Position numbers and translations under genes: made by a program
Virus record (IMG/VR): IMGVR_UViG_2548876808_000001
Location: 174-64,173 of that record
Strand: one strand, 5' to 3'
Origin: a virus
Taxonomy: Duplodnaviria; Caudoviricetes
DNA: 64,000 bases
Shown: positions 1 through 64,000 of the stretch, in pieces
How positions within the stretch are numbered: the stretch's first letter is position 1
Layout of the letters: every line of letters starts with the position of its first letter
Notes under the pieces: model-generated
Database searches by the model: none
The model's input: only the letters and a program-made list of their open reading frames with translations
What the model was told of the DNA's origin: nothing

Positions 1-493
1 TGAATGCCACGCTATACAATAAAAGTATAGGGTGACGGGTCTTACTCTCGGTAACGTTAGTAACCGCCTTGCATATTCGCCTTACGGCTATTTTATTTTG
101 CAGCGTCAACCCGTCATAGTCGGTTGGCAAGCATTGAGGTGCTGCCATAGATATGAGGTATTGCCCCCTTGGTACGCTTGTATGCGTGGGTGGGGCGGTA
201 TCTGTATGTTTTGATAAGGATTGAGAGTCCACATCAATAACAGACACAAAAAAAGCCAAAATTTCACGGCTGGCTTGTCCGCTAACGTTTTTTGAGAGGT
301 CTATATAGTAACCGCTGGTGTCATCGCTTGCAATCAGTTTTGCATTGACTGGCTGGCAAGCTATCAATGAGAGTAGCAAGCCAATGCCTACCACCCATGC
401 CATAAATATGATAAAGCTAAGTAGTAAGCCACGCTTGCTTGCCTGCTTGCGACTATGTGCCCCGTGCTGAGTTTTGATGCGATTATCACTCAT
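1..493 (-). CDS. Ash/Icd-like satellite protein with N-terminal hydrophobic segment; partial, runs off the window edge
   Basis: Manually translated open frame from ATG 493 (overlapping the stop of 486..764) with no stop to base 1: MSDNPHQNSARAHSRKQASKRGLLLSFIIFMAWVVGIGLLL...GYYIDLSKNVSGQASREILAFFVS...YDGLTLQNKIAVRRICKAVTNVTESKTRHP; absent from the ORF track because it lacks a stop. Confidence 0.5.
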   Translation of the reverse strand, partial: MSDNRIKTQHGAHSRKQASKRGLLLSFIIFMAWVVGIGLLLSLIACQPVNAKLIASDDTSGYYIDLSKNVSGQASREILAFFVSVIDVDSQSLSKHTDTAPPTHTSVPRGQYLISMAAPQCLPTDYDGLTLQNKIAVRRICKAVTNVTESKTRHPILLLYSVAF

Positions 494-764
494 GGCTTAT
501 TACCTCCACTTGTGGCTGCAAGATAAGCTGGGTCATTAATCCGTCGCTCAACTCGCTAGCGTTTTCACTGATAGCAAACAATGCAGACCTGATAGCGACT
601 ATCACCCCTTTGCTGGCTGGGTCATTCACTTCTATCATGTTTAGTGCATAGGCTAGGCTTTCACATTCGTTTGAGTAATCCTGAATGTAATCGTCCACGA
701 CTGACAAAGTATGACTATCCACTGCCACTAGGCACGGTTCTAATACGTCATTTGATTGGCTCAT
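486..764 (-). CDS. hypothetical protein (satellite)
   Basis: 92-aa ORF coupled to both neighbours by overlapping start/stop codons. Confidence 0.7.
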   Translation of the reverse strand: MSQSNDVLEPCLVAVDSHTLSVVDDYIQDYSNECESLAYALNMIEVNDPASKGVIVAIRSALFAISENASELSDGLMTQLILQPQVEVISHE

Positions 765-1045
765 GGAGTCACCTCGCTGTTAGATAGCTCACTTTCAAGT
801 AAGGTCTGTTCATCGAGCCAATAGACCGCAAACCATTTGTTGTTATGCTTGGTCATTTCGCTTTGAATGAGCAGTCCTGCCTCTCTCAAGTTATGTATGC
901 GCTGGGCTAAACAAGTGATTTGATACAGGCGGATAGCGCCCCAAGTTGTTATAGTTGCACCTGTCATCAGGTGCGCTCTAACAATTTCTACTTGGGTTTG
1001 GGGTGGCTGCTCATTGGTAACGGGTGCGTTCGCTGAGGTCGTCAT
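761..1045 (-). CDS. helix-turn-helix protein (HTH_39-like)
   Basis: IVRAHLMTGATITTWGAIRLYQITCLAQRIHNLREAG pattern typical of phage winged-HTH proteins. Confidence 0.7.
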   Translation of the reverse strand: MTTSANAPVTNEQPPQTQVEIVRAHLMTGATITTWGAIRLYQITCLAQRIHNLREAGLLIQSEMTKHNNKWFAVYWLDEQTLLESELSNSEVTP

Positions 1046-1046
1046 A

Positions 1047-1331
1047 TTAAGCCCCCGTCATATCATTGGTCTGCTCGGCGTGACTGTCTAGCCAGCTATT
1101 GATTTCAGACAAGCGCCATAGACTAGCCCGTCCGATTTTTACAGGTGCTGGGAATTTATCTTGATTGATTAGATGATAGATATGCTTAGCACTAAAACCA
1201 GTAATACCACGTGTGGCGGCTTTGGCGGTGACGGTGCGCTGCTGAGCTGACTTCGTAGTATAGGTCTTCGCGGTTCTTGCTGGCTGGTTGGCAAGGTTTG
1301 CCATTCTTAGGTACTGGTCGTTCAATGTCAT
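1047..1331 (-). CDS. alpA: AlpA family transcriptional regulator / recombination directionality factor
   Basis: ITGFSAKHIYHLINQDKFPAPVKIGRASLWRLSEINSWL is the AlpA signature. Confidence 0.9.
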   Translation of the reverse strand: MTLNDQYLRMANLANQPARTAKTYTTKSAQQRTVTAKAATRGITGFSAKHIYHLINQDKFPAPVKIGRASLWRLSEINSWLDSHAEQTNDMTGA

Positions 1332-1415
1332 GTTGTATCACCTCATAGCGGGGTTGGTTATAGCCGGTAATGGCTGCGCTATGAGGTGAATGTTACGGGG
1401 TAGGGCAAAGTGATA

Positions 1416-1442
1416 AGGGTCACATGACGGTCACGTGACCCT
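1416..1442. promoter_or_regulatory. palindromic operator-like site upstream of alpA
   Basis: AGGGTCAC-ATGACGGTCAC-GTGACCCT has perfect 8-bp inverted ends; a further TGACCCT half-site lies at about 1456. Confidence 0.45.
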
Positions 1443-1460
1443 AAAATAATTGATATGACC

Positions 1461-2348
1461 CTATTTTGTACTATCGCTTTTGGCTTGATTTGATAATTCA
1501 ATCCATTTTGCTATGAAGTTCCTAGCGACTGGTGTGCCGTGTAATTGCGATGCTTTCTCTATCAGGCTATTAGCCTTTCCTTTTGTAGCTGATAGGTCAT
1601 ATTTATGCTCTGTCAAAATAGCGTAAAGCATTCTAGCTACGCCCATTTCGGAGTTATATCGTAAGGGTTTATCTGCTTGTTCCTTTAACTGGTCACTGAG
1701 CCTATTTATATCTTGCGCTTGCTGTTTTATTTTAGCGTTGGCAGCTGTCAGTGCTTCAACAAGATGTTCATAAGTTTTAGGTTCGCCATGCTCTACCGTT
1801 GGCGTTCCCACTGAGAAACTACCAGTAGATTTTTCGGCTTCTAACTCATTTACTCTGTCTTGGAGGTGCTTTAATTTAATAAGAGTTTCTATATCAACCG
1901 AAGAGGGCGTTATATCTAAAAAGTGATATTCTCCTGAATCAAAAAAGATTGGATTAATGAAGTTCACACTACCATTAGGAAGTACTTGTTCTATAGACTC
2001 TTTAAGCCAAAAGTAATTCTTAAATTGATTCTGAACCTTTATCACTTCAGTGGGCTCAAGTTTTTTACCAGAATTTGGAAGTAATGTTTTTAAAAATAGT
2101 TTCGCTTCATCAATCTTTGGTTTATCTATTTGCTTAAAAGTAAAATCATCAGGGTCATAAATAAAGTAGCGGATTTTCTCATGTATTTTTAATCTCAACA
2201 AAGCTTCAGCGACCATGAAGTAAGTTTCATTACTAGCGTAACTGTTATCACTTTTACTCTCATCAACGTCAATTATATTAGAAACTAACTTCCAAAAAGA
2301 AATATATTTATTGTCGTGCGTATCTTTTAGCGTATCGAGTAACGCCAT
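1461..2348 (-). CDS. hypothetical protein, AT-rich, with C-terminal coiled coil/helical domain
   Basis: 295-aa ORF between int and alpA. Confidence 0.8.
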   Translation of the reverse strand: MALLDTLKDTHDNKYISFWKLVSNIIDVDESKSDNSYASNETYFMVAEALLRLKIHEKIRYFIYDPDDFTFKQIDKPKIDEAKLFLKTLLPNSGKKLEPTEVIKVQNQFKNYFWLKESIEQVLPNGSVNFINPIFFDSGEYHFLDITPSSVDIETLIKLKHLQDRVNELEAEKSTGSFSVGTPTVEHGEPKTYEHLVEALTAANAKIKQQAQDINRLSDQLKEQADKPLRYNSEMGVARMLYAILTEHKYDLSATKGKANSLIEKASQLHGTPVARNFIAKWIELSNQAKSDSTK

Positions 2349-2523
2349 ATTTGCACCCTCACACCCTTAAAATAAAATAGAGGCAAGGCGCTGACAGCAT
2401 AAGGGTGCGGTTGCTGTCGTTCGGGTAATTAATCCTAGCCTTGCAGTTTGGCTTGACAGCGATGGACACAATCAAGTTCGGTCTGCCAGTCCAATGCTAG
2501 CTATGTTTGTTAAAACTATCTTA

Positions 2524-3987
2524 TTAAAGCTGTTCAGCAAGTTTTAATAATACGTCCTGTGATATACCTTGCATTTGTAAACTCTTTATTAAAACATCTT
2601 TATCATGCAGCGCTATATCGGCAGCCTGCTCATTTCGATTATTCATTTCTCTCTTAATTTCATCTGGCGTCAGTAAGTCAAAACTGACAGCAGTACCAGC
2701 TCGAAGGTCATCTAAATGATTTGCCCATTGGTTCATCATCATCTGCCGTTCTGCTAAATGTGCAGATAAATCGTATCTTTTTTTAACACTAGACTGTTCA
2801 AGGTGGGCTAGCTGTATTTCTATAAGATTTTGACTAAATTGCAACTCATATAATCCTGTGCTGGCAAGCTGCCTAAAACCATGCCCCGTCATTTTAGGGT
2901 AGGGGTCGCCCGTATATCCCATGCGCTTGAGTGCTTGATTGAACCATACTTCGCTATATGGATTGCTGCGCTCAAAGTTGTAGAAAACATAGCCTGTACG
3001 CTCAGTTAAGGGACGCATACGCTCGATGATAGCCATAGCTTGTGGTGATAGGGGAATAATGTGATCCTGACGCATCTTCATCTTGTGCGCTGGCACTCGC
3101 CAAACGCTTTTATGATAATCAATCTCTGACCATTCAAAAAACCTCAACTCTTTTGTTCTAACAAAACACAGCGTCATTAATTGCATACCAGCGACGGTCT
3201 GTTCATGAGCATTTGGATTATCTACACTGTATTGATCAATATTACGTAGTAGCTCAGGGAATTGGTGTTGCTCCACTGCTTTCATGCGCTCAGCCTTATG
3301 AGGTCTTAGCGCTCTACTGCGTCCATGAGCAATATTAATAAGATCATAACCTAGTGTGTTGATAGCATACTCAAAAACCGAACTGATAAACGCTACGCAC
3401 TTGTGTGTTGTGTCAGTCGTCCACTTGCCTTGCTTTTCAAAATACGTTTGAATTGCTAATCCAGTTTTAATAACATCCTGAGCAGTAATAGCATTTATAG
3501 GATAGTCACCTATATGTGGTGAGACATGCTTGTCTAAATAGGTATGCAGCTTTTGAATATTCTTGGGCGTGGTTTCTGACTTTTCATTGATATAACTGTT
3601 AGCAATAATTTTAAATAAATCTTTCTGCTCAAAGTTATTTTTATGATGGTTTTTTTGGTCGGTAGGATCAATACCGTCGTCAAGTGATGATTTAGCTTTA
3701 TCACGTGCCAATCGTGCTTGTTTTAACGATACTTCTGGTTTGAATGAGGAATCTATATCTAGTTTGGCTGGTTTGTAGATACCTATCTGATAGGTTTTTT
3801 GCTTAGGTTTGAGGTCTTTATTAGATTGATAGCGATAAGCCATTTGCCAAAATAGGGAGCCATTTGGATGTTGTATTAGATATAGATTATTGCCATCGCC
3901 GTGGCGTGTAATCTTATTAGGTGGTGATTGTTTGGCAATAGATTTTACGGCAGCATCCGTCAACTGGTAGTCTTTTCTCTTTGTCAT
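2524..3987 (-). CDS. int: P4-like tyrosine integrase with N-terminal arm-binding domain
   Basis: N-terminal LTDAAVKS...HGDGNNLYL...WQMAYRY; catalytic motifs FVRTKELR, HKMK, HGFRQLAST, QLAH, RYD. Confidence 0.95.
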   Translation of the reverse strand: MTKRKDYQLTDAAVKSIAKQSPPNKITRHGDGNNLYLIQHPNGSLFWQMAYRYQSNKDLKPKQKTYQIGIYKPAKLDIDSSFKPEVSLKQARLARDKAKSSLDDGIDPTDQKNHHKNNFEQKDLFKIIANSYINEKSETTPKNIQKLHTYLDKHVSPHIGDYPINAITAQDVIKTGLAIQTYFEKQGKWTTDTTHKCVAFISSVFEYAINTLGYDLINIAHGRSRALRPHKAERMKAVEQHQFPELLRNIDQYSVDNPNAHEQTVAGMQLMTLCFVRTKELRFFEWSEIDYHKSVWRVPAHKMKMRQDHIIPLSPQAMAIIERMRPLTERTGYVFYNFERSNPYSEVWFNQALKRMGYTGDPYPKMTGHGFRQLASTGLYELQFSQNLIEIQLAHLEQSSVKKRYDLSAHLAERQMMMNQWANHLDDLRAGTAVSFDLLTPDEIKREMNNRNEQAADIALHDKDVLIKSLQMQGISQDVLLKLAEQL

Positions 3988-4014
3988 GACTTGGCCTTAA
4001 AGGCGTGGAGAGGT

Positions 4015-4089
4015 TTTAACAACAAAACCTAAGAGAATTTAACAACAAATAACGCTCTTGTTGAATATTTAACAACATATTTAACAACA
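4015..4089. repeat. four direct repeats TTTAACAACA, candidate arm-type sites of the satellite integrase
   Basis: Exact copies at 4015, 4038, 4068 and 4080, between the int start and the att core. Confidence 0.7.
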
Positions 4090-4200
4090 GTGTAGTGGTG
4101 GTGCTAGGTAATGACAAGTGATGCAGGAAGACGTAATGTAAGTCAATTCGGGGGCTGTAGCGGATTGGGGTAATGCGAGGTTATGTCTAAATACAATAAT

Positions 4201-4223
4201 TGGTGCGCCCACCAAGACTCGAA
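4201..4223 (-). repeat. att core: 23-bp duplicated tRNA 3' end (T-loop to CCA)
   Basis: Minus strand reads TTCGAGTCTTGGTGGGCGCACCA; tRNA similarity stops at the T-loop. Acceptor strand is compatible with tRNA-Arg, but the isoacceptor cannot be determined here. Confidence 0.85.
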
Positions 4224-4232
4224 TTTATTTTA

Positions 4233-4245
4233 TAAGTATTTGATT
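4233..4245 (-). promoter_or_regulatory. IHF binding site next to att
   Basis: Minus strand AATCAAATACTTA matches the IHF consensus WATCAANNNNTTR, 10 bp from the att core. Confidence 0.65.
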
Positions 4246-4276
4246 TTAATATAATTAATAAAATATATTTTTATGG

Positions 4277-4298
4277 ATACTGTGTATTATACTGTATA
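4277..4298. repeat. direct repeat ATACTGTRTA x2, candidate arm-type sites of the prophage integrase
   Basis: ATACTGTGTA at 4277 and ATACTGTATA at 4289. Confidence 0.4.
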
Positions 4299-4315
4299 AA
4301 CAAAAAATGACGCAA

Positions 4316-4507
4316 TTAGGCGTCATTTTTGTCTTTGTTGGTATCGTTCACTAGCGCATCGATCTTAACCTTTAACCATTTATTAGGCCGTCCTTTGAGA
4401 TCAGGGGGCGGTAAAAAACCAGCATCACGCTTGCGATGAATTGTCGTATTGGATTCCCAGCCAAATATTTCCTTGATGTCGCCTGTGGTGTAATACCTAC
4501 CTATCAT
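4316..4507 (-). CDS. excisionase-like small HTH protein
   Basis: From ATG 4507: MIGRYYTTGDIKEIFGWESNTTIHRKRDAGFLPPPDLKGRPNKW, a MerR/AlpA-like Xis pattern; lies next to att. Confidence 0.7.
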   Translation of the reverse strand: MIGRYYTTGDIKEIFGWESNTTIHRKRDAGFLPPPDLKGRPNKWLKVKIDALVNDTNKDKNDA

Positions 4508-5285
4508 TTCGATCTCCTTTGTCTTTAACAACTTTAAACTTAAGTGCCCATACCCAGTCGTTTCGCTCCCACGCACCTTTGCCATGAATTGAATCCCAAA
4601 GCCGTGCCACTGCTTTTTTATGATCACTATCCCAATCAGACCAATGCCACCCTATATTGTCGGTACCGGGCAAACCGTCTGTATCGGGTAGGCCATACTT
4701 GTATGTCCGTCCACCATCTTTAGAAAGCTGCTTTAATCCCATGCCAAGAGCGTCAGCCCTACTAATCTCCTGAATACGCTCAATACGAATGTTAGTTATT
4801 TCCAAAAGTAGGCGACTTGCCCATTTACGCATTCGTGAAGCGCTAACCCATATCATAGAGTCAGGGTTGGTCCATCTTACCTTGTAAATGACGTGCTCAG
4901 GCTTACGTAATCTCTTGGGTATTTCTGATAACTTGCTGCCACACCCATCCCATGAATAATAATTAGTAAAACTATCTTCATCCTCCCATGCATCATGACC
5001 AGCTGGCGGGTCGGGTATAAATGATTCTTTAACCCATAATCGATCGCCAACTTTGCCAAACGGACACTTAAATTCATTACCATAAACCAAGTGTGTTTTA
5101 CCGTCGTCAAGCCAGTGCCATCTTTCAATACCGTCACGATTGACTAACAATGTTCTTTGTCCAAGAGCTATGCTGCCATGCGGTACGTTTTTAATTATCA
5201 CTCTGTGATGTGTCTTACAGCGATCGAGTGCGCCACAGACTTCTTGTGTATTGAAGATTATTGGACGTTCTTTTGTATTATTCAC
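4497..5285 (-). CDS. phage protein, ASCH-like ERPIIF...KTxxRR family
   Basis: KERPIIFN...CKTHHRVIIK, CPFGKVGDRLWVKE, ASRLLLEITNIRIERIQEIS, WERNDWVW. Confidence 0.7.
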   Translation of the reverse strand: MNNTKERPIIFNTQEVCGALDRCKTHHRVIIKNVPHGSIALGQRTLLVNRDGIERWHWLDDGKTHLVYGNEFKCPFGKVGDRLWVKESFIPDPPAGHDAWEDEDSFTNYYSWDGCGSKLSEIPKRLRKPEHVIYKVRWTNPDSMIWVSASRMRKWASRLLLEITNIRIERIQEISRADALGMGLKQLSKDGGRTYKYGLPDTDGLPGTDNIGWHWSDWDSDHKKAVARLWDSIHGKGAWERNDWVWALKFKVVKDKGDRNDR

Positions 5286-5296
5286 AATCGCTTTCC

Positions 5297-5623
5297 TTAA
5301 TGCTTGCTCTGTTGATCAACGACAATGCGTGCCGCAATGACATCATTGAGTCGTTTCTCTAAGTTAGTGAGAATCTGTTCTTTTAGATAAGTGGGATTAT
5401 CAGTTCCATTTGCTTGTAGCAGTTCATCAAAGATTTTAGTAAAACCACTTACCATTAGGTTTATGGTAGCTTCCATACCGCCAGTAGCAGATGATAGTAA
5501 TGCGCCTTCTTCGTCGTTAAAATGAGCAGCCAATATCACCATTGTTTTGCTTTGTTCGCCCATAGCATCTTGTTTAAAGTCAGACATGAGCTTTTGCGCA
5601 CCTCTTAAAATCTTATTTTTCAT
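5297..5623 (-). CDS. hypothetical phage protein
   Basis: 108-aa ORF in the leftward operon. Confidence 0.7.
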   Translation of the reverse strand: MKNKILRGAQKLMSDFKQDAMGEQSKTMVILAAHFNDEEGALLSSATGGMEATINLMVSGFTKIFDELLQANGTDNPTYLKEQILTNLEKRLNDVIAARIVVDQQSKH

Positions 5624-5639
5624 AGTTTTTCCTTAGTAA

Positions 5640-6248
5640 TCAGCGGCACTTAAGGTTGTTGGCATGCCAAGTAATGCTTTCAGTCAACAATATCGACTTA
5701 TTGAGGTTCTCATCACGTGTATTAGCAGGATTGCGATTATTAACGATCGCGTTAACACTACGCGGAATACTCATTAGGTTATCAATATTGCAGTTGGTTC
5801 TATCGTTATCTAAAAAACGTAAGTTATAGCCGTCCTTTAACTTGCCGTGGTGCGCTTCCCAAACCACTAACTGCTTGAGCCTGAATTTATTGGGCTCAGC
5901 AACTTTGACCATGATGTAACCATCTTCAGTCACTCGTTCGTGACCTACAGGCTTATGGTTAAAAGGTATATTGCCTTTTTTGAAAGAGGTTTTATTGGCG
6001 CCCATGTAACCAGTAATACCCTTATTCCATGACTTATCGCCTTTCTTAATACGAGTGTCTCGACCATTAGCCCAGCGATTTCTTTTGCAAAGACCGGCAA
6101 TGTTTTGCGCTGAGATACAGCGGTTAAATTTGTTATTGAATTTCTTTGATAACGCTTCACGGCTAATTCCAGCTTGATTTGACTCAATCCAGGACAACTC
6201 AGTGTCAGAATATGCAATGGGTGGAGATATTCGCTTAGCCTGACTCAT
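5640..6248 (-). CDS. HNH endonuclease family protein
   Basis: FKKGNIPFNHKPVG, LKQLVVWEAHHG, FLDNDRTNCNIDNL; probable start ATG 6248. Confidence 0.8.
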   Translation of the reverse strand: MSQAKRISPPIAYSDTELSWIESNQAGISREALSKKFNNKFNRCISAQNIAGLCKRNRWANGRDTRIKKGDKSWNKGITGYMGANKTSFKKGNIPFNHKPVGHERVTEDGYIMVKVAEPNKFRLKQLVVWEAHHGKLKDGYNLRFLDNDRTNCNIDNLMSIPRSVNAIVNNRNPANTRDENLNKSILLTESITWHANNLKCR

Positions 6249-6489
6249 AAGTAACTCCTTTTGGCATGAGGTATTGAGCAAGCAGATTAGGATCATGCTC
6301 AGCTATCAATTTGGCTCGTTGATTAACCACACGCTCGCCATCAATTATCTGTGATGCGACCGTAGTGATAGCCTTGCTTCTCTTAACTTCTAATTCTAGG
6401 TTCTCTTCGCTAATATCAGGATTTAGTAAGCGTTCGAGTTGATCATGTAGATGACCATTTAGCGCATGTATGCTTCTATCCTTGCTCAT
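6235..6489 (-). CDS. small phage protein commonly paired with HNH genes
   Basis: LNGHLHDQLERL...EVKRSKAITTVASQII pattern; coupled to the HNH gene. Confidence 0.7.
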   Translation of the reverse strand: MSKDRSIHALNGHLHDQLERLLNPDISEENLELEVKRSKAITTVASQIIDGERVVNQRAKLIAEHDPNLLAQYLMPKGVTYESG

Positions 6490-7093
6490 GATTTTTGCTC
6501 CCTATACCACAACGAATTAAGCAATCTACAGCTGTTTCACCATCAAGCATAAGTAAGCAGCTGTTTTTCGAGTAAGAATCCATCCAAATCGCTGGATAAT
6601 TCATTTTTTTAACGACACTTCCTTGCTTATTTTCGTTATAGATATTCGTATACACACTTCCATCATCAATCATAACTATTTCCAAAATGCAGCTGGTCTT
6701 CTTACTAAGCCACCTTTGGTCAATACTAAGGCCATGTTCAGCAGCGCAATGATCAAGTCGCTCTTGTATCAATGGGCAATGAGTGTTTTTAATCCAGTTT
6801 TTGGCATCTTCTTTATCTGGAAATCCGTGGTACGTATCCGATACGTTTATTACTTTATTGGACACCCGAACGGCAATGCCTTTTTCCGTATCGTTGTAAA
6901 TCATATAAAAGTGAGTAGGCGACATGGCTATGTCACCTTCTTGCCAATTCAGCGGCTTTAAATCTGTGTCCTGAACTTCTTTTTCTTTGACAGGTGATAA
7001 GCTAATATCAGCCTCGCTAAGTTCTTGCTTGATAGCTTCCATATCTTTCTCGCTATAATCCTTGAAGTAATAAGTTGAGGTAAGATTCGTCAT
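6476..7093 (-). CDS. hypothetical phage protein
   Basis: 205-aa ORF abutting both neighbours. Confidence 0.7.
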   Translation of the reverse strand: MTNLTSTYYFKDYSEKDMEAIKQELSEADISLSPVKEKEVQDTDLKPLNWQEGDIAMSPTHFYMIYNDTEKGIAVRVSNKVINVSDTYHGFPDKEDAKNWIKNTHCPLIQERLDHCAAEHGLSIDQRWLSKKTSCILEIVMIDDGSVYTNIYNENKQGSVVKKMNYPAIWMDSYSKNSCLLMLDGETAVDCLIRCGIGSKNHEQG

Positions 7094-8017
7094 CTAAGCC
7101 GCCTTAAAAACAGCGTCATTAATGTCATCAAAAGAGGCTACGATATTCTTTTCGCCTACATGAGCGGTGTAACTCGTATCACCAACAATAATGGTTAGTG
7201 TTTTTTCGCTAATGAATTGACCGATTTTATATATCTGACCTTTTCTGTAGATCTCATTGCCTTTGGTGCACTCAAGATCACAGTTTTCTGCGACTGGCTG
7301 GCAAGCTTGGATCAAATATTTGTCACTCACATTGCCAATGGCCCAAAACAGATAGCCACGTTGAGGCTGTGTTTGATTTAACTCGGCAATGACAAGCCCT
7401 TTGAACATACCCATAGGCATAACTTTTGGAATACGCGCTTGCTGACTAAACTGGTACAGCGCTTCCATATCATTGATGTCCAACTGATAGCAAAACATAC
7501 GTAGTAGACGCACACAGAAACGCACGTCAAAAGCGGCGCTATGAGCATTCTGTGCGTACTGTCTTGCCTCGTCATAGTCAAAGCGGTAGAGGAGTGCACC
7601 TAAGCTATGTTCGCCATCAGGATATAGCTCTCGAGCAATGGCCAATGTACAAATAGCTCTATATTCGCTGATGTCTACACCTGCGTTAGCAGCTACCTGT
7701 ATGTCGTAATCGACATTGTGGCCAATAACGTAAGCGGCACCGATAGGCATGTACTGAGGAACGATCGTTGTATGACTTGGCTCGTTGGCTACGTCTTCAG
7801 GACAAATGCCAGTAATGGCCATTGCCTTGAAAGTTATTTCACGATCAGGCTTACAGCGCACCGCTACCAGCTGAAACAATGGATTGAGTATTCCAGTGTT
7901 AGAAAAGGCGATAGGGCAGAACCCTACCTCCGTAGCTTGCGCTTCACTTGATGCATCAGTTGTCTCAAAATCTATGGCGACTGCTGGCAAGACTGGGTTT
8001 TTGGTTGATTGTTCCAT
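7094..8017 (-). CDS. DEDDh 3'-5' exonuclease (ExoX/DnaQ-like)
   Basis: AIDFETT (ExoI), IGHNVDYD (ExoII), HSAAFDV (ExoIII). Confidence 0.88.
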   Translation of the reverse strand: MEQSTKNPVLPAVAIDFETTDASSEAQATEVGFCPIAFSNTGILNPLFQLVAVRCKPDREITFKAMAITGICPEDVANEPSHTTIVPQYMPIGAAYVIGHNVDYDIQVAANAGVDISEYRAICTLAIARELYPDGEHSLGALLYRFDYDEARQYAQNAHSAAFDVRFCVRLLRMFCYQLDINDMEALYQFSQQARIPKVMPMGMFKGLVIAELNQTQPQRGYLFWAIGNVSDKYLIQACQPVAENCDLECTKGNEIYRKGQIYKIGQFISEKTLTIIVGDTSYTAHVGEKNIVASFDDINDAVFKAA

Positions 8018-8021
8018 TTGT

Positions 8022-8324
8022 CTAGTCTCCTGTTTTGCGTGTCAGCTTTAGGCGGCCATACCAACGCTTCACTGAGTATTCACTACCAGCGATAGAGTGT
8101 CCGTTGACTTTGATGACTATCTCTATAGTGTCGCCTGCAGAGACTATCTCGTTGAGTGGTACGCCTATCACCACACCCATCAAATCTTCAGCAGCAAGAG
8201 AGTTAAAGTTGGCAGACGTATTAATACGTTGAATACTCTTTGTCCTGTTAAAGACAAACAGTGCAGCGATGGACGAAATAGCCAGAGCCGATATCGTTAA
8301 CGCTATTAAATTCCAAGTTTCCAT
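8022..8324 (-). CDS. hypothetical protein with N-terminal transmembrane segment
   Basis: Probable start ATG 8324 (METWNLIALTISALAISSIAALFVF). Confidence 0.6.
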   Translation of the reverse strand: METWNLIALTISALAISSIAALFVFNRTKSIQRINTSANFNSLAAEDLMGVVIGVPLNEIVSAGDTIEIVIKVNGHSIAGSEYSVKRWYGRLKLTRKTGD

Positions 8325-8349
8325 ATCGTTGTGCTCTATAAAATTTAAG

Positions 8350-9096
8350 TTAAGCGGGCATGAACTTTTGCAGTTCTTTGACTTGTGCTTCGCTATAAAA
8401 ATATTTATTACTATCAGTAAACTTAGTGATAGGGTACGAGCCATCTTCGATAGACTTCAATACAGCTTTAAATTGTTCAGCATTGAATATCCGGCGCTTG
8501 TACTGGTCATATAATTTACCGTCAAGATTGAATGCAGCTGCTTGGGTGGGCGCTGGCAAGAGCAATGCAGGGCTTTCATTTTGATTAGGTGATTGGTACC
8601 TATCTTGCGGATGAACATAGGCATCAGGGTCTTCGCTTGCTTCAGTTGGTATAGCAAAAAGCTGAAAACAAGCGTATTTATAAGCGATGCTCATAGCTTT
8701 GTTAGTGCCCTTGTCGCCTGAGTCCATGGCTTCGCCAAAGGTGACTACGGTATGCGTACTGCCATCAATAGCTGAGATAAAATCAAAGTAACCAGTCACG
8801 GTTGTATAAAAAAGTGAGTAGCCCTTGCTCGTGATACGTTCTTCTGTGCGACGATCTTGAAAGCGTGGCGATATAATGAGTTTATGTTTGGCCATTAGCG
8901 GGCTTAGGGCGTTATACACATCATCGATGCCTCGGAAGTTGTACTGAGCGCTACCAGTGGTTCTTTTGTCTTTACTAATACCAGTAGAGACAATGTCTTT
9001 TTGTACGGCATTGATGGCTTCGTAGACGTGCTTCGCTGTGATCACTGCATTGGCGTCAGATTGATTGGCTATCGTATTCATGGCTGATACCCCCAT
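8350..9096 (-). CDS. erf: ERF family single-strand annealing protein
   Basis: YNFRGIDDVYNALSPLMAKHKL, GEAMDSGDKGTNKAMSIAYKYACFQLFAIPT..DPD. Confidence 0.85.
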   Translation of the reverse strand: MGVSAMNTIANQSDANAVITAKHVYEAINAVQKDIVSTGISKDKRTTGSAQYNFRGIDDVYNALSPLMAKHKLIISPRFQDRRTEERITSKGYSLFYTTVTGYFDFISAIDGSTHTVVTFGEAMDSGDKGTNKAMSIAYKYACFQLFAIPTEASEDPDAYVHPQDRYQSPNQNESPALLLPAPTQAAAFNLDGKLYDQYKRRIFNAEQFKAVLKSIEDGSYPITKFTDSNKYFYSEAQVKELQKFMPA

Positions 9097-9314
9097 AGCT
9101 CACCGTTCATAATTTTGATTATTTGATGATCGGTTGGATTAAGGAAAATTTGCGCTGGCTTGTTAATGAATTGGCCTTGCGCTTGATTGGTTAAATACTT
9201 TTTATCACGTAGCTTTTTATGACGTGGCGGCTTGGCTTGATCTGCCTTTAAGCGCTGTCCTATTTGATGTTTGAACGACGCTATTTGCATTTTAATCATG
9301 AGGTCAGAGTTCAC
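9078..9314 (-). CDS. hypothetical phage protein
   Basis: 78-aa basic ORF in the PL operon. Confidence 0.55.
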   Translation of the reverse strand: MNSDLMIKMQIASFKHQIGQRLKADQAKPPRHKKLRDKKYLTNQAQGQFINKPAQIFLNPTDHQIIKIMNGELWGYQP

Positions 9315-9604
9315 TTTGAATCTCCGTCTGCATAGGCTTTGATCTTGGCCAATGAGGCGTTAGCATCGGCAATCTCTTTGGCGCGCTGGCTATCTTCATA
9401 TTCTTCCTGCGTCATATCATCGTTGTGATCATTGCTGGTGTTTTCGTCAAGCCAAAGCTTGTGCTCTAGATGCACGTTGTCTTCTGCTTCGATGCCGGTG
9501 TCGATAGCCTTAGCACCAGTGACGACTATCACGCTGGTGAGTAGGGCGGATATTGCGAGCTTTGCTGTCAGCTCGATATTGATTTGCTTTATGATGTGTG
9601 CCAC
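9311..9604 (-). CDS. hypothetical protein with signal/TM segment; first gene of the PL operon
   Basis: 97 aa, hydrophobic stretch KLAISALLTSVIVVTGAKA. Confidence 0.65.
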   Translation of the reverse strand: MAHIIKQINIELTAKLAISALLTSVIVVTGAKAIDTGIEAEDNVHLEHKLWLDENTSNDHNDDMTQEEYEDSQRAKEIADANASLAKIKAYADGDSK

Positions 9605-9727
9605 AATTTACGGACTCCGTAGTAGAGTGTTATGTCTCAATCAGTTCGTGCTGATTGGGGCTTTTCTATGCCTGATTGGTTAGTGCCAAGCGCTTTGATT
9701 AAAGCGTTTGCCGTTTCGATGGGATTA

Positions 9728-9756
9728 ATTATGAACTAATGGTTCTTATACGTCAA
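9728..9756 (-). promoter_or_regulatory. PL promoter with OL operator
   Basis: Minus strand TTGACG-N17-CATAAT; the operator ATGAACTAATGGTTCTT (GAAC-N5-GTTC) sits between -35 and -10. Confidence 0.75.
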
Positions 9757-9810
9757 CCTTAATATGAACCATTATACGAATATTAAGAATCAAATATGAA
9801 TTTTAGGTAC

Positions 9811-9836
9811 AAAAAAACCGCCATTTAAGGCGGTTT
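9811..9836 (-). terminator. intrinsic terminator
   Basis: AAACCGCC/GGCGGTTT stem followed by a T run on the minus strand. Confidence 0.65.
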
Positions 9837-9860
9837 GGTGGTAAAGTAATGTGAAATTAA

Positions 9861-10124
9861 TTGTTAAGAATGAGTGTTATGTCACTAGATATCGAAGCTG
9901 AACGAGTTAAAAGTGTATTCATCCCTAAAGGTACTAGAGTAAAAATTCAGGGATGTCCTTTCTATCTTGCGGAAGACACTAAGATTCAGGATCCGTCTGA
10001 GGATAGTCAGCGAATCCTAAACGGTGTGCTTGCAGAAGAAAAGGCAGACATGGATAGCCGTGATGCGCTTAGACAGGCAAGACTAGATGAACGTGCCAGC
10101 GAGTCTATCAAATCCATTGTTTGA
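9861..10124 (+). CDS. hypothetical protein (moron)
   Basis: 87-aa ORF oriented against the flanking operon. Confidence 0.5.
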   Translation: MLRMSVMSLDIEAERVKSVFIPKGTRVKIQGCPFYLAEDTKIQDPSEDSQRILNGVLAEEKADMDSRDALRQARLDERASESIKSIV

Positions 10125-10389
10125 TTTTATCTGTAAGTTCTTTTTTTACGCCATAACTGGACCATTCATTAAGGTCTGCTTTAACAACAAATATAGAATC
10201 ATCGTTGTCAGTGCTACTCATTAAGGCTTCTCTAACCTCTGCGGCATCAAGGCTAGTTTTTATGATATAAAAAGACTCTAGTGGTTTTATCCAGTCTGCA
10301 GAAAGCTGATTAATAGCCTCTTTGACCTTTACGTAATCTTTGTTTAGGTGCAAGTCGTAACTAACCACATAAAAATTAAACATAATCAT
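10108..10389 (-). CDS. stand-alone Cas2/VapD-like ferredoxin-fold protein
   Basis: YVVSYDL...DYVKVKEAI...W..PLESFYII...VREAL...DNDDSIFVV pattern. Confidence 0.55.
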   Translation of the reverse strand: MIMFNFYVVSYDLHLNKDYVKVKEAINQLSADWIKPLESFYIIKTSLDAAEVREALMSSTDNDDSIFVVKADLNEWSSYGVKKELTDKIKQWI

Positions 10390-10624
10390 CCTTATCAGCC
10401 AGTCTCAAGCGTGCTGGCATGTACGCATAAAAATTAACGATGTTCTGAATGATAGAGGACGCTGTTTTTTTCAGCAATCTAGCTTGTTAATCATAACTTG
10501 CTCAGCGCAGGTTGGGTATTCGTAAGTCAATCAATCCTTTATAAACATAAGTAAGATAGTTATTGATGCTGATAGAGGTCAGTGCTATATTCTGAACTTA
10601 CGTCATCTAACCCTAAGGTTGCTT

Positions 10625-10801
10625 ATGAAAACTTGGTCAGCACTTCTTATCTCTATGCTCATGATGTCGCCAGTCGTACAGGCGAATGCTCAGAACTATC
10701 CTTGTTCTAAAAGCATGGGCGGTGTCTCGCATTGTAAAAATGGTAAGTTCGTTTGTAATAACGGCAAGATTAGTCAGTCTAAGAAGGTTTGTACCAGTTA
10801 A
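10625..10801 (+). CDS. ydcA: YdcA-like small secreted cysteine-rich protein
   Basis: Signal peptide followed by PCSKSMGGVSHCKNGKFVCNNGKISQSKKVC, matching the YdcA cysteine pattern. Confidence 0.8.
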   Translation: MKTWSALLISMLMMSPVVQANAQNYPCSKSMGGVSHCKNGKFVCNNGKISQSKKVCTS

Positions 10802-10821
10802 GCTTTGGTAGATTGATAGGC

Positions 10822-10855
10822 AATAAAAAACCCGCTGAGAGGCGGGTTTTTTATT
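10822..10855. terminator. bidirectional intrinsic terminator
   Basis: AATAAAAAACCCGC-TGAGAG-GCGGGTTTTTTATT between convergent genes. Confidence 0.85.
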
Positions 10856-10870
10856 AGAAGTAATTTCTAA

Positions 10871-11779
10871 TTAATCAACAAATTCTAATACTTTAGTGCC
10901 ACACTCTTCAGATGAGTGAGCTATTTGAATATCGATATCGTAACCATCTTTATTCATTTTTTCCAACGAATACAGGCATTTATCTAATTCGTTTCGAATA
11001 TTTATTTGAACTGCTTCAGTAAATACGATCTCATCTACAGGTGGCACATAAATAACTATACTAGCCTTGATAGCTTTTCCTAAAATTTCACAGCAGTTTG
11101 TGACATTAGTGCAACCAACATAATCAATATTATATCGACGATGAATATCATCTAAGTAAGCGGCCGAGATAATCGTACCATAGTATTCTGCCCTCGTATT
11201 GGAATCCCCTAAACTATACTTAGAAATAGGCATATCTACTAACATCCCTTTTTCATTGCTATTATTGGTAATTAGAAAAGGCTCTGGATTATAAATTTTA
11301 TCCTTCATTCCTTTTCTTCTACTTTCAATTTGATTAAATACTTTTTTGCGTAAATCAGTTGTGCCCAGAGCCTGACTTTTCTTTGACTTTTTTTCATTTC
11401 TACATATAAGAGATATCATTGACCCGTATAGATCGTCTAATATTTCGTCAACGCTTTCACCTCGTGCTGTTTGATAGTTTGAATAGATAATGTGAGGAGA
11501 AGGCGTAATTGTATAATTATTATTTGCAAACATCTCGTCAACTACATCAAGCAAAAACTTAATATTTGCAGCTCCACTTATACCAAACAAACACTGAAAG
11601 GCGTCTGTATTTTCTAGAATTCTATAATGGCATTTGCTATTTTTATCTACGAAAACTACACCAACATTGAATATCTCTCCTGAAATTCTATCGGGCATAA
11701 ATCGTACAGTAAACCAGTTTCCTGATATCAAATCACTGTTTTCGTTGCTGTTGAGTAAACTCAGCCATGACGTATTCAT
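10871..11779 (-). CDS. DUF3037-like protein, partner of the HipA-like kinase
   Basis: WFTVRFMPDRISGEIFNVGVVFVD N-terminal signature; ATGA overlap with the kinase stop. Confidence 0.65.
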   Translation of the reverse strand: MNTSWLSLLNSNENSDLISGNWFTVRFMPDRISGEIFNVGVVFVDKNSKCHYRILENTDAFQCLFGISGAANIKFLLDVVDEMFANNNYTITPSPHIIYSNYQTARGESVDEILDDLYGSMISLICRNEKKSKKSQALGTTDLRKKVFNQIESRRKGMKDKIYNPEPFLITNNSNEKGMLVDMPISKYSLGDSNTRAEYYGTIISAAYLDDIHRRYNIDYVGCTNVTNCCEILGKAIKASIVIYVPPVDEIVFTEAVQINIRNELDKCLYSLEKMNKDGYDIDIQIAHSSEECGTKVLEFVD

Positions 11780-12645
11780 ATTAATAGTTCCACTCTAGAT
11801 GTTACTTGTTCAAATGCGTTATCTGCTCTCTTATTTAAGAAATCTAGAAATTCAATATAATCTGATGAGTTTGAGCTATATATAGAATTCATCCAATTAT
11901 TCACTTCATTGTTTATTGACGCAATAGCATTGGAATGCTTGTGACACTCGTGGATCATGCTACTACGAATCTTGACAAATTCTTTTTGTGGCATTAAGTC
12001 CTTCGCGATATCAAAAAGTTGATTCTTATACTTCTTATCTACATCTAAATCACTAGTTAACCAGCCATATCCATATGTGTCATATTTGCATACTAGCATA
12101 TCATTATCAATAACATGATATTTAGCCTTGCCCGTTCTAAGCAAATTTCCCATATGCCTATCGACGTGCGCTATTGTATTATCCATTGCTATGGTATCAC
12201 CTATATGTGACCATTTTGCAAGCTCATCTATTAACTTTTTGCTACGTGTATGATACTCAAATGCGGTTTCACTCTTGTCAATTTTTGAGGTACAGAAAAT
12301 AGGATAGAATTCGTTATCAAAGAATTTCTTTCCTAGCACGGAATCAGAAAACCCAATGTTATCGTTTTCAGCAATATCTTGAGTTGGAATCAAAGCAATA
12401 CATGCATATTTAGGCTGAGGAATTTCTAGAGCGTTAGCTATTAAATAACCAACAATTTCGTTAAACAAAGATCTATCAGTAAAGTCTAAGGGATATATCT
12501 TCCCATACATATCAATAGCCTTGTTTTCATTGGGATGCTTAAAGCTAGCAACAAATACTGGGTTAATATTATTCTTGTCTGTAATCCATCCTTTGAAGTT
12601 ACGATAACAACTTATATCTAGAAATCTAACTATTTTATCGGGCAT
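11776..12645 (-). CDS. HipA-like (PI3/4-kinase fold) Ser/Thr kinase
   Basis: YGKIY (Lys), LFNEIVGYLIA (Glu), HVDRHMGNLL catalytic loop, VIDND Mg-binding motif. Confidence 0.8.
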   Translation of the reverse strand: MPDKIVRFLDISCYRNFKGWITDKNNINPVFVASFKHPNENKAIDMYGKIYPLDFTDRSLFNEIVGYLIANALEIPQPKYACIALIPTQDIAENDNIGFSDSVLGKKFFDNEFYPIFCTSKIDKSETAFEYHTRSKKLIDELAKWSHIGDTIAMDNTIAHVDRHMGNLLRTGKAKYHVIDNDMLVCKYDTYGYGWLTSDLDVDKKYKNQLFDIAKDLMPQKEFVKIRSSMIHECHKHSNAIASINNEVNNWMNSIYSSNSSDYIEFLDFLNKRADNAFEQVTSRVELLI

Positions 12646-12766
12646 ATTTTTCTCCAGTCATTATTTTTGGAATAAGGTATCGAGGCAGTTTTGTATGACT
12701 AATTAACAAGGATTGTTATGAGAAGTTAAATTACAGGAAACTATCTCAAGTATTCTTTCTTTAATC

Positions 12767-13150
12767 CTATCCATACATCTCATCACACACCTTCAGACCA
12801 ACCTCTATAGCATCACTCAAATCAGCACCTTTCTTAATGCTATAAGGGACGTTTGGGGTCATGCCCGCTTGCTTCAGAGATTTAGCCGCAGTTTTATTAA
12901 GGGGTGTACCGATATAAGATTCATTAGTGAATTCGACAGGATGGAAATATATTTCAGGCCCATAATATGCATGAACCCCACATACAATCTCACCCGATAC
13001 GGTAAATGGGTAGGGTGTATTATGATCCGCTCCCCAAAAAGCTTCATGTACTACAACATACCCAGAGCCATAACTGTCATCTTGTGCAGAGGTGCATGCA
13101 GCAATTAGCAATGGGGTTATGAATATTAGTAAATTGCTCTTTTTATTCAT
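12767..13150 (-). CDS. lipoprotein, YebY/DUF2511-like
   Basis: Lipobox LIAAC after MNKKSNLLIFITP (ATG 13150); PFTVSGEIVC...TPLN...GLKVC. Confidence 0.65.
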   Translation of the reverse strand: MNKKSNLLIFITPLLIAACTSAQDDSYGSGYVVVHEAFWGADHNTPYPFTVSGEIVCGVHAYYGPEIYFHPVEFTNESYIGTPLNKTAAKSLKQAGMTPNVPYSIKKGADLSDAIEVGLKVCDEMYG

Positions 13151-13370
13151 CCCATAGTTGCCCATATGCGCCACAATTTCTTTCTAAGGCATTCATAGTC
13201 TCTTCTGTTTCATACTCACCAGCACGCCAAGCATCCACACTAACCTGAATGTATGAGCGACAGTTGCTAGGCAAGCCTGAATCGCCGTATTTAGGCTCAC
13301 TATTAGTGTTATTACTACATGCCAAGATAGGCAATATGGAAATAACGATCAATATCAACCTTCTTTTCAT
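13143..13370 (-). CDS. small lipoprotein
   Basis: MKRRLILIVISILPILAC lipobox; two cysteines in the mature part. Confidence 0.7.
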   Translation of the reverse strand: MKRRLILIVISILPILACSNNTNSEPKYGDSGLPSNCRSYIQVSVDAWRAGEYETEETMNALERNCGAYGQLWDE

Positions 13371-13505
13371 AATCACATCCTTGTGTTATTCAAAGTCTAT
13401 AGCCTCACAGTAGACGCACCATCCGAATGGCAGCGTGTCGACTGGCTTGGCATGTTTCAGAAAGTGGCATATCCAGTAATATTCATATGGTTTCATAAAA
13501 TGACC

Positions 13506-14288
13506 CTATCTGTATCTGGTTACTTTGCTGTCAACGATACCAACAAGCATGCATTCGCCCATAGGAACTATCTTCTGATCAGGCCAGTCTGGATTAAGTG
13601 GCTTTAAGTACATATCTTCAGGACCATTACCCATGATCAACTGCTTAAACGTGGCCTGCTTATCATCGGTGCAGTGAATAACTACTAAGTCGCCATCTTT
13701 CAAATCCCATGGCGATATCTCAGGCTCTACATAGATAATCTCATCGGGTTTAAATTCAGGCCACATGCTGCGTCCTTGAATAATCAATCCAAATGCGCGC
13801 TTAGATAGATTTTGTGGTCGTGGTATCCAATCGATTGCATCATCTACCGTTACAGGCATTACATCCGAAAAACTACCAGCCGCCACCCAGCTAATTACAG
13901 GGATATAACCGACCATTCCATAATCAACTGGAACTCTCTGTGTGCCTTCCGGATCGCTTGAATTGGGCGCGATTCCATCTTTATCGCTTTTTTCTATAGC
14001 TTTTATTTTTTGTATCAAATCGTCACGGCTTGGCTTGGTTGTTTTTTCACCTTGTCCAGCAGCTAACCAGTTGAAGTTAACGCCAAGAAATTTAGCTAAC
14101 GCTTCTATATTGTGGTGATCAGGAAGTGTTTCAGCCTTTAACCATTTGTTGATAGCTCTGTCAGAAATTCCGAATTTCGCCTCTCGCTTTAGACGTTGAG
14201 CACTACCTCTTTGCGTATAACCTTTCTCAGTCAAAGTGTCGTTCAGCCTTTTTGCAAACGCTACTTTTGCGTCATCTGAACTATTCAT
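13506..14288 (-). CDS. cI: CI-like repressor (XRE HTH + S24 autopeptidase)
   Basis: HTH ISDRAINKWLKAETLP; cleavage site VAAG; catalytic GRSMWP and ATFKQL; divergent from cro. Confidence 0.93.
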   Translation of the reverse strand: MNSSDDAKVAFAKRLNDTLTEKGYTQRGSAQRLKREAKFGISDRAINKWLKAETLPDHHNIEALAKFLGVNFNWLAAGQGEKTTKPSRDDLIQKIKAIEKSDKDGIAPNSSDPEGTQRVPVDYGMVGYIPVISWVAAGSFSDVMPVTVDDAIDWIPRPQNLSKRAFGLIIQGRSMWPEFKPDEIIYVEPEISPWDLKDGDLVVIHCTDDKQATFKQLIMGNGPEDMYLKPLNPDWPDQKIVPMGECMLVGIVDSKVTRYR

Positions 14289-14300
14289 GTTTTATTCCTT

Positions 14301-14373
14301 ATGAACCGTTTGTTCAATTGTATTTCCTATTGAATGAAAAGTCAGTACCTGTTAATATGAACCAATTGTTCTT
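14301..14373. promoter_or_regulatory. OR operators and PR promoter
   Basis: ATGAACCGTTTGTTCAA (14301), degenerate ATGAAAAGTCAGTACCT (14334), ATGAACCAATTGTTCTT (14357); PR is TTGAAT-N17-TAATAT at 14330-14358. Confidence 0.75.
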
Positions 14374-14385
14374 AATATAGGAATC

Positions 14386-14643
14386 ATGAACATGCAACAG
14401 ACCCCGTTAAAACTATTTATTGATAATAATTGTGGTGGTGTACCCGCAGTGGCAGAAAAAACAAGCTTAAGTGTCCGAGCTATTTATAAATGGGCAAAGA
14501 AAGGCTCTTTACCGCGTACCGAGTTTACCAGTGAAACAAATTACTCGAAAAACCTTTCTGATCTTTCAGGAATTTCAGCAGATGAGATTAAAGATAGGTT
14601 TAAACCACAACCACAGCAGCAGCTTGAACCAGAAGATGCCTAA
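14386..14643 (+). CDS. cro: Cro-like repressor
   Basis: Small HTH GGVPAVAEKTSLSVRAIYKWAKKGSLPRTEFT, divergent from cI. Confidence 0.85.
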   Translation: MNMQQTPLKLFIDNNCGGVPAVAEKTSLSVRAIYKWAKKGSLPRTEFTSETNYSKNLSDLSGISADEIKDRFKPQPQQQLEPEDA

Positions 14644-14709
14644 CCCCTGCAATAAAAGATACAGAAGTACAGGTTCTAACAAAACGTTTTTAGAAATGGG
14701 TGAAACACG

Positions 14710-15159
14710 ATGAACGTCATAGATGTAGCTCACAGAACAGTACACGACCCCAAACATGGTGGCTCGCCAGCGCTGGCCCTGCGATTAGGTATGACGCCGA
14801 CTGTCTTAAATAGCAAAGTAAATGCGAATTGTAATACTCATCACCTGCGCCTAGACGAGTCGTTAACTCTTATGGAGTTCACAGGCAATCACAACATCAT
14901 GCACGCAATGGCCAGTCGCTTAGGTGGTGTTTACTGCAAAGTGGATTATGTCGACGGTATTGATGAAATGGACATACTCATGACAGCGCTATCTACTTCC
15001 GCATGCCAAGGTGACGTAATGGCGAAAATGTATGAGGCATTGGCAGACGGTCATATCAGTCCAAAGCAAGCCGAAGGTATATTAATAACCATACAAAATG
15101 CAATGTCGACGTTGCAAAAACTGAGATTGCAAATCACAGAAAAGAATGGGGATAGGTAA
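14710..15159 (+). CDS. CII-like (CP76-type) phage regulatory protein
   Basis: AHRTVHD..HGGSPALALRLGMTPTVLNSKVN...HHLRLDE. Confidence 0.8.
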   Translation: MNVIDVAHRTVHDPKHGGSPALALRLGMTPTVLNSKVNANCNTHHLRLDESLTLMEFTGNHNIMHAMASRLGGVYCKVDYVDGIDEMDILMTALSTSACQGDVMAKMYEALADGHISPKQAEGILITIQNAMSTLQKLRLQITEKNGDR

Positions 15160-15161
15160 GG

Positions 15162-16157
15162 ATGAATTCACAACCGTTATCCGACCAGTACACCGAATTA
15201 AGCCGACATCGCAAAGTGCCAAGTGCCACCTCATCAACAATCGACGAAGTAGAAGCATTTGCCAAAGCCAAAGGCATCATCGATTTAGACAATCCTGAAG
15301 TCAAAAAGAAAACCGTCATTAGTGATCTGAGCAATTTTGAGCTTGCGAGATATAAGGCCAAAAAAGAACTTGATCGTTTAGAAGCAGAAGCGCAAGAAAA
15401 CTATAAGAAAGCGCTTTATAACATCAAAGACGGTACCGCTGTCCATCGTGTCAAACATGAACGCACTAAGCCAGCCAAAAAGACAGCAAAAAAAGCCCAT
15501 GAGCCATCTACTCAAAGTAGAGAAGCCAACCGTAAAAGCAAAAAGCCTAAGATTAGAAAATTCGTTAGAGACATACCGACTAGGAATGAGATTGCACAAG
15601 CAAGGCGTGAGGCTATCGTTGAAAAACTTAAAGCTGGTGGCCGTCTCGTCATGTTAAAGCAGCCGACCACAGGGTATTCGTCTGAATATCAGCAGCAGCA
15701 ATCAGACATACGATCAATCATCAAAAATACAGACATTAAGATTGTCCGTATATCCAGCATCAAAACAGATCAGTCCTATTTTGTCATAGATGACTTTGAA
15801 CGTTATCAAGCAGACAAGAAAATAAGCAGCCGATTGGTTAAGAACAGCGGTCATGACTTATTAAAAGCAGTGTGTAGTCGTCAATTACTGCAGGCAAGTG
15901 ATATCGCAGAGTTAAACAAAGATGGTTCACGTGCCATGGCCACTCTCGCACGTAAGTACGACTTTGATATCCATACCGTATTGTCTAGCAACGTCTTAAT
16001 AGGGTGGGTATTGATTGAAAGTACAGATAAGACGTTTGATGCAGTTAAAGAGCGTCAAGGTCTGAAGCTGATGGTTGCCTTTGAGTATTTTAAAAAGGTA
16101 GCTCAGGATACCGATACAACGATTGCAGAAGTTTTGGCTATAAAAGACGGGCAATAA
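15162..16157 (+). CDS. hypothetical basic protein
   Basis: 331-aa ORF in the PR operon. Confidence 0.8.
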   Translation: MNSQPLSDQYTELSRHRKVPSATSSTIDEVEAFAKAKGIIDLDNPEVKKKTVISDLSNFELARYKAKKELDRLEAEAQENYKKALYNIKDGTAVHRVKHERTKPAKKTAKKAHEPSTQSREANRKSKKPKIRKFVRDIPTRNEIAQARREAIVEKLKAGGRLVMLKQPTTGYSSEYQQQQSDIRSIIKNTDIKIVRISSIKTDQSYFVIDDFERYQADKKISSRLVKNSGHDLLKAVCSRQLLQASDIAELNKDGSRAMATLARKYDFDIHTVLSSNVLIGWVLIESTDKTFDAVKERQGLKLMVAFEYFKKVAQDTDTTIAEVLAIKDGQ

Positions 16158-16222
16158 AAAACCCTAATGACTGCGAATCATTAGGGCGGTAAAACCAAAT
16201 ATAGAAATTGGAGTGTATCAGA

Positions 16223-16972
16223 ATGAATATTCTAACGCAAAACAATCAACAGTCTATGACTAGCCAGCAGATCGCTGAATTGGTTGGTAGTCGTCATGAC
16301 AAAGTGAAACAAAGCATTGAACGCCTAGCAACGGACAGAGAGTTAAAACCAGCTGTTATAGCACTTCCCCCAATGGGGGTTGTGCAAATAATGACCAATA
16401 ACCGCTTCTACGATACAGACGTTTATATTTTCACAGGCGAGCAGGGCAAGCGTGACAGCATTGTGGTCGTTGCACAGCTTTCTCCTGAATTTACCGCTGC
16501 ATTGGTTGATCGCTGGCAAGCATTAGAAGCACAAACTAGTGCGCCAGTCATTCCACAAACCTTATCACAGGCATTACGCCTTGCTGCTGATCAAGCCGAT
16601 TTAATAGACCAACAAAATGAGCGACTAGCATTGGTAGAACCCAAAGCAGCTGCATTAGATGTTATCGATAGCGCTATGGGTAGCCTTAATGCGCGTGACA
16701 CCGCTAAATCACTTGGCATTCAACCGCAAAAATTCAATGCATGGTGTATTGCTCATAACTGGATGTACCGTGACGGCAAAGACAAGCTGCAGATGGACAG
16801 CCTACGCATGAAGCAGGGTTTTATGGAACAGCGCCCAGTAACCTATAAGGTTAAAGTTAATCACAACGGTGCTACTTTTTACGAAACACGTGCGACAACT
16901 CAGCCACTATTTACACCAAAAGGCCTTACACATCTTGCTAAGACTTTTGCCATTGTCCACGAGGTAGCCTAA
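16223..16972 (+). CDS. Rha-family / KilAC-domain antirepressor
   Basis: SMTSQQIAELVGSRHDKVKQSIERL (Rha); SPEFTAALVDRWQALE; PQTLSQALRLAADQA; TPKGLTHL (KilAC). Confidence 0.88.
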   Translation: MNILTQNNQQSMTSQQIAELVGSRHDKVKQSIERLATDRELKPAVIALPPMGVVQIMTNNRFYDTDVYIFTGEQGKRDSIVVVAQLSPEFTAALVDRWQALEAQTSAPVIPQTLSQALRLAADQADLIDQQNERLALVEPKAAALDVIDSAMGSLNARDTAKSLGIQPQKFNAWCIAHNWMYRDGKDKLQMDSLRMKQGFMEQRPVTYKVKVNHNGATFYETRATTQPLFTPKGLTHLAKTFAIVHEVA

Positions 16973-18228
16973 TGCATAGTGTATTTCACAATCTTACCGA
17001 CTGGAACAATGAAACCAATTATATGAGCCGTACTGAGAAGACGGTATTTTTTGATTTGTACTCAATGTACTTGCTGAGTGAGAAGCCTATTGATGGGGGC
17101 GATATAGCATTGCTCGAGCGTCGCTTATCTTGCCATTCAGAAGATGAAAAGCAGGCATTGGCATTCGTCCTAAAAGACAAATTCAAAAAGGCTGGCAAGT
17201 ACTACAAGCGTGCCGCTTGGGACAAGATACTAAAAGACTATAAGTGGGGTAAACGTACCAAAGGTAACGCAATCGGTAATGACATTGGTAACGCTGGTAA
17301 CGAAGGCGGTAACGCTGGTAATCATGATAGTAACGTATTAAGTAACGCTGAGAGAGTAGCCAAACACAAGAAAGAACGTAAGGCTATCATAGCTGACCTC
17401 ATTAATACTGGGATTGCTTTCGATAAAAAATCATCTATTGCTAACCTTAGAACGTTGCATGAGAAACACGTGGTAATAGCGGGTAATGAAACTGGTAATC
17501 AAACTAACGCAAAAAACACTGCTATAACCAGTAACTATGAACCAGTAACCAATAACCATCAACCAGTTAGTGAGAACGCCCACACAAACGCTGGCGAGGT
17601 GATTGTTCATGATTCTTTTGTTACCCCCACTGCCAATCAGCCAACAGTTACTCAACCAGTCACAACCAAGGCTGATCAGATCCGCAGTCAGCATTCTAGT
17701 GATATCGAAAACTGGGTAGCGCCAACGATTGACGAGATGCGTGGTGAATTATTCCGTGCTGGCAAGCTGATGCAGTTAACTGAAGACCAGTACGAGTTGC
17801 ATGTTAAGGAATTTAAAGCTCATTACGCTGAACAAGCCCTACTTGGTAAACCGCTATTAACTGATTCAAATCGTAAGGCCAAACTTCGTAAGTGGCTGGC
17901 AGGTGAGATAGATAAACAGAAAATCACTGAAGCGCGTCAGGAAAAGGCGAAAGGCCGCTTTACCACGGATAACGAAAATTGGAGCGGTACCACTGCCAAA
18001 AACTCATCACATTTCGATAGTGACTTACCTCCTATCTACCATCCAAGCCATGAGAATGCTAAGGCCGATGACAACATGCCATTATTTTTGAACGGTTGTA
18101 AGCGTATGCCTTTGCCCGGTATGACCAATCCTGAGACTGAAGCTTATGTAGACAGATATGTTCAACCTGGTGAAGCTCGAGTAGCCGCTTATGACCGGTT
18201 ATTGAACGATATGCAGGAGGCGGTATGA
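16972..18228 (+). CDS. YdaU/DUF1376-type replication initiator
   Basis: N-terminal HNLTDWNNETNYMSRTEKTVFFDLYSMYLLSEKP; internal GN repeats; position after the antirepressor. Confidence 0.75.
   Translation: MHSVFHNLTDWNNETNYMSRTEKTVFFDLYSMYLLSEKPIDGGDIALLERRLSCHSEDEKQALAFVLKDKFKKAGKYYKRAAWDKILKDYKWGKRTKGNAIGNDIGNAGNEGGNAGNHDSNVLSNAERVAKHKKERKAIIADLINTGIAFDKKSSIANLRTLHEKHVVIAGNETGNQTNAKNTAITSNYEPVTNNHQPVSENAHTNAGEVIVHDSFVTPTANQPTVTQPVTTKADQIRSQHSSDIENWVAPTIDEMRGELFRAGKLMQLTEDQYELHVKEFKAHYAEQALLGKPLLTDSNRKAKLRKWLAGEIDKQKITEARQEKAKGRFTTDNENWSGTTAKNSSHFDSDLPPIYHPSHENAKADDNMPLFLNGCKRMPLPGMTNPETEAYVDRYVQPGEARVAAYDRLLNDMQEAV
17263..17347. repeat. eight RGTAAY repeats, candidate iterons (ori)
   Basis: Copies at 17263, 17275, 17287, 17296, 17308, 17317, 17329 and 17341 (spacing 12/9 bp) inside the initiator gene. 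Confidence 0.65.
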
Positions 18229-18686
18229 GTGACGTAGATAATGAGCTTGTCAGAAAGCTAGTAGTTTTACCCAATCATTTATTACTGCCTTTCTTACTGG
18301 GAAATGCTAGTAGATTTGAATGTGACAACAATTACTGGAACGTTTTAGGGACTTGTTGGAAAGCTGCAGGTAGTCATAAAGAACGTGAAAAATGGTTATT
18401 GTTGTTTAGAGCAAAGCGACGCAATCAACACAAAATAATGAAAACTCGTGAACGTCGAGTTTGGCGTCAACTACCTAAAACCATCACTGTATATCGCGCT
18501 GCTACTGATGATAGCGAACTACAGACAGCTATGAGCTGGTCGACAGATAAAGTCTTTGTAGAGCGATACGCCAAAATAGAGAGCCGCATCGTTCTAACTA
18601 GGAAGATTAATAAGAGCGAAGCATGGGCTTACTTTGACAGACGTAAAGAAAGTGAGATTTTGATTATTCCTATGGCTAGCTTATGA
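18225..18686 (+). CDS. putative ADP-ribosyltransferase-fold protein (R-S-ExE)
   Basis: ITVYRA...AMSWSTD...YFDRRKESEILII. Confidence 0.5.
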   Translation: MSDVDNELVRKLVVLPNHLLLPFLLGNASRFECDNNYWNVLGTCWKAAGSHKEREKWLLLFRAKRRNQHKIMKTRERRVWRQLPKTITVYRAATDDSELQTAMSWSTDKVFVERYAKIESRIVLTRKINKSEAWAYFDRRKESEILIIPMASL

Positions 18687-18880
18687 AAACTACGAAGGAT
18701 TTTAGTGTTTCAGGGCTGCAAAAGTCATTTGATACGAAAAACTACGCTTATCAAAATTGGTCTGGTCGAGTGAGAGTGGTTGAGGGCAACCCTTACTACG
18801 ATGACTATGCTAAGTGGTCAGAAGACGGTACCGCTAGAGATCATGAATATGGTGATATTCATTTAAAGAATGATAAGTGA
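18683..18880 (+). CDS. hypothetical phage protein
   Basis: 65 aa, coupled start/stop. Confidence 0.55.
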   Translation: MKTTKDFSVSGLQKSFDTKNYAYQNWSGRVRVVEGNPYYDDYAKWSEDGTARDHEYGDIHLKNDK

Positions 18881-18922
18881 CTGAGGCAGGCAGTTTTGTG
18901 AGGGGGTTCGGTATAACGATCC

Positions 18923-19426
18923 GTGTTGTTGGGACAAAGAAGGGAGAGTATTGGTTTGGCCAAAAAAAGAGGTATCAGTTGGACAGATATAGCTTCTACA
19001 AGCGTTGGCCGGATGAACGCTAATAAAGTTGCTGAGTTATGGCCCTCTAAACAGTCTGCTAAAAAGAGCAAGTATGGGAACGTTAAAACCATTATTGATG
19101 GTATCAAATTTGACAGTAAAGGCGAGTCGCAGCGCTATACGTTTTTAAAGCACATGCAGGCGCTTGGTAGGATCAAAGATTTACGCTTACAGGTACCTTA
19201 TGAGCTCGTCCCAAAGAGTAGGAATGAGGCTGGCAAGGCGATTAGAGCATTAACCTACAAAGCCGACTTTGTTTATATCGATACTAAAACCAATTGTGAA
19301 GTGGTAGAAGATTTTAAAGGTAAGCGCACACAGGATTACATCAATAAAAGTAAGCAGATGAAACAAGTACACGGTATCGAAATATACGAAACTAATCGAA
19401 CCCACCTGAAGGAATATAGGCTATGA
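18923..19426 (+). CDS. DUF1064 family PD-(D/E)xK nuclease
   Basis: SKYGNVKTIIDGIKFDSKGE...LQVPYEL...TYKADFVY...VVEDFKG. Confidence 0.85.
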   Translation: MLLGQRRESIGLAKKRGISWTDIASTSVGRMNANKVAELWPSKQSAKKSKYGNVKTIIDGIKFDSKGESQRYTFLKHMQALGRIKDLRLQVPYELVPKSRNEAGKAIRALTYKADFVYIDTKTNCEVVEDFKGKRTQDYINKSKQMKQVHGIEIYETNRTHLKEYRL

Positions 19427-19614
19427 GTGATAAACGACCCATCACATTAACAGCAAAGGAGCATTGCATTAAAGAGGGGACGCTTTACATTAACGGCCAA
19501 ATCGTTGGAAAAGCTTCGTTAACTATATCTGTCTTTGAGGTTGACGAAAACGAGCACAACACTCAGCGCGAACAAAGACTTGTTGGCCAATCATTAATTG
19601 ATAGCGAGACGTAG
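19423..19614 (+). CDS. hypothetical phage protein
   Basis: 63 aa, ATGA overlap. Confidence 0.55.
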   Translation: MSDKRPITLTAKEHCIKEGTLYINGQIVGKASLTISVFEVDENEHNTQREQRLVGQSLIDSET

Positions 19615-19616
19615 AT

Positions 19617-19928
19617 ATGACCGATATACGAATAGATTGCTTACTTGGCCATGAGATACGCATGATGCGCATGGCCACTGATGGCACCTTACTAACTATG
19701 AGCGATGCGCTTGGCTGGCAAGTATCCAAATTGTCTCGCTATGAGTGCCGTATTGGAGCACTTACCAATGATAGTGACGCTAAGGCCATTGAGGATTATT
19801 GCATAGGCAAGGGTTACACCGTGACTGATTGCCCAAAGGCTTTATCAGGACAGGAAAAGCTAGTCGATCTGAAGCAGATGAAAGCCACCGTCGCCAAATG
19901 GCGCGAGAATGTAGAGGTCAGTAAATGA
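19617..19928 (+). CDS. XRE-like HTH protein
   Basis: GHEIRMMRMA...TMSDALGWQVSKLSRYE. Confidence 0.55.
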   Translation: MTDIRIDCLLGHEIRMMRMATDGTLLTMSDALGWQVSKLSRYECRIGALTNDSDAKAIEDYCIGKGYTVTDCPKALSGQEKLVDLKQMKATVAKWRENVEVSK

Positions 19929-20374
19929 TTCCTAAAAAAGATTGTACAAAAACTGTTTGCCCGCTATGTGAAAGTCGGTGTCAGGCTGGCTCGACTGATA
20001 GTGGTTTTATTGAAAATGACGGTGCTTGCTTCCGCTGTGTTTTTGGAAAAAGTAAGGAGCAAATTCAAACACTGCTGTTGGCTAAAGAAAAATTAAAAGA
20101 GGAAACATTAGATGACGACACGCCAGCACAGACGCTTGGTGATATTGAATGGGATATGGGCAACGACGAGAGATGCGAGAGCATTATAGTGACTGCTTGC
20201 TCTGAATGCGCAAGAACTGTACCTGCTGATAGTGTCCTGATGAAGCTTGATGACCAATTGGCAAAAACTATTCATGAGCTCCGACAAGCCATCGATAACG
20301 ACAATATTGTTAGCTTAGTTAAAGCAGCTTATAGGGTTGTGGATTGCATGCCAGCAAGCGAGGTGAGCGAGTGA
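19925..20374 (+). CDS. hypothetical protein with Cys clusters
   Basis: CPLC...CFRC and CSEC motifs. Confidence 0.65.
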   Translation: MIPKKDCTKTVCPLCESRCQAGSTDSGFIENDGACFRCVFGKSKEQIQTLLLAKEKLKEETLDDDTPAQTLGDIEWDMGNDERCESIIVTACSECARTVPADSVLMKLDDQLAKTIHELRQAIDNDNIVSLVKAAYRVVDCMPASEVSE

Positions 20375-20658
20375 CCTATTTTTTATTCAGCTTTGTGTTC
20401 ATGTTGATGTACGGTTCTTGCGTTGCTGTTCTTGCTTATAAAACTGGCAAGTGCGAGCGAGATAAGCTGATTAAGGGTGTCAATAAGCGTGGAGATCGTC
20501 TCTATTTTTATCGCAGTACCATTAACTACATATTACTTGACCATAAGGTTAAAGATGTAGCGTTAATCGATTTAGCAGGCGAAAAGTGGCATGCGCCTAT
20601 CCACAGTAATTTGTGGATAAAGGACTTCACTGGAAAAATGGATGAGGTGAGTAAGTGA
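20371..20658 (+). CDS. hypothetical membrane-anchored protein
   Basis: GTG start overlapping the previous stop; N-terminal hydrophobic helix. Confidence 0.6.
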   Translation: MTYFLFSFVFMLMYGSCVAVLAYKTGKCERDKLIKGVNKRGDRLYFYRSTINYILLDHKVKDVALIDLAGEKWHAPIHSNLWIKDFTGKMDEVSK

Positions 20659-20876
20659 TGGAATTATTTTACGAAGGACCTAAGCAAGCATTGGTATTAA
20701 TCGTTAGTCCTTGGGCCATGGATGACGAGGTGAGAGCTATTCAAAAGCAGTACATGTTACCTAGTGGCGAAATCCCTGTGTGGTGTTCGCAGAAGATGGA
20801 GCGCGGCAAGTATGCTGTAGCAGACTGCAATGTAGACGATATGGATGCTGAGTACGGTATGGTTTATGAGAGATAA
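20655..20876 (+). CDS. hypothetical phage protein
   Basis: 73 aa, coupled. Confidence 0.55.
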   Translation: MMELFYEGPKQALVLIVSPWAMDDEVRAIQKQYMLPSGEIPVWCSQKMERGKYAVADCNVDDMDAEYGMVYER

Positions 20877-21000
20877 ATAAAAAGCGCCGATGTTGGAAGC
20901 ATCGACGCTTTTGGAATACATAGTTTTTACTGAGCAGCTAAGCATTTTAATTATATAAACATTGTTAGTGGCTTGCAATGTATGACGCTCAGGGGAAGAT

Positions 21001-21708
21001 ATGGCTAAGAAGGTTAAATATTCAAAGCGTGACGTTAAAGAAATCAATGTCATAGTAGGCATGAATCTAGCAGCAGCGCGCCGCAATGCTGGCATGTCCC
21101 AAACTGACGTCATGAAGGCGATATGGGATGTGTCGACCAGTCGCAATCGTATTAGCGAAATTGAGACTGGCAAGAAGGATCTTACTCTTATTGATCTTCT
21201 ACAATTCCAAGAATTGTATGGTCAGTCATTAGATTACATATGCGGGCTATCAGTCGAACCTGAAATCGACATGATGGCAGGCACTGTGAATCATATGGTG
21301 ACACAATCGCGGTCGATGATAGACATGTTAACTGGTGAGCTGGCTGGTGCGATGGTCAATCACTTGAAATCGATATGCCAAAACGACTATGAAGCGCTAT
21401 TGGGCATAGCGAAAGAATTAAGCGATGTTGTCAAAGCCGAGCATAAGTTAAACCGCGCCTCACCAGACATCGTTAAAACTACAAGTAGCTTATTGAGTGT
21501 CATCAACTATATCGAAGCAAAACAAGCGCGCCAGGCTCAAGCTGTTAATACTCAGATGATACAAGTGGCGGAACGTATGGATGCACAGGACAAACATAAA
21601 TTGCTAAGCGATCGTAGCAAAGCATATCAATATAGCTTGCCAATACCTTCTCCTAATCAGATTAACCCGGTAGCGGATGCAGTAGTGACTGGAGGCAAGT
21701 ATGAATAA
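21001..21708 (+). CDS. XRE-family HTH regulator, candidate late-gene activator
   Basis: GMNLAAARRNAGMSQTDVM...RISEIETGKK HTH plus long helical C-terminus; last regulator before the packaging genes. Confidence 0.7.
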   Translation: MAKKVKYSKRDVKEINVIVGMNLAAARRNAGMSQTDVMKAIWDVSTSRNRISEIETGKKDLTLIDLLQFQELYGQSLDYICGLSVEPEIDMMAGTVNHMVTQSRSMIDMLTGELAGAMVNHLKSICQNDYEALLGIAKELSDVVKAEHKLNRASPDIVKTTSSLLSVINYIEAKQARQAQAVNTQMIQVAERMDAQDKHKLLSDRSKAYQYSLPIPSPNQINPVADAVVTGGKYE

Positions 21709-22633
21709 TAGCCCACTACCTGATGACATGTGGGCTGCGGCACGGCTCATATGGGAAAACACAATCAAGATTACTGATGCTGAACTTATTGAACAACTAG
21801 AAGTCAAGTTTAAAGATGATGTGCCTAAATCAACTGGCACAATCAGTAAGCGTCGTAAAAAGGAGGAGTGGGCTAAGAACACACTAGCCGAAGCTGGTAA
21901 GCGAGTGGCAGAGCAGTCAATTACCGCTCCGGTCGGGAATAATTTTGGCGGAAAAAGGAAAAATATTCCACCGAAAACTAATAAAGCACAAAAAGTGGAA
22001 AAATCAGGTGATCAGGAAGAAAGAAAAGGAATAATTGATGGAATAATGAATGAGGTTGTACTTGATGCTAAGGGCCGCGCTTCTATCATTCACAAATACC
22101 GGCGGCGGTATGTCAAAGCTGGCGAGTTGTTTGATCAAGCGTTAGAAGTCACTCTAAGCATAAAAGAACAAGCGGATGAAGTAGATCAATTGCGAGATGC
22201 ATTATTAGAAGAGGCTGATTCGCACGCTAGTGACTTTGAAATAGGCGAGAATGGAAAGATTACTGAAGAGCTTGAAAAGAAAACTCAACTAGCTATGGAA
22301 AAAGTCCAAAAGTCTATGGTACTGAGTAAGGCTTTGACTGATACGGCACTAAGTTTGGCCACTGGCTTAAAAATGTTGTCTGAAGTTGATATGCCTATGT
22401 GCGGTATTACGGCAGAGGACTTTAAAGAATCGGCTCAAGACCGTCGCCTTGGTGCACTTGCCCTCTTGGGTGACATTGACAAAAAAGAGAAAGAGGCGCG
22501 GGATAGGTTGGTACCTGAGCTACATGATCAACTAAGAGCGATTGAAGAGATTGAGGCTAGCGCAGACTTTGGACGTGGAGACTGGCAAGACGATGAAGAG
22601 ATTGACGATGTTGATTACACCACTATCGATTAA
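21701..22633 (+). CDS. PacA-like terminase small subunit
   Basis: N-terminal HTH-like region, coiled-coil middle and acidic tail (DWQDDEEIDDVDY), as in P1 PacA; first gene of the late region. Confidence 0.55.
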   Translation: MNNSPLPDDMWAAARLIWENTIKITDAELIEQLEVKFKDDVPKSTGTISKRRKKEEWAKNTLAEAGKRVAEQSITAPVGNNFGGKRKNIPPKTNKAQKVEKSGDQEERKGIIDGIMNEVVLDAKGRASIIHKYRRRYVKAGELFDQALEVTLSIKEQADEVDQLRDALLEEADSHASDFEIGENGKITEELEKKTQLAMEKVQKSMVLSKALTDTALSLATGLKMLSEVDMPMCGITAEDFKESAQDRRLGALALLGDIDKKEKEARDRLVPELHDQLRAIEEIEASADFGRGDWQDDEEIDDVDYTTID

Positions 22634-22644
22634 AGGATGACCAT

Positions 22645-22971
22645 ATGACAAAGTGTAACCCTATTCCCCCTGGTATGGACTATTGTATTAACTGTCCCAA
22701 AAGGGCTTCAAAAAGCACTAGACCACAATCAAATATTAATCTTGACGATTGCAGACCTTCTAAAGAACCGCTTGAGCCTGATTGGAATACACCAAGCGCT
22801 TCTATAGATAATTATAATCATGACATGCCAGCAACGGGCCATCACGTTATTGAAATCAACTATAAACCCTTTGCCATAATGTTTGCTTGCGGTATGGTGT
22901 TTATGATGTGCCTATGGCTAGTCACTGTCATGCTTATAATGAAGCTGGCATCGGGTAATTTAGGGGTGTAA
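22645..22971 (+). CDS. hypothetical protein with C-terminal TM helix
   Basis: 108 aa. Confidence 0.6.
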   Translation: MTKCNPIPPGMDYCINCPKRASKSTRPQSNINLDDCRPSKEPLEPDWNTPSASIDNYNHDMPATGHHVIEINYKPFAIMFACGMVFMMCLWLVTVMLIMKLASGNLGV

Positions 22972-22976
22972 ATATC

Positions 22977-23003
22977 AAGCCTGTCAATACGACGGGCTTT
23001 TTT
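22977..23003 (+). terminator. intrinsic terminator
   Basis: AAGCCTGTC-AATAC-GACGGGCTT followed by a T run. Confidence 0.7.
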
Positions 23004-23022
23004 GTGGGTAGTGATACCTATA

Positions 23023-23062
23023 GGAACAGCAAAGCGGTCACATCTGTTTTGAGTGAGATAAT
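23023..23062 (+). promoter_or_regulatory. late promoter motif 1 (tape measure)
   Basis: GGAACA-N28-GATAAT. Confidence 0.7.
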
Positions 23063-23095
23063 TTAAGGATTATTAAGCACATAAGGACTTACATT

Positions 23096-25438
23096 ATGAA
23101 TATCTCAGATAGGACCATCTTAGACTACGATGCCAGCGGCTTCATCGTTGGTATCGATCGTATGAGCAAGGGGATCGATAACGTCAGTGATAATACTGAT
23201 GAAATCATCCAAATACTGAAGGCGCAGCGGCAAGTAAGTGACACGCGCATGATCGAACTTGCCCGCGCTGTCAGAGCGATTGAACATCAAATCAGCATCA
23301 ACAATAATCGTAAAAGATCGAGCGAGAGTGGTGGGACACGTCGCGTTCTACCTCCTTCTAACGATACTAGCAGCAATGATCGCATATCAAATAGCGCGCC
23401 CATACATCGTCAACGAGCATCTGACAGAAGCTCAAGCGCTGGAAGTAATGCTGAAGCGGACAACCGAGCAATTAATAGGCGCTCAAGGATCACTAGCGAT
23501 ATTGGTAGTGAGCAACCACCTCAAAGTGACACCGACAGCACTCAAGGGCGCAGGAATAGCGCTGCTAATCGTCAGCGTGACGCTAATGGCCGGTTCACTG
23601 GCGGTAGCACCATCACTGAAGGATCAACCAGCTCTAGGAGTGGTTTCGGTAGAGGTATTGGCAGTACTAATACCAGTGGCGTAGACCCATTAATTGATAG
23701 TTTCAATGAAGCTAAGGATCTGCTGTCGCCACTTACTCGAGGCGCTGGTATGATTGGACGTGGGGCCAAGCTCAGCATATCTAAGCTAAGATCGCTCAAG
23801 CGACGCGAACCCTTGCCAGCGGATCAGTCTCGCCATAACAACGAGAACGAAAAACTGCTCGATAAAATATGGAAGGCTGTTCTTCGATCAGATCGAGGGG
23901 GCGGTAGTGGGGGTGGTTTACTAGGCGGCTTGCTTGGTGGTGGTCGTAATCGTCGTCGTGGGGGGCGAGGCGGCGTTGGCGGTGGTCTTAAGAAGCTGCT
24001 AAAGAAAGTAGGTGGCTTTAAAGGGTTAAGCGTCTTAGCAGGGCTGGCAGGATCAGCTGCCCTGGCAATGGACTGGGACAATCTTGATCATAAGGGTAAG
24101 TCGGCTGGTGTCGGTGGTCTTGCTGGCATGGGCGTGGGTGGCCTAATTGGAGGCACACTTGGCGCAGTCGGTGGCCCAATGGGAATAGCGGCAGGCGCAG
24201 CAATCGGTGGCTGGCTGGGCAGTGAAGGCGGTGAGTGGCTTGGTACCGTCGCTTCACCTCACATCGACAGCTGGACACAAAGCATGATCAGATACAATCT
24301 ACCTGATAAGATGAGTAGTGTTTGGGACGAAGGTATCAAGCCGTTCTTTGCGACTATGATAAGTGCCGCTAGTAACTTTTACGAAGCCTCCTTATCCAAA
24401 GTCTCTGCTGCTATTGATAATGTAGGCAATTTTATTGAAGGCGGTGTAGACGGTATAACTTCTGCAAACGCTGGTGCTAATGGCGCGTCACCAGCACAAT
24501 TAACCAAGCAACAAAATCAGCGACAAATGATGGTTTATGATTCATTCAGAAACGCTGGCTTGTCAGATGCACAGTCACGCGCTATGACAGCGGAAGTAGG
24601 ACGTGAAAATGGATATCAAGATAAATACTTGTTCGGTGGTCATAGTGATCCTGCAAACAACGAATACAATCTTGGTATGTTTTCGTGGCAGAAAGATAGG
24701 GGTAAGAAGCTATACAAGCACTTAAACGGTAAAGGTTTAATAAAAAACGGTAAAATTATTGAGTCACAAGAAGCGCTTAATGAGCAAGCAAAATTTGCTG
24801 TTAATGAGATGCAAACCACTAAAGATTATAGCCGGACTAAACGCGAGTTTTTAGAAAATCCTAATGTAAGTTATGGCAAAGCAACCGAGGTTTTAGGCCG
24901 CAACTATATCCGGTGGCGTCATGATGACCCTAAATACGCAAAGCATCATCAATACCGTGATCAATACAAAGCAGCGCTTGATAAGCAGCTGAAGCCTATT
25001 GAAGATACGAATATCATTGATGAAGCTAAAGACAAAGCCCATAAGGCTGGTACTGCTGTAAGAGAAGCTGTTAAGTCTAGCGCATCGAATGCTAAAGGTT
25101 ACACTGGCAGCTTGATGGGACCTGAAACCAACAAGTTGATTAGGGATAATATTCAACCAACTATACCTGCCAGCAACGATGATGCGTTAGTATTTAAATC
25201 GGCGCTGGGTGTTGCAGCTGGTGGTAGTAGTAGAGGTTATACGCCGCCATCATTACCCACCAAGCCAATGCTTGAGATTCCTAAAATGCCACGTATAAGC
25301 CAGCGTTTGGATAGTGGGAGCGATAATAAACCTATGTTTATCCAAAGCAGCAATGATACAATTTCTCAAAATGTATCAGACAGAGGTTTAGCACATGCAA
25401 TTACGGGCGGGATTGGCAAGGATAGGTACTATGGTTAG
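23096..25438 (+). CDS. tape measure protein with phage-tail lysozyme domain (P1 Sit-like)
   Basis: Gly/Ala-rich hydrophobic middle; AGLSDAQSRAMTAEVGRENG...LGMFSWQKDRGKKL...QAKFAVNEM muramidase-like domain. Confidence 0.8.
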   Translation: MNISDRTILDYDASGFIVGIDRMSKGIDNVSDNTDEIIQILKAQRQVSDTRMIELARAVRAIEHQISINNNRKRSSESGGTRRVLPPSNDTSSNDRISNSAPIHRQRASDRSSSAGSNAEADNRAINRRSRITSDIGSEQPPQSDTDSTQGRRNSAANRQRDANGRFTGGSTITEGSTSSRSGFGRGIGSTNTSGVDPLIDSFNEAKDLLSPLTRGAGMIGRGAKLSISKLRSLKRREPLPADQSRHNNENEKLLDKIWKAVLRSDRGGGSGGGLLGGLLGGGRNRRRGGRGGVGGGLKKLLKKVGGFKGLSVLAGLAGSAALAMDWDNLDHKGKSAGVGGLAGMGVGGLIGGTLGAVGGPMGIAAGAAIGGWLGSEGGEWLGTVASPHIDSWTQSMIRYNLPDKMSSVWDEGIKPFFATMISAASNFYEASLSKVSAAIDNVGNFIEGGVDGITSANAGANGASPAQLTKQQNQRQMMVYDSFRNAGLSDAQSRAMTAEVGRENGYQDKYLFGGHSDPANNEYNLGMFSWQKDRGKKLYKHLNGKGLIKNGKIIESQEALNEQAKFAVNEMQTTKDYSRTKREFLENPNVSYGKATEVLGRNYIRWRHDDPKYAKHHQYRDQYKAALDKQLKPIEDTNIIDEAKDKAHKAGTAVREAVKSSASNAKGYTGSLMGPETNKLIRDNIQPTIPASNDDALVFKSALGVAAGGSSRGYTPPSLPTKPMLEIPKMPRISQRLDSGSDNKPMFIQSSNDTISQNVSDRGLAHAITGGIGKDRYYG

Positions 25439-25745
25439 TTTGTCATTAGGCTTATTCACGTCTGTGCTGGCAAGTGATGACTATGATTGTACGCAGTTAA
25501 TGTATGAGCATGGATTAGCTACGTCAGCGCAGATGAATTGCGGATATGAAAGTTACAGTGAAGCTGTAATTAGTAAAGCCAGTCAATGTATTGCGCTGGC
25601 AGAAGAACATGGTGAGTCAGGTCGATTGAAAGAAACTTTAAAAGAAGGGTTGGCTGATTTTCAAGCAGAGTATGAAGATGCCAGCAATAAAAAAGAGATA
25701 TGTAGTGGATTTGCTGATCAGTTTTCACTATTTGTAAGACCGTGA
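25395..25745 (+). CDS. secreted hypothetical protein (moron)
   Basis: Signal-peptide-like N-terminus, four cysteines. Confidence 0.55.
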   Translation: MQLRAGLARIGTMVSLSLGLFTSVLASDDYDCTQLMYEHGLATSAQMNCGYESYSEAVISKASQCIALAEEHGESGRLKETLKEGLADFQAEYEDASNKKEICSGFADQFSLFVRP

Positions 25746-25819
25746 AAACATGAATGTGTGAAGAAGGGCTTGCGCTTAAAGTGCAGCCCTATTTTTTCAA
25801 CTAAAATTAAGAGAGCTCA

Positions 25820-26953
25820 ATGAAAATTTCTTCAGATATGCCACCCTTTGGTGACATCCTTAATGCAGGTATTCAGTCAGTCAAACAGTTGTGTAATCGA
25901 ACCAATGGAATTACATCTAAAGCTTTTGATAAGACGGTGAGAGAAATTGCAGGAATTACAGATGATCATTTAAAAGTATCTTTTGTAGATCCTGAGTTTC
26001 CTATACATGAAGATGAAGACATGATTGATTCTTGTTATGACTATTTAACTGGGGTAATGCTAACTTGTCTTGTTGCAATAGGCGCCATAAAGAGCGAAAT
26101 TTTTAATATTGAAGCGAATCTAGGACGTTCTTCTGTCCATCTCATCCCCTTCAATAGTAGGATTACTCCTGAGAATCTAACAAAAATAGATCCTTTTGGT
26201 AAAATTTATTTTTGGCTGGCAGGTGATAATTTTGTAAATCATCGACACTCTGATGTTTCTTCTAATACATATGAATCGAAACTAGATAGATTTGATTCTA
26301 GGAGTTTTCGAGTATTACGTGAGGTTAATAAATCTGCTTATGGGGAAAAAGGTGATCCTTTAATCAATCATTTAATTAGCGAAACGATGCGTCGTACTTC
26401 TGTATTCATGAACAACTACGCCAATGTAATTGCAGCGAACGACTATGTAAAAGTAACTCCGAAAATGATATTAGATGAGATTTTCCATTTAACTCCATTA
26501 CAGTTTGAGCATCTTTGTTTAAATGTAGTTGAAACCTCGTTAAAACGCGAAGATCCAAATGCTACTTTCAGTTCAAGACATACAGGACAGAGTAATGATG
26601 GCGGAATAGATGGTATTATTAAGCAAGACTGTGGCGCTGGCGAGATTCATACTTATTATATTCAAGCTAAACAGTACAGCGAAGGCAACACTATATCTAA
26701 TAAAGAACTGCGCAATTTTGTTGGTGGTTTTACACCTGATATCAAGTACCATCACGGTATATTTATTACTACAAGTGAATTTACCAAGCCAGCCCAAGAT
26801 TATGCTAAAAAATTAGAAAGTCATAGTTTGACTTTAATTAATAAAATGGCCTTGCTAGATCTAATGTTGGAACATGAGATAGGGTTAGAGAAAGTACAGA
26901 CAGAAACGTTAGTCATGAATAAGTCGTTCTTTAGAGAATTGCGAAAGAATTAA
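25820..26953 (+). CDS. mrr: Mrr-like (type IV) restriction endonuclease
   Basis: HTGQSNDGGIDGII...YIQAKQY...ELRNFVGG...GIFITTSEFTKPAQDYA Mrr catalytic domain. Confidence 0.88.
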   Translation: MKISSDMPPFGDILNAGIQSVKQLCNRTNGITSKAFDKTVREIAGITDDHLKVSFVDPEFPIHEDEDMIDSCYDYLTGVMLTCLVAIGAIKSEIFNIEANLGRSSVHLIPFNSRITPENLTKIDPFGKIYFWLAGDNFVNHRHSDVSSNTYESKLDRFDSRSFRVLREVNKSAYGEKGDPLINHLISETMRRTSVFMNNYANVIAANDYVKVTPKMILDEIFHLTPLQFEHLCLNVVETSLKREDPNATFSSRHTGQSNDGGIDGIIKQDCGAGEIHTYYIQAKQYSEGNTISNKELRNFVGGFTPDIKYHHGIFITTSEFTKPAQDYAKKLESHSLTLINKMALLDLMLEHEIGLEKVQTETLVMNKSFFRELRKN

Positions 26954-26968
26954 TGTCTAAGAAGAATT

Positions 26969-26996
26969 AACCCACCGCATAATCGGTGGGTTTTTT
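26969..26996 (+). terminator. intrinsic terminator
   Basis: AACCCACCG-CATAAT-CGGTGGGTT followed by a T run. Confidence 0.8.
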
Positions 26997-27092
26997 ACTA
27001 TTATGGGGATGGTTAATATATTTTTTAGGTATGAACTTGTAGTTTCCTATATGCTAAATTAAGTATAAATTAACCTACATTTGGAAAATTCT

Positions 27093-29303
27093 ATGAGAAC
27101 TGAGCAAGAAATTTTTGATCAACTAGAGTTACTTAGTACCCAAGAAGGTTTTTGGGAAGTTGTCGCTTTTTTTTGTTGTAAAGACACTTTCATTTACTTT
27201 TCTAGTGAAAAGTTAGATAGAGAAGCTTTCTCACAAGTTTACGATAGGACTCGGCTATCTAGAACTGAACTTTCGACACTCATTGGCCTTGCATGCAAAA
27301 GTGGATTTAATGATAAAAAATTGGAATTAGATAAATTAAAAGAAAAAGCTGAGCTTGTCTGGCGGCTTCTTGACGAATTACACCATAGCTTTTATCCCTC
27401 ACTAGATATTGAAGCTTTGTCTGCAAAATTTGATAACAAAGATAGTGATGATATACCTGACTTTGGTGAATTCATACGAGATATAAATCCAACTATAGAT
27501 AAGAATCACTTTATGCGTGAAGCTATTTTCTACGGAGGGGACGGAGTTTTTAAACATCAATATAGAGATTTAGCTAAACGTCGTTATTCTCTTGATGAAG
27601 ATTGGATTGAAGCACATAAAGGTTTTAGAATTTCGCAAGCAGTTGATATTATTTCTGCAATAGAACAAATTCAATTAGAGAAAGTTAATACAGCTGTCTC
27701 TTCAGTAGAAGGTTGGCCATTACCATACCATCTACCTTTATTTAGTTTCAATGTCTCCGAAGTTGTAACTCAAAGTGGTTTGAATGAAGGAGTTGTCAGA
27801 GCTGTGATTGCTGCATTTTCGGCTAAGGCTGAAGAAGGGATGAAATGCTTTAAATCCGTAGATGACTTTAACTACAAAAATGCTTTTCCTATAATCAAAG
27901 TTGATGAAGATAACTTTGTAAGCTTTCAAGCATATAGCTTATGGGAAGCTCTCTATGAAAATCCGTTCTTTTGGTTTAACGCAGATGACGCTTATAAAGT
28001 TATAGCAAGTGACCATAGAGGAGCTTTTACAGAAGATTTTACTGCTGAGCGTTTAGCACTAGTGTTTGGTGAAGAAAATGTTCTAACCAACATAGATATC
28101 TTCGATGGTAAAGACAAGGCGGGAGAAATCGATGTCTTGGTCACATTTGGCGAATTCGCGATAGTGGTACAAGCCAAATCCAAAAAGCTCACTATTGAAG
28201 CTCGTAAAGGAAATAGTAAGCAACTTGAAAGTGATTTTAAAAAAGCAATTCAAGATGCTTATAACCAAGCGCACTTGTGCAGCCAACTGTTACAGAAAGA
28301 CGGATGTGTGTATAGAGATGAATCTGGCAACGAAATCAATATTCCATCTAGTTTTAAGACGATATTTCCTGTTTGTATTGTGTCCGATCACTTTCCTGCT
28401 CTTTCTGCTCAAGCTAGACACTTTCTAAAGTATCAAACTACCGATGTAATAAAGCACCCTTATGTAATGGATGTTTTTTTAATTGATATGATCACAGAAA
28501 TGCTGGCATCTCCATTATTGGTTTTAGACTACCTCATTAAGCGAAGCGACTATGGTGAGTCAGTCCTTTCTAACCATGAGCTAGTAATACTTTCAATATA
28601 CATAAAGCAAAACCTTTATTTCAGTGAAAACCCTGACCTAATTATGCTGGATGATGATATTTCGGTAGATTTGGAGTTAGCGATGCTGGCTAGAAGGGAC
28701 GGTTATGAAGGCGAAACGACACCTGAAGGTTTACTTACTGCTCATAAAAATACCCATATAGGAGGAATAATCGATGACATTAAATTATCGACTGATTATG
28801 GTCTCCAGCAGCTAGGGTTTCTACTTCTATCAATGAGTAGTGATACCATTGACCAACTTAATGAATTCATTTCAAAGATGGTTGCTCAATTTAAAAAGGA
28901 CTATCGCCACCATGATATTTCTCTTCCTTTTCCCGAGGAAAAAACAGGTTTAACAATTCATTGTAATGAAAACGAAAGTGATACTGCATATAAGAAGCTT
29001 GTTGCCCATTGCGAGAAACGAAAATACACTTACAAAGCAGAATCTTGGGTAGGGTGCTGTTTTAGTCCCAACCAAGGTAGATTCCGATTTGCTTCTTACC
29101 ATGAAAGTAAGTGGGTCAAATCAGATGAGATGGAAAAGTTGGTAGCGAATCTCAAGCCTACTTCATCAGCAGTTCGTATAAAAGATATAAAAAAACTCTC
29201 CTTTGGCCAAAAGCCACAGATAACTCATGAAAAGATAGGAAGAAATGAGCCTTGTCCATGCGGTAATGATAAAAAGTACAAGCACTGCTGTATAAACAAG
29301 TAG
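27093..29303 (+). CDS. NERD/PD-(D/E)xK nuclease-domain protein with C-terminal SEC-C zinc motif
   Basis: GEIDVLVTFGEFAIVVQAKSKK nuclease motif; KIGRNEPCPCGNDKKYKHCC SEC-C motif; probable start ATG 27093. Confidence 0.8.
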   Translation: MRTEQEIFDQLELLSTQEGFWEVVAFFCCKDTFIYFSSEKLDREAFSQVYDRTRLSRTELSTLIGLACKSGFNDKKLELDKLKEKAELVWRLLDELHHSFYPSLDIEALSAKFDNKDSDDIPDFGEFIRDINPTIDKNHFMREAIFYGGDGVFKHQYRDLAKRRYSLDEDWIEAHKGFRISQAVDIISAIEQIQLEKVNTAVSSVEGWPLPYHLPLFSFNVSEVVTQSGLNEGVVRAVIAAFSAKAEEGMKCFKSVDDFNYKNAFPIIKVDEDNFVSFQAYSLWEALYENPFFWFNADDAYKVIASDHRGAFTEDFTAERLALVFGEENVLTNIDIFDGKDKAGEIDVLVTFGEFAIVVQAKSKKLTIEARKGNSKQLESDFKKAIQDAYNQAHLCSQLLQKDGCVYRDESGNEINIPSSFKTIFPVCIVSDHFPALSAQARHFLKYQTTDVIKHPYVMDVFLIDMITEMLASPLLVLDYLIKRSDYGESVLSNHELVILSIYIKQNLYFSENPDLIMLDDDISVDLELAMLARRDGYEGETTPEGLLTAHKNTHIGGIIDDIKLSTDYGLQQLGFLLLSMSSDTIDQLNEFISKMVAQFKKDYRHHDISLPFPEEKTGLTIHCNENESDTAYKKLVAHCEKRKYTYKAESWVGCCFSPNQGRFRFASYHESKWVKSDEMEKLVANLKPTSSAVRIKDIKKLSFGQKPQITHEKIGRNEPCPCGNDKKYKHCCINK

Positions 29304-29342
29304 GAACACCCCACAAGCCAGCCTCAAAACGCCCCTTAAACT
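29303..29342 (+). promoter_or_regulatory. late promoter motif 2 (prohead protease operon)
   Basis: GGAACA-N28-TAAACT; the -10 overlaps a terminator-like hairpin at 29331-29377. Confidence 0.75.
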
Positions 29343-29378
29343 AGACGTATTCAACGTTTACTTTAAGGGGCTTTTTTC

Positions 29379-30314
29379 ATGCCAAAAAAAACAGAGCTAA
29401 TTACTTACAATCTAGCTAATCGGGACCGTAAGCACAACGGCATCGATCGCTCAGATATGGACATTAGATCCGCAATCAATCATATCAATTCACCCGGTGT
29501 CCAAGAGCTTGTAAATAGTGGCGACCTATTCGGCTATTACGGCCACGAAATCCGCGCACGATTTGGTATGAATCCGCCTGATTCTTGGATTGGACCTAAC
29601 GGCGAAACAATCCGTATTGAGCCCGCTATTCGCACTATCAAATTGTCAGCAGATAATGACGGCAATGTCAGTGCGAAGCACGAGTTTCTAGATACCGATA
29701 GTGGCAAATATTCACGTAACTTGTACCTTGGCAAAGCTGGCGGATTTAGTAGTGCCATCACGCGTAAGCGTGGCAATGCTGGCATGTATGACGTGACAGG
29801 TTTTCACGGTTTTGATTACGTACGCCAGCCAAACTACAACACCAATCGTGGCAATGCCTTATTTGACTCCTTATTCATCGAAGGAGAGGAAGGTGAGCTT
29901 TGTTTCGACAGTATTACTAACGTCACGCCTCAGCAAGCCGCTATCAAGTCAGCACTTGAGACGGCAATCTTGCATCAATACGACAACATTAATGGGGCTA
30001 TAAGCGCGCAGGCAATGATTGAGCATTATCAAAATGAAGCCGCGCAAGCTCAAGACGCATATTTAACCCGCCAGCAAAATCTTGAAAGACTCAGAACGCG
30101 CCGCGGCGACCGTGAAGACGAAATACTTGATGGCCTAATCTGCCAATCAACTTCATTTGATTCGGTGCAAGCCGAGTGGGATAGCTTTGCTTTTGACAGT
30201 ACCAGTGATCAAGACCTCAAAACAGCTTTGAGTGCTGCAGAAGAACAAGCGGAACGTTTAGAACTCGCAGAACGCCGTGACCGCCGCTCTATTTTCAGTC
30301 GCCTACGTCGTTAA
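29379..30314 (+). CDS. pro: prohead protease, P1 Pro-like
   Basis: GDLFGYYGH, AGGFSS and FHGFDYVRQPNY match P1 Pro blocks recalled from memory. Confidence 0.8.
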   Translation: MPKKTELITYNLANRDRKHNGIDRSDMDIRSAINHINSPGVQELVNSGDLFGYYGHEIRARFGMNPPDSWIGPNGETIRIEPAIRTIKLSADNDGNVSAKHEFLDTDSGKYSRNLYLGKAGGFSSAITRKRGNAGMYDVTGFHGFDYVRQPNYNTNRGNALFDSLFIEGEEGELCFDSITNVTPQQAAIKSALETAILHQYDNINGAISAQAMIEHYQNEAAQAQDAYLTRQQNLERLRTRRGDREDEILDGLICQSTSFDSVQAEWDSFAFDSTSDQDLKTALSAAEEQAERLELAERRDRRSIFSRLRR

Positions 30315-30326
30315 TTGGAGCATGTT

Positions 30327-31223
30327 ATGAGTCAAGAACATCATTTAATGTCGCCTCAAGAGTCCATCCAAATCGCGTGGGGTAAGAAGCTTCGTGATTT
30401 CAGGCAATGGTGCTCGCCAGCTGGCCAGCAATCAATCAGAGACTGGAAAACACGCCGCGTTGAAGGTGCAATCGTGGTTGGCAAAACCAGCATGATTGAT
30501 GATGCAGAAGCCTTGCTTAGGTCTGTACAAGAAAACGATAACGCTACCGCCAGTAACGACCCCACAAACTCAGGCACATCTGTCAGTTTGCCAGTCATGA
30601 TTACTGCCATCAGTGGCGTTGAGTCACCACCTGAAAGGGATATAGTAATTGGCCAACCGTACTGGCAAAACATTGTCGTACCAACTGACCCTTTGCAGCG
30701 TGTGGTGCAACTACGCACTACGCCAGTCACTTATCGTTGTCAGATTGCTTTCTTTTGCTCAGACCCTCACGCGGCATCCTCCATTGCCAACCAGTTTGTC
30801 AGCTTTTGGAAAAACGAAGCAAAGCGTGGCTTTGACGTGTCTTACGATTTGGCCAACGCTGGCACGACCATTATTAGAGAGAGTTGGAATTTTCGAGTTG
30901 TCGAAAATACGCTGTTCCCTGACAAAATTGATATTGGGGTTAAAACAATCTATGGCACGACCGTAGATTGCTTGATTGTAGGACTTGAACCCACAGTCGT
31001 CGGTCTTGGCGGGCTTGATGATGACATTACAGACACAGGTGAACCGGACGGCAGCATACCGCCAGGTCTACCGCCAATTGATGGCGGGCGTGATCCTGAT
31101 GATGAGCTAAACAGTTTCGTCGTTGAGGCTGATGTGATCGAAGAGGCTACAGACACTCATACACGCGTCACCATAGATCCTATCACTGGCCAAATCACTG
31201 AAAGCCACATAGGGGGTTATTAG
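30327..31223 (+). CDS. virion morphogenesis protein, possibly tail terminator/neck
   Basis: About 298 aa in the late operon; RBS GGAG before ATG 30327. Confidence 0.55.
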   Translation: MSQEHHLMSPQESIQIAWGKKLRDFRQWCSPAGQQSIRDWKTRRVEGAIVVGKTSMIDDAEALLRSVQENDNATASNDPTNSGTSVSLPVMITAISGVESPPERDIVIGQPYWQNIVVPTDPLQRVVQLRTTPVTYRCQIAFFCSDPHAASSIANQFVSFWKNEAKRGFDVSYDLANAGTTIIRESWNFRVVENTLFPDKIDIGVKTIYGTTVDCLIVGLEPTVVGLGGLDDDITDTGEPDGSIPPGLPPIDGGRDPDDELNSFVVEADVIEEATDTHTRVTIDPITGQITESHIGGY

Positions 31224-31225
31224 TT

Positions 31226-31765
31226 ATGAGCGAACAAACGCCTAAAAAGCCAATCAACTCAAAAGTCGTTGTTATTGACGCGCGAGCAGCAACTTACGAC
31301 GGCGACGCGGTAAGAGTGTTAGCAGCAACGCTTGTAGACAGCGGGAAAATCAAAATACAACGCTCAGCAGAATGGAAAGAACAGCTAGTCAATACGCCAA
31401 ACACCCTTGTCGTCACAGATACGCCAAATGTATTTAACCATTGGGGTATGTCTTTTGATGAGCGAGAGCAGATGCGTGAAGTCATGGCTTCCTATAAAGC
31501 TGCAGTAGCAAGCAACTTATTGTTGATTGAGCCTGCATTGAAACAATACGACCCACGCAACGTCATACAGACGCGCAAAGTTGATGACAAGGGGCGTGCA
31601 CTAGACTTTGACAGCATGGGTATTAATAACGGTCACATTGCCGTATTGCTTGCCGTCTGGGCAGCTAGAAAGGCACACGGTGGCTATGTAATCACACGAC
31701 CAAGCGAGCAGCTGCAAAATGACGCTGGAGACGACAGCTATGACATGATGCCGTTCAGCATCTAA
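31226..31765 (+). CDS. hypothetical late protein
   Basis: 179 aa, immediately before the terminase large subunit. Confidence 0.7.
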   Translation: MSEQTPKKPINSKVVVIDARAATYDGDAVRVLAATLVDSGKIKIQRSAEWKEQLVNTPNTLVVTDTPNVFNHWGMSFDEREQMREVMASYKAAVASNLLLIEPALKQYDPRNVIQTRKVDDKGRALDFDSMGINNGHIAVLLAVWAARKAHGGYVITRPSEQLQNDAGDDSYDMMPFSI

Positions 31766-31775
31766 GTGAGTAGCA

Positions 31776-33743
31776 ATGATAGAGAGTTTATTAGAGCTGC
31801 CTGAATGGCTTGAAGTTTGCGACCGGTATCGGTATGACATCACGCGTTTCGCCGTTGAAGCATTAAACATGACGTTTGATGCGGGCCAAGCGGTAACGCA
31901 TCAACAAGAGCTGCTTTTTAAGTCAATTCAAATACCGGGTAGTCGTACATCGGTTGCTTCAGGCCATGGTTGTTTTGGCTATAACACCAAAATCATGCTG
32001 TCAGATGGATCGTCTAAGTATGTGCAAGATATTTGCGTGGACGACCTTCTTATGGGCGATGACGGCAAAAGCGTTCGTAATGTCATGGACCTTGCTCGAG
32101 GCACAGAAAACCTCTATCGCTTCACTTATAGCGATGGCAGCAACTACGTTTTTAACGAAAGCCATATCTTGGTAGTACGCCGGGCCGGTATCGAAAAAAC
32201 TCTAACCGTTAAAGATTATGTCGAGCATGACATTGGTCCTGGCTTTTATTGCTTCAGTAATGTTGGCGGCGTACTGGTTGATATGCCAGTTGTCAGCATT
32301 GAGCCGCTAGGTGAAGGTCGGTATTACGGATTTACGCTTGATGGCAATGGTCAGTTTTTGGGTGCTGACGGCATGGTGCTGCATAACACGGGTAAATCCC
32401 GTAGTGCTGGCATCATCGCATTGTGGCATCTTCTTTTCTATCCTGAATCCGTCATGTTGTTCACAGCACCGCAAATTGGCCAGCTGCGCACGGTCGTGTG
32501 GAAAGAGATTAATATCTGTATCCAGCGCTTGCGCAATAACCCGATACTAGGCTGGCTAGCCGATTTTATCGTCGTGCTATCAGAAAAAATTTACATCAAA
32601 GGCTTTAAAGATACCTGGTTCGTGTTCGCCAAAACGGCGCCTAAGCATCAGCCGACAAACATTGCCGGACAGCATGGCGACCACTATATGGTTTGGGCCG
32701 ACGAAGCATGTGGTATCGATGATGCTGTCATGGAAGTTGCGATCGGTGCATTGACTCATGAAAATAACCGAGCAGTATTAACGAGCCAGCCAGCAACCAA
32801 TACGGGTTTCTTTTACGACACGCATCACAGTCTAAGCTACAAAAAAGGCGGGATATGGATTGCGTTAGAGTTTAATGGCGAATTATCACCACTGGTTTCT
32901 AAAGCCAAGTTAGTCGAAGCCCTATATCAATACGGTAGCCGCAATCACCCCGGTTATCTCATTCGTATTCGTGGCAAGTTCCCTGAATTGAAAGGGAAGT
33001 TCCTATTAACACGCTCTGAAATTGCGCGGATGATTAAGCGTAAGCCGGTCGTCACTGAGCAAGACGAATATGGTTATATCATTACAGTCGACGTAGGCGG
33101 CAACGTTGGGCGCGATCACAGTGTTATCACCGTCGCAAAAGTTGTTGATAAAGATTATAAGGGCCGTGATGAGCGACACACCCACATTGTCGACATCCCA
33201 TTGTTTAGCAACCGTGCCGATATCAACGAGCTTAAGGCTCAGATTTACGCAGCAGTTGCAGAGTATCCAGGCGCGACACTGGTTATCGATCCAATGGGCG
33301 CGGGTATGGGACTTTGCCAGTCGTTAAAAGCTGAAGGGTTATATTTTGAGTCTGTGCATTGGGGTGGTCCTTGCTTTAACAATTCACTGAAACTGGATTA
33401 CTTTAATAAGCGCGCTCATGCTTATGTGACCATGACCAGAGCTGTTGATCGCGGGATCTTTAGCATCTCGTCAAAAGTACTCAGGATGTATCAGTTGATG
33501 CAGAATTTTGAGACACAGATGAGCCGGTTGCCTTACTTTTTCGATGAGAAGGGACGTTGGGGAATCATGAGTAAGAAAGACATGTTAAGCGAAGGTATTA
33601 CCTCGCCTGACATCGCGGATACGCTAGCTTTTATTTATATGGAGAGAATTAGCTATTCACCAAGTAATAACGTGACATTTAAAGGTACCGAAAAAGAACA
33701 AGAGGACTGGGACGAGCTCAATGAATTTGCCGATGCAATGTAG
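31776..33743 (+). CDS. pacB: terminase large subunit, P1 PacB-like, interrupted by a mini-intein
   Basis: WLEVCDRYRYD; Walker A SGHG/TGKS; Walker B VWADEA; LTSQP; nuclease VDVGG...SPDIADT. Confidence 0.92.
   Translation: MIESLLELPEWLEVCDRYRYDITRFAVEALNMTFDAGQAVTHQQELLFKSIQIPGSRTSVASGHGCFGYNTKIMLSDGSSKYVQDICVDDLLMGDDGKSVRNVMDLARGTENLYRFTYSDGSNYVFNESHILVVRRAGIEKTLTVKDYVEHDIGPGFYCFSNVGGVLVDMPVVSIEPLGEGRYYGFTLDGNGQFLGADGMVLHNTGKSRSAGIIALWHLLFYPESVMLFTAPQIGQLRTVVWKEINICIQRLRNNPILGWLADFIVVLSEKIYIKGFKDTWFVFAKTAPKHQPTNIAGQHGDHYMVWADEACGIDDAVMEVAIGALTHENNRAVLTSQPATNTGFFYDTHHSLSYKKGGIWIALEFNGELSPLVSKAKLVEALYQYGSRNHPGYLIRIRGKFPELKGKFLLTRSEIARMIKRKPVVTEQDEYGYIITVDVGGNVGRDHSVITVAKVVDKDYKGRDERHTHIVDIPLFSNRADINELKAQIYAAVAEYPGATLVIDPMGAGMGLCQSLKAEGLYFESVHWGGPCFNNSLKLDYFNKRAHAYVTMTRAVDRGIFSISSKVLRMYQLMQNFETQMSRLPYFFDEKGRWGIMSKKDMLSEGITSPDIADTLAFIYMERISYSPSNNVTFKGTEKEQEDWDELNEFADAM
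31971..32387 (+). mobile_element. mini-intein (139 aa, no homing endonuclease) in the terminase Walker A motif
   Basis: Starts CFGYNTKIMLSDGS (block A), contains FNESHIL (block B), ends YYGFTLDGNGQFLGADGMVLHN followed by Thr +1. Confidence 0.92.
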
Positions 33744-33768
33744 AGTTATACGCCAGTATTGTTATGTT

Positions 33769-33807
33769 GGAACACGCCAGCGGCGCCGTGAGATTAGCCG
33801 TTAGAAT
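33769..33807 (+). promoter_or_regulatory. late promoter motif 3 (tail fibre operon)
   Basis: GGAACA-N27-TAGAAT. Confidence 0.65.
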
Positions 33808-33842
33808 TATAAACATCAAAACAGCAATCACGGATAACAATC

Positions 33843-36122
33843 ATGGCCACAAATCCTAAGCCAATTATTTTTAAAGTCACTGAAGCTGGCAAGCAAGCCG
33901 CACTATCTGCCAATGCTGGCACTCCAAAGGTACAAATCAGCCTATCACAAGTTGCTATTGGTATCGGCAAGTACACGCCCACTGGTAATGAGACATCATT
34001 AAAATCTGAGATTATGAAAGGACCTATAGTATCAGGTGATATCGAACGTGCCAGCAATACACTTAGATTTAGTAGTGATATAACATCGCCCACAACAAAA
34101 TCTATTTATGAAGTGGGTTTGTTTACAGATACAGGGATTTTATTCGCGGTCGCAGCATCAGAAGATGATGCGCTATTTACTGTGCATCCTGATATTACGT
34201 TTGTCATGTCGTACGGATTATCACTTAAAGAAGTAGACGCTGAAAATATCACTGTAACCACCGATCCAAATGGTGCGTTATCTCTTGTGATTATGGAAAA
34301 CCACTTGGCCGCGCCTGATCCCCATCCGCAATACTTGAATAAAACCCGTTTTCAGATGGCTATGCAGGCCCTTTATCCGTTCGGCTACCAGCACCATACG
34401 CACATACCCGTTAATCCTAAGCCGCTATTTGACGACATTTTAGGGTTAGATACGGCGTGGAGACGTGTTACTGGCAAGATCTTTGTATCATCTGATCCAA
34501 GCGACCCATTTATTAACGACTATGGCATTGTGCTAGGTCAGCGCGGTATAACTGATCTAGCGGCAAGTGGCGCACGTCCACACGTCTACCCACTACAAAC
34601 GACACATACATTCGAGCGTTACGACCCTGAAGATAATATTGAGACGGTCTGGAAAGTGGTTGCCAATAAAACGGCCATTAACGAGGGTAGTACCGTCCGC
34701 TTTACTATAACGGCCAATAACTTGCCAGACGGTCAAATACTTAACTTGTCGGTCAAGGAAGGGGTATTAAACGCCAGTAGTAACGACATAACCACGCCCG
34801 AAAAAAGCGATAATAGTACGGTTATACTCAGAAACGGCCAAGCTGTTATCGACTTTACTACCACACCCGATGACCACGAAGAAGAAGCGCAAAAACACGT
34901 CCGTTTGATCGTTGGCGCACCCGCTAATTTGTCGCTCAATGTACCAATTACGGATGCTGGGTACAATGAGACGGTCGTTCACATAACGCAGAGCACTAAC
35001 AATGGTATTGAGCTTGATGAGTATTACAAACAACAAAGCGGATCATATCCAACGGCAACCGATAATGTCCGTTTTATTGTTGACGCTGGCGTGGACATTG
35101 TAGCGCCTAATACGACAACACCAGCCATAGTAGATGGCAGTAAATGGCCGCTAGGTTCAGAAATTATCATCGAAAACCGTGGTCGTATCTTAGGACGCGG
35201 TGGTGATGGTGGGCGTAGTGCGTATAAGCGTAAATCTTGGGGTAGTGATGGAGATATATTAAGCACAAGCAAATCGCTAATGAGAAACCCTGAGGCTGGC
35301 GGTAACGGCGGTACGTCCGTTAAAGCGCTAACAACGGCAATCGTTGTTGAGAATTACAACATAGTTGCTGCTGGTGGTGGTGGTGGTGGTGGACTTGGTG
35401 CTTACAAAACTGGCGGCTCTGCTGGTTATGTTATTGGTGGTGGTGGTACTGGTGGCGGTGCGCCATTCGGTCAAAGGTCACCCAACGAGTCAACATACAC
35501 AATGTACCTGCAAGATGACGCTGTGACGGATTTAAAATTACCTTTACCTGAAAGCGGATTTTACGCAATACTCTTTCAGCGTGTTGCGGGGTCATTGGCT
35601 AACACTTCAGGGTCAGAAGGGGACTACTACTACCCGTCTGAATATACCGCCTCAGATATAGAGGAAACACGCGCCATAAACTTAGAGTTATCAACCACAT
35701 CAACAAACTCTAGAGCTTCAACTGGTTTTTCTAAATACAGAATATTCCATTCAGCGGGTTATGCTTTAAATGGCGCGCTTCAATTAAAAATGTCTCAATC
35801 AGCAAATTTAAACAATAAAGGATTGGGCGGGGCTAACTTAGCGGCATCCGTGACGGATTCAGATTCCGCTACTAGCTCACCTTATCCAGAGGGAGACGAT
35901 GCAACATTAACCCGTGGCGGTAACGGTGGTGATTTTGGTGAGTCTGGTGAATCAGGACACTTTGACAAGCTTTATCTTTACACGGGTGATCAAGCAACAG
36001 ATGCAACCCCTGCCGATATGAATTGGTATATACCACCAGCCAGTGGCGGGTTAGCTGGGTATGCAAAAGAGGGTAACGTGACTATTACCAATTTTGGCAG
36101 TGGTACAACCAAAGGGCGCTAG
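33843..36122 (+). CDS. tail fibre with C-terminal T-even gp38-like glycine-rich adhesin
   Basis: N-terminal tail-collar-type FKVTEAGKQAAL; HLAAPDPHPQY; IIIENRGRILGRGGDGG; NIVAAGGGGGGG; GGGGTGGGAPFG. Confidence 0.8.
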   Translation: MATNPKPIIFKVTEAGKQAALSANAGTPKVQISLSQVAIGIGKYTPTGNETSLKSEIMKGPIVSGDIERASNTLRFSSDITSPTTKSIYEVGLFTDTGILFAVAASEDDALFTVHPDITFVMSYGLSLKEVDAENITVTTDPNGALSLVIMENHLAAPDPHPQYLNKTRFQMAMQALYPFGYQHHTHIPVNPKPLFDDILGLDTAWRRVTGKIFVSSDPSDPFINDYGIVLGQRGITDLAASGARPHVYPLQTTHTFERYDPEDNIETVWKVVANKTAINEGSTVRFTITANNLPDGQILNLSVKEGVLNASSNDITTPEKSDNSTVILRNGQAVIDFTTTPDDHEEEAQKHVRLIVGAPANLSLNVPITDAGYNETVVHITQSTNNGIELDEYYKQQSGSYPTATDNVRFIVDAGVDIVAPNTTTPAIVDGSKWPLGSEIIIENRGRILGRGGDGGRSAYKRKSWGSDGDILSTSKSLMRNPEAGGNGGTSVKALTTAIVVENYNIVAAGGGGGGGLGAYKTGGSAGYVIGGGGTGGGAPFGQRSPNESTYTMYLQDDAVTDLKLPLPESGFYAILFQRVAGSLANTSGSEGDYYYPSEYTASDIEETRAINLELSTTSTNSRASTGFSKYRIFHSAGYALNGALQLKMSQSANLNNKGLGGANLAASVTDSDSATSSPYPEGDDATLTRGGNGGDFGESGESGHFDKLYLYTGDQATDATPADMNWYIPPASGGLAGYAKEGNVTITNFGSGTTKGR

Positions 36123-36126
36123 CGTT

Positions 36127-36423
36127 ATGAGAAATATCTATCTAAACGCTGTTCGCACTCATGTTGACCTTCTATATCGACGAGGGCGTACAGATAAGCT
36201 GATCGTATGGGACGTGGGTACAGATGAGACGCATGACCCAACCCTTATCGCATACCGTGTATATGGCAACCGTGACGACGCAGATGTTGTCATGGTTTGC
36301 GCTGGCACCAATCGTATTGGCGAGGCATTACCAAATCGCCGTATATACTTGCCGATGCTGGCAAGCTTAACTGAGCTTAAGCGATCACATATCGTAAAGG
36401 AGTCAGCAAATGCCCTTCAGTGA
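36127..36423 (+). CDS. small baseplate protein (tail X / gp53-like)
   Basis: DPTLIAYRVYGNRDDADVVMVCAG pattern. Confidence 0.55.
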   Translation: MRNIYLNAVRTHVDLLYRRGRTDKLIVWDVGTDETHDPTLIAYRVYGNRDDADVVMVCAGTNRIGEALPNRRIYLPMLASLTELKRSHIVKESANALQ

Positions 36424-37606
36424 TATGGAAGACTTCTTAAGCCCGGATCGTGAAGACAGTACAAGTTATCAAGATCGCAAGCTTAACAGTATGACACTTG
36501 AAGAACTTAGGCAGTGGCGAACGCAAACTGGTAAGACCGTTGGCCAACAGCGTAAGCATGCCAGCCGTCACAATCAATATCTTAAAGATGCGATGGCTGA
36601 CATCAAGCATGGCGAACGTCTGACAACGAAAAAGCTAGAATCACTTGTTAAGAGCGCCAAAAGTAAGGCCGGCATTAGTGCTGGCGAGTTGCTTGAATTT
36701 ACCCTTGGCGATACGAAGCGCAACCGCGAGCTGAAAAAGACGCTCAATGCTGCGGTGTTAGAAGCGTACCTGGCGAACGTCAAAGCAGCTTCAAACAAAT
36801 TCTTGGGCGGTATTACGCCTCAACAGGTAATTAACCAGTCACGTATAGAAGACATCAAACGCGCTAATACCCAAATCCATCTTGCCAGCGTCTTCAAGCG
36901 CAAAGGCAATGTGATCAGTTTTTTCACGAACGCCGGTATCGGTAGTAAAGACACTCATCATTATGTGACGGTACAGCTGCTTGATTACCCTAATCTATTG
37001 CTGAGTCGGACTAAAGCGCCAAGCATAGTTGACGTAAGAAAAGCCGTCATTGATGGCAAGGTCAGGTTTGATTGTGACTGCGGTCGCCATCAGTATTGGT
37101 ATCGTTATGTTGCCACAGTAGGCAAGTATAATTACGGCCTCGATGAAAACCGCTATCCTTCAACTCGCAACCCTAAATTAACTGGTGTGGCTTGTAAGCA
37201 TGCACTACGCGTCATGAAGTACGTCACAAGTGCGCATATGATTTCTAAGATACAAGGTTATGCACGGGACGATATTGCCAAAGCCAGCAATCAGGTTAAG
37301 CCTCATCGTCGCACCGGTACCGAGTTAGAGCGTGAGGCGATGAAGCAGACTCAAGCACTGAATAATTGGAACGGTCGTTTGCATTGGAGCAAGCGAATCG
37401 AACAAGCGGCAACAGATGCTCAAAAGCAAATCAAGGCAGAACAAAAGGCGGCTCAAGCTCGCCAGCCTAATCAACCGACGCAGGCAGAACGTAGTAGTTA
37501 CCAGTACGCTAAAAAGCAAATTACCAGGCAAGGCGTGCCTGACAACTTCAAAGCCATCTATCAGTCTGAAATTAAAAACTATCAAGCAAAATGGGGCAAG
37601 CAATGA
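36410..37606 (+). CDS. P1-like morphogenetic protein with SWIM-type Zn motif (PmgS-like)
   Basis: FDCDCGRHQYWYRY...VACKHAL. Confidence 0.6.
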   Translation: MPFSDMEDFLSPDREDSTSYQDRKLNSMTLEELRQWRTQTGKTVGQQRKHASRHNQYLKDAMADIKHGERLTTKKLESLVKSAKSKAGISAGELLEFTLGDTKRNRELKKTLNAAVLEAYLANVKAASNKFLGGITPQQVINQSRIEDIKRANTQIHLASVFKRKGNVISFFTNAGIGSKDTHHYVTVQLLDYPNLLLSRTKAPSIVDVRKAVIDGKVRFDCDCGRHQYWYRYVATVGKYNYGLDENRYPSTRNPKLTGVACKHALRVMKYVTSAHMISKIQGYARDDIAKASNQVKPHRRTGTELEREAMKQTQALNNWNGRLHWSKRIEQAATDAQKQIKAEQKAAQARQPNQPTQAERSSYQYAKKQITRQGVPDNFKAIYQSEIKNYQAKWGKQ

Positions 37607-38169
37607 GCTTACGTATTGAAAATAAGTTGGTTGCGAGTGGCCAACGTCTGACAAATAGAATTATCACGTTACGCAGTCAGTCTGTGATTCCAGCTTTTGT
37701 GTTTCGCCGCGTCGTTAAGCCTGTGACAAATAGCGATAATGAGCGCAAATTTGATACGTGGGCAGGACTTGGCGTAGTCAGTAGCAGCGAGGATCATGCT
37801 ATCGATTACGAACAATTAGGTCATGCCATGGTTTTGATGCTTGATATGCTTGGCGGCGCATCTCATGACACTGGCATGTTCATTTTGCCTGAAGAGATGT
37901 CATCAATGGCATTGATTGAGCCCTATGATATTGAGCTTCAAGGTGATGATCGTTTGAAAAATGCGCCTGATTGGGAGCCAAAGAAAGGGGACCTCTTTTG
38001 CTTACTGCTCAATGAACACAAAGAGTATCATGAGTGTACTGGTGTTATGGGTTTATCAATGATGGCAAATCACGGTAAGCGTTACGCATTAGCGCAACGT
38101 TTTGACCTCAATTATCTAGATGCGTTCAGAGAAGAAGATATAGACGATGTGGCAGTACCTTATGAGTAA
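37603..38169 (+). CDS. virion morphogenesis protein, possible head-tail joining protein
   Basis: ATGA-coupled ORF in the late operon. Confidence 0.55.
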   Translation: MSLRIENKLVASGQRLTNRIITLRSQSVIPAFVFRRVVKPVTNSDNERKFDTWAGLGVVSSSEDHAIDYEQLGHAMVLMLDMLGGASHDTGMFILPEEMSSMALIEPYDIELQGDDRLKNAPDWEPKKGDLFCLLLNEHKEYHECTGVMGLSMMANHGKRYALAQRFDLNYLDAFREEDIDDVAVPYE

Positions 38170-38199
38170 TCAACGAATTAAACTTATCGATTTAAAAAG

Positions 38200-38226
38200 A
38201 AAAGCCGCTAACTAAGCGGCTTTTTT
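38200..38226 (+). terminator. intrinsic terminator
   Basis: AAAAGCCGCT-AACT-AAGCGGCTTTT-TT directly upstream of late promoter 4. Confidence 0.8.
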
Positions 38227-38232
38227 ACGTTT

Positions 38233-38272
38233 GGAACACCCCTAAATCGCTTATCCGAAAGGCTATTAACAT
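38233..38272 (+). promoter_or_regulatory. late promoter motif 4 (major capsid)
   Basis: GGAACA-N28-TAACAT. Confidence 0.78.
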
Positions 38273-38331
38273 TAATCCTATCAATTTAGATGTTTTACAT
38301 ATCCAACCCGGACCACATAGGATTAATACCC

Positions 38332-40140
38332 ATGGATAAGAAGCAAGCAGCAATTTTAAACAAGGCCGCGCAGAAAGAAGTACAGGCAACACGCCGTGTC
38401 ATGCGCTTTTTAGAAGACAAAAACACCGCTGGTAATGAAGAAGTGGCGTTTGACTCTATGCTGGCAAGCAACAAAGGTGGCCGTGAAGCGGCGATGGCTG
38501 ACTTGCCAGTTTCAATGCAGCGCATGCTATCTAGCCCATATATGGCAGAAGACAAGCAGGCTATTTTCGATGGTTTAGCTGATGGTATCGCGGAGTATCA
38601 ACGCCGTAATGGCGGTGAAATGCCTGATGAGTACGCTGTTGCTGCTGCACTAACTACTGCAGCATGTATGTTCGGTCTTGAAAAGCAAGATCCTAACGAA
38701 CGTACTTTTGACAGCCTAACGTTAGGACATCACGAAGCATTAAGTATCGTGCCTGCAGCCACGTCAGTTGTGATTGCGATAGGTATTTCAAATTCATTGC
38801 CAATCGTAACGATGTTGCCCAACCCAACCGGTAGTAATGAGCTTCCCTTGGTATATGGCAATGCTGTTGCTGGGATTGACATGGGCGTTATGCGTCGTGG
38901 CGATTTAATGGATGGTCCAAAATCGGGCATGCCTTATCTTGAGAACATTCATACAGTCACAATGGACGACGATGACGAAGGTGAGTTTAGTGTCGTGTCT
39001 CATGTTGCTTATACGGCAGAAACCCGCGATAACAATACGACTAAATTTATTGTTGATGATAAATCTTCATTAGCGCCGTTTCTAGGCGGGCGCGTTACGG
39101 TATTTGTCAAAGGTATTGCGATCGCTGAAGATAAAAGTCGCAATCATCCAACAACTGAAGGCGCAAGCCCATTAGTACAAATTGAACCAGTTAAAATTGG
39201 TGATAAAAATTACATCTTCACATCTGGTATAGCCGATCTTGATACTCATAAGATTACCGCTAAGTTTGACGGTACTAATGGTGATTTGCCTGAAGCGGAC
39301 GATGTAACGGTTGAGTTGATTTTTGATTACGAACGCAAAGACAGAAACGGCAATAAAATCTTGCGTGAACCGTCAACTGACATGAAGTTTTTACACCGTT
39401 CTATCTTTGCTCATCCAAGCCGCTCACGCTCTACTGCCACGATTGATGCAATAACTCAGTTGGCTAACGAATTAGGTATTAACTGGTTCGGAGCAGCACA
39501 AACGATTGTTACGCAACGTTACTATTTCGAACAACATGGACGCTTGTTACGCACCGCTGTCAACATGTGTCTCTCTAACCAAGATCCTAAAACGGGTCGC
39601 GTAATGACGTTTGATTTTGCGAAAACTGGCGTGGTACATAATAGCTTGTCGACAGCATTGTCTAATTTGCGTATGACGCTAAGTAAAGGTCGTACGCGTC
39701 TGTCTCGAGTAATCAATATGCCAGTCGCAGGCTATGATGTTTGGGTATCAGACAATGGCGCCGCGGTCTTTACTGGTATGGATGAAAAGTATTTTGAACC
39801 GACTGACTTGCCGTACGGTGACCAAACTAGCGTTTATCGTATTGGCCGTTTGAAGAGTAGTGGTGCTAACGTTTATTACGTACCCGAATCGATGGGTGTG
39901 TTTAACGAAAAAGATGACGGTACTACTGCACAGGCATTAATGTCACCGCGTACTCTCCAGCGTGCTAAAGCTCCGTTTGTAGGACTTATTGCAGTACCAC
40001 CAATGGTCTTAACATCAAACGCTGATGCGTTTGAGCAAGATGTTGCTACTTATACTCGTCAAGGCGCTCAAGTTAACCCGATTCCACGTTTTGCGAATCA
40101 ATTTATCTTAGTCGAAATGCTCAATATCCCGCAAATGTAA
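38332..40140 (+). CDS. major capsid protein, P1 gp23-like
   Basis: 602 aa from ATG 38332; size, own promoter and terminator, and position among P1-like genes. Confidence 0.75.
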   Translation: MDKKQAAILNKAAQKEVQATRRVMRFLEDKNTAGNEEVAFDSMLASNKGGREAAMADLPVSMQRMLSSPYMAEDKQAIFDGLADGIAEYQRRNGGEMPDEYAVAAALTTAACMFGLEKQDPNERTFDSLTLGHHEALSIVPAATSVVIAIGISNSLPIVTMLPNPTGSNELPLVYGNAVAGIDMGVMRRGDLMDGPKSGMPYLENIHTVTMDDDDEGEFSVVSHVAYTAETRDNNTTKFIVDDKSSLAPFLGGRVTVFVKGIAIAEDKSRNHPTTEGASPLVQIEPVKIGDKNYIFTSGIADLDTHKITAKFDGTNGDLPEADDVTVELIFDYERKDRNGNKILREPSTDMKFLHRSIFAHPSRSRSTATIDAITQLANELGINWFGAAQTIVTQRYYFEQHGRLLRTAVNMCLSNQDPKTGRVMTFDFAKTGVVHNSLSTALSNLRMTLSKGRTRLSRVINMPVAGYDVWVSDNGAAVFTGMDEKYFEPTDLPYGDQTSVYRIGRLKSSGANVYYVPESMGVFNEKDDGTTAQALMSPRTLQRAKAPFVGLIAVPPMVLTSNADAFEQDVATYTRQGAQVNPIPRFANQFILVEMLNIPQM

Positions 40141-40169
40141 GCGGTAAAACCGTAAATAGTTAGCCACCT

Positions 40170-40205
40170 AAACCTTGTTGTCAGTCGTGGCAGCAAGGTT
40201 TTTTT
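40170..40205 (+). terminator. intrinsic terminator after the capsid gene
   Basis: AAACCTTGTTGTCA-GTCG-TGGCAGCAAGGTTT followed by a T run. Confidence 0.7.
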
Positions 40206-40233
40206 AACAAATACAATATTCTAAGGATTGATT

Positions 40234-41052
40234 ATGACCGATATCAAAGTGTTACCAGGTAATTTGAAAGAAATTGAAAAAAAACCTCGTTTTGTACAGT
40301 TTTATAAGAGCCATAATGTAGAGGCGTTACAAGAAATACTGGTTGACCTTGAAGTCAATTACCGTAGCGATGACAACAAAGCCGCGCTGGTTTGGCGTGT
40401 CATGAATGCTAAGGGAATGGATTTTGATGACGCAGCCAATGACCGCATTGATGAGCAAGATGATTCAACGGTAGAAGACGAACTAAACACTGGTGAAAAC
40501 TTAGAAACAGCTGAGGCAAATACTGATGAAAATGTACAGACGGTTCAAGATGATACTAGCGATGAGCATGATGCGCCTAGCGAGCAGCCGAATGTCGAAG
40601 TTGGTACCGACGCCGATAAAACAGGCTCAGATAGTATCGAAAAGTCTGACGAAGTGGTTGACGTTGCCGACCATGATGCGCCGTCGAATATTAGTGACAG
40701 CAATGACGATCGCGCAGACGAAGCTGACAAGCCAGCAGAAACGGCAGGTCAGCTACCCGCCGATGATTCAGCACCCATTGACGAAACGCCACCTGAAAAA
40801 GTTTTAGAGCAAAACAATACGCCACGTGAGTCATTTCAAGAGATGGTAGAGCGCATGCGAGCGTCAGCGCCACACATTAGCGTCAAAAACACTGGTGATT
40901 TTGATATTTATGAACCTGCCAGCTGCACCCTTATTAAAGCTGGTCGTATCACAGATATATACATAAAGCCGAATACTGACAAGGATAAAATTGTTCGAAA
41001 TATTGAGCAGCTTAATAGTACGCGTGGCAAGAAATTGCATATCACTAATTAA
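40234..41052 (+). CDS. acidic low-complexity virion protein with HeH/LEM-like N-terminus
   Basis: EALQEILVDLEVNYRSDDNKAALV followed by a long D/E-rich linker. Confidence 0.6.
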   Translation: MTDIKVLPGNLKEIEKKPRFVQFYKSHNVEALQEILVDLEVNYRSDDNKAALVWRVMNAKGMDFDDAANDRIDEQDDSTVEDELNTGENLETAEANTDENVQTVQDDTSDEHDAPSEQPNVEVGTDADKTGSDSIEKSDEVVDVADHDAPSNISDSNDDRADEADKPAETAGQLPADDSAPIDETPPEKVLEQNNTPRESFQEMVERMRASAPHISVKNTGDFDIYEPASCTLIKAGRITDIYIKPNTDKDKIVRNIEQLNSTRGKKLHITN

Positions 41053-41128
41053 TGATTCTTATTAGCCTAATAGTGATCACGGCTGGCTTGTGATCACTTT
41101 CCAACAATAATCAGAGTAGGATTAAGTC

Positions 41129-41479
41129 ATGATTGAGAGCAAAATTTTAGGCAGTGCGCCTGGCATACAGCGCCAAGATGTAATCGATAAATCAGAGACG
41201 ACCGTTTTACCATCACTTACCAATGGTGTAATAACGGGTCGTTTTAAGCGCGGTCGCATGGACAGGCCGTTCAAAGTGACAGCGAAGAATTATAAGGCGC
41301 TATTAGGTCACGATCCTTCTAATCCGAGTTACTTAGCTGTTGAGGATGCGTTTAGACGTGGTATTAGCGAAGTAAGTATCTTGCGTACTGGCGGTGGTAA
41401 ATTTGTCACGCCAATGTCAGAAATCAGCTACCTAAACATGAATATGCCACCAGAGATCCTATCGACAGTAGCGGAGTAA
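41129..41479 (+). CDS. small protein resembling a tail-sheath N-terminal domain
   Basis: PGIQRQDVIDKS...GVITGRFKRGRMDRPFKVTAKNYKALLG. Confidence 0.5.
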   Translation: MIESKILGSAPGIQRQDVIDKSETTVLPSLTNGVITGRFKRGRMDRPFKVTAKNYKALLGHDPSNPSYLAVEDAFRRGISEVSILRTGGGKFVTPMSEISYLNMNMPPEILSTVAE

Positions 41480-41482
41480 ACC

Positions 41483-42265
41483 ATGTTCACGTCAGCAATG
41501 CTTCAAATGGAATTAAACGATGGTAGCGGCGCATTCATCCATCATTTCTCGCAAGATATACTTTTGCCATTATTACCAAATAATGCCGTCATTAATGAGA
41601 GCGACATTGTGGTAGCCATTCTTTTTTATGAATTTTTTATGTCAAATCCCGTCAATGGTAGTCTGGGGGATTACACATATTTAGATGGCGCTATGAGACT
41701 AAAATCATTGACACGCTCAATAAGCAACACCTCACAAGTAGAGCCTTACAGCTCAGTGGTTATGGGCGATTATCAAAGCTCAACTACTAATATTGGACAT
41801 AGTGACACGGTGAGTATGGTGTGTTTTAGTGAAAGCACACTAAAGAAAAGCTTTATTGAAAGCTTACGAGGCGCTGGCCTATCAGGTGATCAGGTAGCGC
41901 AATTAGAGGCAATGAACCTACAAGAAATACCCAGCGTTTTAGAGGGTTTTGGTATTGGTTTAGTGGCAATGCCTCAATTTATCAAAAATCCCAAACTAAC
42001 GATTACCAGAGTAAAGCCCGATGACTTTACGGCGGTGTCTAGTGAGTATGGGGATGGCTCATCATTTTTCGATGCGTTTGATCTGGTCAAAGAGCGAGTG
42101 ACACGCCAAGAGTCGTCTTTAAACAGCACTGGTTACGCGCCAGCCGTTTACACCGACAATGGCGGTGACGGGTCTAATGACACTATCGTCTTTAATGGCG
42201 GGTATGCAATGGCATTTAGATACCCAAGTCCGACACCCATGCCAGACCTACCGACAATAAGTTAA
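41483..42265 (+). CDS. hypothetical virion-associated protein, paralogue A
   Basis: 260 aa; shares DGSG.F.H.FS, HS.TVS..CF.E, PKLTI.R and an identical C-terminal block with 42280..43056. Confidence 0.75.
   Translation: MFTSAMLQMELNDGSGAFIHHFSQDILLPLLPNNAVINESDIVVAILFYEFFMSNPVNGSLGDYTYLDGAMRLKSLTRSISNTSQVEPYSSVVMGDYQSSTTNIGHSDTVSMVCFSESTLKKSFIESLRGAGLSGDQVAQLEAMNLQEIPSVLEGFGIGLVAMPQFIKNPKLTITRVKPDDFTAVSSEYGDGSSFFDAFDLVKERVTRQESSLNSTGYAPAVYTDNGGDGSNDTIVFNGGYAMAFRYPSPTPMPDLPTIS
42063..42186 (+). repeat. 124-bp perfect direct repeat, copy 1
   Basis: Identical to 42881-43004 (CATTTTTCGATGCG...TAATGACACTAT). Confidence 0.95.
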
Positions 42266-42279
42266 TTAAGGATAGTTTT

Positions 42280-43056
42280 ATGGATATGTCACCAGTATTA
42301 AAAACAAGCGTTAGCGATGGTAGCGGCGTGTTTTTTCATGCTTTTTCGGAGAGCGTATACGAGCCGTATATACCCAGCCCGTCGAAGCCTGTAGATTTAG
42401 ATGATTACGTTGTTAGTGTGCTTTTGTCTCGATTTTTTGCAGCAGAGAACCCCTATGCCGCACTGAATAACGGAAAGCCTTTTATTCGCAGCATCCCGTT
42501 ATCAAACGTTGTGGAAATTGACAGCGCTGGACAGTTAGCAATAGGAGCAGTCATAAGCTCAATTACAGATCCTAGTCATAGCAATACGGTTAGTTTGGCG
42601 TGTTTCGATGAAGTTTTATTAAGACGTTTCATTGTGAATGGTTTTTCGGGGAGTGGCGGTGGCGTCCCAGACCAACAGGCATTAACCCTTATGGACTTAA
42701 TAAGAGACACACCCATTGATCAGTTAGATCGCGTTTTGAGTGAGGCGTTGACTGCTTCAAGCGGGGGTAATGCAGAATTTGAGCTAAAAATACTCAAAGA
42801 TCCTAAACTGACTATTAGCCGCCTTACTCAATCAGATTTTAGCGCGGTTCGAAACCAATGGTTCGGTACACCAGAAATGCCATTTTTCGATGCGTTTGAT
42901 CTGGTCAAAGAGCGAGTGACACGCCAAGAGTCGTCTTTAAACAGCACTGGTTACGCGCCAGCCGTTTACACCGACAATGGCGGTGACGGGTCTAATGACA
43001 CTATAGTCTTTAAGGCGGGTTACGGCATGACGCAAAAAATAACAAGCTTAACTTAA
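42280..43056 (+). CDS. hypothetical virion-associated protein, paralogue B
   Basis: 258 aa; see paralogue A. Confidence 0.75.
   Translation: MDMSPVLKTSVSDGSGVFFHAFSESVYEPYIPSPSKPVDLDDYVVSVLLSRFFAAENPYAALNNGKPFIRSIPLSNVVEIDSAGQLAIGAVISSITDPSHSNTVSLACFDEVLLRRFIVNGFSGSGGGVPDQQALTLMDLIRDTPIDQLDRVLSEALTASSGGNAEFELKILKDPKLTISRLTQSDFSAVRNQWFGTPEMPFFDAFDLVKERVTRQESSLNSTGYAPAVYTDNGGDGSNDTIVFKAGYGMTQKITSLT
42881..43004 (+). repeat. 124-bp perfect direct repeat, copy 2
   Basis: Identical to 42063-42186. Confidence 0.95.
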
Positions 43057-43075
43057 AAGCAGCTAAACAAGCTAT

Positions 43076-43115
43076 GGAACACCCCTAAACGTCTCAATCA
43101 AACCTTGCCTATACT
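43076..43115 (+). promoter_or_regulatory. late promoter motif 5 (sheath)
   Basis: GGAACA-N28-TATACT. Confidence 0.8.
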
Positions 43116-43148
43116 GATGAAATACCAACACAGTATAGGCATTTTATT

Positions 43149-44537
43149 ATGACCCAACAGACGCTATATCTTAGTATTCTTGCGTCATCCATGACGTTAA
43201 GCAATGCGCCTAACTCCAGTTCGCTGGCTAGCATTGCGATGGATACCCACTACAATTTTGATTCAAACGTTATTGCTACGGTAATGGTTGTTGATGATAA
43301 AAAAGCAGCACCCGCCAGAGATCCGCTAAACAATCTTATTTTTAATATCACATTCACCGATAAAATCGATGGCAGTGAAATTACTCAAATGCAGGGCTAC
43401 TTGTATACTGGCGGCGGTATTGAGGCGTTAGAAGAAAATCATTCCACTGAGTTTGGCTATATCAGTAAAAAACTAGATTTTTATGGCGCCATGGACAGTG
43501 AATACGATTTCTTTGATTCAGTGGTTACAAGTTATCGCGCTAGTGATGCTGAAAAAATCAAAGCCGCATTGGTTGCTAATAGTGTCTTGAATAACATGGG
43601 TGCATACCGGGTTAAGTCAAAAGAGCTTGCGGTACCAGCCAGCCCAGCAGTTGATTTAACACCTATACAGATTAAAAATAACTTACTCAATATGCGTGAC
43701 TTACCACGCTACATTGTTACGTGTGAGACTGATAGTTTGCCGAATATTGAAGCGCTTGCTGAAGTGGCAGACAAGCTCAACGGACATATTTTTATTGATA
43801 TTGGCGATATCTCGGATTGGCAATCAGCTGTAGCGATTAGTGAAGCGTTCAACTTTAACGATCACCGCATTAGTTTGTTTTGGAATCCAAACAAATCACG
43901 GCCAAATAACGCTGCATCGGTTTTAGCGCGCAAGAAATGGCGTCCATGCGTTGGTGATTATTTAGGTCAAATTTTAATCCGTAACGCCGCTGTCGATGCT
44001 TCAGGCATACCGCCCCTCAATCGCCCAATTGCTGGCTATGACTTCCCTATATCTTTTCGTGATATGGAAAAGTTTGGTGGCTTAACGCTTGATGAAGAAG
44101 CGCAAAATGCGCTTGCCGATGCTGGTGTTAATGTAGTAATCAATGAAAGATTCGCAGGTGGTGATCGTTGGATTTATGGCGATGCACTGACGCAATACGA
44201 TAGTGCTAACAGTGCTTTAAAACTAATCAATGCTTCAGAATCTGTCACTTTCACTGATAACGGCGTTGTTAGTATTGTTAAAAAGCATTTGCTGAAGGGA
44301 ATGGCAAGCTTTATCAAAGATGCAACCAGCGAATGTGAGCGCTTTCTCAATGCTTGTGCTGTAGATGATGAAGGCAATGGCTTGTTAGAAAAATCAGAAG
44401 AGTTAGGTGGTCTGTATTATGCATTACGCATTACGCGACGCCCTAGTGACCCATTCACAAAAGCCGACGTGGAATTAAGCCGCCGTCCTCAAGGTTGTGC
44501 ACGCCAAGTATTCTTTAAAACAACCGTTACTAAATAA
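43149..44537 (+). CDS. contractile tail sheath protein
   Basis: C-terminal sheath features: PIAG, ALADAGVNVV, WIYGDALT, LKLIN, ELSRRPQGCARQVFF. Confidence 0.75.
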   Translation: MTQQTLYLSILASSMTLSNAPNSSSLASIAMDTHYNFDSNVIATVMVVDDKKAAPARDPLNNLIFNITFTDKIDGSEITQMQGYLYTGGGIEALEENHSTEFGYISKKLDFYGAMDSEYDFFDSVVTSYRASDAEKIKAALVANSVLNNMGAYRVKSKELAVPASPAVDLTPIQIKNNLLNMRDLPRYIVTCETDSLPNIEALAEVADKLNGHIFIDIGDISDWQSAVAISEAFNFNDHRISLFWNPNKSRPNNAASVLARKKWRPCVGDYLGQILIRNAAVDASGIPPLNRPIAGYDFPISFRDMEKFGGLTLDEEAQNALADAGVNVVINERFAGGDRWIYGDALTQYDSANSALKLINASESVTFTDNGVVSIVKKHLLKGMASFIKDATSECERFLNACAVDDEGNGLLEKSEELGGLYYALRITRRPSDPFTKADVELSRRPQGCARQVFFKTTVTK

Positions 44538-44616
44538 ATTACTAGGCGCTGCTTGCCAGCAGTGCCCAGCCATTATGTAAACCACACAACACCATTAAAA
44601 AGTTAAGGATTCTCTT

Positions 44617-45531
44617 ATGAATAGTCATATGACTCAAAAACGTCTTGATCGACAATTTAAGCGTGAACAAGACCAGCTTCAATTAGATTCACTGGCACCT
44701 CAAGACGCTGCTACCAAACTCGGCGATAGCGCTATTAATGAGCGTGAGGCTATTGCTGTTACCAGTCAAATGCGTATCAAAGCTTTATATGTCATTTTTA
44801 TGCTAGCCGCCATGCTATCTGATGAAGAGTATGATGGCGAAGATCTATTGCCTAGTGAGGCTTTAGATAGCTTGATGACCGAAGCGTTTGTTGATCGCGA
44901 CGACGATTCAGATGATGGCAGTACGATTGATCAATACGTGCGCGCTACATTCTCAGCTCACGTATCAGATGCGCTATCAACCATGGGCGTCGAAGACTCA
45001 GTGATCCAAGACGTCTTTGATGATGATGTAGAGGTTGCAGACGCAGCGGTATTGGTAGCTGCAGAAGTGGTGTTAGAAGGTATGCCCGAAGATGGTCAGC
45101 CGTTTGAAGATTTTGTTGCCGCTTTTGCTTATAGCGATGACATGGACGCTGCAGACTCAGAAGAAGATGCGACAAGCTTTGATAGCATGAGTGAGCCTGA
45201 ATATCAGTTTGATGCCGCTGGCAAGAAATTGCGGGTTGGTAAAAAAACGGTTAAGAAAGTCAACGGCAAGACGCTCGTTTACAAAGCGGTCAAAGCAATT
45301 CGTAACGGTAAGAAAGTCACAATCAATAAACGCATGAGCGGTAACCCGTTGCTTAAAGCGTCACAAAAAGCGGCGCTTAAGAAAGCTCGTAGAAAAGCGG
45401 GTACCGCCTCTTCAGTGCGTAAGCAAATCAAGTCATTTGGCAAAGGTATGCGAATGAATTTGTATAAGGGTAATCCTAAGCGCTTGGCAGCTCTAAAACG
45501 CGCTGGTTCTGCGAGATACTTCAACTCATAG
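44617..45531 (+). CDS. bipartite acidic/basic head-associated protein (scaffold- or internal-protein-like)
   Basis: D/E-rich N-terminal two thirds, then ...FDSMSEPEYQFDAAG and a K/R-rich C-terminus. Confidence 0.6.
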   Translation: MNSHMTQKRLDRQFKREQDQLQLDSLAPQDAATKLGDSAINEREAIAVTSQMRIKALYVIFMLAAMLSDEEYDGEDLLPSEALDSLMTEAFVDRDDDSDDGSTIDQYVRATFSAHVSDALSTMGVEDSVIQDVFDDDVEVADAAVLVAAEVVLEGMPEDGQPFEDFVAAFAYSDDMDAADSEEDATSFDSMSEPEYQFDAAGKKLRVGKKTVKKVNGKTLVYKAVKAIRNGKKVTINKRMSGNPLLKASQKAALKKARRKAGTASSVRKQIKSFGKGMRMNLYKGNPKRLAALKRAGSARYFNS

Positions 45532-45551
45532 AATAGAGGCAATTTGAAAAT

Positions 45552-45584
45552 AAAAAAACAGTCTCATAGCGAGGCTGTTTTTTT
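45552..45584 (+). terminator. intrinsic terminator
   Basis: AAAAAAACAGTCTC-ATAGC-GAGGCTGTTTTTTT directly upstream of late promoter 6. Confidence 0.8.
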
Positions 45585-45624
45585 GGAACACGGTCAGGTC
45601 GGTGTTATCTGCGCACTCTACAAT
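45585..45624 (+). promoter_or_regulatory. late promoter motif 6 (hdf/baseplate operon)
   Basis: GGAACA-N28-TACAAT. Confidence 0.78.
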
Positions 45625-45665
45625 AGATTAATAATTATTTTAATCATTAGTCAACGAAGGTAACC

Positions 45666-46193
45666 ATGAAACTATCAGATATCACTGTCAAAACACCACT
45701 TGTTAGAGACTTTGTTAAGCGTCTCACTCAGTCGACCAAGCAAGGCATACCGATTGTACAGATTGAGAAGACCAAGCGTGTGAATGGCGCCAGTGTTAGA
45801 CCCGTGCTTATGTCGTTAGAGAATGGCCAATCAATTAGGCTTTATATCAGGCTGGCTGGTAACGATGATCACTTAGATATATTCCGCATTGACCTAAATG
45901 GTAAGCAGGTACCCATATCAGGCGACTTTGATAACAGTTATTTGCCAGCTTTCAACTTATCAGTCGATGCGATTGCCAACACAATCAGAAGTGGACAAAA
46001 AGCCTTTTCAGCAAAAGTGGCCAAGCAAAAAATTAAAGGCGCGCCTGTTAGAAATACCAACATCCCCAAAAATCTTGCCCAGCAGCGTAACGCCATACTC
46101 GAGCAGTCAAAAGAGCGTGATGAGATCATCAAACGAAAAACCGATGAAAAAAGCCAGTTGACGGCCCAGCTTGAACAACTAAACAGCAAGTAA
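45666..46193 (+). CDS. Hdf-like protein (stand-alone DarA N-terminal domain)
   Basis: KTKRVNGASVRPVLMSLENGQSIRLYI...IFRIDLNGKQVPI resembles the DarA_N block of 57846..60581. Confidence 0.6.
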   Translation: MKLSDITVKTPLVRDFVKRLTQSTKQGIPIVQIEKTKRVNGASVRPVLMSLENGQSIRLYIRLAGNDDHLDIFRIDLNGKQVPISGDFDNSYLPAFNLSVDAIANTIRSGQKAFSAKVAKQKIKGAPVRNTNIPKNLAQQRNAILEQSKERDEIIKRKTDEKSQLTAQLEQLNSK

Positions 46194-46203
46194 GGCTCAC
46201 GTT

Positions 46204-46608
46204 ATGCAAAATAGCTATATCGTCGATGTATTTTTAAGCGGTGTACTGTGGGTAATAACTACCTACCTTTTCTTTGATATCAAAGCGCGTATTTTGGATA
46301 TTGAAAAAGTCATGGTGGCTCACACGCTAACAATTGCTATGAGTGAAGCATTTAAAGTAGCAACGGTAATAGCTACGCCATTCTGTGTGTTCTACATATT
46401 TTTGCTATGGCGTTTTTATAGCCTGATGGTAGTAAGTCAATCATGGGGCGCGGGTGGCATGGGCTTGTTGGCCATATTTTTGCTAATAGGTATACCGATG
46501 ATATGGCTGCAAATCATATTGATCTGTGTGCGGCGCGGCCGTATTGCACGCTCTTCAGAAAAAATACGTGAGAAGATTGCAACAGGAGAGAATAGTGATC
46601 AATGGTGA
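46204..46608 (+). CDS. hypothetical membrane protein (about 3 TM)
   Basis: Hydrophobic helices. Confidence 0.65.
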   Translation: MQNSYIVDVFLSGVLWVITTYLFFDIKARILDIEKVMVAHTLTIAMSEAFKVATVIATPFCVFYIFLLWRFYSLMVVSQSWGAGGMGLLAIFLLIGIPMIWLQIILICVRRGRIARSSEKIREKIATGENSDQW

Positions 46609-46924
46609 AAAAGTTAAGGCGATGATTGATCATTGGTTGTCCACGCCACCAAATGGCTATTTTGGTCAGGCTTACGGTGCCGATGTCCGTAACTTGCTTC
46701 TACGTGATTTAAGCAGCACCAACGCTGATCAATTAATCAAACAGTTGCGCCGAGATATACCCTTAGTTAACCAGTTAGATGACAGTCAAATCAGTGTCAA
46801 TACTGAGCAAGTTGGTTTTGATGAATTGCATGTTTATCTATCAATCGGAAACATCGATATCAAGCTTGGCGAATCCACACCTCAGAATGCAGACCAGGAC
46901 TATTACAATGTCAGAGCGCAGTAA
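46595..46924 (+). CDS. baseplate gp25/GPW-like protein (P1 PmgA-like)
   Basis: GTG start with AGGAG RBS; WLSTPPNGYFGQAYG. Confidence 0.65.
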   Translation: MINGEKVKAMIDHWLSTPPNGYFGQAYGADVRNLLLRDLSSTNADQLIKQLRRDIPLVNQLDDSQISVNTEQVGFDELHVYLSIGNIDIKLGESTPQNADQDYYNVRAQ

Positions 46925-48371
46925 CATACTTGCTAGTATTAGCAGTCAGATTAACGATTACCCGGAAGTCGCTGAGCAATGGCGGGCGGGTGATCCTACT
47001 GTCAGAGCAATGTTAACGTCGATTGTGGAAGCAGTCGTATTTTTAAAGCGTGACAATGATGTCAATGCGATTGAGCCATTTATTAAATCAAAAAACCGAA
47101 CGATCATTGCTGACGCCATCAACAAGGGTATTCTACCGGTAGCCACACCATGCCAGCATAGACTGACAGTTGAGAACTCTGGCAGCGCAACAGTGACGCT
47201 ATCACAAGGACGACTGATAGAGGATGGCACAGGTAGGCAATGGCGATTGTTGGCAGCAGTGACTGTACAGGCTGGCGAGTCTAAGACGGTACTGGCTGAG
47301 CAAAGCATTATCACTCGAGTAAGCATAACAATACCCATCAACGAGCCGTTCTATACCGTAAAATTATCTACGACCGATGATGCTTATTTCTCGTCAATTG
47401 GTGTTACCAATCTGACAACGGGCGAAGTTTACCAGCACACACCAAAATTTATGAATGCAGGCATAGGTCAAGCTGTTTATACCTTACAAAGTGACAACTT
47501 GACCAACATCAATATTGTCTTTGGTGCGACCGACCGTGCTGGCAAGACGGTACAAGCAGGCGAGGTGTATGAGTTTGCTATTACTCAGTCATACGGTGAG
47601 ATTGATCTTGGCAGTCTGCAGCAAGCAGCCCTTAGCGAAATCATAACGAACGATGAAAGTCGTTTAACGCTTTATTTCAAAGCAGGCAATATGGTACGCG
47701 CTGGCGCGAACCCACTAACGATTGATCAGATGCGGTTGCTCGCCAGCTTCCCAGCTATGTATGACAGAAATGCTGTTTTTATGGGCAATTTTACGTTTTT
47801 AGTCATGCAGCACTTTTTAAATCGCATTAACTATATGGCCATATGGAATGAGACGATTCAGGAGAAGTACTATGGGGCAGCGTTAGAGAATATTAATTAT
47901 CTTAACTTGGCCGTAGTGCCCAAGTCAGGTAGCGCCAGTGAAGCGGCACAGCTTATTGAAGATATCAGGCAATTGGTTGCGCGCGCTGATAGCTTGCTAG
48001 ATGGACGCGTAAGAACCAGGCTTGTTGTAGAACGCCCTTACAAAATCACTATCACTGGCAGGCTTGCCGCGGTACACGATATTGATTCTGTGCGTCTGCA
48101 GATTAAAGAGTTGCTTTTAGCGGATTATGGCAAAGGCTCACTTGCTGCAGTGCATCACAATGCCGATGGATTTAACTTACAAGAGATTGCAACACGCCTG
48201 CGTAATAGCCTATCTGCATTTCAGGACAGAATTAGCGATTTTACAGTAAGTGGTGAGGACGTGAGCTCAAATCCCGTCAAGCCGCATGAATGGGCGTATC
48301 TGAGTGAAACCAGTATTAAAATAAACTTAACTCGTACAGCAGACAGCGGAAATGCGATATGGACAATGTAG
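46908..48371 (+). CDS. baseplate wedge protein (P1 BplA-like)
   Basis: About 487 aa from ATG 46908; order gp25-like, wedge, gp16-like as in P1. Confidence 0.7.
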   Translation: MSERSNILASISSQINDYPEVAEQWRAGDPTVRAMLTSIVEAVVFLKRDNDVNAIEPFIKSKNRTIIADAINKGILPVATPCQHRLTVENSGSATVTLSQGRLIEDGTGRQWRLLAAVTVQAGESKTVLAEQSIITRVSITIPINEPFYTVKLSTTDDAYFSSIGVTNLTTGEVYQHTPKFMNAGIGQAVYTLQSDNLTNINIVFGATDRAGKTVQAGEVYEFAITQSYGEIDLGSLQQAALSEIITNDESRLTLYFKAGNMVRAGANPLTIDQMRLLASFPAMYDRNAVFMGNFTFLVMQHFLNRINYMAIWNETIQEKYYGAALENINYLNLAVVPKSGSASEAAQLIEDIRQLVARADSLLDGRVRTRLVVERPYKITITGRLAAVHDIDSVRLQIKELLLADYGKGSLAAVHHNADGFNLQEIATRLRNSLSAFQDRISDFTVSGEDVSSNPVKPHEWAYLSETSIKINLTRTADSGNAIWTM

Positions 48372-48988
48372 CATTAACAGCCAATGATTTTTTAGCGCCT
48401 ATCTTAAAGAGCCATAAGGCCAATAACCTCGAACGCGCGATGGCTGGCGTGTTTGCTGGTGTCATTCAAGATATGCAAATTGAGCAATTGAATGATATTT
48501 ACAGCTATGGTGTGCCTTGGCTTGCCAGCCGAACGGTCGTAGAGCGATTTACAAAGCTCAACGGTCTTGCTGTCTTAAGACGTGATGATGCAAATTTGTC
48601 CGACAAGCTTATGAGTGTGATTTATGCCAATTGGGAATCGATGGCAAGTGAGCGCGGCCTTGGTTTTCTGCAGTTTGTGTTAAATATGCTTTATCCTGAA
48701 CAGAACGAAATCAAGAGACTGTGGCACTCAAAAGCACAGGCCAGCAATTACCCTCTACATGTTAGTGAAAGGGAGTCCGCTGACAGTTTTTTAACAAGCC
48801 GTTTGCGCATTAAAATTGACTCAAGTGTTGATATTGGAGAGCTGTCAGAATTGGCACCAACTTTGTCACGGTTAGTGCCTTGGCAGGTTGTGCCGGAAGT
48901 GGCCGTGTCTATTAAGACTGAGGATATGGGAATCAAGCTAGCGGTTGCAGCTAATATGTACCACGTGGCTAACTTTTCACCTTATTGA
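48359..48988 (+). CDS. baseplate protein (P1 gp16-like)
   Basis: SERGLGFLQFVLNMLYP...FLTSRLRI; follows the wedge gene. Confidence 0.6.
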   Translation: MDNVALTANDFLAPILKSHKANNLERAMAGVFAGVIQDMQIEQLNDIYSYGVPWLASRTVVERFTKLNGLAVLRRDDANLSDKLMSVIYANWESMASERGLGFLQFVLNMLYPEQNEIKRLWHSKAQASNYPLHVSERESADSFLTSRLRIKIDSSVDIGELSELAPTLSRLVPWQVVPEVAVSIKTEDMGIKLAVAANMYHVANFSPY

Positions 48989-48998
48989 TAACTAGAAT

Positions 48999-49063
48999 AA
49001 GTAATTATAACTCTGGAGTTATAATTATCTTGCATTAATATAACTCCAGAGTTATAATTACTT
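48999..49063. promoter_or_regulatory. hicAB promoter with two palindromic operators
   Basis: TATAACTC-N2-GAGTTATA at 49006 and 49039; 48999-49023 and 49039-49063 are a perfect 25-bp inverted pair; TTGCAT-N17-TATAAT at 49030-49058. Confidence 0.8.
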
Positions 49064-49113
49064 TATTGACCAATTGGAGTCATAAAAGTCTTATTAACTA
49101 AATAAGGGAGGTT

Positions 49114-49296
49114 ATGCAAAGTCGTGAATTAATAAAAATAATCGAAGCTGATGGATGGTATTTAGTAGGAACAAAAGGAAGTCACAACCAATTTAAGCAT
49201 GATGTTAAAAAAGGTAGAGTGACTATTCCCCATCCAAAGAAAGATTTACCTCAGCAGACTGTTAAAAGTATCTTGAAACAAGCTGGGTTGGCATAA
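49114..49296 (+). CDS. hicA: HicA mRNA interferase toxin
   Basis: SRELIKIIEADGWYLVGTKGSHNQFKH..KKGRVTIPHPKKDLP. Confidence 0.95.
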   Translation: MQSRELIKIIEADGWYLVGTKGSHNQFKHDVKKGRVTIPHPKKDLPQQTVKSILKQAGLA

Positions 49297-49358
49297 CCCA
49301 GCGGCTTTTTTAGATATTCGATTCACACGACTTACATGACTCAATGAGGAGTTTAAAT

Positions 49359-49766
49359 ATGTTATATCCTATTGCAATTGCAAGAGGGGATAATGTCACA
49401 GCCCACGGTATATTCGTACCTGATATAGAAGGTTGTTTTTCAGCTGCCGACGATTATCAAGATGCGATTGATAATGCGATTGAAGCAATCGAATTACACC
49501 TTGAGGGCTTAGTAGAAGATGGTGAAGAAGTCCCTCTGCCGTCGAGTATTAATAACCATATAGATAATCCTGAATATGAAGGTATGACTTGGGCATTAGT
49601 GCCGGTCGATGTTAACCGTTATTTGGGAAAGAGTGAGAAAATCAATATTACTTTGCCTAGTCGTTTAATCCATATGATCGATGAGAAAGTATCAAGTAAT
49701 AAAGATCGTTATAAGAGCAGAAGCGCGTATTTAGCAAAACTTGCTGAGAAAGAGCTGATTGCTTAA
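49359..49766 (+). CDS. hicB: HicB antitoxin (RNase H-like fold + RHH)
   Basis: MLYPIAI...VPDIEGCFSAAD...EAIELHLEG; C-terminal KINITLP..LI...SRSAYLA. Confidence 0.95.
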   Translation: MLYPIAIARGDNVTAHGIFVPDIEGCFSAADDYQDAIDNAIEAIELHLEGLVEDGEEVPLPSSINNHIDNPEYEGMTWALVPVDVNRYLGKSEKINITLPSRLIHMIDEKVSSNKDRYKSRSAYLAKLAEKELIA

Positions 49767-49797
49767 CGACCATATTATCGATTGACACTTTTATACC

Positions 49798-49830
49798 AAA
49801 AACCCGCTAATCACTATTAGCGGGTTTTTT
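49798..49830 (+). terminator. intrinsic terminator
   Basis: AAAAACCCGCTAAT-CACT-ATTAGCGGGTTTTTT. Confidence 0.85.
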
Positions 49831-49846
49831 ACGTCTATTATTCTAT

Positions 49847-49886
49847 GGAACACCCCTAAAGCTAATACCTCAAACCTTGTCAAAAT
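49847..49886 (+). promoter_or_regulatory. late promoter motif 7 (tube/portal operon)
   Basis: GGAACA-N28-CAAAAT. Confidence 0.75.
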
Positions 49887-49922
49887 AAGCCTATCATTAA
49901 TCTAATTGATAAGGCCTACCTT

Positions 49923-50549
49923 ATGAGAACACGCACACCAAGCCCGCAAGCTATGCGCAAACGCTATGAAACTGCTAAGTCACTCGGCGCTGCCATGCTG
50001 GCGTGTAACGCCGTATTAGTGATTGATGGCTATGAAAACCTACATATCCTTCTACAGAATTTCCAACGACCTATCACTACTATGCATGATCCTGCTGAAG
50101 TTGATTACGCAGGTGGCTTGCAAGGTCAGTCAACTAGCGTAGTCAAAACTAAGTTTGAATCGCAATGGACATTTATTGAAACTGAAAGTGGTGCTATATC
50201 AAGATTTGCTGAAGACATTGTTATTAAATTTGGCGGTGAATTACCACTGGCACGCGTCTATGACGGCTATATAGGTGATGGCGATACGATTAAAGGCAAC
50301 CGCGAATACGAACTAATTGATTTGGCTATTACTTTTGCAGATGGCGGCGGTGAGATTGATTCAGCCAGCCGTAGCCAAATCCTACAAGTACAAGCGTCAT
50401 GTAGTTATAACTACTTTGGCCAAAGCGGCAAACTGGGTTCAACTGGCAACAATGCTGACGTCTTTGCCAACACTCTCACTAGCGCGTTAGACAAATTCAG
50501 CAATCTATTGCCACAAAGCAACTCAGATGGTGTAACCATTTACGGCTAA
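49923..50549 (+). CDS. tail tube-fold protein (P1 BplB-like)
   Basis: MRKRYETAKSLG...LVIDGYENLHILLQNFQRP...WTFIETESGAI resembles BplB. Confidence 0.7.
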   Translation: MRTRTPSPQAMRKRYETAKSLGAAMLACNAVLVIDGYENLHILLQNFQRPITTMHDPAEVDYAGGLQGQSTSVVKTKFESQWTFIETESGAISRFAEDIVIKFGGELPLARVYDGYIGDGDTIKGNREYELIDLAITFADGGGEIDSASRSQILQVQASCSYNYFGQSGKLGSTGNNADVFANTLTSALDKFSNLLPQSNSDGVTIYG

Positions 50550-50558
50550 GGCGTTCAT

Positions 50559-51053
50559 ATGAGCATTTATGATACAGACGTGGATCATGTCGTTGGCAGC
50601 GTAAATGATGCCGCGCAAGAGCTATATGATGAGCTTTTAACGACCGGCTATTCGTTAATTTTTGAAGATGTAATTAAGGTCTTCAAAAATGCTATTAAAG
50701 AATACGTAGGCTGGTCAGGGCGTTTGTTAACTCAGACGCCACAAGGGTTAGCTGATGTCAAAAAGCCATTGCTGGTCATCAATGAAAATACGGTATTAAG
50801 CGTTACTGACTGGCTCATTGTAAAGCCGGTCGTCATGGCACATTGCGATCTTGTTCAAGCTAAGCGAATGGAAGGTGCGCAAGGCTTGGGAGTGAACCCT
50901 ACTGGCATGAGCAGTAGCGAGGCCCGCACTTTATACAGTGATGCTGTGCTAAAAATGCAAAAAGAGTCCTTCCAGTGCGAACCATTTACGGTTGATACGC
51001 CGCAAAATGACAGAGGCTTAGACGTGTTTTTTACTAGCAATATGATGGAGTAA
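50559..51053 (+). CDS. virion protein, possible head-tail adaptor
   Basis: 164 aa, helical; late operon. Confidence 0.5.
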   Translation: MSIYDTDVDHVVGSVNDAAQELYDELLTTGYSLIFEDVIKVFKNAIKEYVGWSGRLLTQTPQGLADVKKPLLVINENTVLSVTDWLIVKPVVMAHCDLVQAKRMEGAQGLGVNPTGMSSSEARTLYSDAVLKMQKESFQCEPFTVDTPQNDRGLDVFFTSNMME

Positions 51054-51065
51054 GGTTGTGACCCA

Positions 51066-51956
51066 ATGAATGTACAGCTAGAAGATGGCAGCCAGATTGG
51101 CGGCGGTAACTTAATCAGTGCGATCTACCGTACTGATATGGTACCAGTGCCGGTATCGCTTGAATTGGTGGTAAAAGCGGATGATAGATTACGTGAGTTA
51201 TTTACCATAGGTCGCAAGATGACCACACCTAAAGGTGTTGGACTGGTAATTGTTAAGTCGCAAGTCATAAATGAGCAATCCATTAAGGCAGGCAAGCGCA
51301 TTGCAGCTATTCATATCATCGCTGTTTTAGCCGGTTGTGAAGCACTGTTAGGCGTCACAAATAAAGCGGTGAGCTTGAAAAATACAAGTTTCAACGAAGT
51401 TTACCGGGCATTAGGCGCAAAAATCAGAATCAAACGTGATATCAAACTTGCCAGCTTCATTTGTTTAAAAGGTCAACTGCCAACCACGCCAATTGCCCTA
51501 GCATTACAAAAAGAAGCTGCTGTTATTCGTTTTGACGATGACGGCGTATCAGTTGTCAGACTAAACGAGCTGATGCTTGGCGAGTCTATCCTTTTTGATA
51601 AAAGTGCTGTGCAATGGATTGAGAGCCCTAACGCCATCAAACATGGCAATACTAACTACCTGTCAATCGATGACAATGGATCAGAGATCTTAGGCACAGC
51701 CAATGCTGAACGCTCTATTCAATACTACCCACGTGCTGACACGCGCGAACTACAAAATCTACGCAGGATTTTAATCACCAAAGCACAAATCACACGTCAG
51801 TTGGATGATCGATTGGCAGCTGGCAAGTTGATCACGGTCGATAACCAGCGCCTAGTCGTGTTGACCAGTGCAAATAATTACGAGTCAGGCGCGTTAGGTG
51901 GCAGATCTGTCATGGCAACCAAAGCATGGCTTGCCCAAATCGAGAATACCAAATGA
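51066..51956 (+). CDS. baseplate hub-like protein
   Basis: IYRTDMVPVPVSLEL; precedes the spike gene. Confidence 0.55.
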   Translation: MNVQLEDGSQIGGGNLISAIYRTDMVPVPVSLELVVKADDRLRELFTIGRKMTTPKGVGLVIVKSQVINEQSIKAGKRIAAIHIIAVLAGCEALLGVTNKAVSLKNTSFNEVYRALGAKIRIKRDIKLASFICLKGQLPTTPIALALQKEAAVIRFDDDGVSVVRLNELMLGESILFDKSAVQWIESPNAIKHGNTNYLSIDDNGSEILGTANAERSIQYYPRADTRELQNLRRILITKAQITRQLDDRLAAGKLITVDNQRLVVLTSANNYESGALGGRSVMATKAWLAQIENTK

Positions 51957-52606
51957 GCTTAGTATCCCCTTATATGCATCCAGCTACTTTGATTAGCTAT
52001 GACAAGGTAAATCGTACCGCGCAAGTGGCTATCGCTGGTCTAACAGATGGCGTAGCGGATGGTATTACCGCGATGCTGGCGTATCCGATTGGTGATGATG
52101 ATATGGACACTGAGCGTGAATTGATTGATGGCGCTGATGTGTGGGTATTTTTTGAGCAGGGTGATACCACCATGCCCGTTATTACGTTCTACCGCCGTCA
52201 TGGCCAAGGCCGTGCCGTGGTCGATATCAGACGTATCAGACAAAAAAATATTGAGGTGCTGGCAAGGTCAAGCATAACGCTCACAGCAAAAGATTTTATA
52301 AATGTTAAGGCCAGTAAAGTCAGTATCGAGGCTGATGTGGTTGATATTACAGCTGGCACGGTCAACGTCAATGCTGAGACAAATTTTAGAGGCGATATCA
52401 ATCAGGTTGGCAACTTCTTTATGACGGGCAATCAAACGGTTAATGGTGGCCAAACCATCAATGGCGATAGTATCTCTTACGGCAATCAGACTATTAACGG
52501 CAGTATTTACTCAACTATTGACGTCAAGGCTGGCAGCGTATCGGTTAGATATCATTTACATCCTGGCGTAGAGACTGGCGGCGGTAATACTGGCGCACCA
52601 AAATAA
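51953..52606 (+). CDS. baseplate central spike (GpV/gp5-like)
   Basis: OB-fold N-terminus (VWVFFEQGD..MPVI), beta-helix repeats GNQTVNGGQTING, C-terminal HLHPGVETGGGNTGAP. Confidence 0.85.
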   Translation: MSLVSPYMHPATLISYDKVNRTAQVAIAGLTDGVADGITAMLAYPIGDDDMDTERELIDGADVWVFFEQGDTTMPVITFYRRHGQGRAVVDIRRIRQKNIEVLARSSITLTAKDFINVKASKVSIEADVVDITAGTVNVNAETNFRGDINQVGNFFMTGNQTVNGGQTINGDSISYGNQTINGSIYSTIDVKAGSVSVRYHLHPGVETGGGNTGAPK

Positions 52607-52622
52607 TTAATAGGCGGTAATA

Positions 52623-54227
52623 ATGAACTTTTTACACACAATGGCCAATATGCTGATTAGCGACCGCGAATTTAAACAAACGCATACATCAGCATCGATA
52701 CACGATGTAAACCGTAACTACGATGCGCTTAATCAATTTGAGCTTGGCACGCCAAATGGTCCCGATAAAAAACCGCGTACACGCCAGCAGATTTACGCAC
52801 TATGGGAGATCATGCAAAAAGACCCACAAGTTGCAGAAGCGTTAAGTTTGCATGTGACCGCAGCGCTTGGCGGGCATGAAACAACAGGAGATATGATCTT
52901 TTTAACGTCTCATGACCGGGTAAGAGGAAAGGGCCGACGTGCAAAAGAATTGCGTGACAGGGTTGAGCGTGAGGCGCGTTATATTGCGCCTATCATTAAT
53001 AGAATCGCTTTTGCTATGGCACGTCAGGCCGTAGGCTACGGGGACAGCTATTCCCGTATCTATACAGATAAGAGAGCTGGTGTGGTAGATATTATGAACA
53101 ATAGGCATACCGCCTCGCCACTCATTATGCCGTTTGAGCAAGCTGGACGCACAATCGGCTTTCATGCGTTAGAAGAAGAAAATTTAGAGCGATCCATTGC
53201 CAAACTTACGCCAATGCAGATACTACGGGTAAAAATGCCGCGTATCGAAAACGTGCCACAAATCCCGCTGCAGGTATGGCAAGACGCAAAAGTGTTGACT
53301 CATGACTTACGTAGCGATAGTCCGCTACTGCCCTCAGAGGTTGGTGGCTCCTTCTTATATCCGATCGAGGATCCATGGAAGGATGTCACAATTAGCCGTG
53401 CTGGTTTAAACAATCAGCAGATCGCAGACAGCGTAAGACAAACTTTTCTGACGTTAAATATGGAAAGCATGCCAGCTGATCAGCAAAAGAAATACACAGC
53501 AGGTTTAACCAAGATGCTAACCAAATACCGCGACCAGATTGAAGAGGCATTCAAGGGTGGGGAAGCGCTTTATGGCACTAAACACCACGTTCTACCACAG
53601 TGGGGTGAAAAGCAGATACTACAATCGGTCGGGGATTTATCACAGCGTAATGCACCACTCAATGAAGGCCTATTGATGCTGAACCTACGCCGGTTAGCGG
53701 GTGGTCTTGGTATTGACTTAGCGCTGATGGGTTGGGCTGACATGTTGGCGGGTGGGTTAGGAGATGGTGCATCCTTTCAAACGTCTGCACAGATTATGCG
53801 TCGTTCAACATTTATCAGACAAGCCAATATCGATGCGTACAATCATGTTATGAGCATTCATTGGGGTATTAAATATGGCGAATATTTCGAACCACAGGAC
53901 TATCCATGGCAGTTTGATTTCTACAGCGATCAGAATGCGGCAGCCACTCAAGCATTGAACAACAAGCAAAGCCGTGCTAATACGACGACAATTCAGATGA
54001 GTGCGGTTCAGATAATTAAAGAGCTTGGCCTTGGGAAAGAAACGTCACAGCTAATTTTAGAGGATGAGATGGGTTACGATATAGGTATAGCTGAACAGAT
54101 TGCTATATCTATCACAAGCCAGCCAGTAATACCTGAAGGCATGGGTATGCCTAATGGAATGGGTGGGCAACCGATGGTAGAAGCTGATGATGAGCTGCCT
54201 GAAATGGAGTTTGATGATGAGGTATAA
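52623..54227 (+). CDS. prt: portal protein, P1 Prt-like
   Basis: 534 aa; VAEALSLHVTAALG and GYGDSYSRIY blocks similar to P1 Prt; acidic tail. Confidence 0.72.
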   Translation: MNFLHTMANMLISDREFKQTHTSASIHDVNRNYDALNQFELGTPNGPDKKPRTRQQIYALWEIMQKDPQVAEALSLHVTAALGGHETTGDMIFLTSHDRVRGKGRRAKELRDRVEREARYIAPIINRIAFAMARQAVGYGDSYSRIYTDKRAGVVDIMNNRHTASPLIMPFEQAGRTIGFHALEEENLERSIAKLTPMQILRVKMPRIENVPQIPLQVWQDAKVLTHDLRSDSPLLPSEVGGSFLYPIEDPWKDVTISRAGLNNQQIADSVRQTFLTLNMESMPADQQKKYTAGLTKMLTKYRDQIEEAFKGGEALYGTKHHVLPQWGEKQILQSVGDLSQRNAPLNEGLLMLNLRRLAGGLGIDLALMGWADMLAGGLGDGASFQTSAQIMRRSTFIRQANIDAYNHVMSIHWGIKYGEYFEPQDYPWQFDFYSDQNAAATQALNNKQSRANTTTIQMSAVQIIKELGLGKETSQLILEDEMGYDIGIAEQIAISITSQPVIPEGMGMPNGMGGQPMVEADDELPEMEFDDEV

Positions 54228-54819
54228 CTTAATGCCAAGTTTTGCTCAGCCTGACTCTAATACTGGCGTCTCTTTCACGTCACCATTGCAATCGCTCAAA
54301 AAGATATACGGTAAGGTCAAAGCGCATGATGTGCTATTACAGTGCATGTATATCGTTAAAATTGAAGATATCTTTAATAACGGTCCAAACATACCTTGGT
54401 TTAAAGATCCGTCATTAGGTTACCTGGTAACTGACGCAAATATCTCTTTTGGTAGTTCAGAAGCGGAAAATTATCATGCTGGCGCGCTACCAGCTGGATA
54501 CTTGACGGTAAAAACGGGTGACGATACAGATATGACGTTTATTGAAACTGGCAATGGCGATATTTTCAAATCTTACAGAGCGTGTCATGAGCTAGCTTTT
54601 AATAAAGATGGGACGGTTAATGAGCCGCGCAAGTATGCATTCAAGTTAACTGTTGCTATGATCAATCATAAGCACCCTGATAAGCCGCCACCAATAACTA
54701 GGTCGTGGCTGGTCGCTGTTAAGAGCGGTAGTGCTGAACCCAATAGCGCTGGTCGAAGCGAGATTGTTAAAGAGCAAATCACATTTCAAAAAGTGCGCCC
54801 ATTAATGTTTGAGAGGTAG
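54217..54819 (+). CDS. tail tube / tube-initiator-like protein
   Basis: MTFIETGNGDI...AFNKDGTVNEPRKY, T4 gp19-like tube fold pattern. Confidence 0.6.
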   Translation: MRYNLMPSFAQPDSNTGVSFTSPLQSLKKIYGKVKAHDVLLQCMYIVKIEDIFNNGPNIPWFKDPSLGYLVTDANISFGSSEAENYHAGALPAGYLTVKTGDDTDMTFIETGNGDIFKSYRACHELAFNKDGTVNEPRKYAFKLTVAMINHKHPDKPPPITRSWLVAVKSGSAEPNSAGRSEIVKEQITFQKVRPLMFER

Positions 54820-54871
54820 TCAGACAGTGATATAGTGAAGTTTTGCTTACTTTATTGCTTCAGGGGTCTTA

Positions 54872-56158
54872 ATGAGTTATGTATGTTCAGATTGTGTCAA
54901 CATAGAGTCTATAAAAAAAGAAGGTGTTTACTCTTCAGAAGAAAAAATATGTTTCTATTGTAATAAAAATAAAGTAGAGGTAATCGATAGAAATGATGTA
55001 ATTGCCTTACTAAGTTCAAGATTTTTAGAGGCTGTCGTTCCATTTTCTGAATGCAGTGAACATGAGCAAGGAATGTATTTTTTTGCTCATGACGAAACAT
55101 TAAATCCTTCAGACATTTTTAATATGATAGATTGGTTAGAGCTTGGATCGGAACAGCTTAGAGATGATTTGTACTGCGAGATTGAAAAATCTTTAGGTAG
55201 TGAGTATGAAGATTTATTTGTTTACGATGATGGTACATTAGATGATGGTAATGAATATGAGGCTAAATGGGATACTTTTATTAGATCAATACATCATAAA
55301 CATAGGTTCTTTAATCATAATGCAAAAACGTTCTTAGACTCATTGTTTGCATTAATACATGAAGATGGAAAAATCATTGATACTGTGATTTATGAGCTAA
55401 ATCCGAACACTCCTATATTTAGGGCAAGAATTGCAAATACAGTAGAAGAAAGAACCGCAATTTATAGTGATCCTGCTAGCCAGCTTGGTGCAGTGCCAAC
55501 TATGCTGGCAGGCGAGCAGCGAATGACACCTACAGGAATTTCAGCATTTTATGCTTCAGATAGTCGAGAAACCTGCTTCAGTGAAGTACGCGCCACTACA
55601 GGAGACATAGTTATGTCTGCTGAGTTTAGAGCTACCGACACACTAAGACTTTTAGATTTAAGTAAATTAAAAGAAGTAAGTCAGATGAGTGTTTGTCCTT
55701 TTGATAAGGACTTTGTAGATAAATCCCATAAGTCTTACTTTATTCAAAGATTGGTATTCTTACTCTCTAAGCCTGCATCTCAAAGGAAAAACTCTGTTTA
55801 TCTTGAAACTCAAGTAATATTTGAATATTTCCGTACATATTTTAGTGAAGGCATATATGGAATTGCATTTAATTCAGTGCAGAATGGTATGGAAGGTATG
55901 AATATTGCTTTATTTCCAGAGTATTCTAAGGTAAGTTCCTTTTCGTACAACAATAAAGAGATTACTGGCTGTAAAGAATATGTAAACAAAGAATTTAATT
56001 TCTATTCTTATAGTGTAGAAACAGGCATTGAAAATAATATTTCAATAAAAAAAGATGAGTACCTAAGATTTATTGACAAATCTATATTGTTGCATCATGT
56101 TACCGCGGTAAAGACCATAACTCAAGATTTTGAAGTAGAGGGTCATGTAGATGAATAA
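54872..56158 (+). CDS. RES-domain protein with Zn-ribbon/HEPN-RES N-terminal domain
   Basis: CSDC...CFYC; IFRAR; QRMTPTGISAFYAS (R), TCFSEVR (E), GIAFNSVQ (S). Confidence 0.85.
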   Translation: MSYVCSDCVNIESIKKEGVYSSEEKICFYCNKNKVEVIDRNDVIALLSSRFLEAVVPFSECSEHEQGMYFFAHDETLNPSDIFNMIDWLELGSEQLRDDLYCEIEKSLGSEYEDLFVYDDGTLDDGNEYEAKWDTFIRSIHHKHRFFNHNAKTFLDSLFALIHEDGKIIDTVIYELNPNTPIFRARIANTVEERTAIYSDPASQLGAVPTMLAGEQRMTPTGISAFYASDSRETCFSEVRATTGDIVMSAEFRATDTLRLLDLSKLKEVSQMSVCPFDKDFVDKSHKSYFIQRLVFLLSKPASQRKNSVYLETQVIFEYFRTYFSEGIYGIAFNSVQNGMEGMNIALFPEYSKVSSFSYNNKEITGCKEYVNKEFNFYSYSVETGIENNISIKKDEYLRFIDKSILLHHVTAVKTITQDFEVEGHVDE

Positions 56159-56225
56159 GAGATAAGTAGTTATGTTTTGAGATTAATCTAACATAATTCA
56201 TTTTTTTAACTGATTTTAGTTTTTG

Positions 56226-56261
56226 AATAAAAAACCCATTCTAACGAGTGGGTTTTTTATT
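56226..56261. terminator. bidirectional intrinsic terminator
   Basis: AATAAAAAACCCATTC-TAAC-GAGTGGGTTTTTTATT between convergent genes. Confidence 0.85.
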
Positions 56262-56263
56262 GA

Positions 56264-56698
56264 TCAATTACCAACAGGATATCTATACCAAATACGTATA
56301 CCAAAAAGCACCTCTTGATCCTTTTTATGTATTTTTTGGATTCGGCTTTTAAATTCAAATTTTATTAAATTGTGGCTAGGATATTTATCGAAGAATTCGT
56401 TCATGTACTCTGCGCAAGCCATGCGAACTTTCTCATTATGACTGATGAAGCTATCGCTATTTTCTAGTTCAAGGTGAGTTGGGTGCCACTCAGTAAATAT
56501 GATTTTGTGTTTGGTATTTCCTTTAGATGTCGTAAGACCTTGGTTTATTAGTGCAAGAAATGCAGTATTTAAAGAGGATAGCTCGTGTTCAGAAATATAA
56601 TCAAGCACAGCTTTATGTAGAGTGGGTGTGAGTCTTATTTGGCTGCGTTTCCATGTATCTTGTGATTGTAACAATTCTGATTCTAATAAATAAGTCAT
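56264..56698 (-). CDS. Arc-like ribbon-helix-helix repressor
   Basis: QDTWKRSQIRLTPTLHKAVLDYISEHELSSLNTAFLALINQGL. Confidence 0.7.
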   Translation of the reverse strand: MTYLLESELLQSQDTWKRSQIRLTPTLHKAVLDYISEHELSSLNTAFLALINQGLTTSKGNTKHKIIFTEWHPTHLELENSDSFISHNEKVRMACAEYMNEFFDKYPSHNLIKFEFKSRIQKIHKKDQEVLFGIRIWYRYPVGN

Positions 56699-56726
56699 AA
56701 CTAAATCCTACAATTTAAAATATCGG

Positions 56727-56784
56727 TTGACATCAATTATAGTGTCACGTTAATATGTTGTCAATGACATTAAATATAGTGTCA
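56727..56784. promoter_or_regulatory. divergent promoters with two 20-bp palindromic operators
   Basis: TGACA-N10-TGTCA at 56728 and 56765 (18/20 identical); minus-strand TTGACA-N17-TATAAT at 56764-56736; plus-strand TTGACA-N18-TAATAT at 56727-56756. Confidence 0.82.
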
Positions 56785-56868
56785 TTAGAACAGATACAAA
56801 AAAGCCCCATACACTCCCTTCGAAAGTTATGTATGAGGCTACTAACCCAATCGTAAAGAGGAATTAGT

Positions 56869-57702
56869 ATGAATAGTTTAACAGTATATGAAACTGAAAA
56901 CACGGTTTCTGTTTCACAAAACAAGGTTTTTGATGATCAAAACCTTATTATTATTTTCAAGGCGGTTATAGATGGCGTAAGCCAGCTTGTGGTCAACGCT
57001 CGTGATTTGCATAAATTTTTAAAGGTAGGTAGGCGTTTTACTACTTGGATTCAAGGTCGAATTTCAGAGTACAAATTCTCTGAAAATCTTGATTTTATAA
57101 GTTTCTCCCAGAATGGGGAAAAACCTAAAGGTGGTCGTCCAACCATTGAATATCATCTAACCTTAGACACAGCAAAAGAACTTGCTATGGTTGAGAATAA
57201 CGATGAAGGTCGAAAGGTTCGTCGTTACTTCATTGATTGCGAAAAAATGCTACACAAGTCAGACAGTGAACAGCGTACCTCATTGCGTCAAGCTTGTGAA
57301 CGGTTGGCCAGTGGTAATATGTTGATAAGCGATGCTTATAAATATGTAGGTAGTCACTTTGGTTATCCTGACGGGATTGTCGACATACCAGTGTCCTTAC
57401 TCCCTGATGCTATAGTATTTACTTATGAAATGATTTTATCTCGTCAGAAACCAGCAAGAGTAATGGATGACGATATGGTCATGAACAATCGCATGTGGCA
57501 GGACGTTGGGTTTACCAAGACAGAACAGGTGTATTTGATGACTCAAGAATTATCTTCGCTACTTGCACGAGTTAGCTTAAAAGTTCTTGAGATAAAAGAC
57601 AGTCATAGCACCATTTTTGATAGTTTCAATGAGCAAAAATGGAATGGATTCACATCAGAGCAGCTTGCGATAATAGAAGAAAGAGGCAAAAAATTTCTTT
57701 AG
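56869..57702 (+). CDS. AntA/AntB family antirepressor
   Basis: VNARDLHKFLKVGRRFTTWIQGRISEYKFSENLDF...EYHLTLDTAKELAMVE...VRRYFIDCEK. Confidence 0.9.
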   Translation: MNSLTVYETENTVSVSQNKVFDDQNLIIIFKAVIDGVSQLVVNARDLHKFLKVGRRFTTWIQGRISEYKFSENLDFISFSQNGEKPKGGRPTIEYHLTLDTAKELAMVENNDEGRKVRRYFIDCEKMLHKSDSEQRTSLRQACERLASGNMLISDAYKYVGSHFGYPDGIVDIPVSLLPDAIVFTYEMILSRQKPARVMDDDMVMNNRMWQDVGFTKTEQVYLMTQELSSLLARVSLKVLEIKDSHSTIFDSFNEQKWNGFTSEQLAIIEERGKKFL

Positions 57703-57721
57703 ATAAGTTTTTATAGGCATG

Positions 57722-57752
57722 AAAACCCGCTAATTATTTAGCGGGTTTTTTT
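57722..57752 (+). terminator. intrinsic terminator
   Basis: AAAACCCGCTAA-TTAT-TTAGCGGGTTTT-TTT. Confidence 0.85.
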
Positions 57753-57769
57753 ATGCTTTTTCTAATCAT

Positions 57770-57809
57770 GGAACACCCCTAAAGCCGATACCTCAAACCT
57801 TGTCAAAAT
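57770..57809 (+). promoter_or_regulatory. late promoter motif 8 (darA operon)
   Basis: GGAACA-N28-CAAAAT; 57768-57818 is 49/51 identical to 49845-49895. Confidence 0.78.
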
Positions 57810-57845
57810 AAGCCTATCTGATTATTAACATATAGGTACGGCCAC

Positions 57846-60581
57846 ATGACATACAAAAAAATTCATAAAGCTCGCAGTCATCATCCTACGCGTAAGTCTG
57901 ACGGTACTCAAACCACAAGATACTCACCATATGAAATTGGCATGATCTCAGGCTCACATCGTGACGTGATGGCAATTGTTGCAGACAGTGCGGGTTTCGA
58001 TGGCTTAGGTTTTGATGTAAGCGTTGGTAGTAATGATGATAGCTGGCATGTTTTTAGTGTATTCGATAGCGGTCAATATGTTGACAGTTTGGTGATTGGC
58101 GGCGCACTTGATAATGACCATGCGTTAGCGATTGCTCGAGCACAGCTTGACCATCTAGGCGGCACCAGTTGCGTTATGGTGACTGGCAGCGAGACACAAT
58201 TTGATGCTATGTCAAACGGCACACATGATACCTGGTCCATCGACTCCATAAGCAAGCTTATGAACAATGAGTCGCAAGACAAACCTTACCTACCACTTAT
58301 TACAGCTTCAGAGTTAAATCATGAGGCCAAACGCGTATGTTTTGATGGTGTGCAATGGGATCACGACGCAGGGCTAATCAGTCACGGTGGCAAACTATCT
58401 TCCCTGCAGTTGGATTTAACACGTGCTGATAGCCGTCAGGAGCTTACCAGTAAGTTTGATTTGGCAGGCGAGCTTGCCAGCATCGGCGCAACCCCATTGG
58501 ATGAAAATAGCTTTGATGCGCTAATGGAAACAAAGGCCCGCTTAGATTTGCTTAAAAATCGTCTCTTTGATGCTATGAAACGCGCAAGCAGTACAGACGG
58601 CCTAACAGTTGAATATGTCACGCAGACCAAACCGTTTAAACGTCAAGGCGTTGCTAATATCGCTATCGTTTTTGATTTATCTGATGGTCAAACAGTTTCT
58701 ATATGGTTTCATAATCCTGACAGCACGCCAACCAAGCTGTTGCCTAGCGATATCATGATCAGTTGGAAGTGGATGCTGAACAAGCGCGATGTGACTGCTG
58801 TTCTATCACCCAAGCAAGGTGACAACGTAAGGCTGCCGATCTTGGCCAAACGTATTTTGCTGGTTGCCTCCAAAAATTCTAAACGCTTTAAAGCCACTCA
58901 GGAGCGAAAAATCAAAGAAGAGCAAGAATTGCTTGATGCTCAGAACGAATTGAATGATACAGACGCAACCATTGCACAGCTTGATGCTGACATTGCAGAG
59001 TTAAACGCGAAGATTGATGAGGCAATGAAAGCGCCTAAAGTTGACGATGCTACTGCAAATGAGGTTGATGCTAATGAAGTAGAGGTTATAACTGATTCAG
59101 AGGATGCTTTGCCTGAATTTGAATCTGAATCTACTGACCTTGAGCCTATTGTTATCACAGGTCAAGAAATAGAAGTCGGTGATGATGTAGATTTCAAAAC
59201 TGCCAAAAACAATGCCATGGCTTATTTTGATCAAAATCTAAAAGATAAGGTTGTCTTCTGTCCTGCTATCGATAGTGATGTTTTATTGAGACGCCGCGGT
59301 GGTAAGCATATCGCTAAAGCGAATCATACATTTCGTGAAAAGCTGAAGCTGGTGGCCGCTATTCCTGCAATGATCAAACAGGGAAAATATGGACACTACA
59401 CTGCTTTAAACAAAGATAAAGGCTCTAATATCGAAGGGTATTACGTGCTGAATGTTGACGTGATCGTAGGTGATGACTTAAAGGCAGCAAGAGTAGTGCT
59501 TGAGAAGAACAACGAAGGTAAGGTTTTATATGACATAGGCATAAACAAAAAAGAAGCCTTGGTAGCTCTAGGGGATACTGCCACAAACGAAACGTTTGAT
59601 GGGGTCACCGGATCTAGCCAATACCAAGACTTCTGTGATGAATCTTATCAAGCAGACGATAATGAAGTCAATCAGTTTGACAGAATTAATACAGAAACAA
59701 TGGTTTTGAATCTCTTTTTTGATGATGAATTTGAAACAGAGACTACTAATAAGTCAGGCGCTAATAGCAAAGTAACTGAAGGCCGTGCTAATGAGTCAAC
59801 AACCATTAAAGGCACTAAAATTAGTAGTAAGTTTGCACTGGTCGAAGCTAAAAACCTTATCACTTCACATGATGCTTCAGGTGTGGCCAATCCCAAGTTT
59901 CCGCAAGAGCTGCAGCCGCGCGATCGCAGTGATGAAAAATCAGTCGAATCAATAAAAGCCAATTCAAAGAACCTGGTACCTGAGAAATTAGGCGATACCG
60001 ATCGTGCCGGTAATGGCGCGCCTATCATTGGTGACGACCTTATTGTCGAGAGTGGCAATGGTAGAGCTATAGTCATCAAATCTGCATATGACAATGGAGA
60101 CGCTGATAATTATCGTGCCTGGCTTGTCAACAACGCTGGCAAGTTTGGATTCACAGCCGAGCAAGTTGAGACTTATCAGCAACCGGTGCTGGTGCGTATC
60201 CGCAATACCAAAATGGACAGAATCAGTTTTACGATTGAATCCAATTTAGATGCTGATCCAAAATATTTTAACACTGACGCTGATCAGTTACCTCCCGTTG
60301 TAGCAGAAGAAGAACCAGCCACAGAAGCGCCAGTACCCGTCTCTGAAGAAAAGCCGGCAGCCAATGAACTTGGTGATCGTATCAGTGAAATGGAAACAGT
60401 CGTTAATGCTAATGACTTCGACCCTACGACTATTGATAGCGATGAGCTTGCCAACCTACTAGATCAAGCTGAAGGAGACGAGGTTTTAACAGGTCGAATC
60501 ACTGCAGTTATTGATATCTACCAAGACAAGTTAATCGCCGTCAGTTTGCAGGCACTAACCAATCTTAAGGGTGACCAATAA
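57846..60581 (+). CDS. darA: DarA-like polyvalent head protein (DarA_N + LPD3-like + DdrB-type ParB domain)
   Basis: FKRQGVANIAIVFDLSDGQTVSIWFHNPD...WKWMLNKRDVTAVLSP (DarA_N); ITGQEI...YDIGI (LPD3-like); LITSHD...FPQELQPRDRS...GAPIIGDDLIVESGNGR (DdrB-ParB). Confidence 0.75.
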   Translation: MTYKKIHKARSHHPTRKSDGTQTTRYSPYEIGMISGSHRDVMAIVADSAGFDGLGFDVSVGSNDDSWHVFSVFDSGQYVDSLVIGGALDNDHALAIARAQLDHLGGTSCVMVTGSETQFDAMSNGTHDTWSIDSISKLMNNESQDKPYLPLITASELNHEAKRVCFDGVQWDHDAGLISHGGKLSSLQLDLTRADSRQELTSKFDLAGELASIGATPLDENSFDALMETKARLDLLKNRLFDAMKRASSTDGLTVEYVTQTKPFKRQGVANIAIVFDLSDGQTVSIWFHNPDSTPTKLLPSDIMISWKWMLNKRDVTAVLSPKQGDNVRLPILAKRILLVASKNSKRFKATQERKIKEEQELLDAQNELNDTDATIAQLDADIAELNAKIDEAMKAPKVDDATANEVDANEVEVITDSEDALPEFESESTDLEPIVITGQEIEVGDDVDFKTAKNNAMAYFDQNLKDKVVFCPAIDSDVLLRRRGGKHIAKANHTFREKLKLVAAIPAMIKQGKYGHYTALNKDKGSNIEGYYVLNVDVIVGDDLKAARVVLEKNNEGKVLYDIGINKKEALVALGDTATNETFDGVTGSSQYQDFCDESYQADDNEVNQFDRINTETMVLNLFFDDEFETETTNKSGANSKVTEGRANESTTIKGTKISSKFALVEAKNLITSHDASGVANPKFPQELQPRDRSDEKSVESIKANSKNLVPEKLGDTDRAGNGAPIIGDDLIVESGNGRAIVIKSAYDNGDADNYRAWLVNNAGKFGFTAEQVETYQQPVLVRIRNTKMDRISFTIESNLDADPKYFNTDADQLPPVVAEEEPATEAPVPVSEEKPAANELGDRISEMETVVNANDFDPTTIDSDELANLLDQAEGDEVLTGRITAVIDIYQDKLIAVSLQALTNLKGDQ

Positions 60582-61444
60582 TGGCTGATACGCCAGCCAA
60601 CAATAAAACCAAACGGCCCAATGGTAAAACATTGGGTAGCGATTGGGGCACCCATGGCTTAAACAAAAACCTTGTTGTCAAAATCAGTGCGGTTAAGGAA
60701 GGCAACATAGAGGGCGGGCAAGGAAAGCAGACGTATGACGTTGATACGAGCCAACCAGTCGTTGCCTCACTCTTTGAAGAAGCTGACTTTGCTATCGATT
60801 CGCAGTACACCACGCCTTTTGAATCATCAAATCCTGAAGGCCGGATGCCCAATCTTATGGGCATGATTCAGTCTGGGCAAGCAAACGCCGCCTTTTATAG
60901 TTTCTTTGCGGCCAGTAGTGACCCAAAAGGTGTGGCCTCTTTAATTGCTGAAGGAGGCGCTATTGTCTCTGATTTTTTAGGAGTGGGCGACATATTAAGC
61001 GATGCCCAAACCAGCCTGCAAGGGCTGGCTGGCAAGTCTAATTTTACCAAAATCAATAGCCAGCAGATTTTCACATCATCAAGCTCTATCAGAATTACTG
61101 GCAGCCTCATTTTCCAAGCCTGGGCAGATGCTAAAGCTGAGGTTGAAGACGCGTTAGAGCAATTACAGTGCTGGGCGTCAGCTGTCAGTTTGTCATCAGA
61201 ATCATTGTTAGTGGCCGGATTAACCGATGGTTTTTCAGATGCCATGTTCCCGTCCGTAATTCCAACCTTAGTACAACTCCAATATGGCGGTAAGACCTAC
61301 AACCCAATGGTAATTGAGAGCGTATCAGCGCCAATCACAGCACCAATGAATAAAGACGGTAGCCGTATTGCCGTTAGAGCACAAATAGTATTCCTATCCC
61401 GAACAGCATGGGATCAGCAAAACATTAGAGACATGAGGCGCTAA
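60581..61444 (+). CDS. baseplate tube-fold protein (tube cap/initiator-like)
   Basis: SQYTTPFES, KINSQQIF, PTLVQLQYGGKTYNPMVIESVSAPITAP. Confidence 0.55.
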   Translation: MADTPANNKTKRPNGKTLGSDWGTHGLNKNLVVKISAVKEGNIEGGQGKQTYDVDTSQPVVASLFEEADFAIDSQYTTPFESSNPEGRMPNLMGMIQSGQANAAFYSFFAASSDPKGVASLIAEGGAIVSDFLGVGDILSDAQTSLQGLAGKSNFTKINSQQIFTSSSSIRITGSLIFQAWADAKAEVEDALEQLQCWASAVSLSSESLLVAGLTDGFSDAMFPSVIPTLVQLQYGGKTYNPMVIESVSAPITAPMNKDGSRIAVRAQIVFLSRTAWDQQNIRDMRR

Positions 61445-61446
61445 CC

Positions 61447-62235
61447 ATGAAAACAACTTTATCAGTCCAATTGCTTAACTGTGAATTAACGCTACTTGAT
61501 TTGAATATCGGTCAAGCAATCGATATTGCGCAAATCCCGCAGGAATACAACGAGCGTCGCATAAGTGCATTAATTGGCCATATCACTGATGAACCAATGC
61601 TTGCTGCCAGTCTTACCGTGGAAGAGCGCTATTACTTGCTATTAAATCATCAAGCAGTGTCAGACCACGGCTACAAAGACGATAGCGTCAGTCAAGATTA
61701 CTTTATTGACACCTTGCAATCAGATGTACCTGAAAACTATCAAGTTGGTGACATGTACATTCAACATCTACGCGGCGCGCATGCTTGCGTCCTAGAAGGG
61801 TTATGCGAAAACGTCTTTGAATGGCTATGCGGACAAATGGCTTGCCAGCTGTATGGCGACTTAACAAGCATAGTCGGCGGCTCAGATGAAAACTTAATGT
61901 GGGACCAGGTACTTAGCACATCAACTGACAATGAAATAACCAAGATTGTAAACGATCGATATGAAGTGATTAAGAAATTGTCTGCAACTTCGTCTTCAGC
62001 ATTCAATGAACTTGCGAATGCTTATAACAAAGGATCTCTGCAATTGATGCATTTTGTTGAGATGGGATGCGACAACGAAGGCTTGACACTTATCAAGCAA
62101 GGAGGGGCTGGCATTGTAGAGCCAGCACGATTTCTCGCCCTTAGCTATCTATCAGGGACAGCCGCAAGAATTGCAGAATGCGTTACTAAGAGACGCGATG
62201 GTCATGATGGAACACGGCAAAATGAGCCTGCCTGA
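61447..62235 (+). CDS. tail/baseplate assembly protein (chaperone-like)
   Basis: 262 aa in the late operon. Confidence 0.55.
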   Translation: MKTTLSVQLLNCELTLLDLNIGQAIDIAQIPQEYNERRISALIGHITDEPMLAASLTVEERYYLLLNHQAVSDHGYKDDSVSQDYFIDTLQSDVPENYQVGDMYIQHLRGAHACVLEGLCENVFEWLCGQMACQLYGDLTSIVGGSDENLMWDQVLSTSTDNEITKIVNDRYEVIKKLSATSSSAFNELANAYNKGSLQLMHFVEMGCDNEGLTLIKQGGAGIVEPARFLALSYLSGTAARIAECVTKRRDGHDGTRQNEPA

Positions 62236-62395
62236 AGCGCTTAAAATGGGATTGTCTTTTGTAAAAATGTATCAAAAGTCACCAAGTTTCGATCTGGCAT
62301 CAAAGCAGCTTGAAAACGAAAACAGATATAAGGCCAACGTAATTAATCGACTTGATGGCGTGATAGCAGTATCTCAAGCTCGAGCACGTCGTTAA
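62171..62395 (+). CDS. small tail-assembly-associated protein overlapping the upstream gene in the +1 frame
   Basis: MSLPEALKMGLS motif; frame open from 62120. Confidence 0.5.
   Translation: MQNALLRDAMVMMEHGKMSLPEALKMGLSFVKMYQKSPSFDLASKQLENENRYKANVINRLDGVIAVSQARARR
62209..62247 (+). promoter_or_regulatory. late promoter motif 9 (lysis cassette), embedded in coding sequence
   Basis: GGAACA-N27-TAAAAT, same GGAACACG/N27 variant as 33769. Confidence 0.55.
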
Positions 62396-62409
62396 AGGAG
62401 AAGGAACGC

Positions 62410-62955
62410 ATGAACCACAGAATTGAAGCGGTCAGAGTGGCTTCTACTAGCATTATTGGCGGTGGCGCTAACTATATTGCAGTGGCTAGCGCAGCAAGTG
62501 GTTTGGCACAGCAGCTGAATCAAACGCATTCATTTTTATATTTAGATCTACCGATTTGGCTATTTTTTGCAGCTGCAATGACTTTAGCGATGATCGGTTC
62601 GCTTGTATCGCTATTCATTGACTTGATGGCCACGCCGCCGCTCTCGCCAGCGCGCTTAGCCGTTAACTTAATATTAGGTTTCTTGTGCGGGGTTGTGGGT
62701 GCGTTTGTCGTACTTCCATCATTTACGGCAAACCCGCCGATGCCACTGCTACTACTAACCGCACTGTGTATGTCATTTTTGGGTACGGTTATTGTCCGAA
62801 ACATTGGAGAGCTCTTACGTAGCGCTGAATTGTGGCAGTCAATCAAAACCTTGCTCAAGGAACTCATTATAGAGTTGTTGGAGTTTTTTAAAGACGTGGT
62901 TCTTGAGCGCTTGAAACTACTTGCAGCCGTGTTCTTCGGAGGACGTAACAAGTGA
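62410..62955 (+). CDS. putative holin (multi-pass membrane protein)
   Basis: About 4 hydrophobic helices; first gene of the cassette before the lysozyme. Confidence 0.6.
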   Translation: MNHRIEAVRVASTSIIGGGANYIAVASAASGLAQQLNQTHSFLYLDLPIWLFFAAAMTLAMIGSLVSLFIDLMATPPLSPARLAVNLILGFLCGVVGAFVVLPSFTANPPMPLLLLTALCMSFLGTVIVRNIGELLRSAELWQSIKTLLKELIIELLEFFKDVVLERLKLLAAVFFGGRNK

Positions 62956-63347
62956 ATATTTATCATTGGCTAGATTGGCGCTGGATAAATTTAGTCGCGC
63001 CCTTTTTGGGATTGGTTTCATGCGCCTTTTTACTACTTAGCAGTAAAACATGCACCAGGCGTATGGCTGTATCAACCGCCATCTCTTTATCAATCATGTT
63101 TTGGCTGATGCTGACGTGGGCAGACTGGGGTAGTGCTGTTTTCGTCGCGTCATATCAAACTATGTGGGCAAGGGTGCTTCTACTGATTATATCTATATTA
63201 GTCGCCCATGAGCTCAAACATTACACCCGATTAATCCGCTCAATAAGCAGTCGCAATGCACGATTAGAGTTAGAAAAAAAGCAATTGCGGACCGTTATTT
63301 ATAAATTGGAATCTCAGTTAACAACCAAGAAGGATGAAATACAATGA
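62952..63347 (+). CDS. membrane protein with C-terminal coiled coil (holin/antiholin/spanin-type accessory)
   Basis: 3 hydrophobic segments, then RNARLELEKKQLRTVIYKLESQL. Confidence 0.55.
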   Translation: MNIYHWLDWRWINLVAPFLGLVSCAFLLLSSKTCTRRMAVSTAISLSIMFWLMLTWADWGSAVFVASYQTMWARVLLLIISILVAHELKHYTRLIRSISSRNARLELEKKQLRTVIYKLESQLTTKKDEIQ

Positions 63348-64000
63348 ATGAAATGAACGAAACACAGTTTTTTGATTGGATGCGTAGCCATCAAGAAAAC
63401 AAAAAACTCAGTCAGGATATGGTGGATGGCGCACACCAAATGCTTGCGCTCATGTCTACCAACGAGCTAAAAGTTGCGTTGGGCAAAGTGAATGGCTGGG
63501 AAACTCAAGCCACATCGGCTCTTGCTATGAATTTTTCTACAAAAGGCAATGAAGCTTTGAAAGAGTACGAGGAATTTGTAGGTACTCCTTATCTCGATAG
63601 TGCCAAAGTATGGACAATTGGCTACGGTAGCACGTACTACGAGAACCGTCGTTCAGTAAGTCCGACTGATAAACCTATCACTGAAGCACGAGCTGCTGAG
63701 CTTAAAAATAATCTGATTAATATGGATTTTGCGCCAGCTGTAAACCTAATGTTTGCTGAGCAGATTGCGGCTGGCAAGATGACTCAGAATATGTTTGATG
63801 CGCTTATTTTACTGTCCTATAACATTGGTGTGCGCGGCCTTGCGGGCTCAAGTGTTGCAAGACATTTGAAAGCAGGTAACAAGTTGGCAGCGGCTAATGC
63901 TTTTAGACCTTGGAATAAAATTAAGAAAAACGGCAGATTAGTGTTTTCTCAAGGTTTGGCCAATCGCCGGGAAAAAGAGCGAACCATGTTTTTGGCTTGA
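63344..64000 (+). CDS. endolysin, GH24 (T4/lambda-type) lysozyme
   Basis: LKEYEEFVGTPYLDSAKVWTIGYGST (E-x8-D-x5-T), FDALILLSYNIG, GLANRREKERTMFL; complete, TGA ends at 64000. Confidence 0.93.
   Translation: MNEMNETQFFDWMRSHQENKKLSQDMVDGAHQMLALMSTNELKVALGKVNGWETQATSALAMNFSTKGNEALKEYEEFVGTPYLDSAKVWTIGYGSTYYENRRSVSPTDKPITEARAAELKNNLINMDFAPAVNLMFAEQIAAGKMTQNMFDALILLSYNIGVRGLAGSSVARHLKAGNKLAAANAFRPWNKIKKNGRLVFSQGLANRREKERTMFLA

Follow-up and report, generated by a model that had tools for sequence, protein, structure and literature searches.

A conserved GGAAC box and a -10 element mark probable activator-dependent late promoters in a P1-related Psychrobacter prophage

The late operons of a Psychrobacter prophage are preceded by nine sites in which an asymmetric box stands 27 or 28 bp before a sigma70-type -10 hexamer. 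We consider it probable that these sites are late promoters used by sigma70 RNA polymerase together with a phage activator, for which the protein that we call A is the best candidate, and that their use is coupled to the sliding clamp. The prophage is a temperate myovirus of the P1 supergroup. The provirus is 98% complete according to CheckV and carries P1-related virion genes (PmgG-, Hdf-, and DarA-like, and a portal gene related to that of phage D6) along with many open reading frames without known function; a megablast search with 9 kb against phage and plasmid collections gave zero matches. Positions below refer to the window, the whole 64-kb stretch of DNA (64,000 nucleotides) that was analyzed. 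The comparison set was the provirus and four relatives that are 55 to 70% identical, in total five genomes with 52 curated boxes, and orthologous sites were compared in genomes G001, G002, G003, and G005.

All nine sites lie on the plus strand. Late promoter 1 (23023 to 23062; GGAACAG, GATAAT at 28 bp) follows just after a hairpin with a T-run (22977 to 23003) and serves a 780-amino-acid ejection or lysozyme-like gene (23096 to 25438); it is the exception to GGAACAC, and its orthologues in all four comparison genomes read GGAACAC. In late promoter 2 (29303 to 29342; GGAACAC, TAAACT at 28 bp), the box overlaps the stop codon of the gene at 27081 to 29303, and the genes served (29379 to 33743) are for the head and packaging, including the terminase large subunit. 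Late promoter 3 (33769 to 33807; GGAACAC, TAGAAT at 27 bp) serves the tail fiber and baseplate operon at 33843 to 38169. Late promoters 4 (38233 to 38272; TAACAT) and 5 (43076 to 43115; TATACT), both with the box GGAACACCCCTAAA and a spacing of 28 bp, serve a 616-amino-acid gene, whose likely true start is the ATG at 38332, and the tail sheath gene (43149 to 44537), respectively; the former has a hairpin and T-run upstream at 38200 to 38226. Late promoter 6 (45585 to 45624; GGAACAC, TACAAT at 28 bp) directly follows another such terminator (45559 to 45584) and serves an Hdf-like gene and baseplate genes (45666 to 48988). The box GGAACACCCCTAAA is followed at 28 bp by TGT-CAAAAT, an extended -10, both in late promoter 7 (49847 to 49886; terminator at 49798 to 49830), which serves the operon from tail tube to portal (49923 to 56158), and in late promoter 8 (57770 to 57809; terminator at 57721 to 57752), which serves a DarA-like 911-amino-acid gene and head genes (57846 to 62235). 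Late promoter 9 (62209 to 62247; GGAACAC, TAAAAT at 27 bp) lies in the 3' end of the gene at 61447 to 62235, upstream of the lysis genes (62410 to 64000). It is kept in G001, G002, and G005 and is the least certain site, because coding constraint may account for part of this conservation; its location in coding sequence speaks against reading it as a promoter.

A recount in the window found all nine copies of GGAACA where the preliminary description had placed them, with the reported hexamers 28 bp downstream, except at 33769 and 62209, where the distance is 27 bp. GGAACA as such shows no enrichment (18 copies in the 64-kb window, counting both strands, where 25.7 are expected), and it is not the core that it had been taken for: throughout the family the core reads GGAAC, the clade of the provirus has the longer form GGAACAC(CCCTAAA), and GGAACACCCCTAAA is common to five of the nine sites. 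GGAACAC occurs eight times on the plus strand of the window, each time at one of the nine sites, and never on the minus strand. A composite pattern of GGAAC-N28/29 followed by nAnnnT, with at least four of six matches to TATAAT, returned exactly the nine sites on the plus strand and a single hit on the minus strand, while block shuffles gave 1.4 hits on average and never more than 5. Over the five genomes, GGAACAC is found 53 times on the plus strand, where 4.9 (order-2 Markov model) to 21 (base composition) are expected, and once on the minus strand; this shortage on the minus strand is not significant, since the expectation of 14.5 from base composition falls to 3.0 under the order-2 model.

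A hexamer nAnnnT with at least four of six matches to TATAAT is present in all 52 curated sites, at 27 bp in 17 and at 28 bp in 35, so that positions 2 and 6 are A and T throughout, and nAnAnT is found at this distance in 47 of the 52 sites compared to 4% of random positions. Some sites also carry the TG of an extended -10. The reported lack of a -35 element holds for the five genomes: the best match to TTGACA with a spacer of 16 to 18 bp reaches at most three of six positions in 50 of the 52 sites, the scores are no better than at random positions, and a sigma70 consensus scan called none of the nine window sites. The box is indeed asymmetric and takes the place of the -35, at about -46 to -33 relative to the start sites that we infer for the nine promoters. 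Eight sites had been described as intergenic and as lying 73 to 99 bp before a start codon. The first point stands if a box abutting a stop codon is counted, with 62209 inside the last 27 bp of the gene at 61447 to 62235, and the second stands provided that the unit at 38233 begins at the ATG at 38332; for 62209 the distance is 201 bp. Two other promoter classes were considered and rejected. A sigma54 reading (TGGAAC-N5-TAAA in a -24/-12 geometry) has no GC at -12 and leaves the conserved -10 hexamer further downstream, and look-alikes of FliA and sigma32 promoters within CCCCTAAAGCCGATA occur at single sites only.

The same layout is conserved in the relatives: upstream of orthologous late operons, they retain the box in the same orientation and at the same distance from the -10 despite diverged flanks and spacers, which supports the anatomy given in the preliminary description. 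Sites precede orthologous late genes in all four relatives, and each genome of the set has 9 to 14 promoters, one per operon. In 14 IMG/VR relatives, the sheath gene is preceded by this box and -10 at an identical spacing, although flanks and spacers differ in sequence. Acinetobacter phage ABMM1 has GGAAC-N29-cAAAAT upstream of at least 12 late genes, and the same units are present in prophages of Alkanindiges, Acinetobacter, Moraxella, and Faucicola. The GGAAC core is constant across the family, in which protein A shows 28 to 35% identity, so the two offer no covariation that would link them.

The claim that most sites follow a terminator is borne out by the hairpins with T-runs directly upstream of five of the nine. 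At two promoters, there is also a hairpin in the leader. The first (29331 to 29377, plus strand; -23.7 kcal/mol plus T6) ends 1 nucleotide before the ATG at 29379, with the -10 within its 5' arm and the ribosome-binding site within its 3' arm, and it can form only in RNA from upstream. The second (43107 to 43148, plus strand; -16.5 kcal/mol plus a T-rich tail) precedes the ATG at 43149 and holds the TATACT -10 in its 5' arm. RNAalifold gave no consensus structure for seven tube-gene leaders, as their hairpins differ in register, and leader hairpins were therefore assessed one sequence at a time. We propose that each late operon is an insulated cassette of upstream terminator, box, -10, and leader hairpin. 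With the 5' arm over the -10/+1 region and the ribosome-binding site in the 3' arm, the start codon would be open only in transcripts begun at the late promoter, and we infer a regulatory effect of these hairpins on that basis.

No gene for Lpa, Mor/C, Ogr, or a sigma family member was found in the provirus. A tblastn search with P1 Lpa gave nothing below E = 4 against the genome, the Lpa family phrog_1704 was not found, PF08765 (Mor/C) had no match at E ≤ 1, and PF04606 (the Ogr/Delta zinc finger) as well as PF04542 and PF08281 (Sigma70_r2 and r4_2) were absent. Together with the conserved layout and the absent -35, this supports the proposal of a late system distinct from those of P1, Mu, and P2 that would depend on an activator. 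The best candidate for reading the box is the product of gene A (21001 to 21708, plus strand), a 235-amino-acid protein with an XRE-type helix-turn-helix (HTH) domain at about residues 9 to 84 (Pfam HTH_3, 28 bits with a cutoff of 23), a long helical hairpin at 87 to 195, which is probably for dimerization, and a tail that is disordered in the AF2 model (pLDDT below 50). BLASTP gave no alignment of A with Lpa. Foldseek and VIA returned matches to the HTH domain only, among them ImmR, BldD, C.BclI, and C.AhdI (VIA Z of 10 to 11, root mean square deviation of 1.5 to 1.9 Å over 65 to 73 residues), and no informative match to the helical hairpin. Gene A is kept in all relatives, with gp68 as the counterpart in ABMM1, and full-length homologues turned up only in Moraxellaceae or unclassified Pseudomonadota metagenome-assembled genomes. 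It is always adjoined by gene B (21701 to 22633, plus strand; 310 amino acids), and the two are the only early genes common to all four relatives compared in full. Protein B starts with a three-helix HTH, continues through a disordered basic linker and long helices, and has a tail that is acidic. Although it may also act as a co-activator, it is probably the small subunit of terminase. An atlas lead, which is a lead only, names the same function, while Foldseek returned generic coiled coils only and no similarity to P1 PacA was found.

The tails of the A family carry a putative clamp-binding motif of the QL[SD]LF or QLxLxL type in this flexible terminal region, which is a new observation. In the window protein it reads QYSLPI (residues 210 to 215), and in the tails of distant homologues it reads QLSLPL, QYSLPL, QLNLF, QMSLF, QIGLF, QPDLF, QLDIF, and similar. 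A strict pattern matched 20 of 50 tails, compared to 0.64 in shuffles (maximum of 4 in 1,000), and its density per 1,000 amino acids was 8.0 in tails and 0.22 in protein bodies. Protein A may therefore bind the beta clamp (DnaN). There is precedent in Mu C, which carries QHDLF and QPDLF and depends on DnaN for late transcription (Ho and Harshey, PNAS 2026, PMC12867686). In T4, replication and late transcription are tied together by gp33 and gp55 with the gp45 clamp (PMC2988020 and PMC7892883, as described in PMC12867686). Such coupling has been shown for these two systems, and we propose it for A. The late system had been called undescribed, and no published description of it was found in the literature searched; functionally, Mu C with the host clamp is a very close precedent (PMC12867686).

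Taken together, these data suggest a mechanism in which protein A, as a class-II-type activator, would bind the box that replaces the -35 and recruit host sigma70 RNA polymerase to the -10, while its helical hairpin would dimerize and its tail would probably tie late transcription to clamps that remain on phage DNA as it replicates. Several points weigh against parts of this. XRE-type HTH dimers usually bind palindromes and the box is asymmetric, and A and B always accompany the same virion gene set, so co-occurrence does not distinguish A from B or a small unrecognized late protein. With regard to the clamp, only about half of the tails fit the motif patterns, and the tail could serve elsewhere, for example, in interference with host replication.

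An alternative is that another phage factor, either B or an unannotated small protein, reads the box and that A has a different task, such as control of the lysis-lysogeny decision or, through the clamp, of replication. We regard this as unlikely. B matches A in conservation and likewise starts with an HTH, many open reading frames are without known function, and a monomer or heteromer would be a better match for an asymmetric box than an XRE dimer. In addition, overproduction of MuC disturbs host replication via the clamp (PMC12867686), so a clamp motif need not mean a role in transcription. On the other hand, the architecture of B, including its acidic tail, is that of a terminase small subunit, in agreement with the atlas lead; no further DNA-binding gene is common to all relatives; and A occupies the lpa/Q position.

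It is much less probable that GGAAC, a hallmark -35 of extracytoplasmic function (ECF) sigma promoters, is here the -35 of an ECF-type or unrecognized sigma factor of the host or phage, with the true -10 16 to 17 bp further on and the TATAAT-like hexamer incidental. Words resembling TCAAA or TCTG do stand about 16 bp past the box at several window sites, but neither these nor anything else at 16 to 17 bp is conserved in the relatives, whereas the hexamer at 27 or 28 bp is present in 52 of 52 sites, some with an extended -10 TG, and the provirus has no Sigma70_r2 or r4_2 domain. A role of the motif in RNA or in another DNA transaction (antitermination, processing, packaging, or recombination) rather than as a promoter is hardly credible: strict orientation, position between operons, and hairpins associated with each unit would fit, but at five of the nine sites a terminator stands upstream of the box, so that read-through RNA would rarely include it. 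A fixed distance to a sigma70 -10-like hexamer is the mark of a promoter, and there are 9 to 14 copies per genome, one per operon.

Under the activator-dependent reading, our findings define the late-gene switch of widespread and unstudied temperate Moraxellaceae phages, including the isolated Acinetobacter baumannii phage ABMM1. Compact insulated cassettes would explain the free reshuffling of late operons among relatives, and in Acinetobacter and Psychrobacter they could be used as orthogonal promoter parts gated by an activator. If the clamp link is true, an activator family that is not homologous to Mu C has arrived at the same strategy by convergence, which would support clamp-mediated coupling of late transcription to replication as a common theme. 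We suggest only tentatively that the P1-like Moraxellaceae phages represent a third independently evolved case of clamp-coupled late transcription, after T4 and Mu, with an XRE activator and 9 to 14 promoters firing only on replicating DNA.

Restriction-modification controller (C) proteins and lambda cI at PRM share the HTH fold of the N terminus of A and are class II activators whose site abuts or overlaps the -35; they differ in having palindromic operators, in being small, and in lacking a helical hairpin or clamp-binding tail. The P1 system of Lpa with host SspA resembles the one described here in having a large number of distinct late operons that each start from a separate promoter without a -35, in its related virion genes, and in gene order, since lpa directly precedes pacA as A directly precedes the terminase-small-subunit-like gene B. 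The promoter layouts do not match, as had been noted: P1 has a 9-bp element near -22 (LPhot is AAGTTACTT-N9-AATAAT, and LPpac has the same layout), whereas the box of the provirus, at -46 to -33, lies 27 to 28 bp before the -10, with a spacer that is not conserved and holds no P1-like -22 element. Mu, also a temperate myovirus, has several late promoters in which a sigma70 -10 is present and a -35 is missing; its activator site overlaps the -35 region (within about -30 to -55, as does the provirus box), and C has clamp motifs of the QL[SD]LF type; one distant A homologue ends in QPDLF like Mu C. The provirus differs in the fold of its candidate activator, which is XRE, with the HTH at the N terminus, and not Mor/C, in its asymmetric box, and in the 9 to 14 promoters per genome compared to 4 in Mu; clamp binding and activation by A are putative. 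T4, as it is described in the Mu C report, has -10-only promoters and transcription factors whose clamp-binding tails couple late transcription to replication; there, sigma70 is replaced, the clamp is the phage's own, and no upstream box is used, whereas the provirus combines an upstream box and an ordinary -10 with no sigma-like gene and, presumably, the clamp of the host.

The provirus record from which the window comes is 64,173 bp long and 98% complete by CheckV, and the window leaves out only 173 of its bases. An integrase (2524-3987, minus strand), a LexA-like cI repressor (13506-14288, minus strand) and a CII/CP76 gene are present, and a rightward early operon ends at about 22.9 kb. The genes from 23 kb onward encode the virion and lysis functions of a phage with a contractile tail, and several of the virion families among them are P1-type (PmgG-like, Hdf-like, DarA-like "released upon infection" and sheath phrog_1036). 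The nearest named phages by portal protein are Acinetobacter phage vB_AbaM_ABMM1 (ABMM1; 42%), Xanthomonas phage Rb1 and the P1-like coliphage D6. Since the named regulator homologues come from Psychrobacter, the host is, judging from sequence, almost certainly a member of this genus.

The preliminary description placed GGAACA upstream of late -10 hexamers at nine positions (23023, 29303, 33769, 38233, 43076, 45585, 49847, 57770 and 62209), and all sites and hexamers are as it had them. GGAACA by itself is not enriched in the window (18 copies versus 25.7 expected); the signal resides in a longer word. GGAACAC occurs eight times, only on the plus strand and always at one of these sites, the remaining site (23023) reading GGAACAG, and GGAACACCCCTAAA is common to five of the nine. 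A composite of GGAAC, 28 or 29 nucleotides and a hexamer (nAnnnT matching TATAAT at four or more of its six positions) recovers exactly the nine sites on the plus strand and one match on the minus strand, compared to a mean of 1.4 and a maximum of 5 in block shuffles. None of the nine was called by a sigma70 consensus scan requiring a -35. Between 42500 and 62499, consensus sigma70 promoter-like matches are rarer than in shuffles (26 versus 47 ± 7.7), perhaps because constitutive promoters are avoided there, within the late region. The longest form of the open reading frame at 38290 begins only 11 nt past the predicted transcript start; a start at ATG 38332, in the same frame and after the 3' arm of a hairpin, fits the relatives better (distances of 90 to 107 bp). 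The 174-bp gap after the ninth promoter (62246-62409) has room, before the lysis genes, for a small peptide of about 43 to 50 aa, with its first ATG overlapping the -10.

The same arrangement is conserved in relatives. Upstream of the sheath gene in 14 IMG/VR relatives (sheath proteins 58 to 70% identical), GGAACACCCCTAAA and TATACT are kept at an unchanged distance while the DNA 5' of the box and most of the spacer differ. In five genomes, the provirus and four fully fetched relatives, GGAACAC occurs 53 times on the plus strand and once on the minus strand, with 4.9 (order-2 model) to 21 (base composition) expected on the plus strand. A -10-like hexamer follows at 52 of 52 curated sites in these genomes, at 27 bp in 17 and at 28 bp in 35, and the stricter nAnAnT is found at these distances in 47 of the 52, versus 4% of random positions. 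The reported lack of a -35 holds across this set, the best match being at most 3/6 at 50 sites and not above chance; an extended -10 TG is present at 14. Sites in the relatives precede orthologues of the genes for the 780-aa ejection protein, tail fibre, sheath, Hdf, tube, DarA-like and lysis proteins, of the head gene at 29379 and of the 38290 gene, and three relatives have an extra site before a gene (about 2300 aa) without a homologue in the window. In ABMM1, TGGAAC[T/C] lies exactly 29 bp upstream of a cAAAAT-type hexamer before at least 12 late genes, and the same promoter units are found in prophages of Alkanindiges, other Acinetobacter species, Moraxella and Faucicola. Comparison of these groups gives a family-wide core of GGAAC at about -46 to -42, which the window clade extends to GGAACAC-CCC-TAAA, reaching about -33. 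Late operon order differs among Moraxellaceae prophages, the window included, each operon keeping its own box promoter, and the late cassettes behave as shuffling units. Cargo genes between late cassettes (25746-29303 and 48989-49766) are served by separate terminators and lack a GGAAC box; among their products are an Mrr-like nuclease, a HicA/HicB pair and a 740-aa protein that ends in a SEC-C tail. An antirepressor module of the immI-like kind lies among the late operons at 56699-56868. It has two back-to-back near-perfect sigma70 promoters (TTGACA-17-TATAAT, minus strand; TTGACA-18-TAATAT, plus strand), and two TATAGTGTCA repeats (56738-47 and 56775-84) separate a small leftward gene from an Ant-like gene.

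A search of the provirus gave no match to Lpa, Mor/C, Ogr/Delta or sigma regions 2 and 4. The only early genes common to all four relatives are A (21001-21708), our candidate activator, and the adjoining B (21701-22633), and ABMM1 has the pair as gp68 and gp69 directly 5' of its first late gene. In A, a Pfam HTH_3 domain is followed by a helical hairpin of 110 residues and then by a disordered tail, and its modelled fold resembles ImmR, BldD and restriction-modification controller proteins (Z of 10 to 11). Among the homologues found, full-length ones come only from Moraxellaceae or unclassified Pseudomonadota metagenome-assembled genomes, and these always co-occur with this virion gene set. 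The unit upstream of A is conserved in all relatives. Its strong terminator (20879-20912) is followed by a -10 element resembling GATTATAT (20948-20956) and by a palindrome, CATTG...GCAATG (20960-20980); the unit lacks a GGAAC box and has the look of a distinct "middle" stage of control. In ABMM1, a GGAAC-type promoter (about 9517-9560 of its locus) precedes the rusA-gp68 operon, suggesting positive autoregulation, and two other Acinetobacter loci have a similar site (about 9217) some 780 bp upstream of the A homologue.

The tail of A in the window clade keeps H..L..D....YQ[YF]S[LIMV]P[LI]P, the window protein itself having QYSLPI. An exhaustive profile search added some 65 clusters of more remote full-length homologues, whose tails have at the same place either hexapeptide-type motifs (QLSLPL, QYSLPL, QYTLPF, QLSLAL) or pentapeptides (QLNLF, QMSLF, QLDIF, QLDVF, QLEVF, QCTLF, QATLF, QPDLF); ABMM1 gp68 ends in QIGLFTE. 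By sequence, these are the beta-clamp-binding motif in both of its classical forms. The hexapeptide form is that of Hda. The other corresponds to the form QL[SD]LF (PMC12867686). A strict motif pattern matches 20 of 50 tails, compared to 0.64 in composition-preserving shuffles (maximum of 4 in 1000), and is about 36 times denser in A-family tails than in the remaining protein.

We propose that induction leads to production of A from its dedicated unit (20879-20980), and that A would bind the box at the nine window promoters (relatives have 9 to 13) and recruit sigma70 polymerase to the -10. Its tail would engage clamps on replicated phage DNA, so that expression of the virion and lysis genes would wait until the phage is replicating. 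We think it less probable that some other phage factor reads the box, with A having a different job at the clamp. An ECF-like sigma factor reading GGAAC is very unlikely, since conservation is lacking where an ECF -10 would lie, while the hexamer of sigma70 type keeps an invariant position. It is also very unlikely that the motif acts in RNA or in some role other than as a promoter, given its promoter geometry and the terminators upstream, which directly precede five of the nine window promoters.

Most leaders of the late promoters have a hairpin. Its 5' arm overlaps the -10/+1 region and its 3' arm contains the AGG of the ribosome-binding site, as between the -10 and the start codon at 29331-29377, 43107-43148, 38272-38326 and 49889-49915. 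The first two are followed by a T-run just before the ATG; their computed folding in read-through RNA is -23.7 and -16.5 kcal/mol, respectively, and they cannot form in RNA beginning 7 nt past the -10. Compensatory changes are seen in the relatives (e.g., GCCTATCA/TGATAAGGC versus CCCTATCA/TGATTAGGG). Such hairpins should terminate or silence read-through RNA and be absent from late-promoter RNA.

Our literature search found no paper describing GGAAC-box promoters or regulator A, and the words "promoter" and "late gene" are absent from the ABMM1 paper. Activator-dependent late promoters without a -35 are already known, as recently are clamp-coupled activators; new here are the box, the candidate activator family and its combination with a putative clamp-binding tail. 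B opens with a small HTH, continues through a disordered basic linker into long helices and closes with an acidic tail; this architecture and a language-model lead point to a terminase small subunit, by which the A-B order would mirror lpa-pacA of P1. The activator C of phage Mu has the motifs QHDLF and QPDLF and binds DnaN (Ho and Harshey, PNAS 2026, PMC12867686). The clamp is required for its late transcription in vivo and in vitro, from sigma70 promoters without a -35, and clamp motifs are general among Mor/C relatives, a parallel to T4 gp33/gp55-gp45 being drawn (PMC12867686). The A family shares with Mu C the presence of clamp motifs, but A is not a Mor/C protein, and the resemblance would therefore be convergent.
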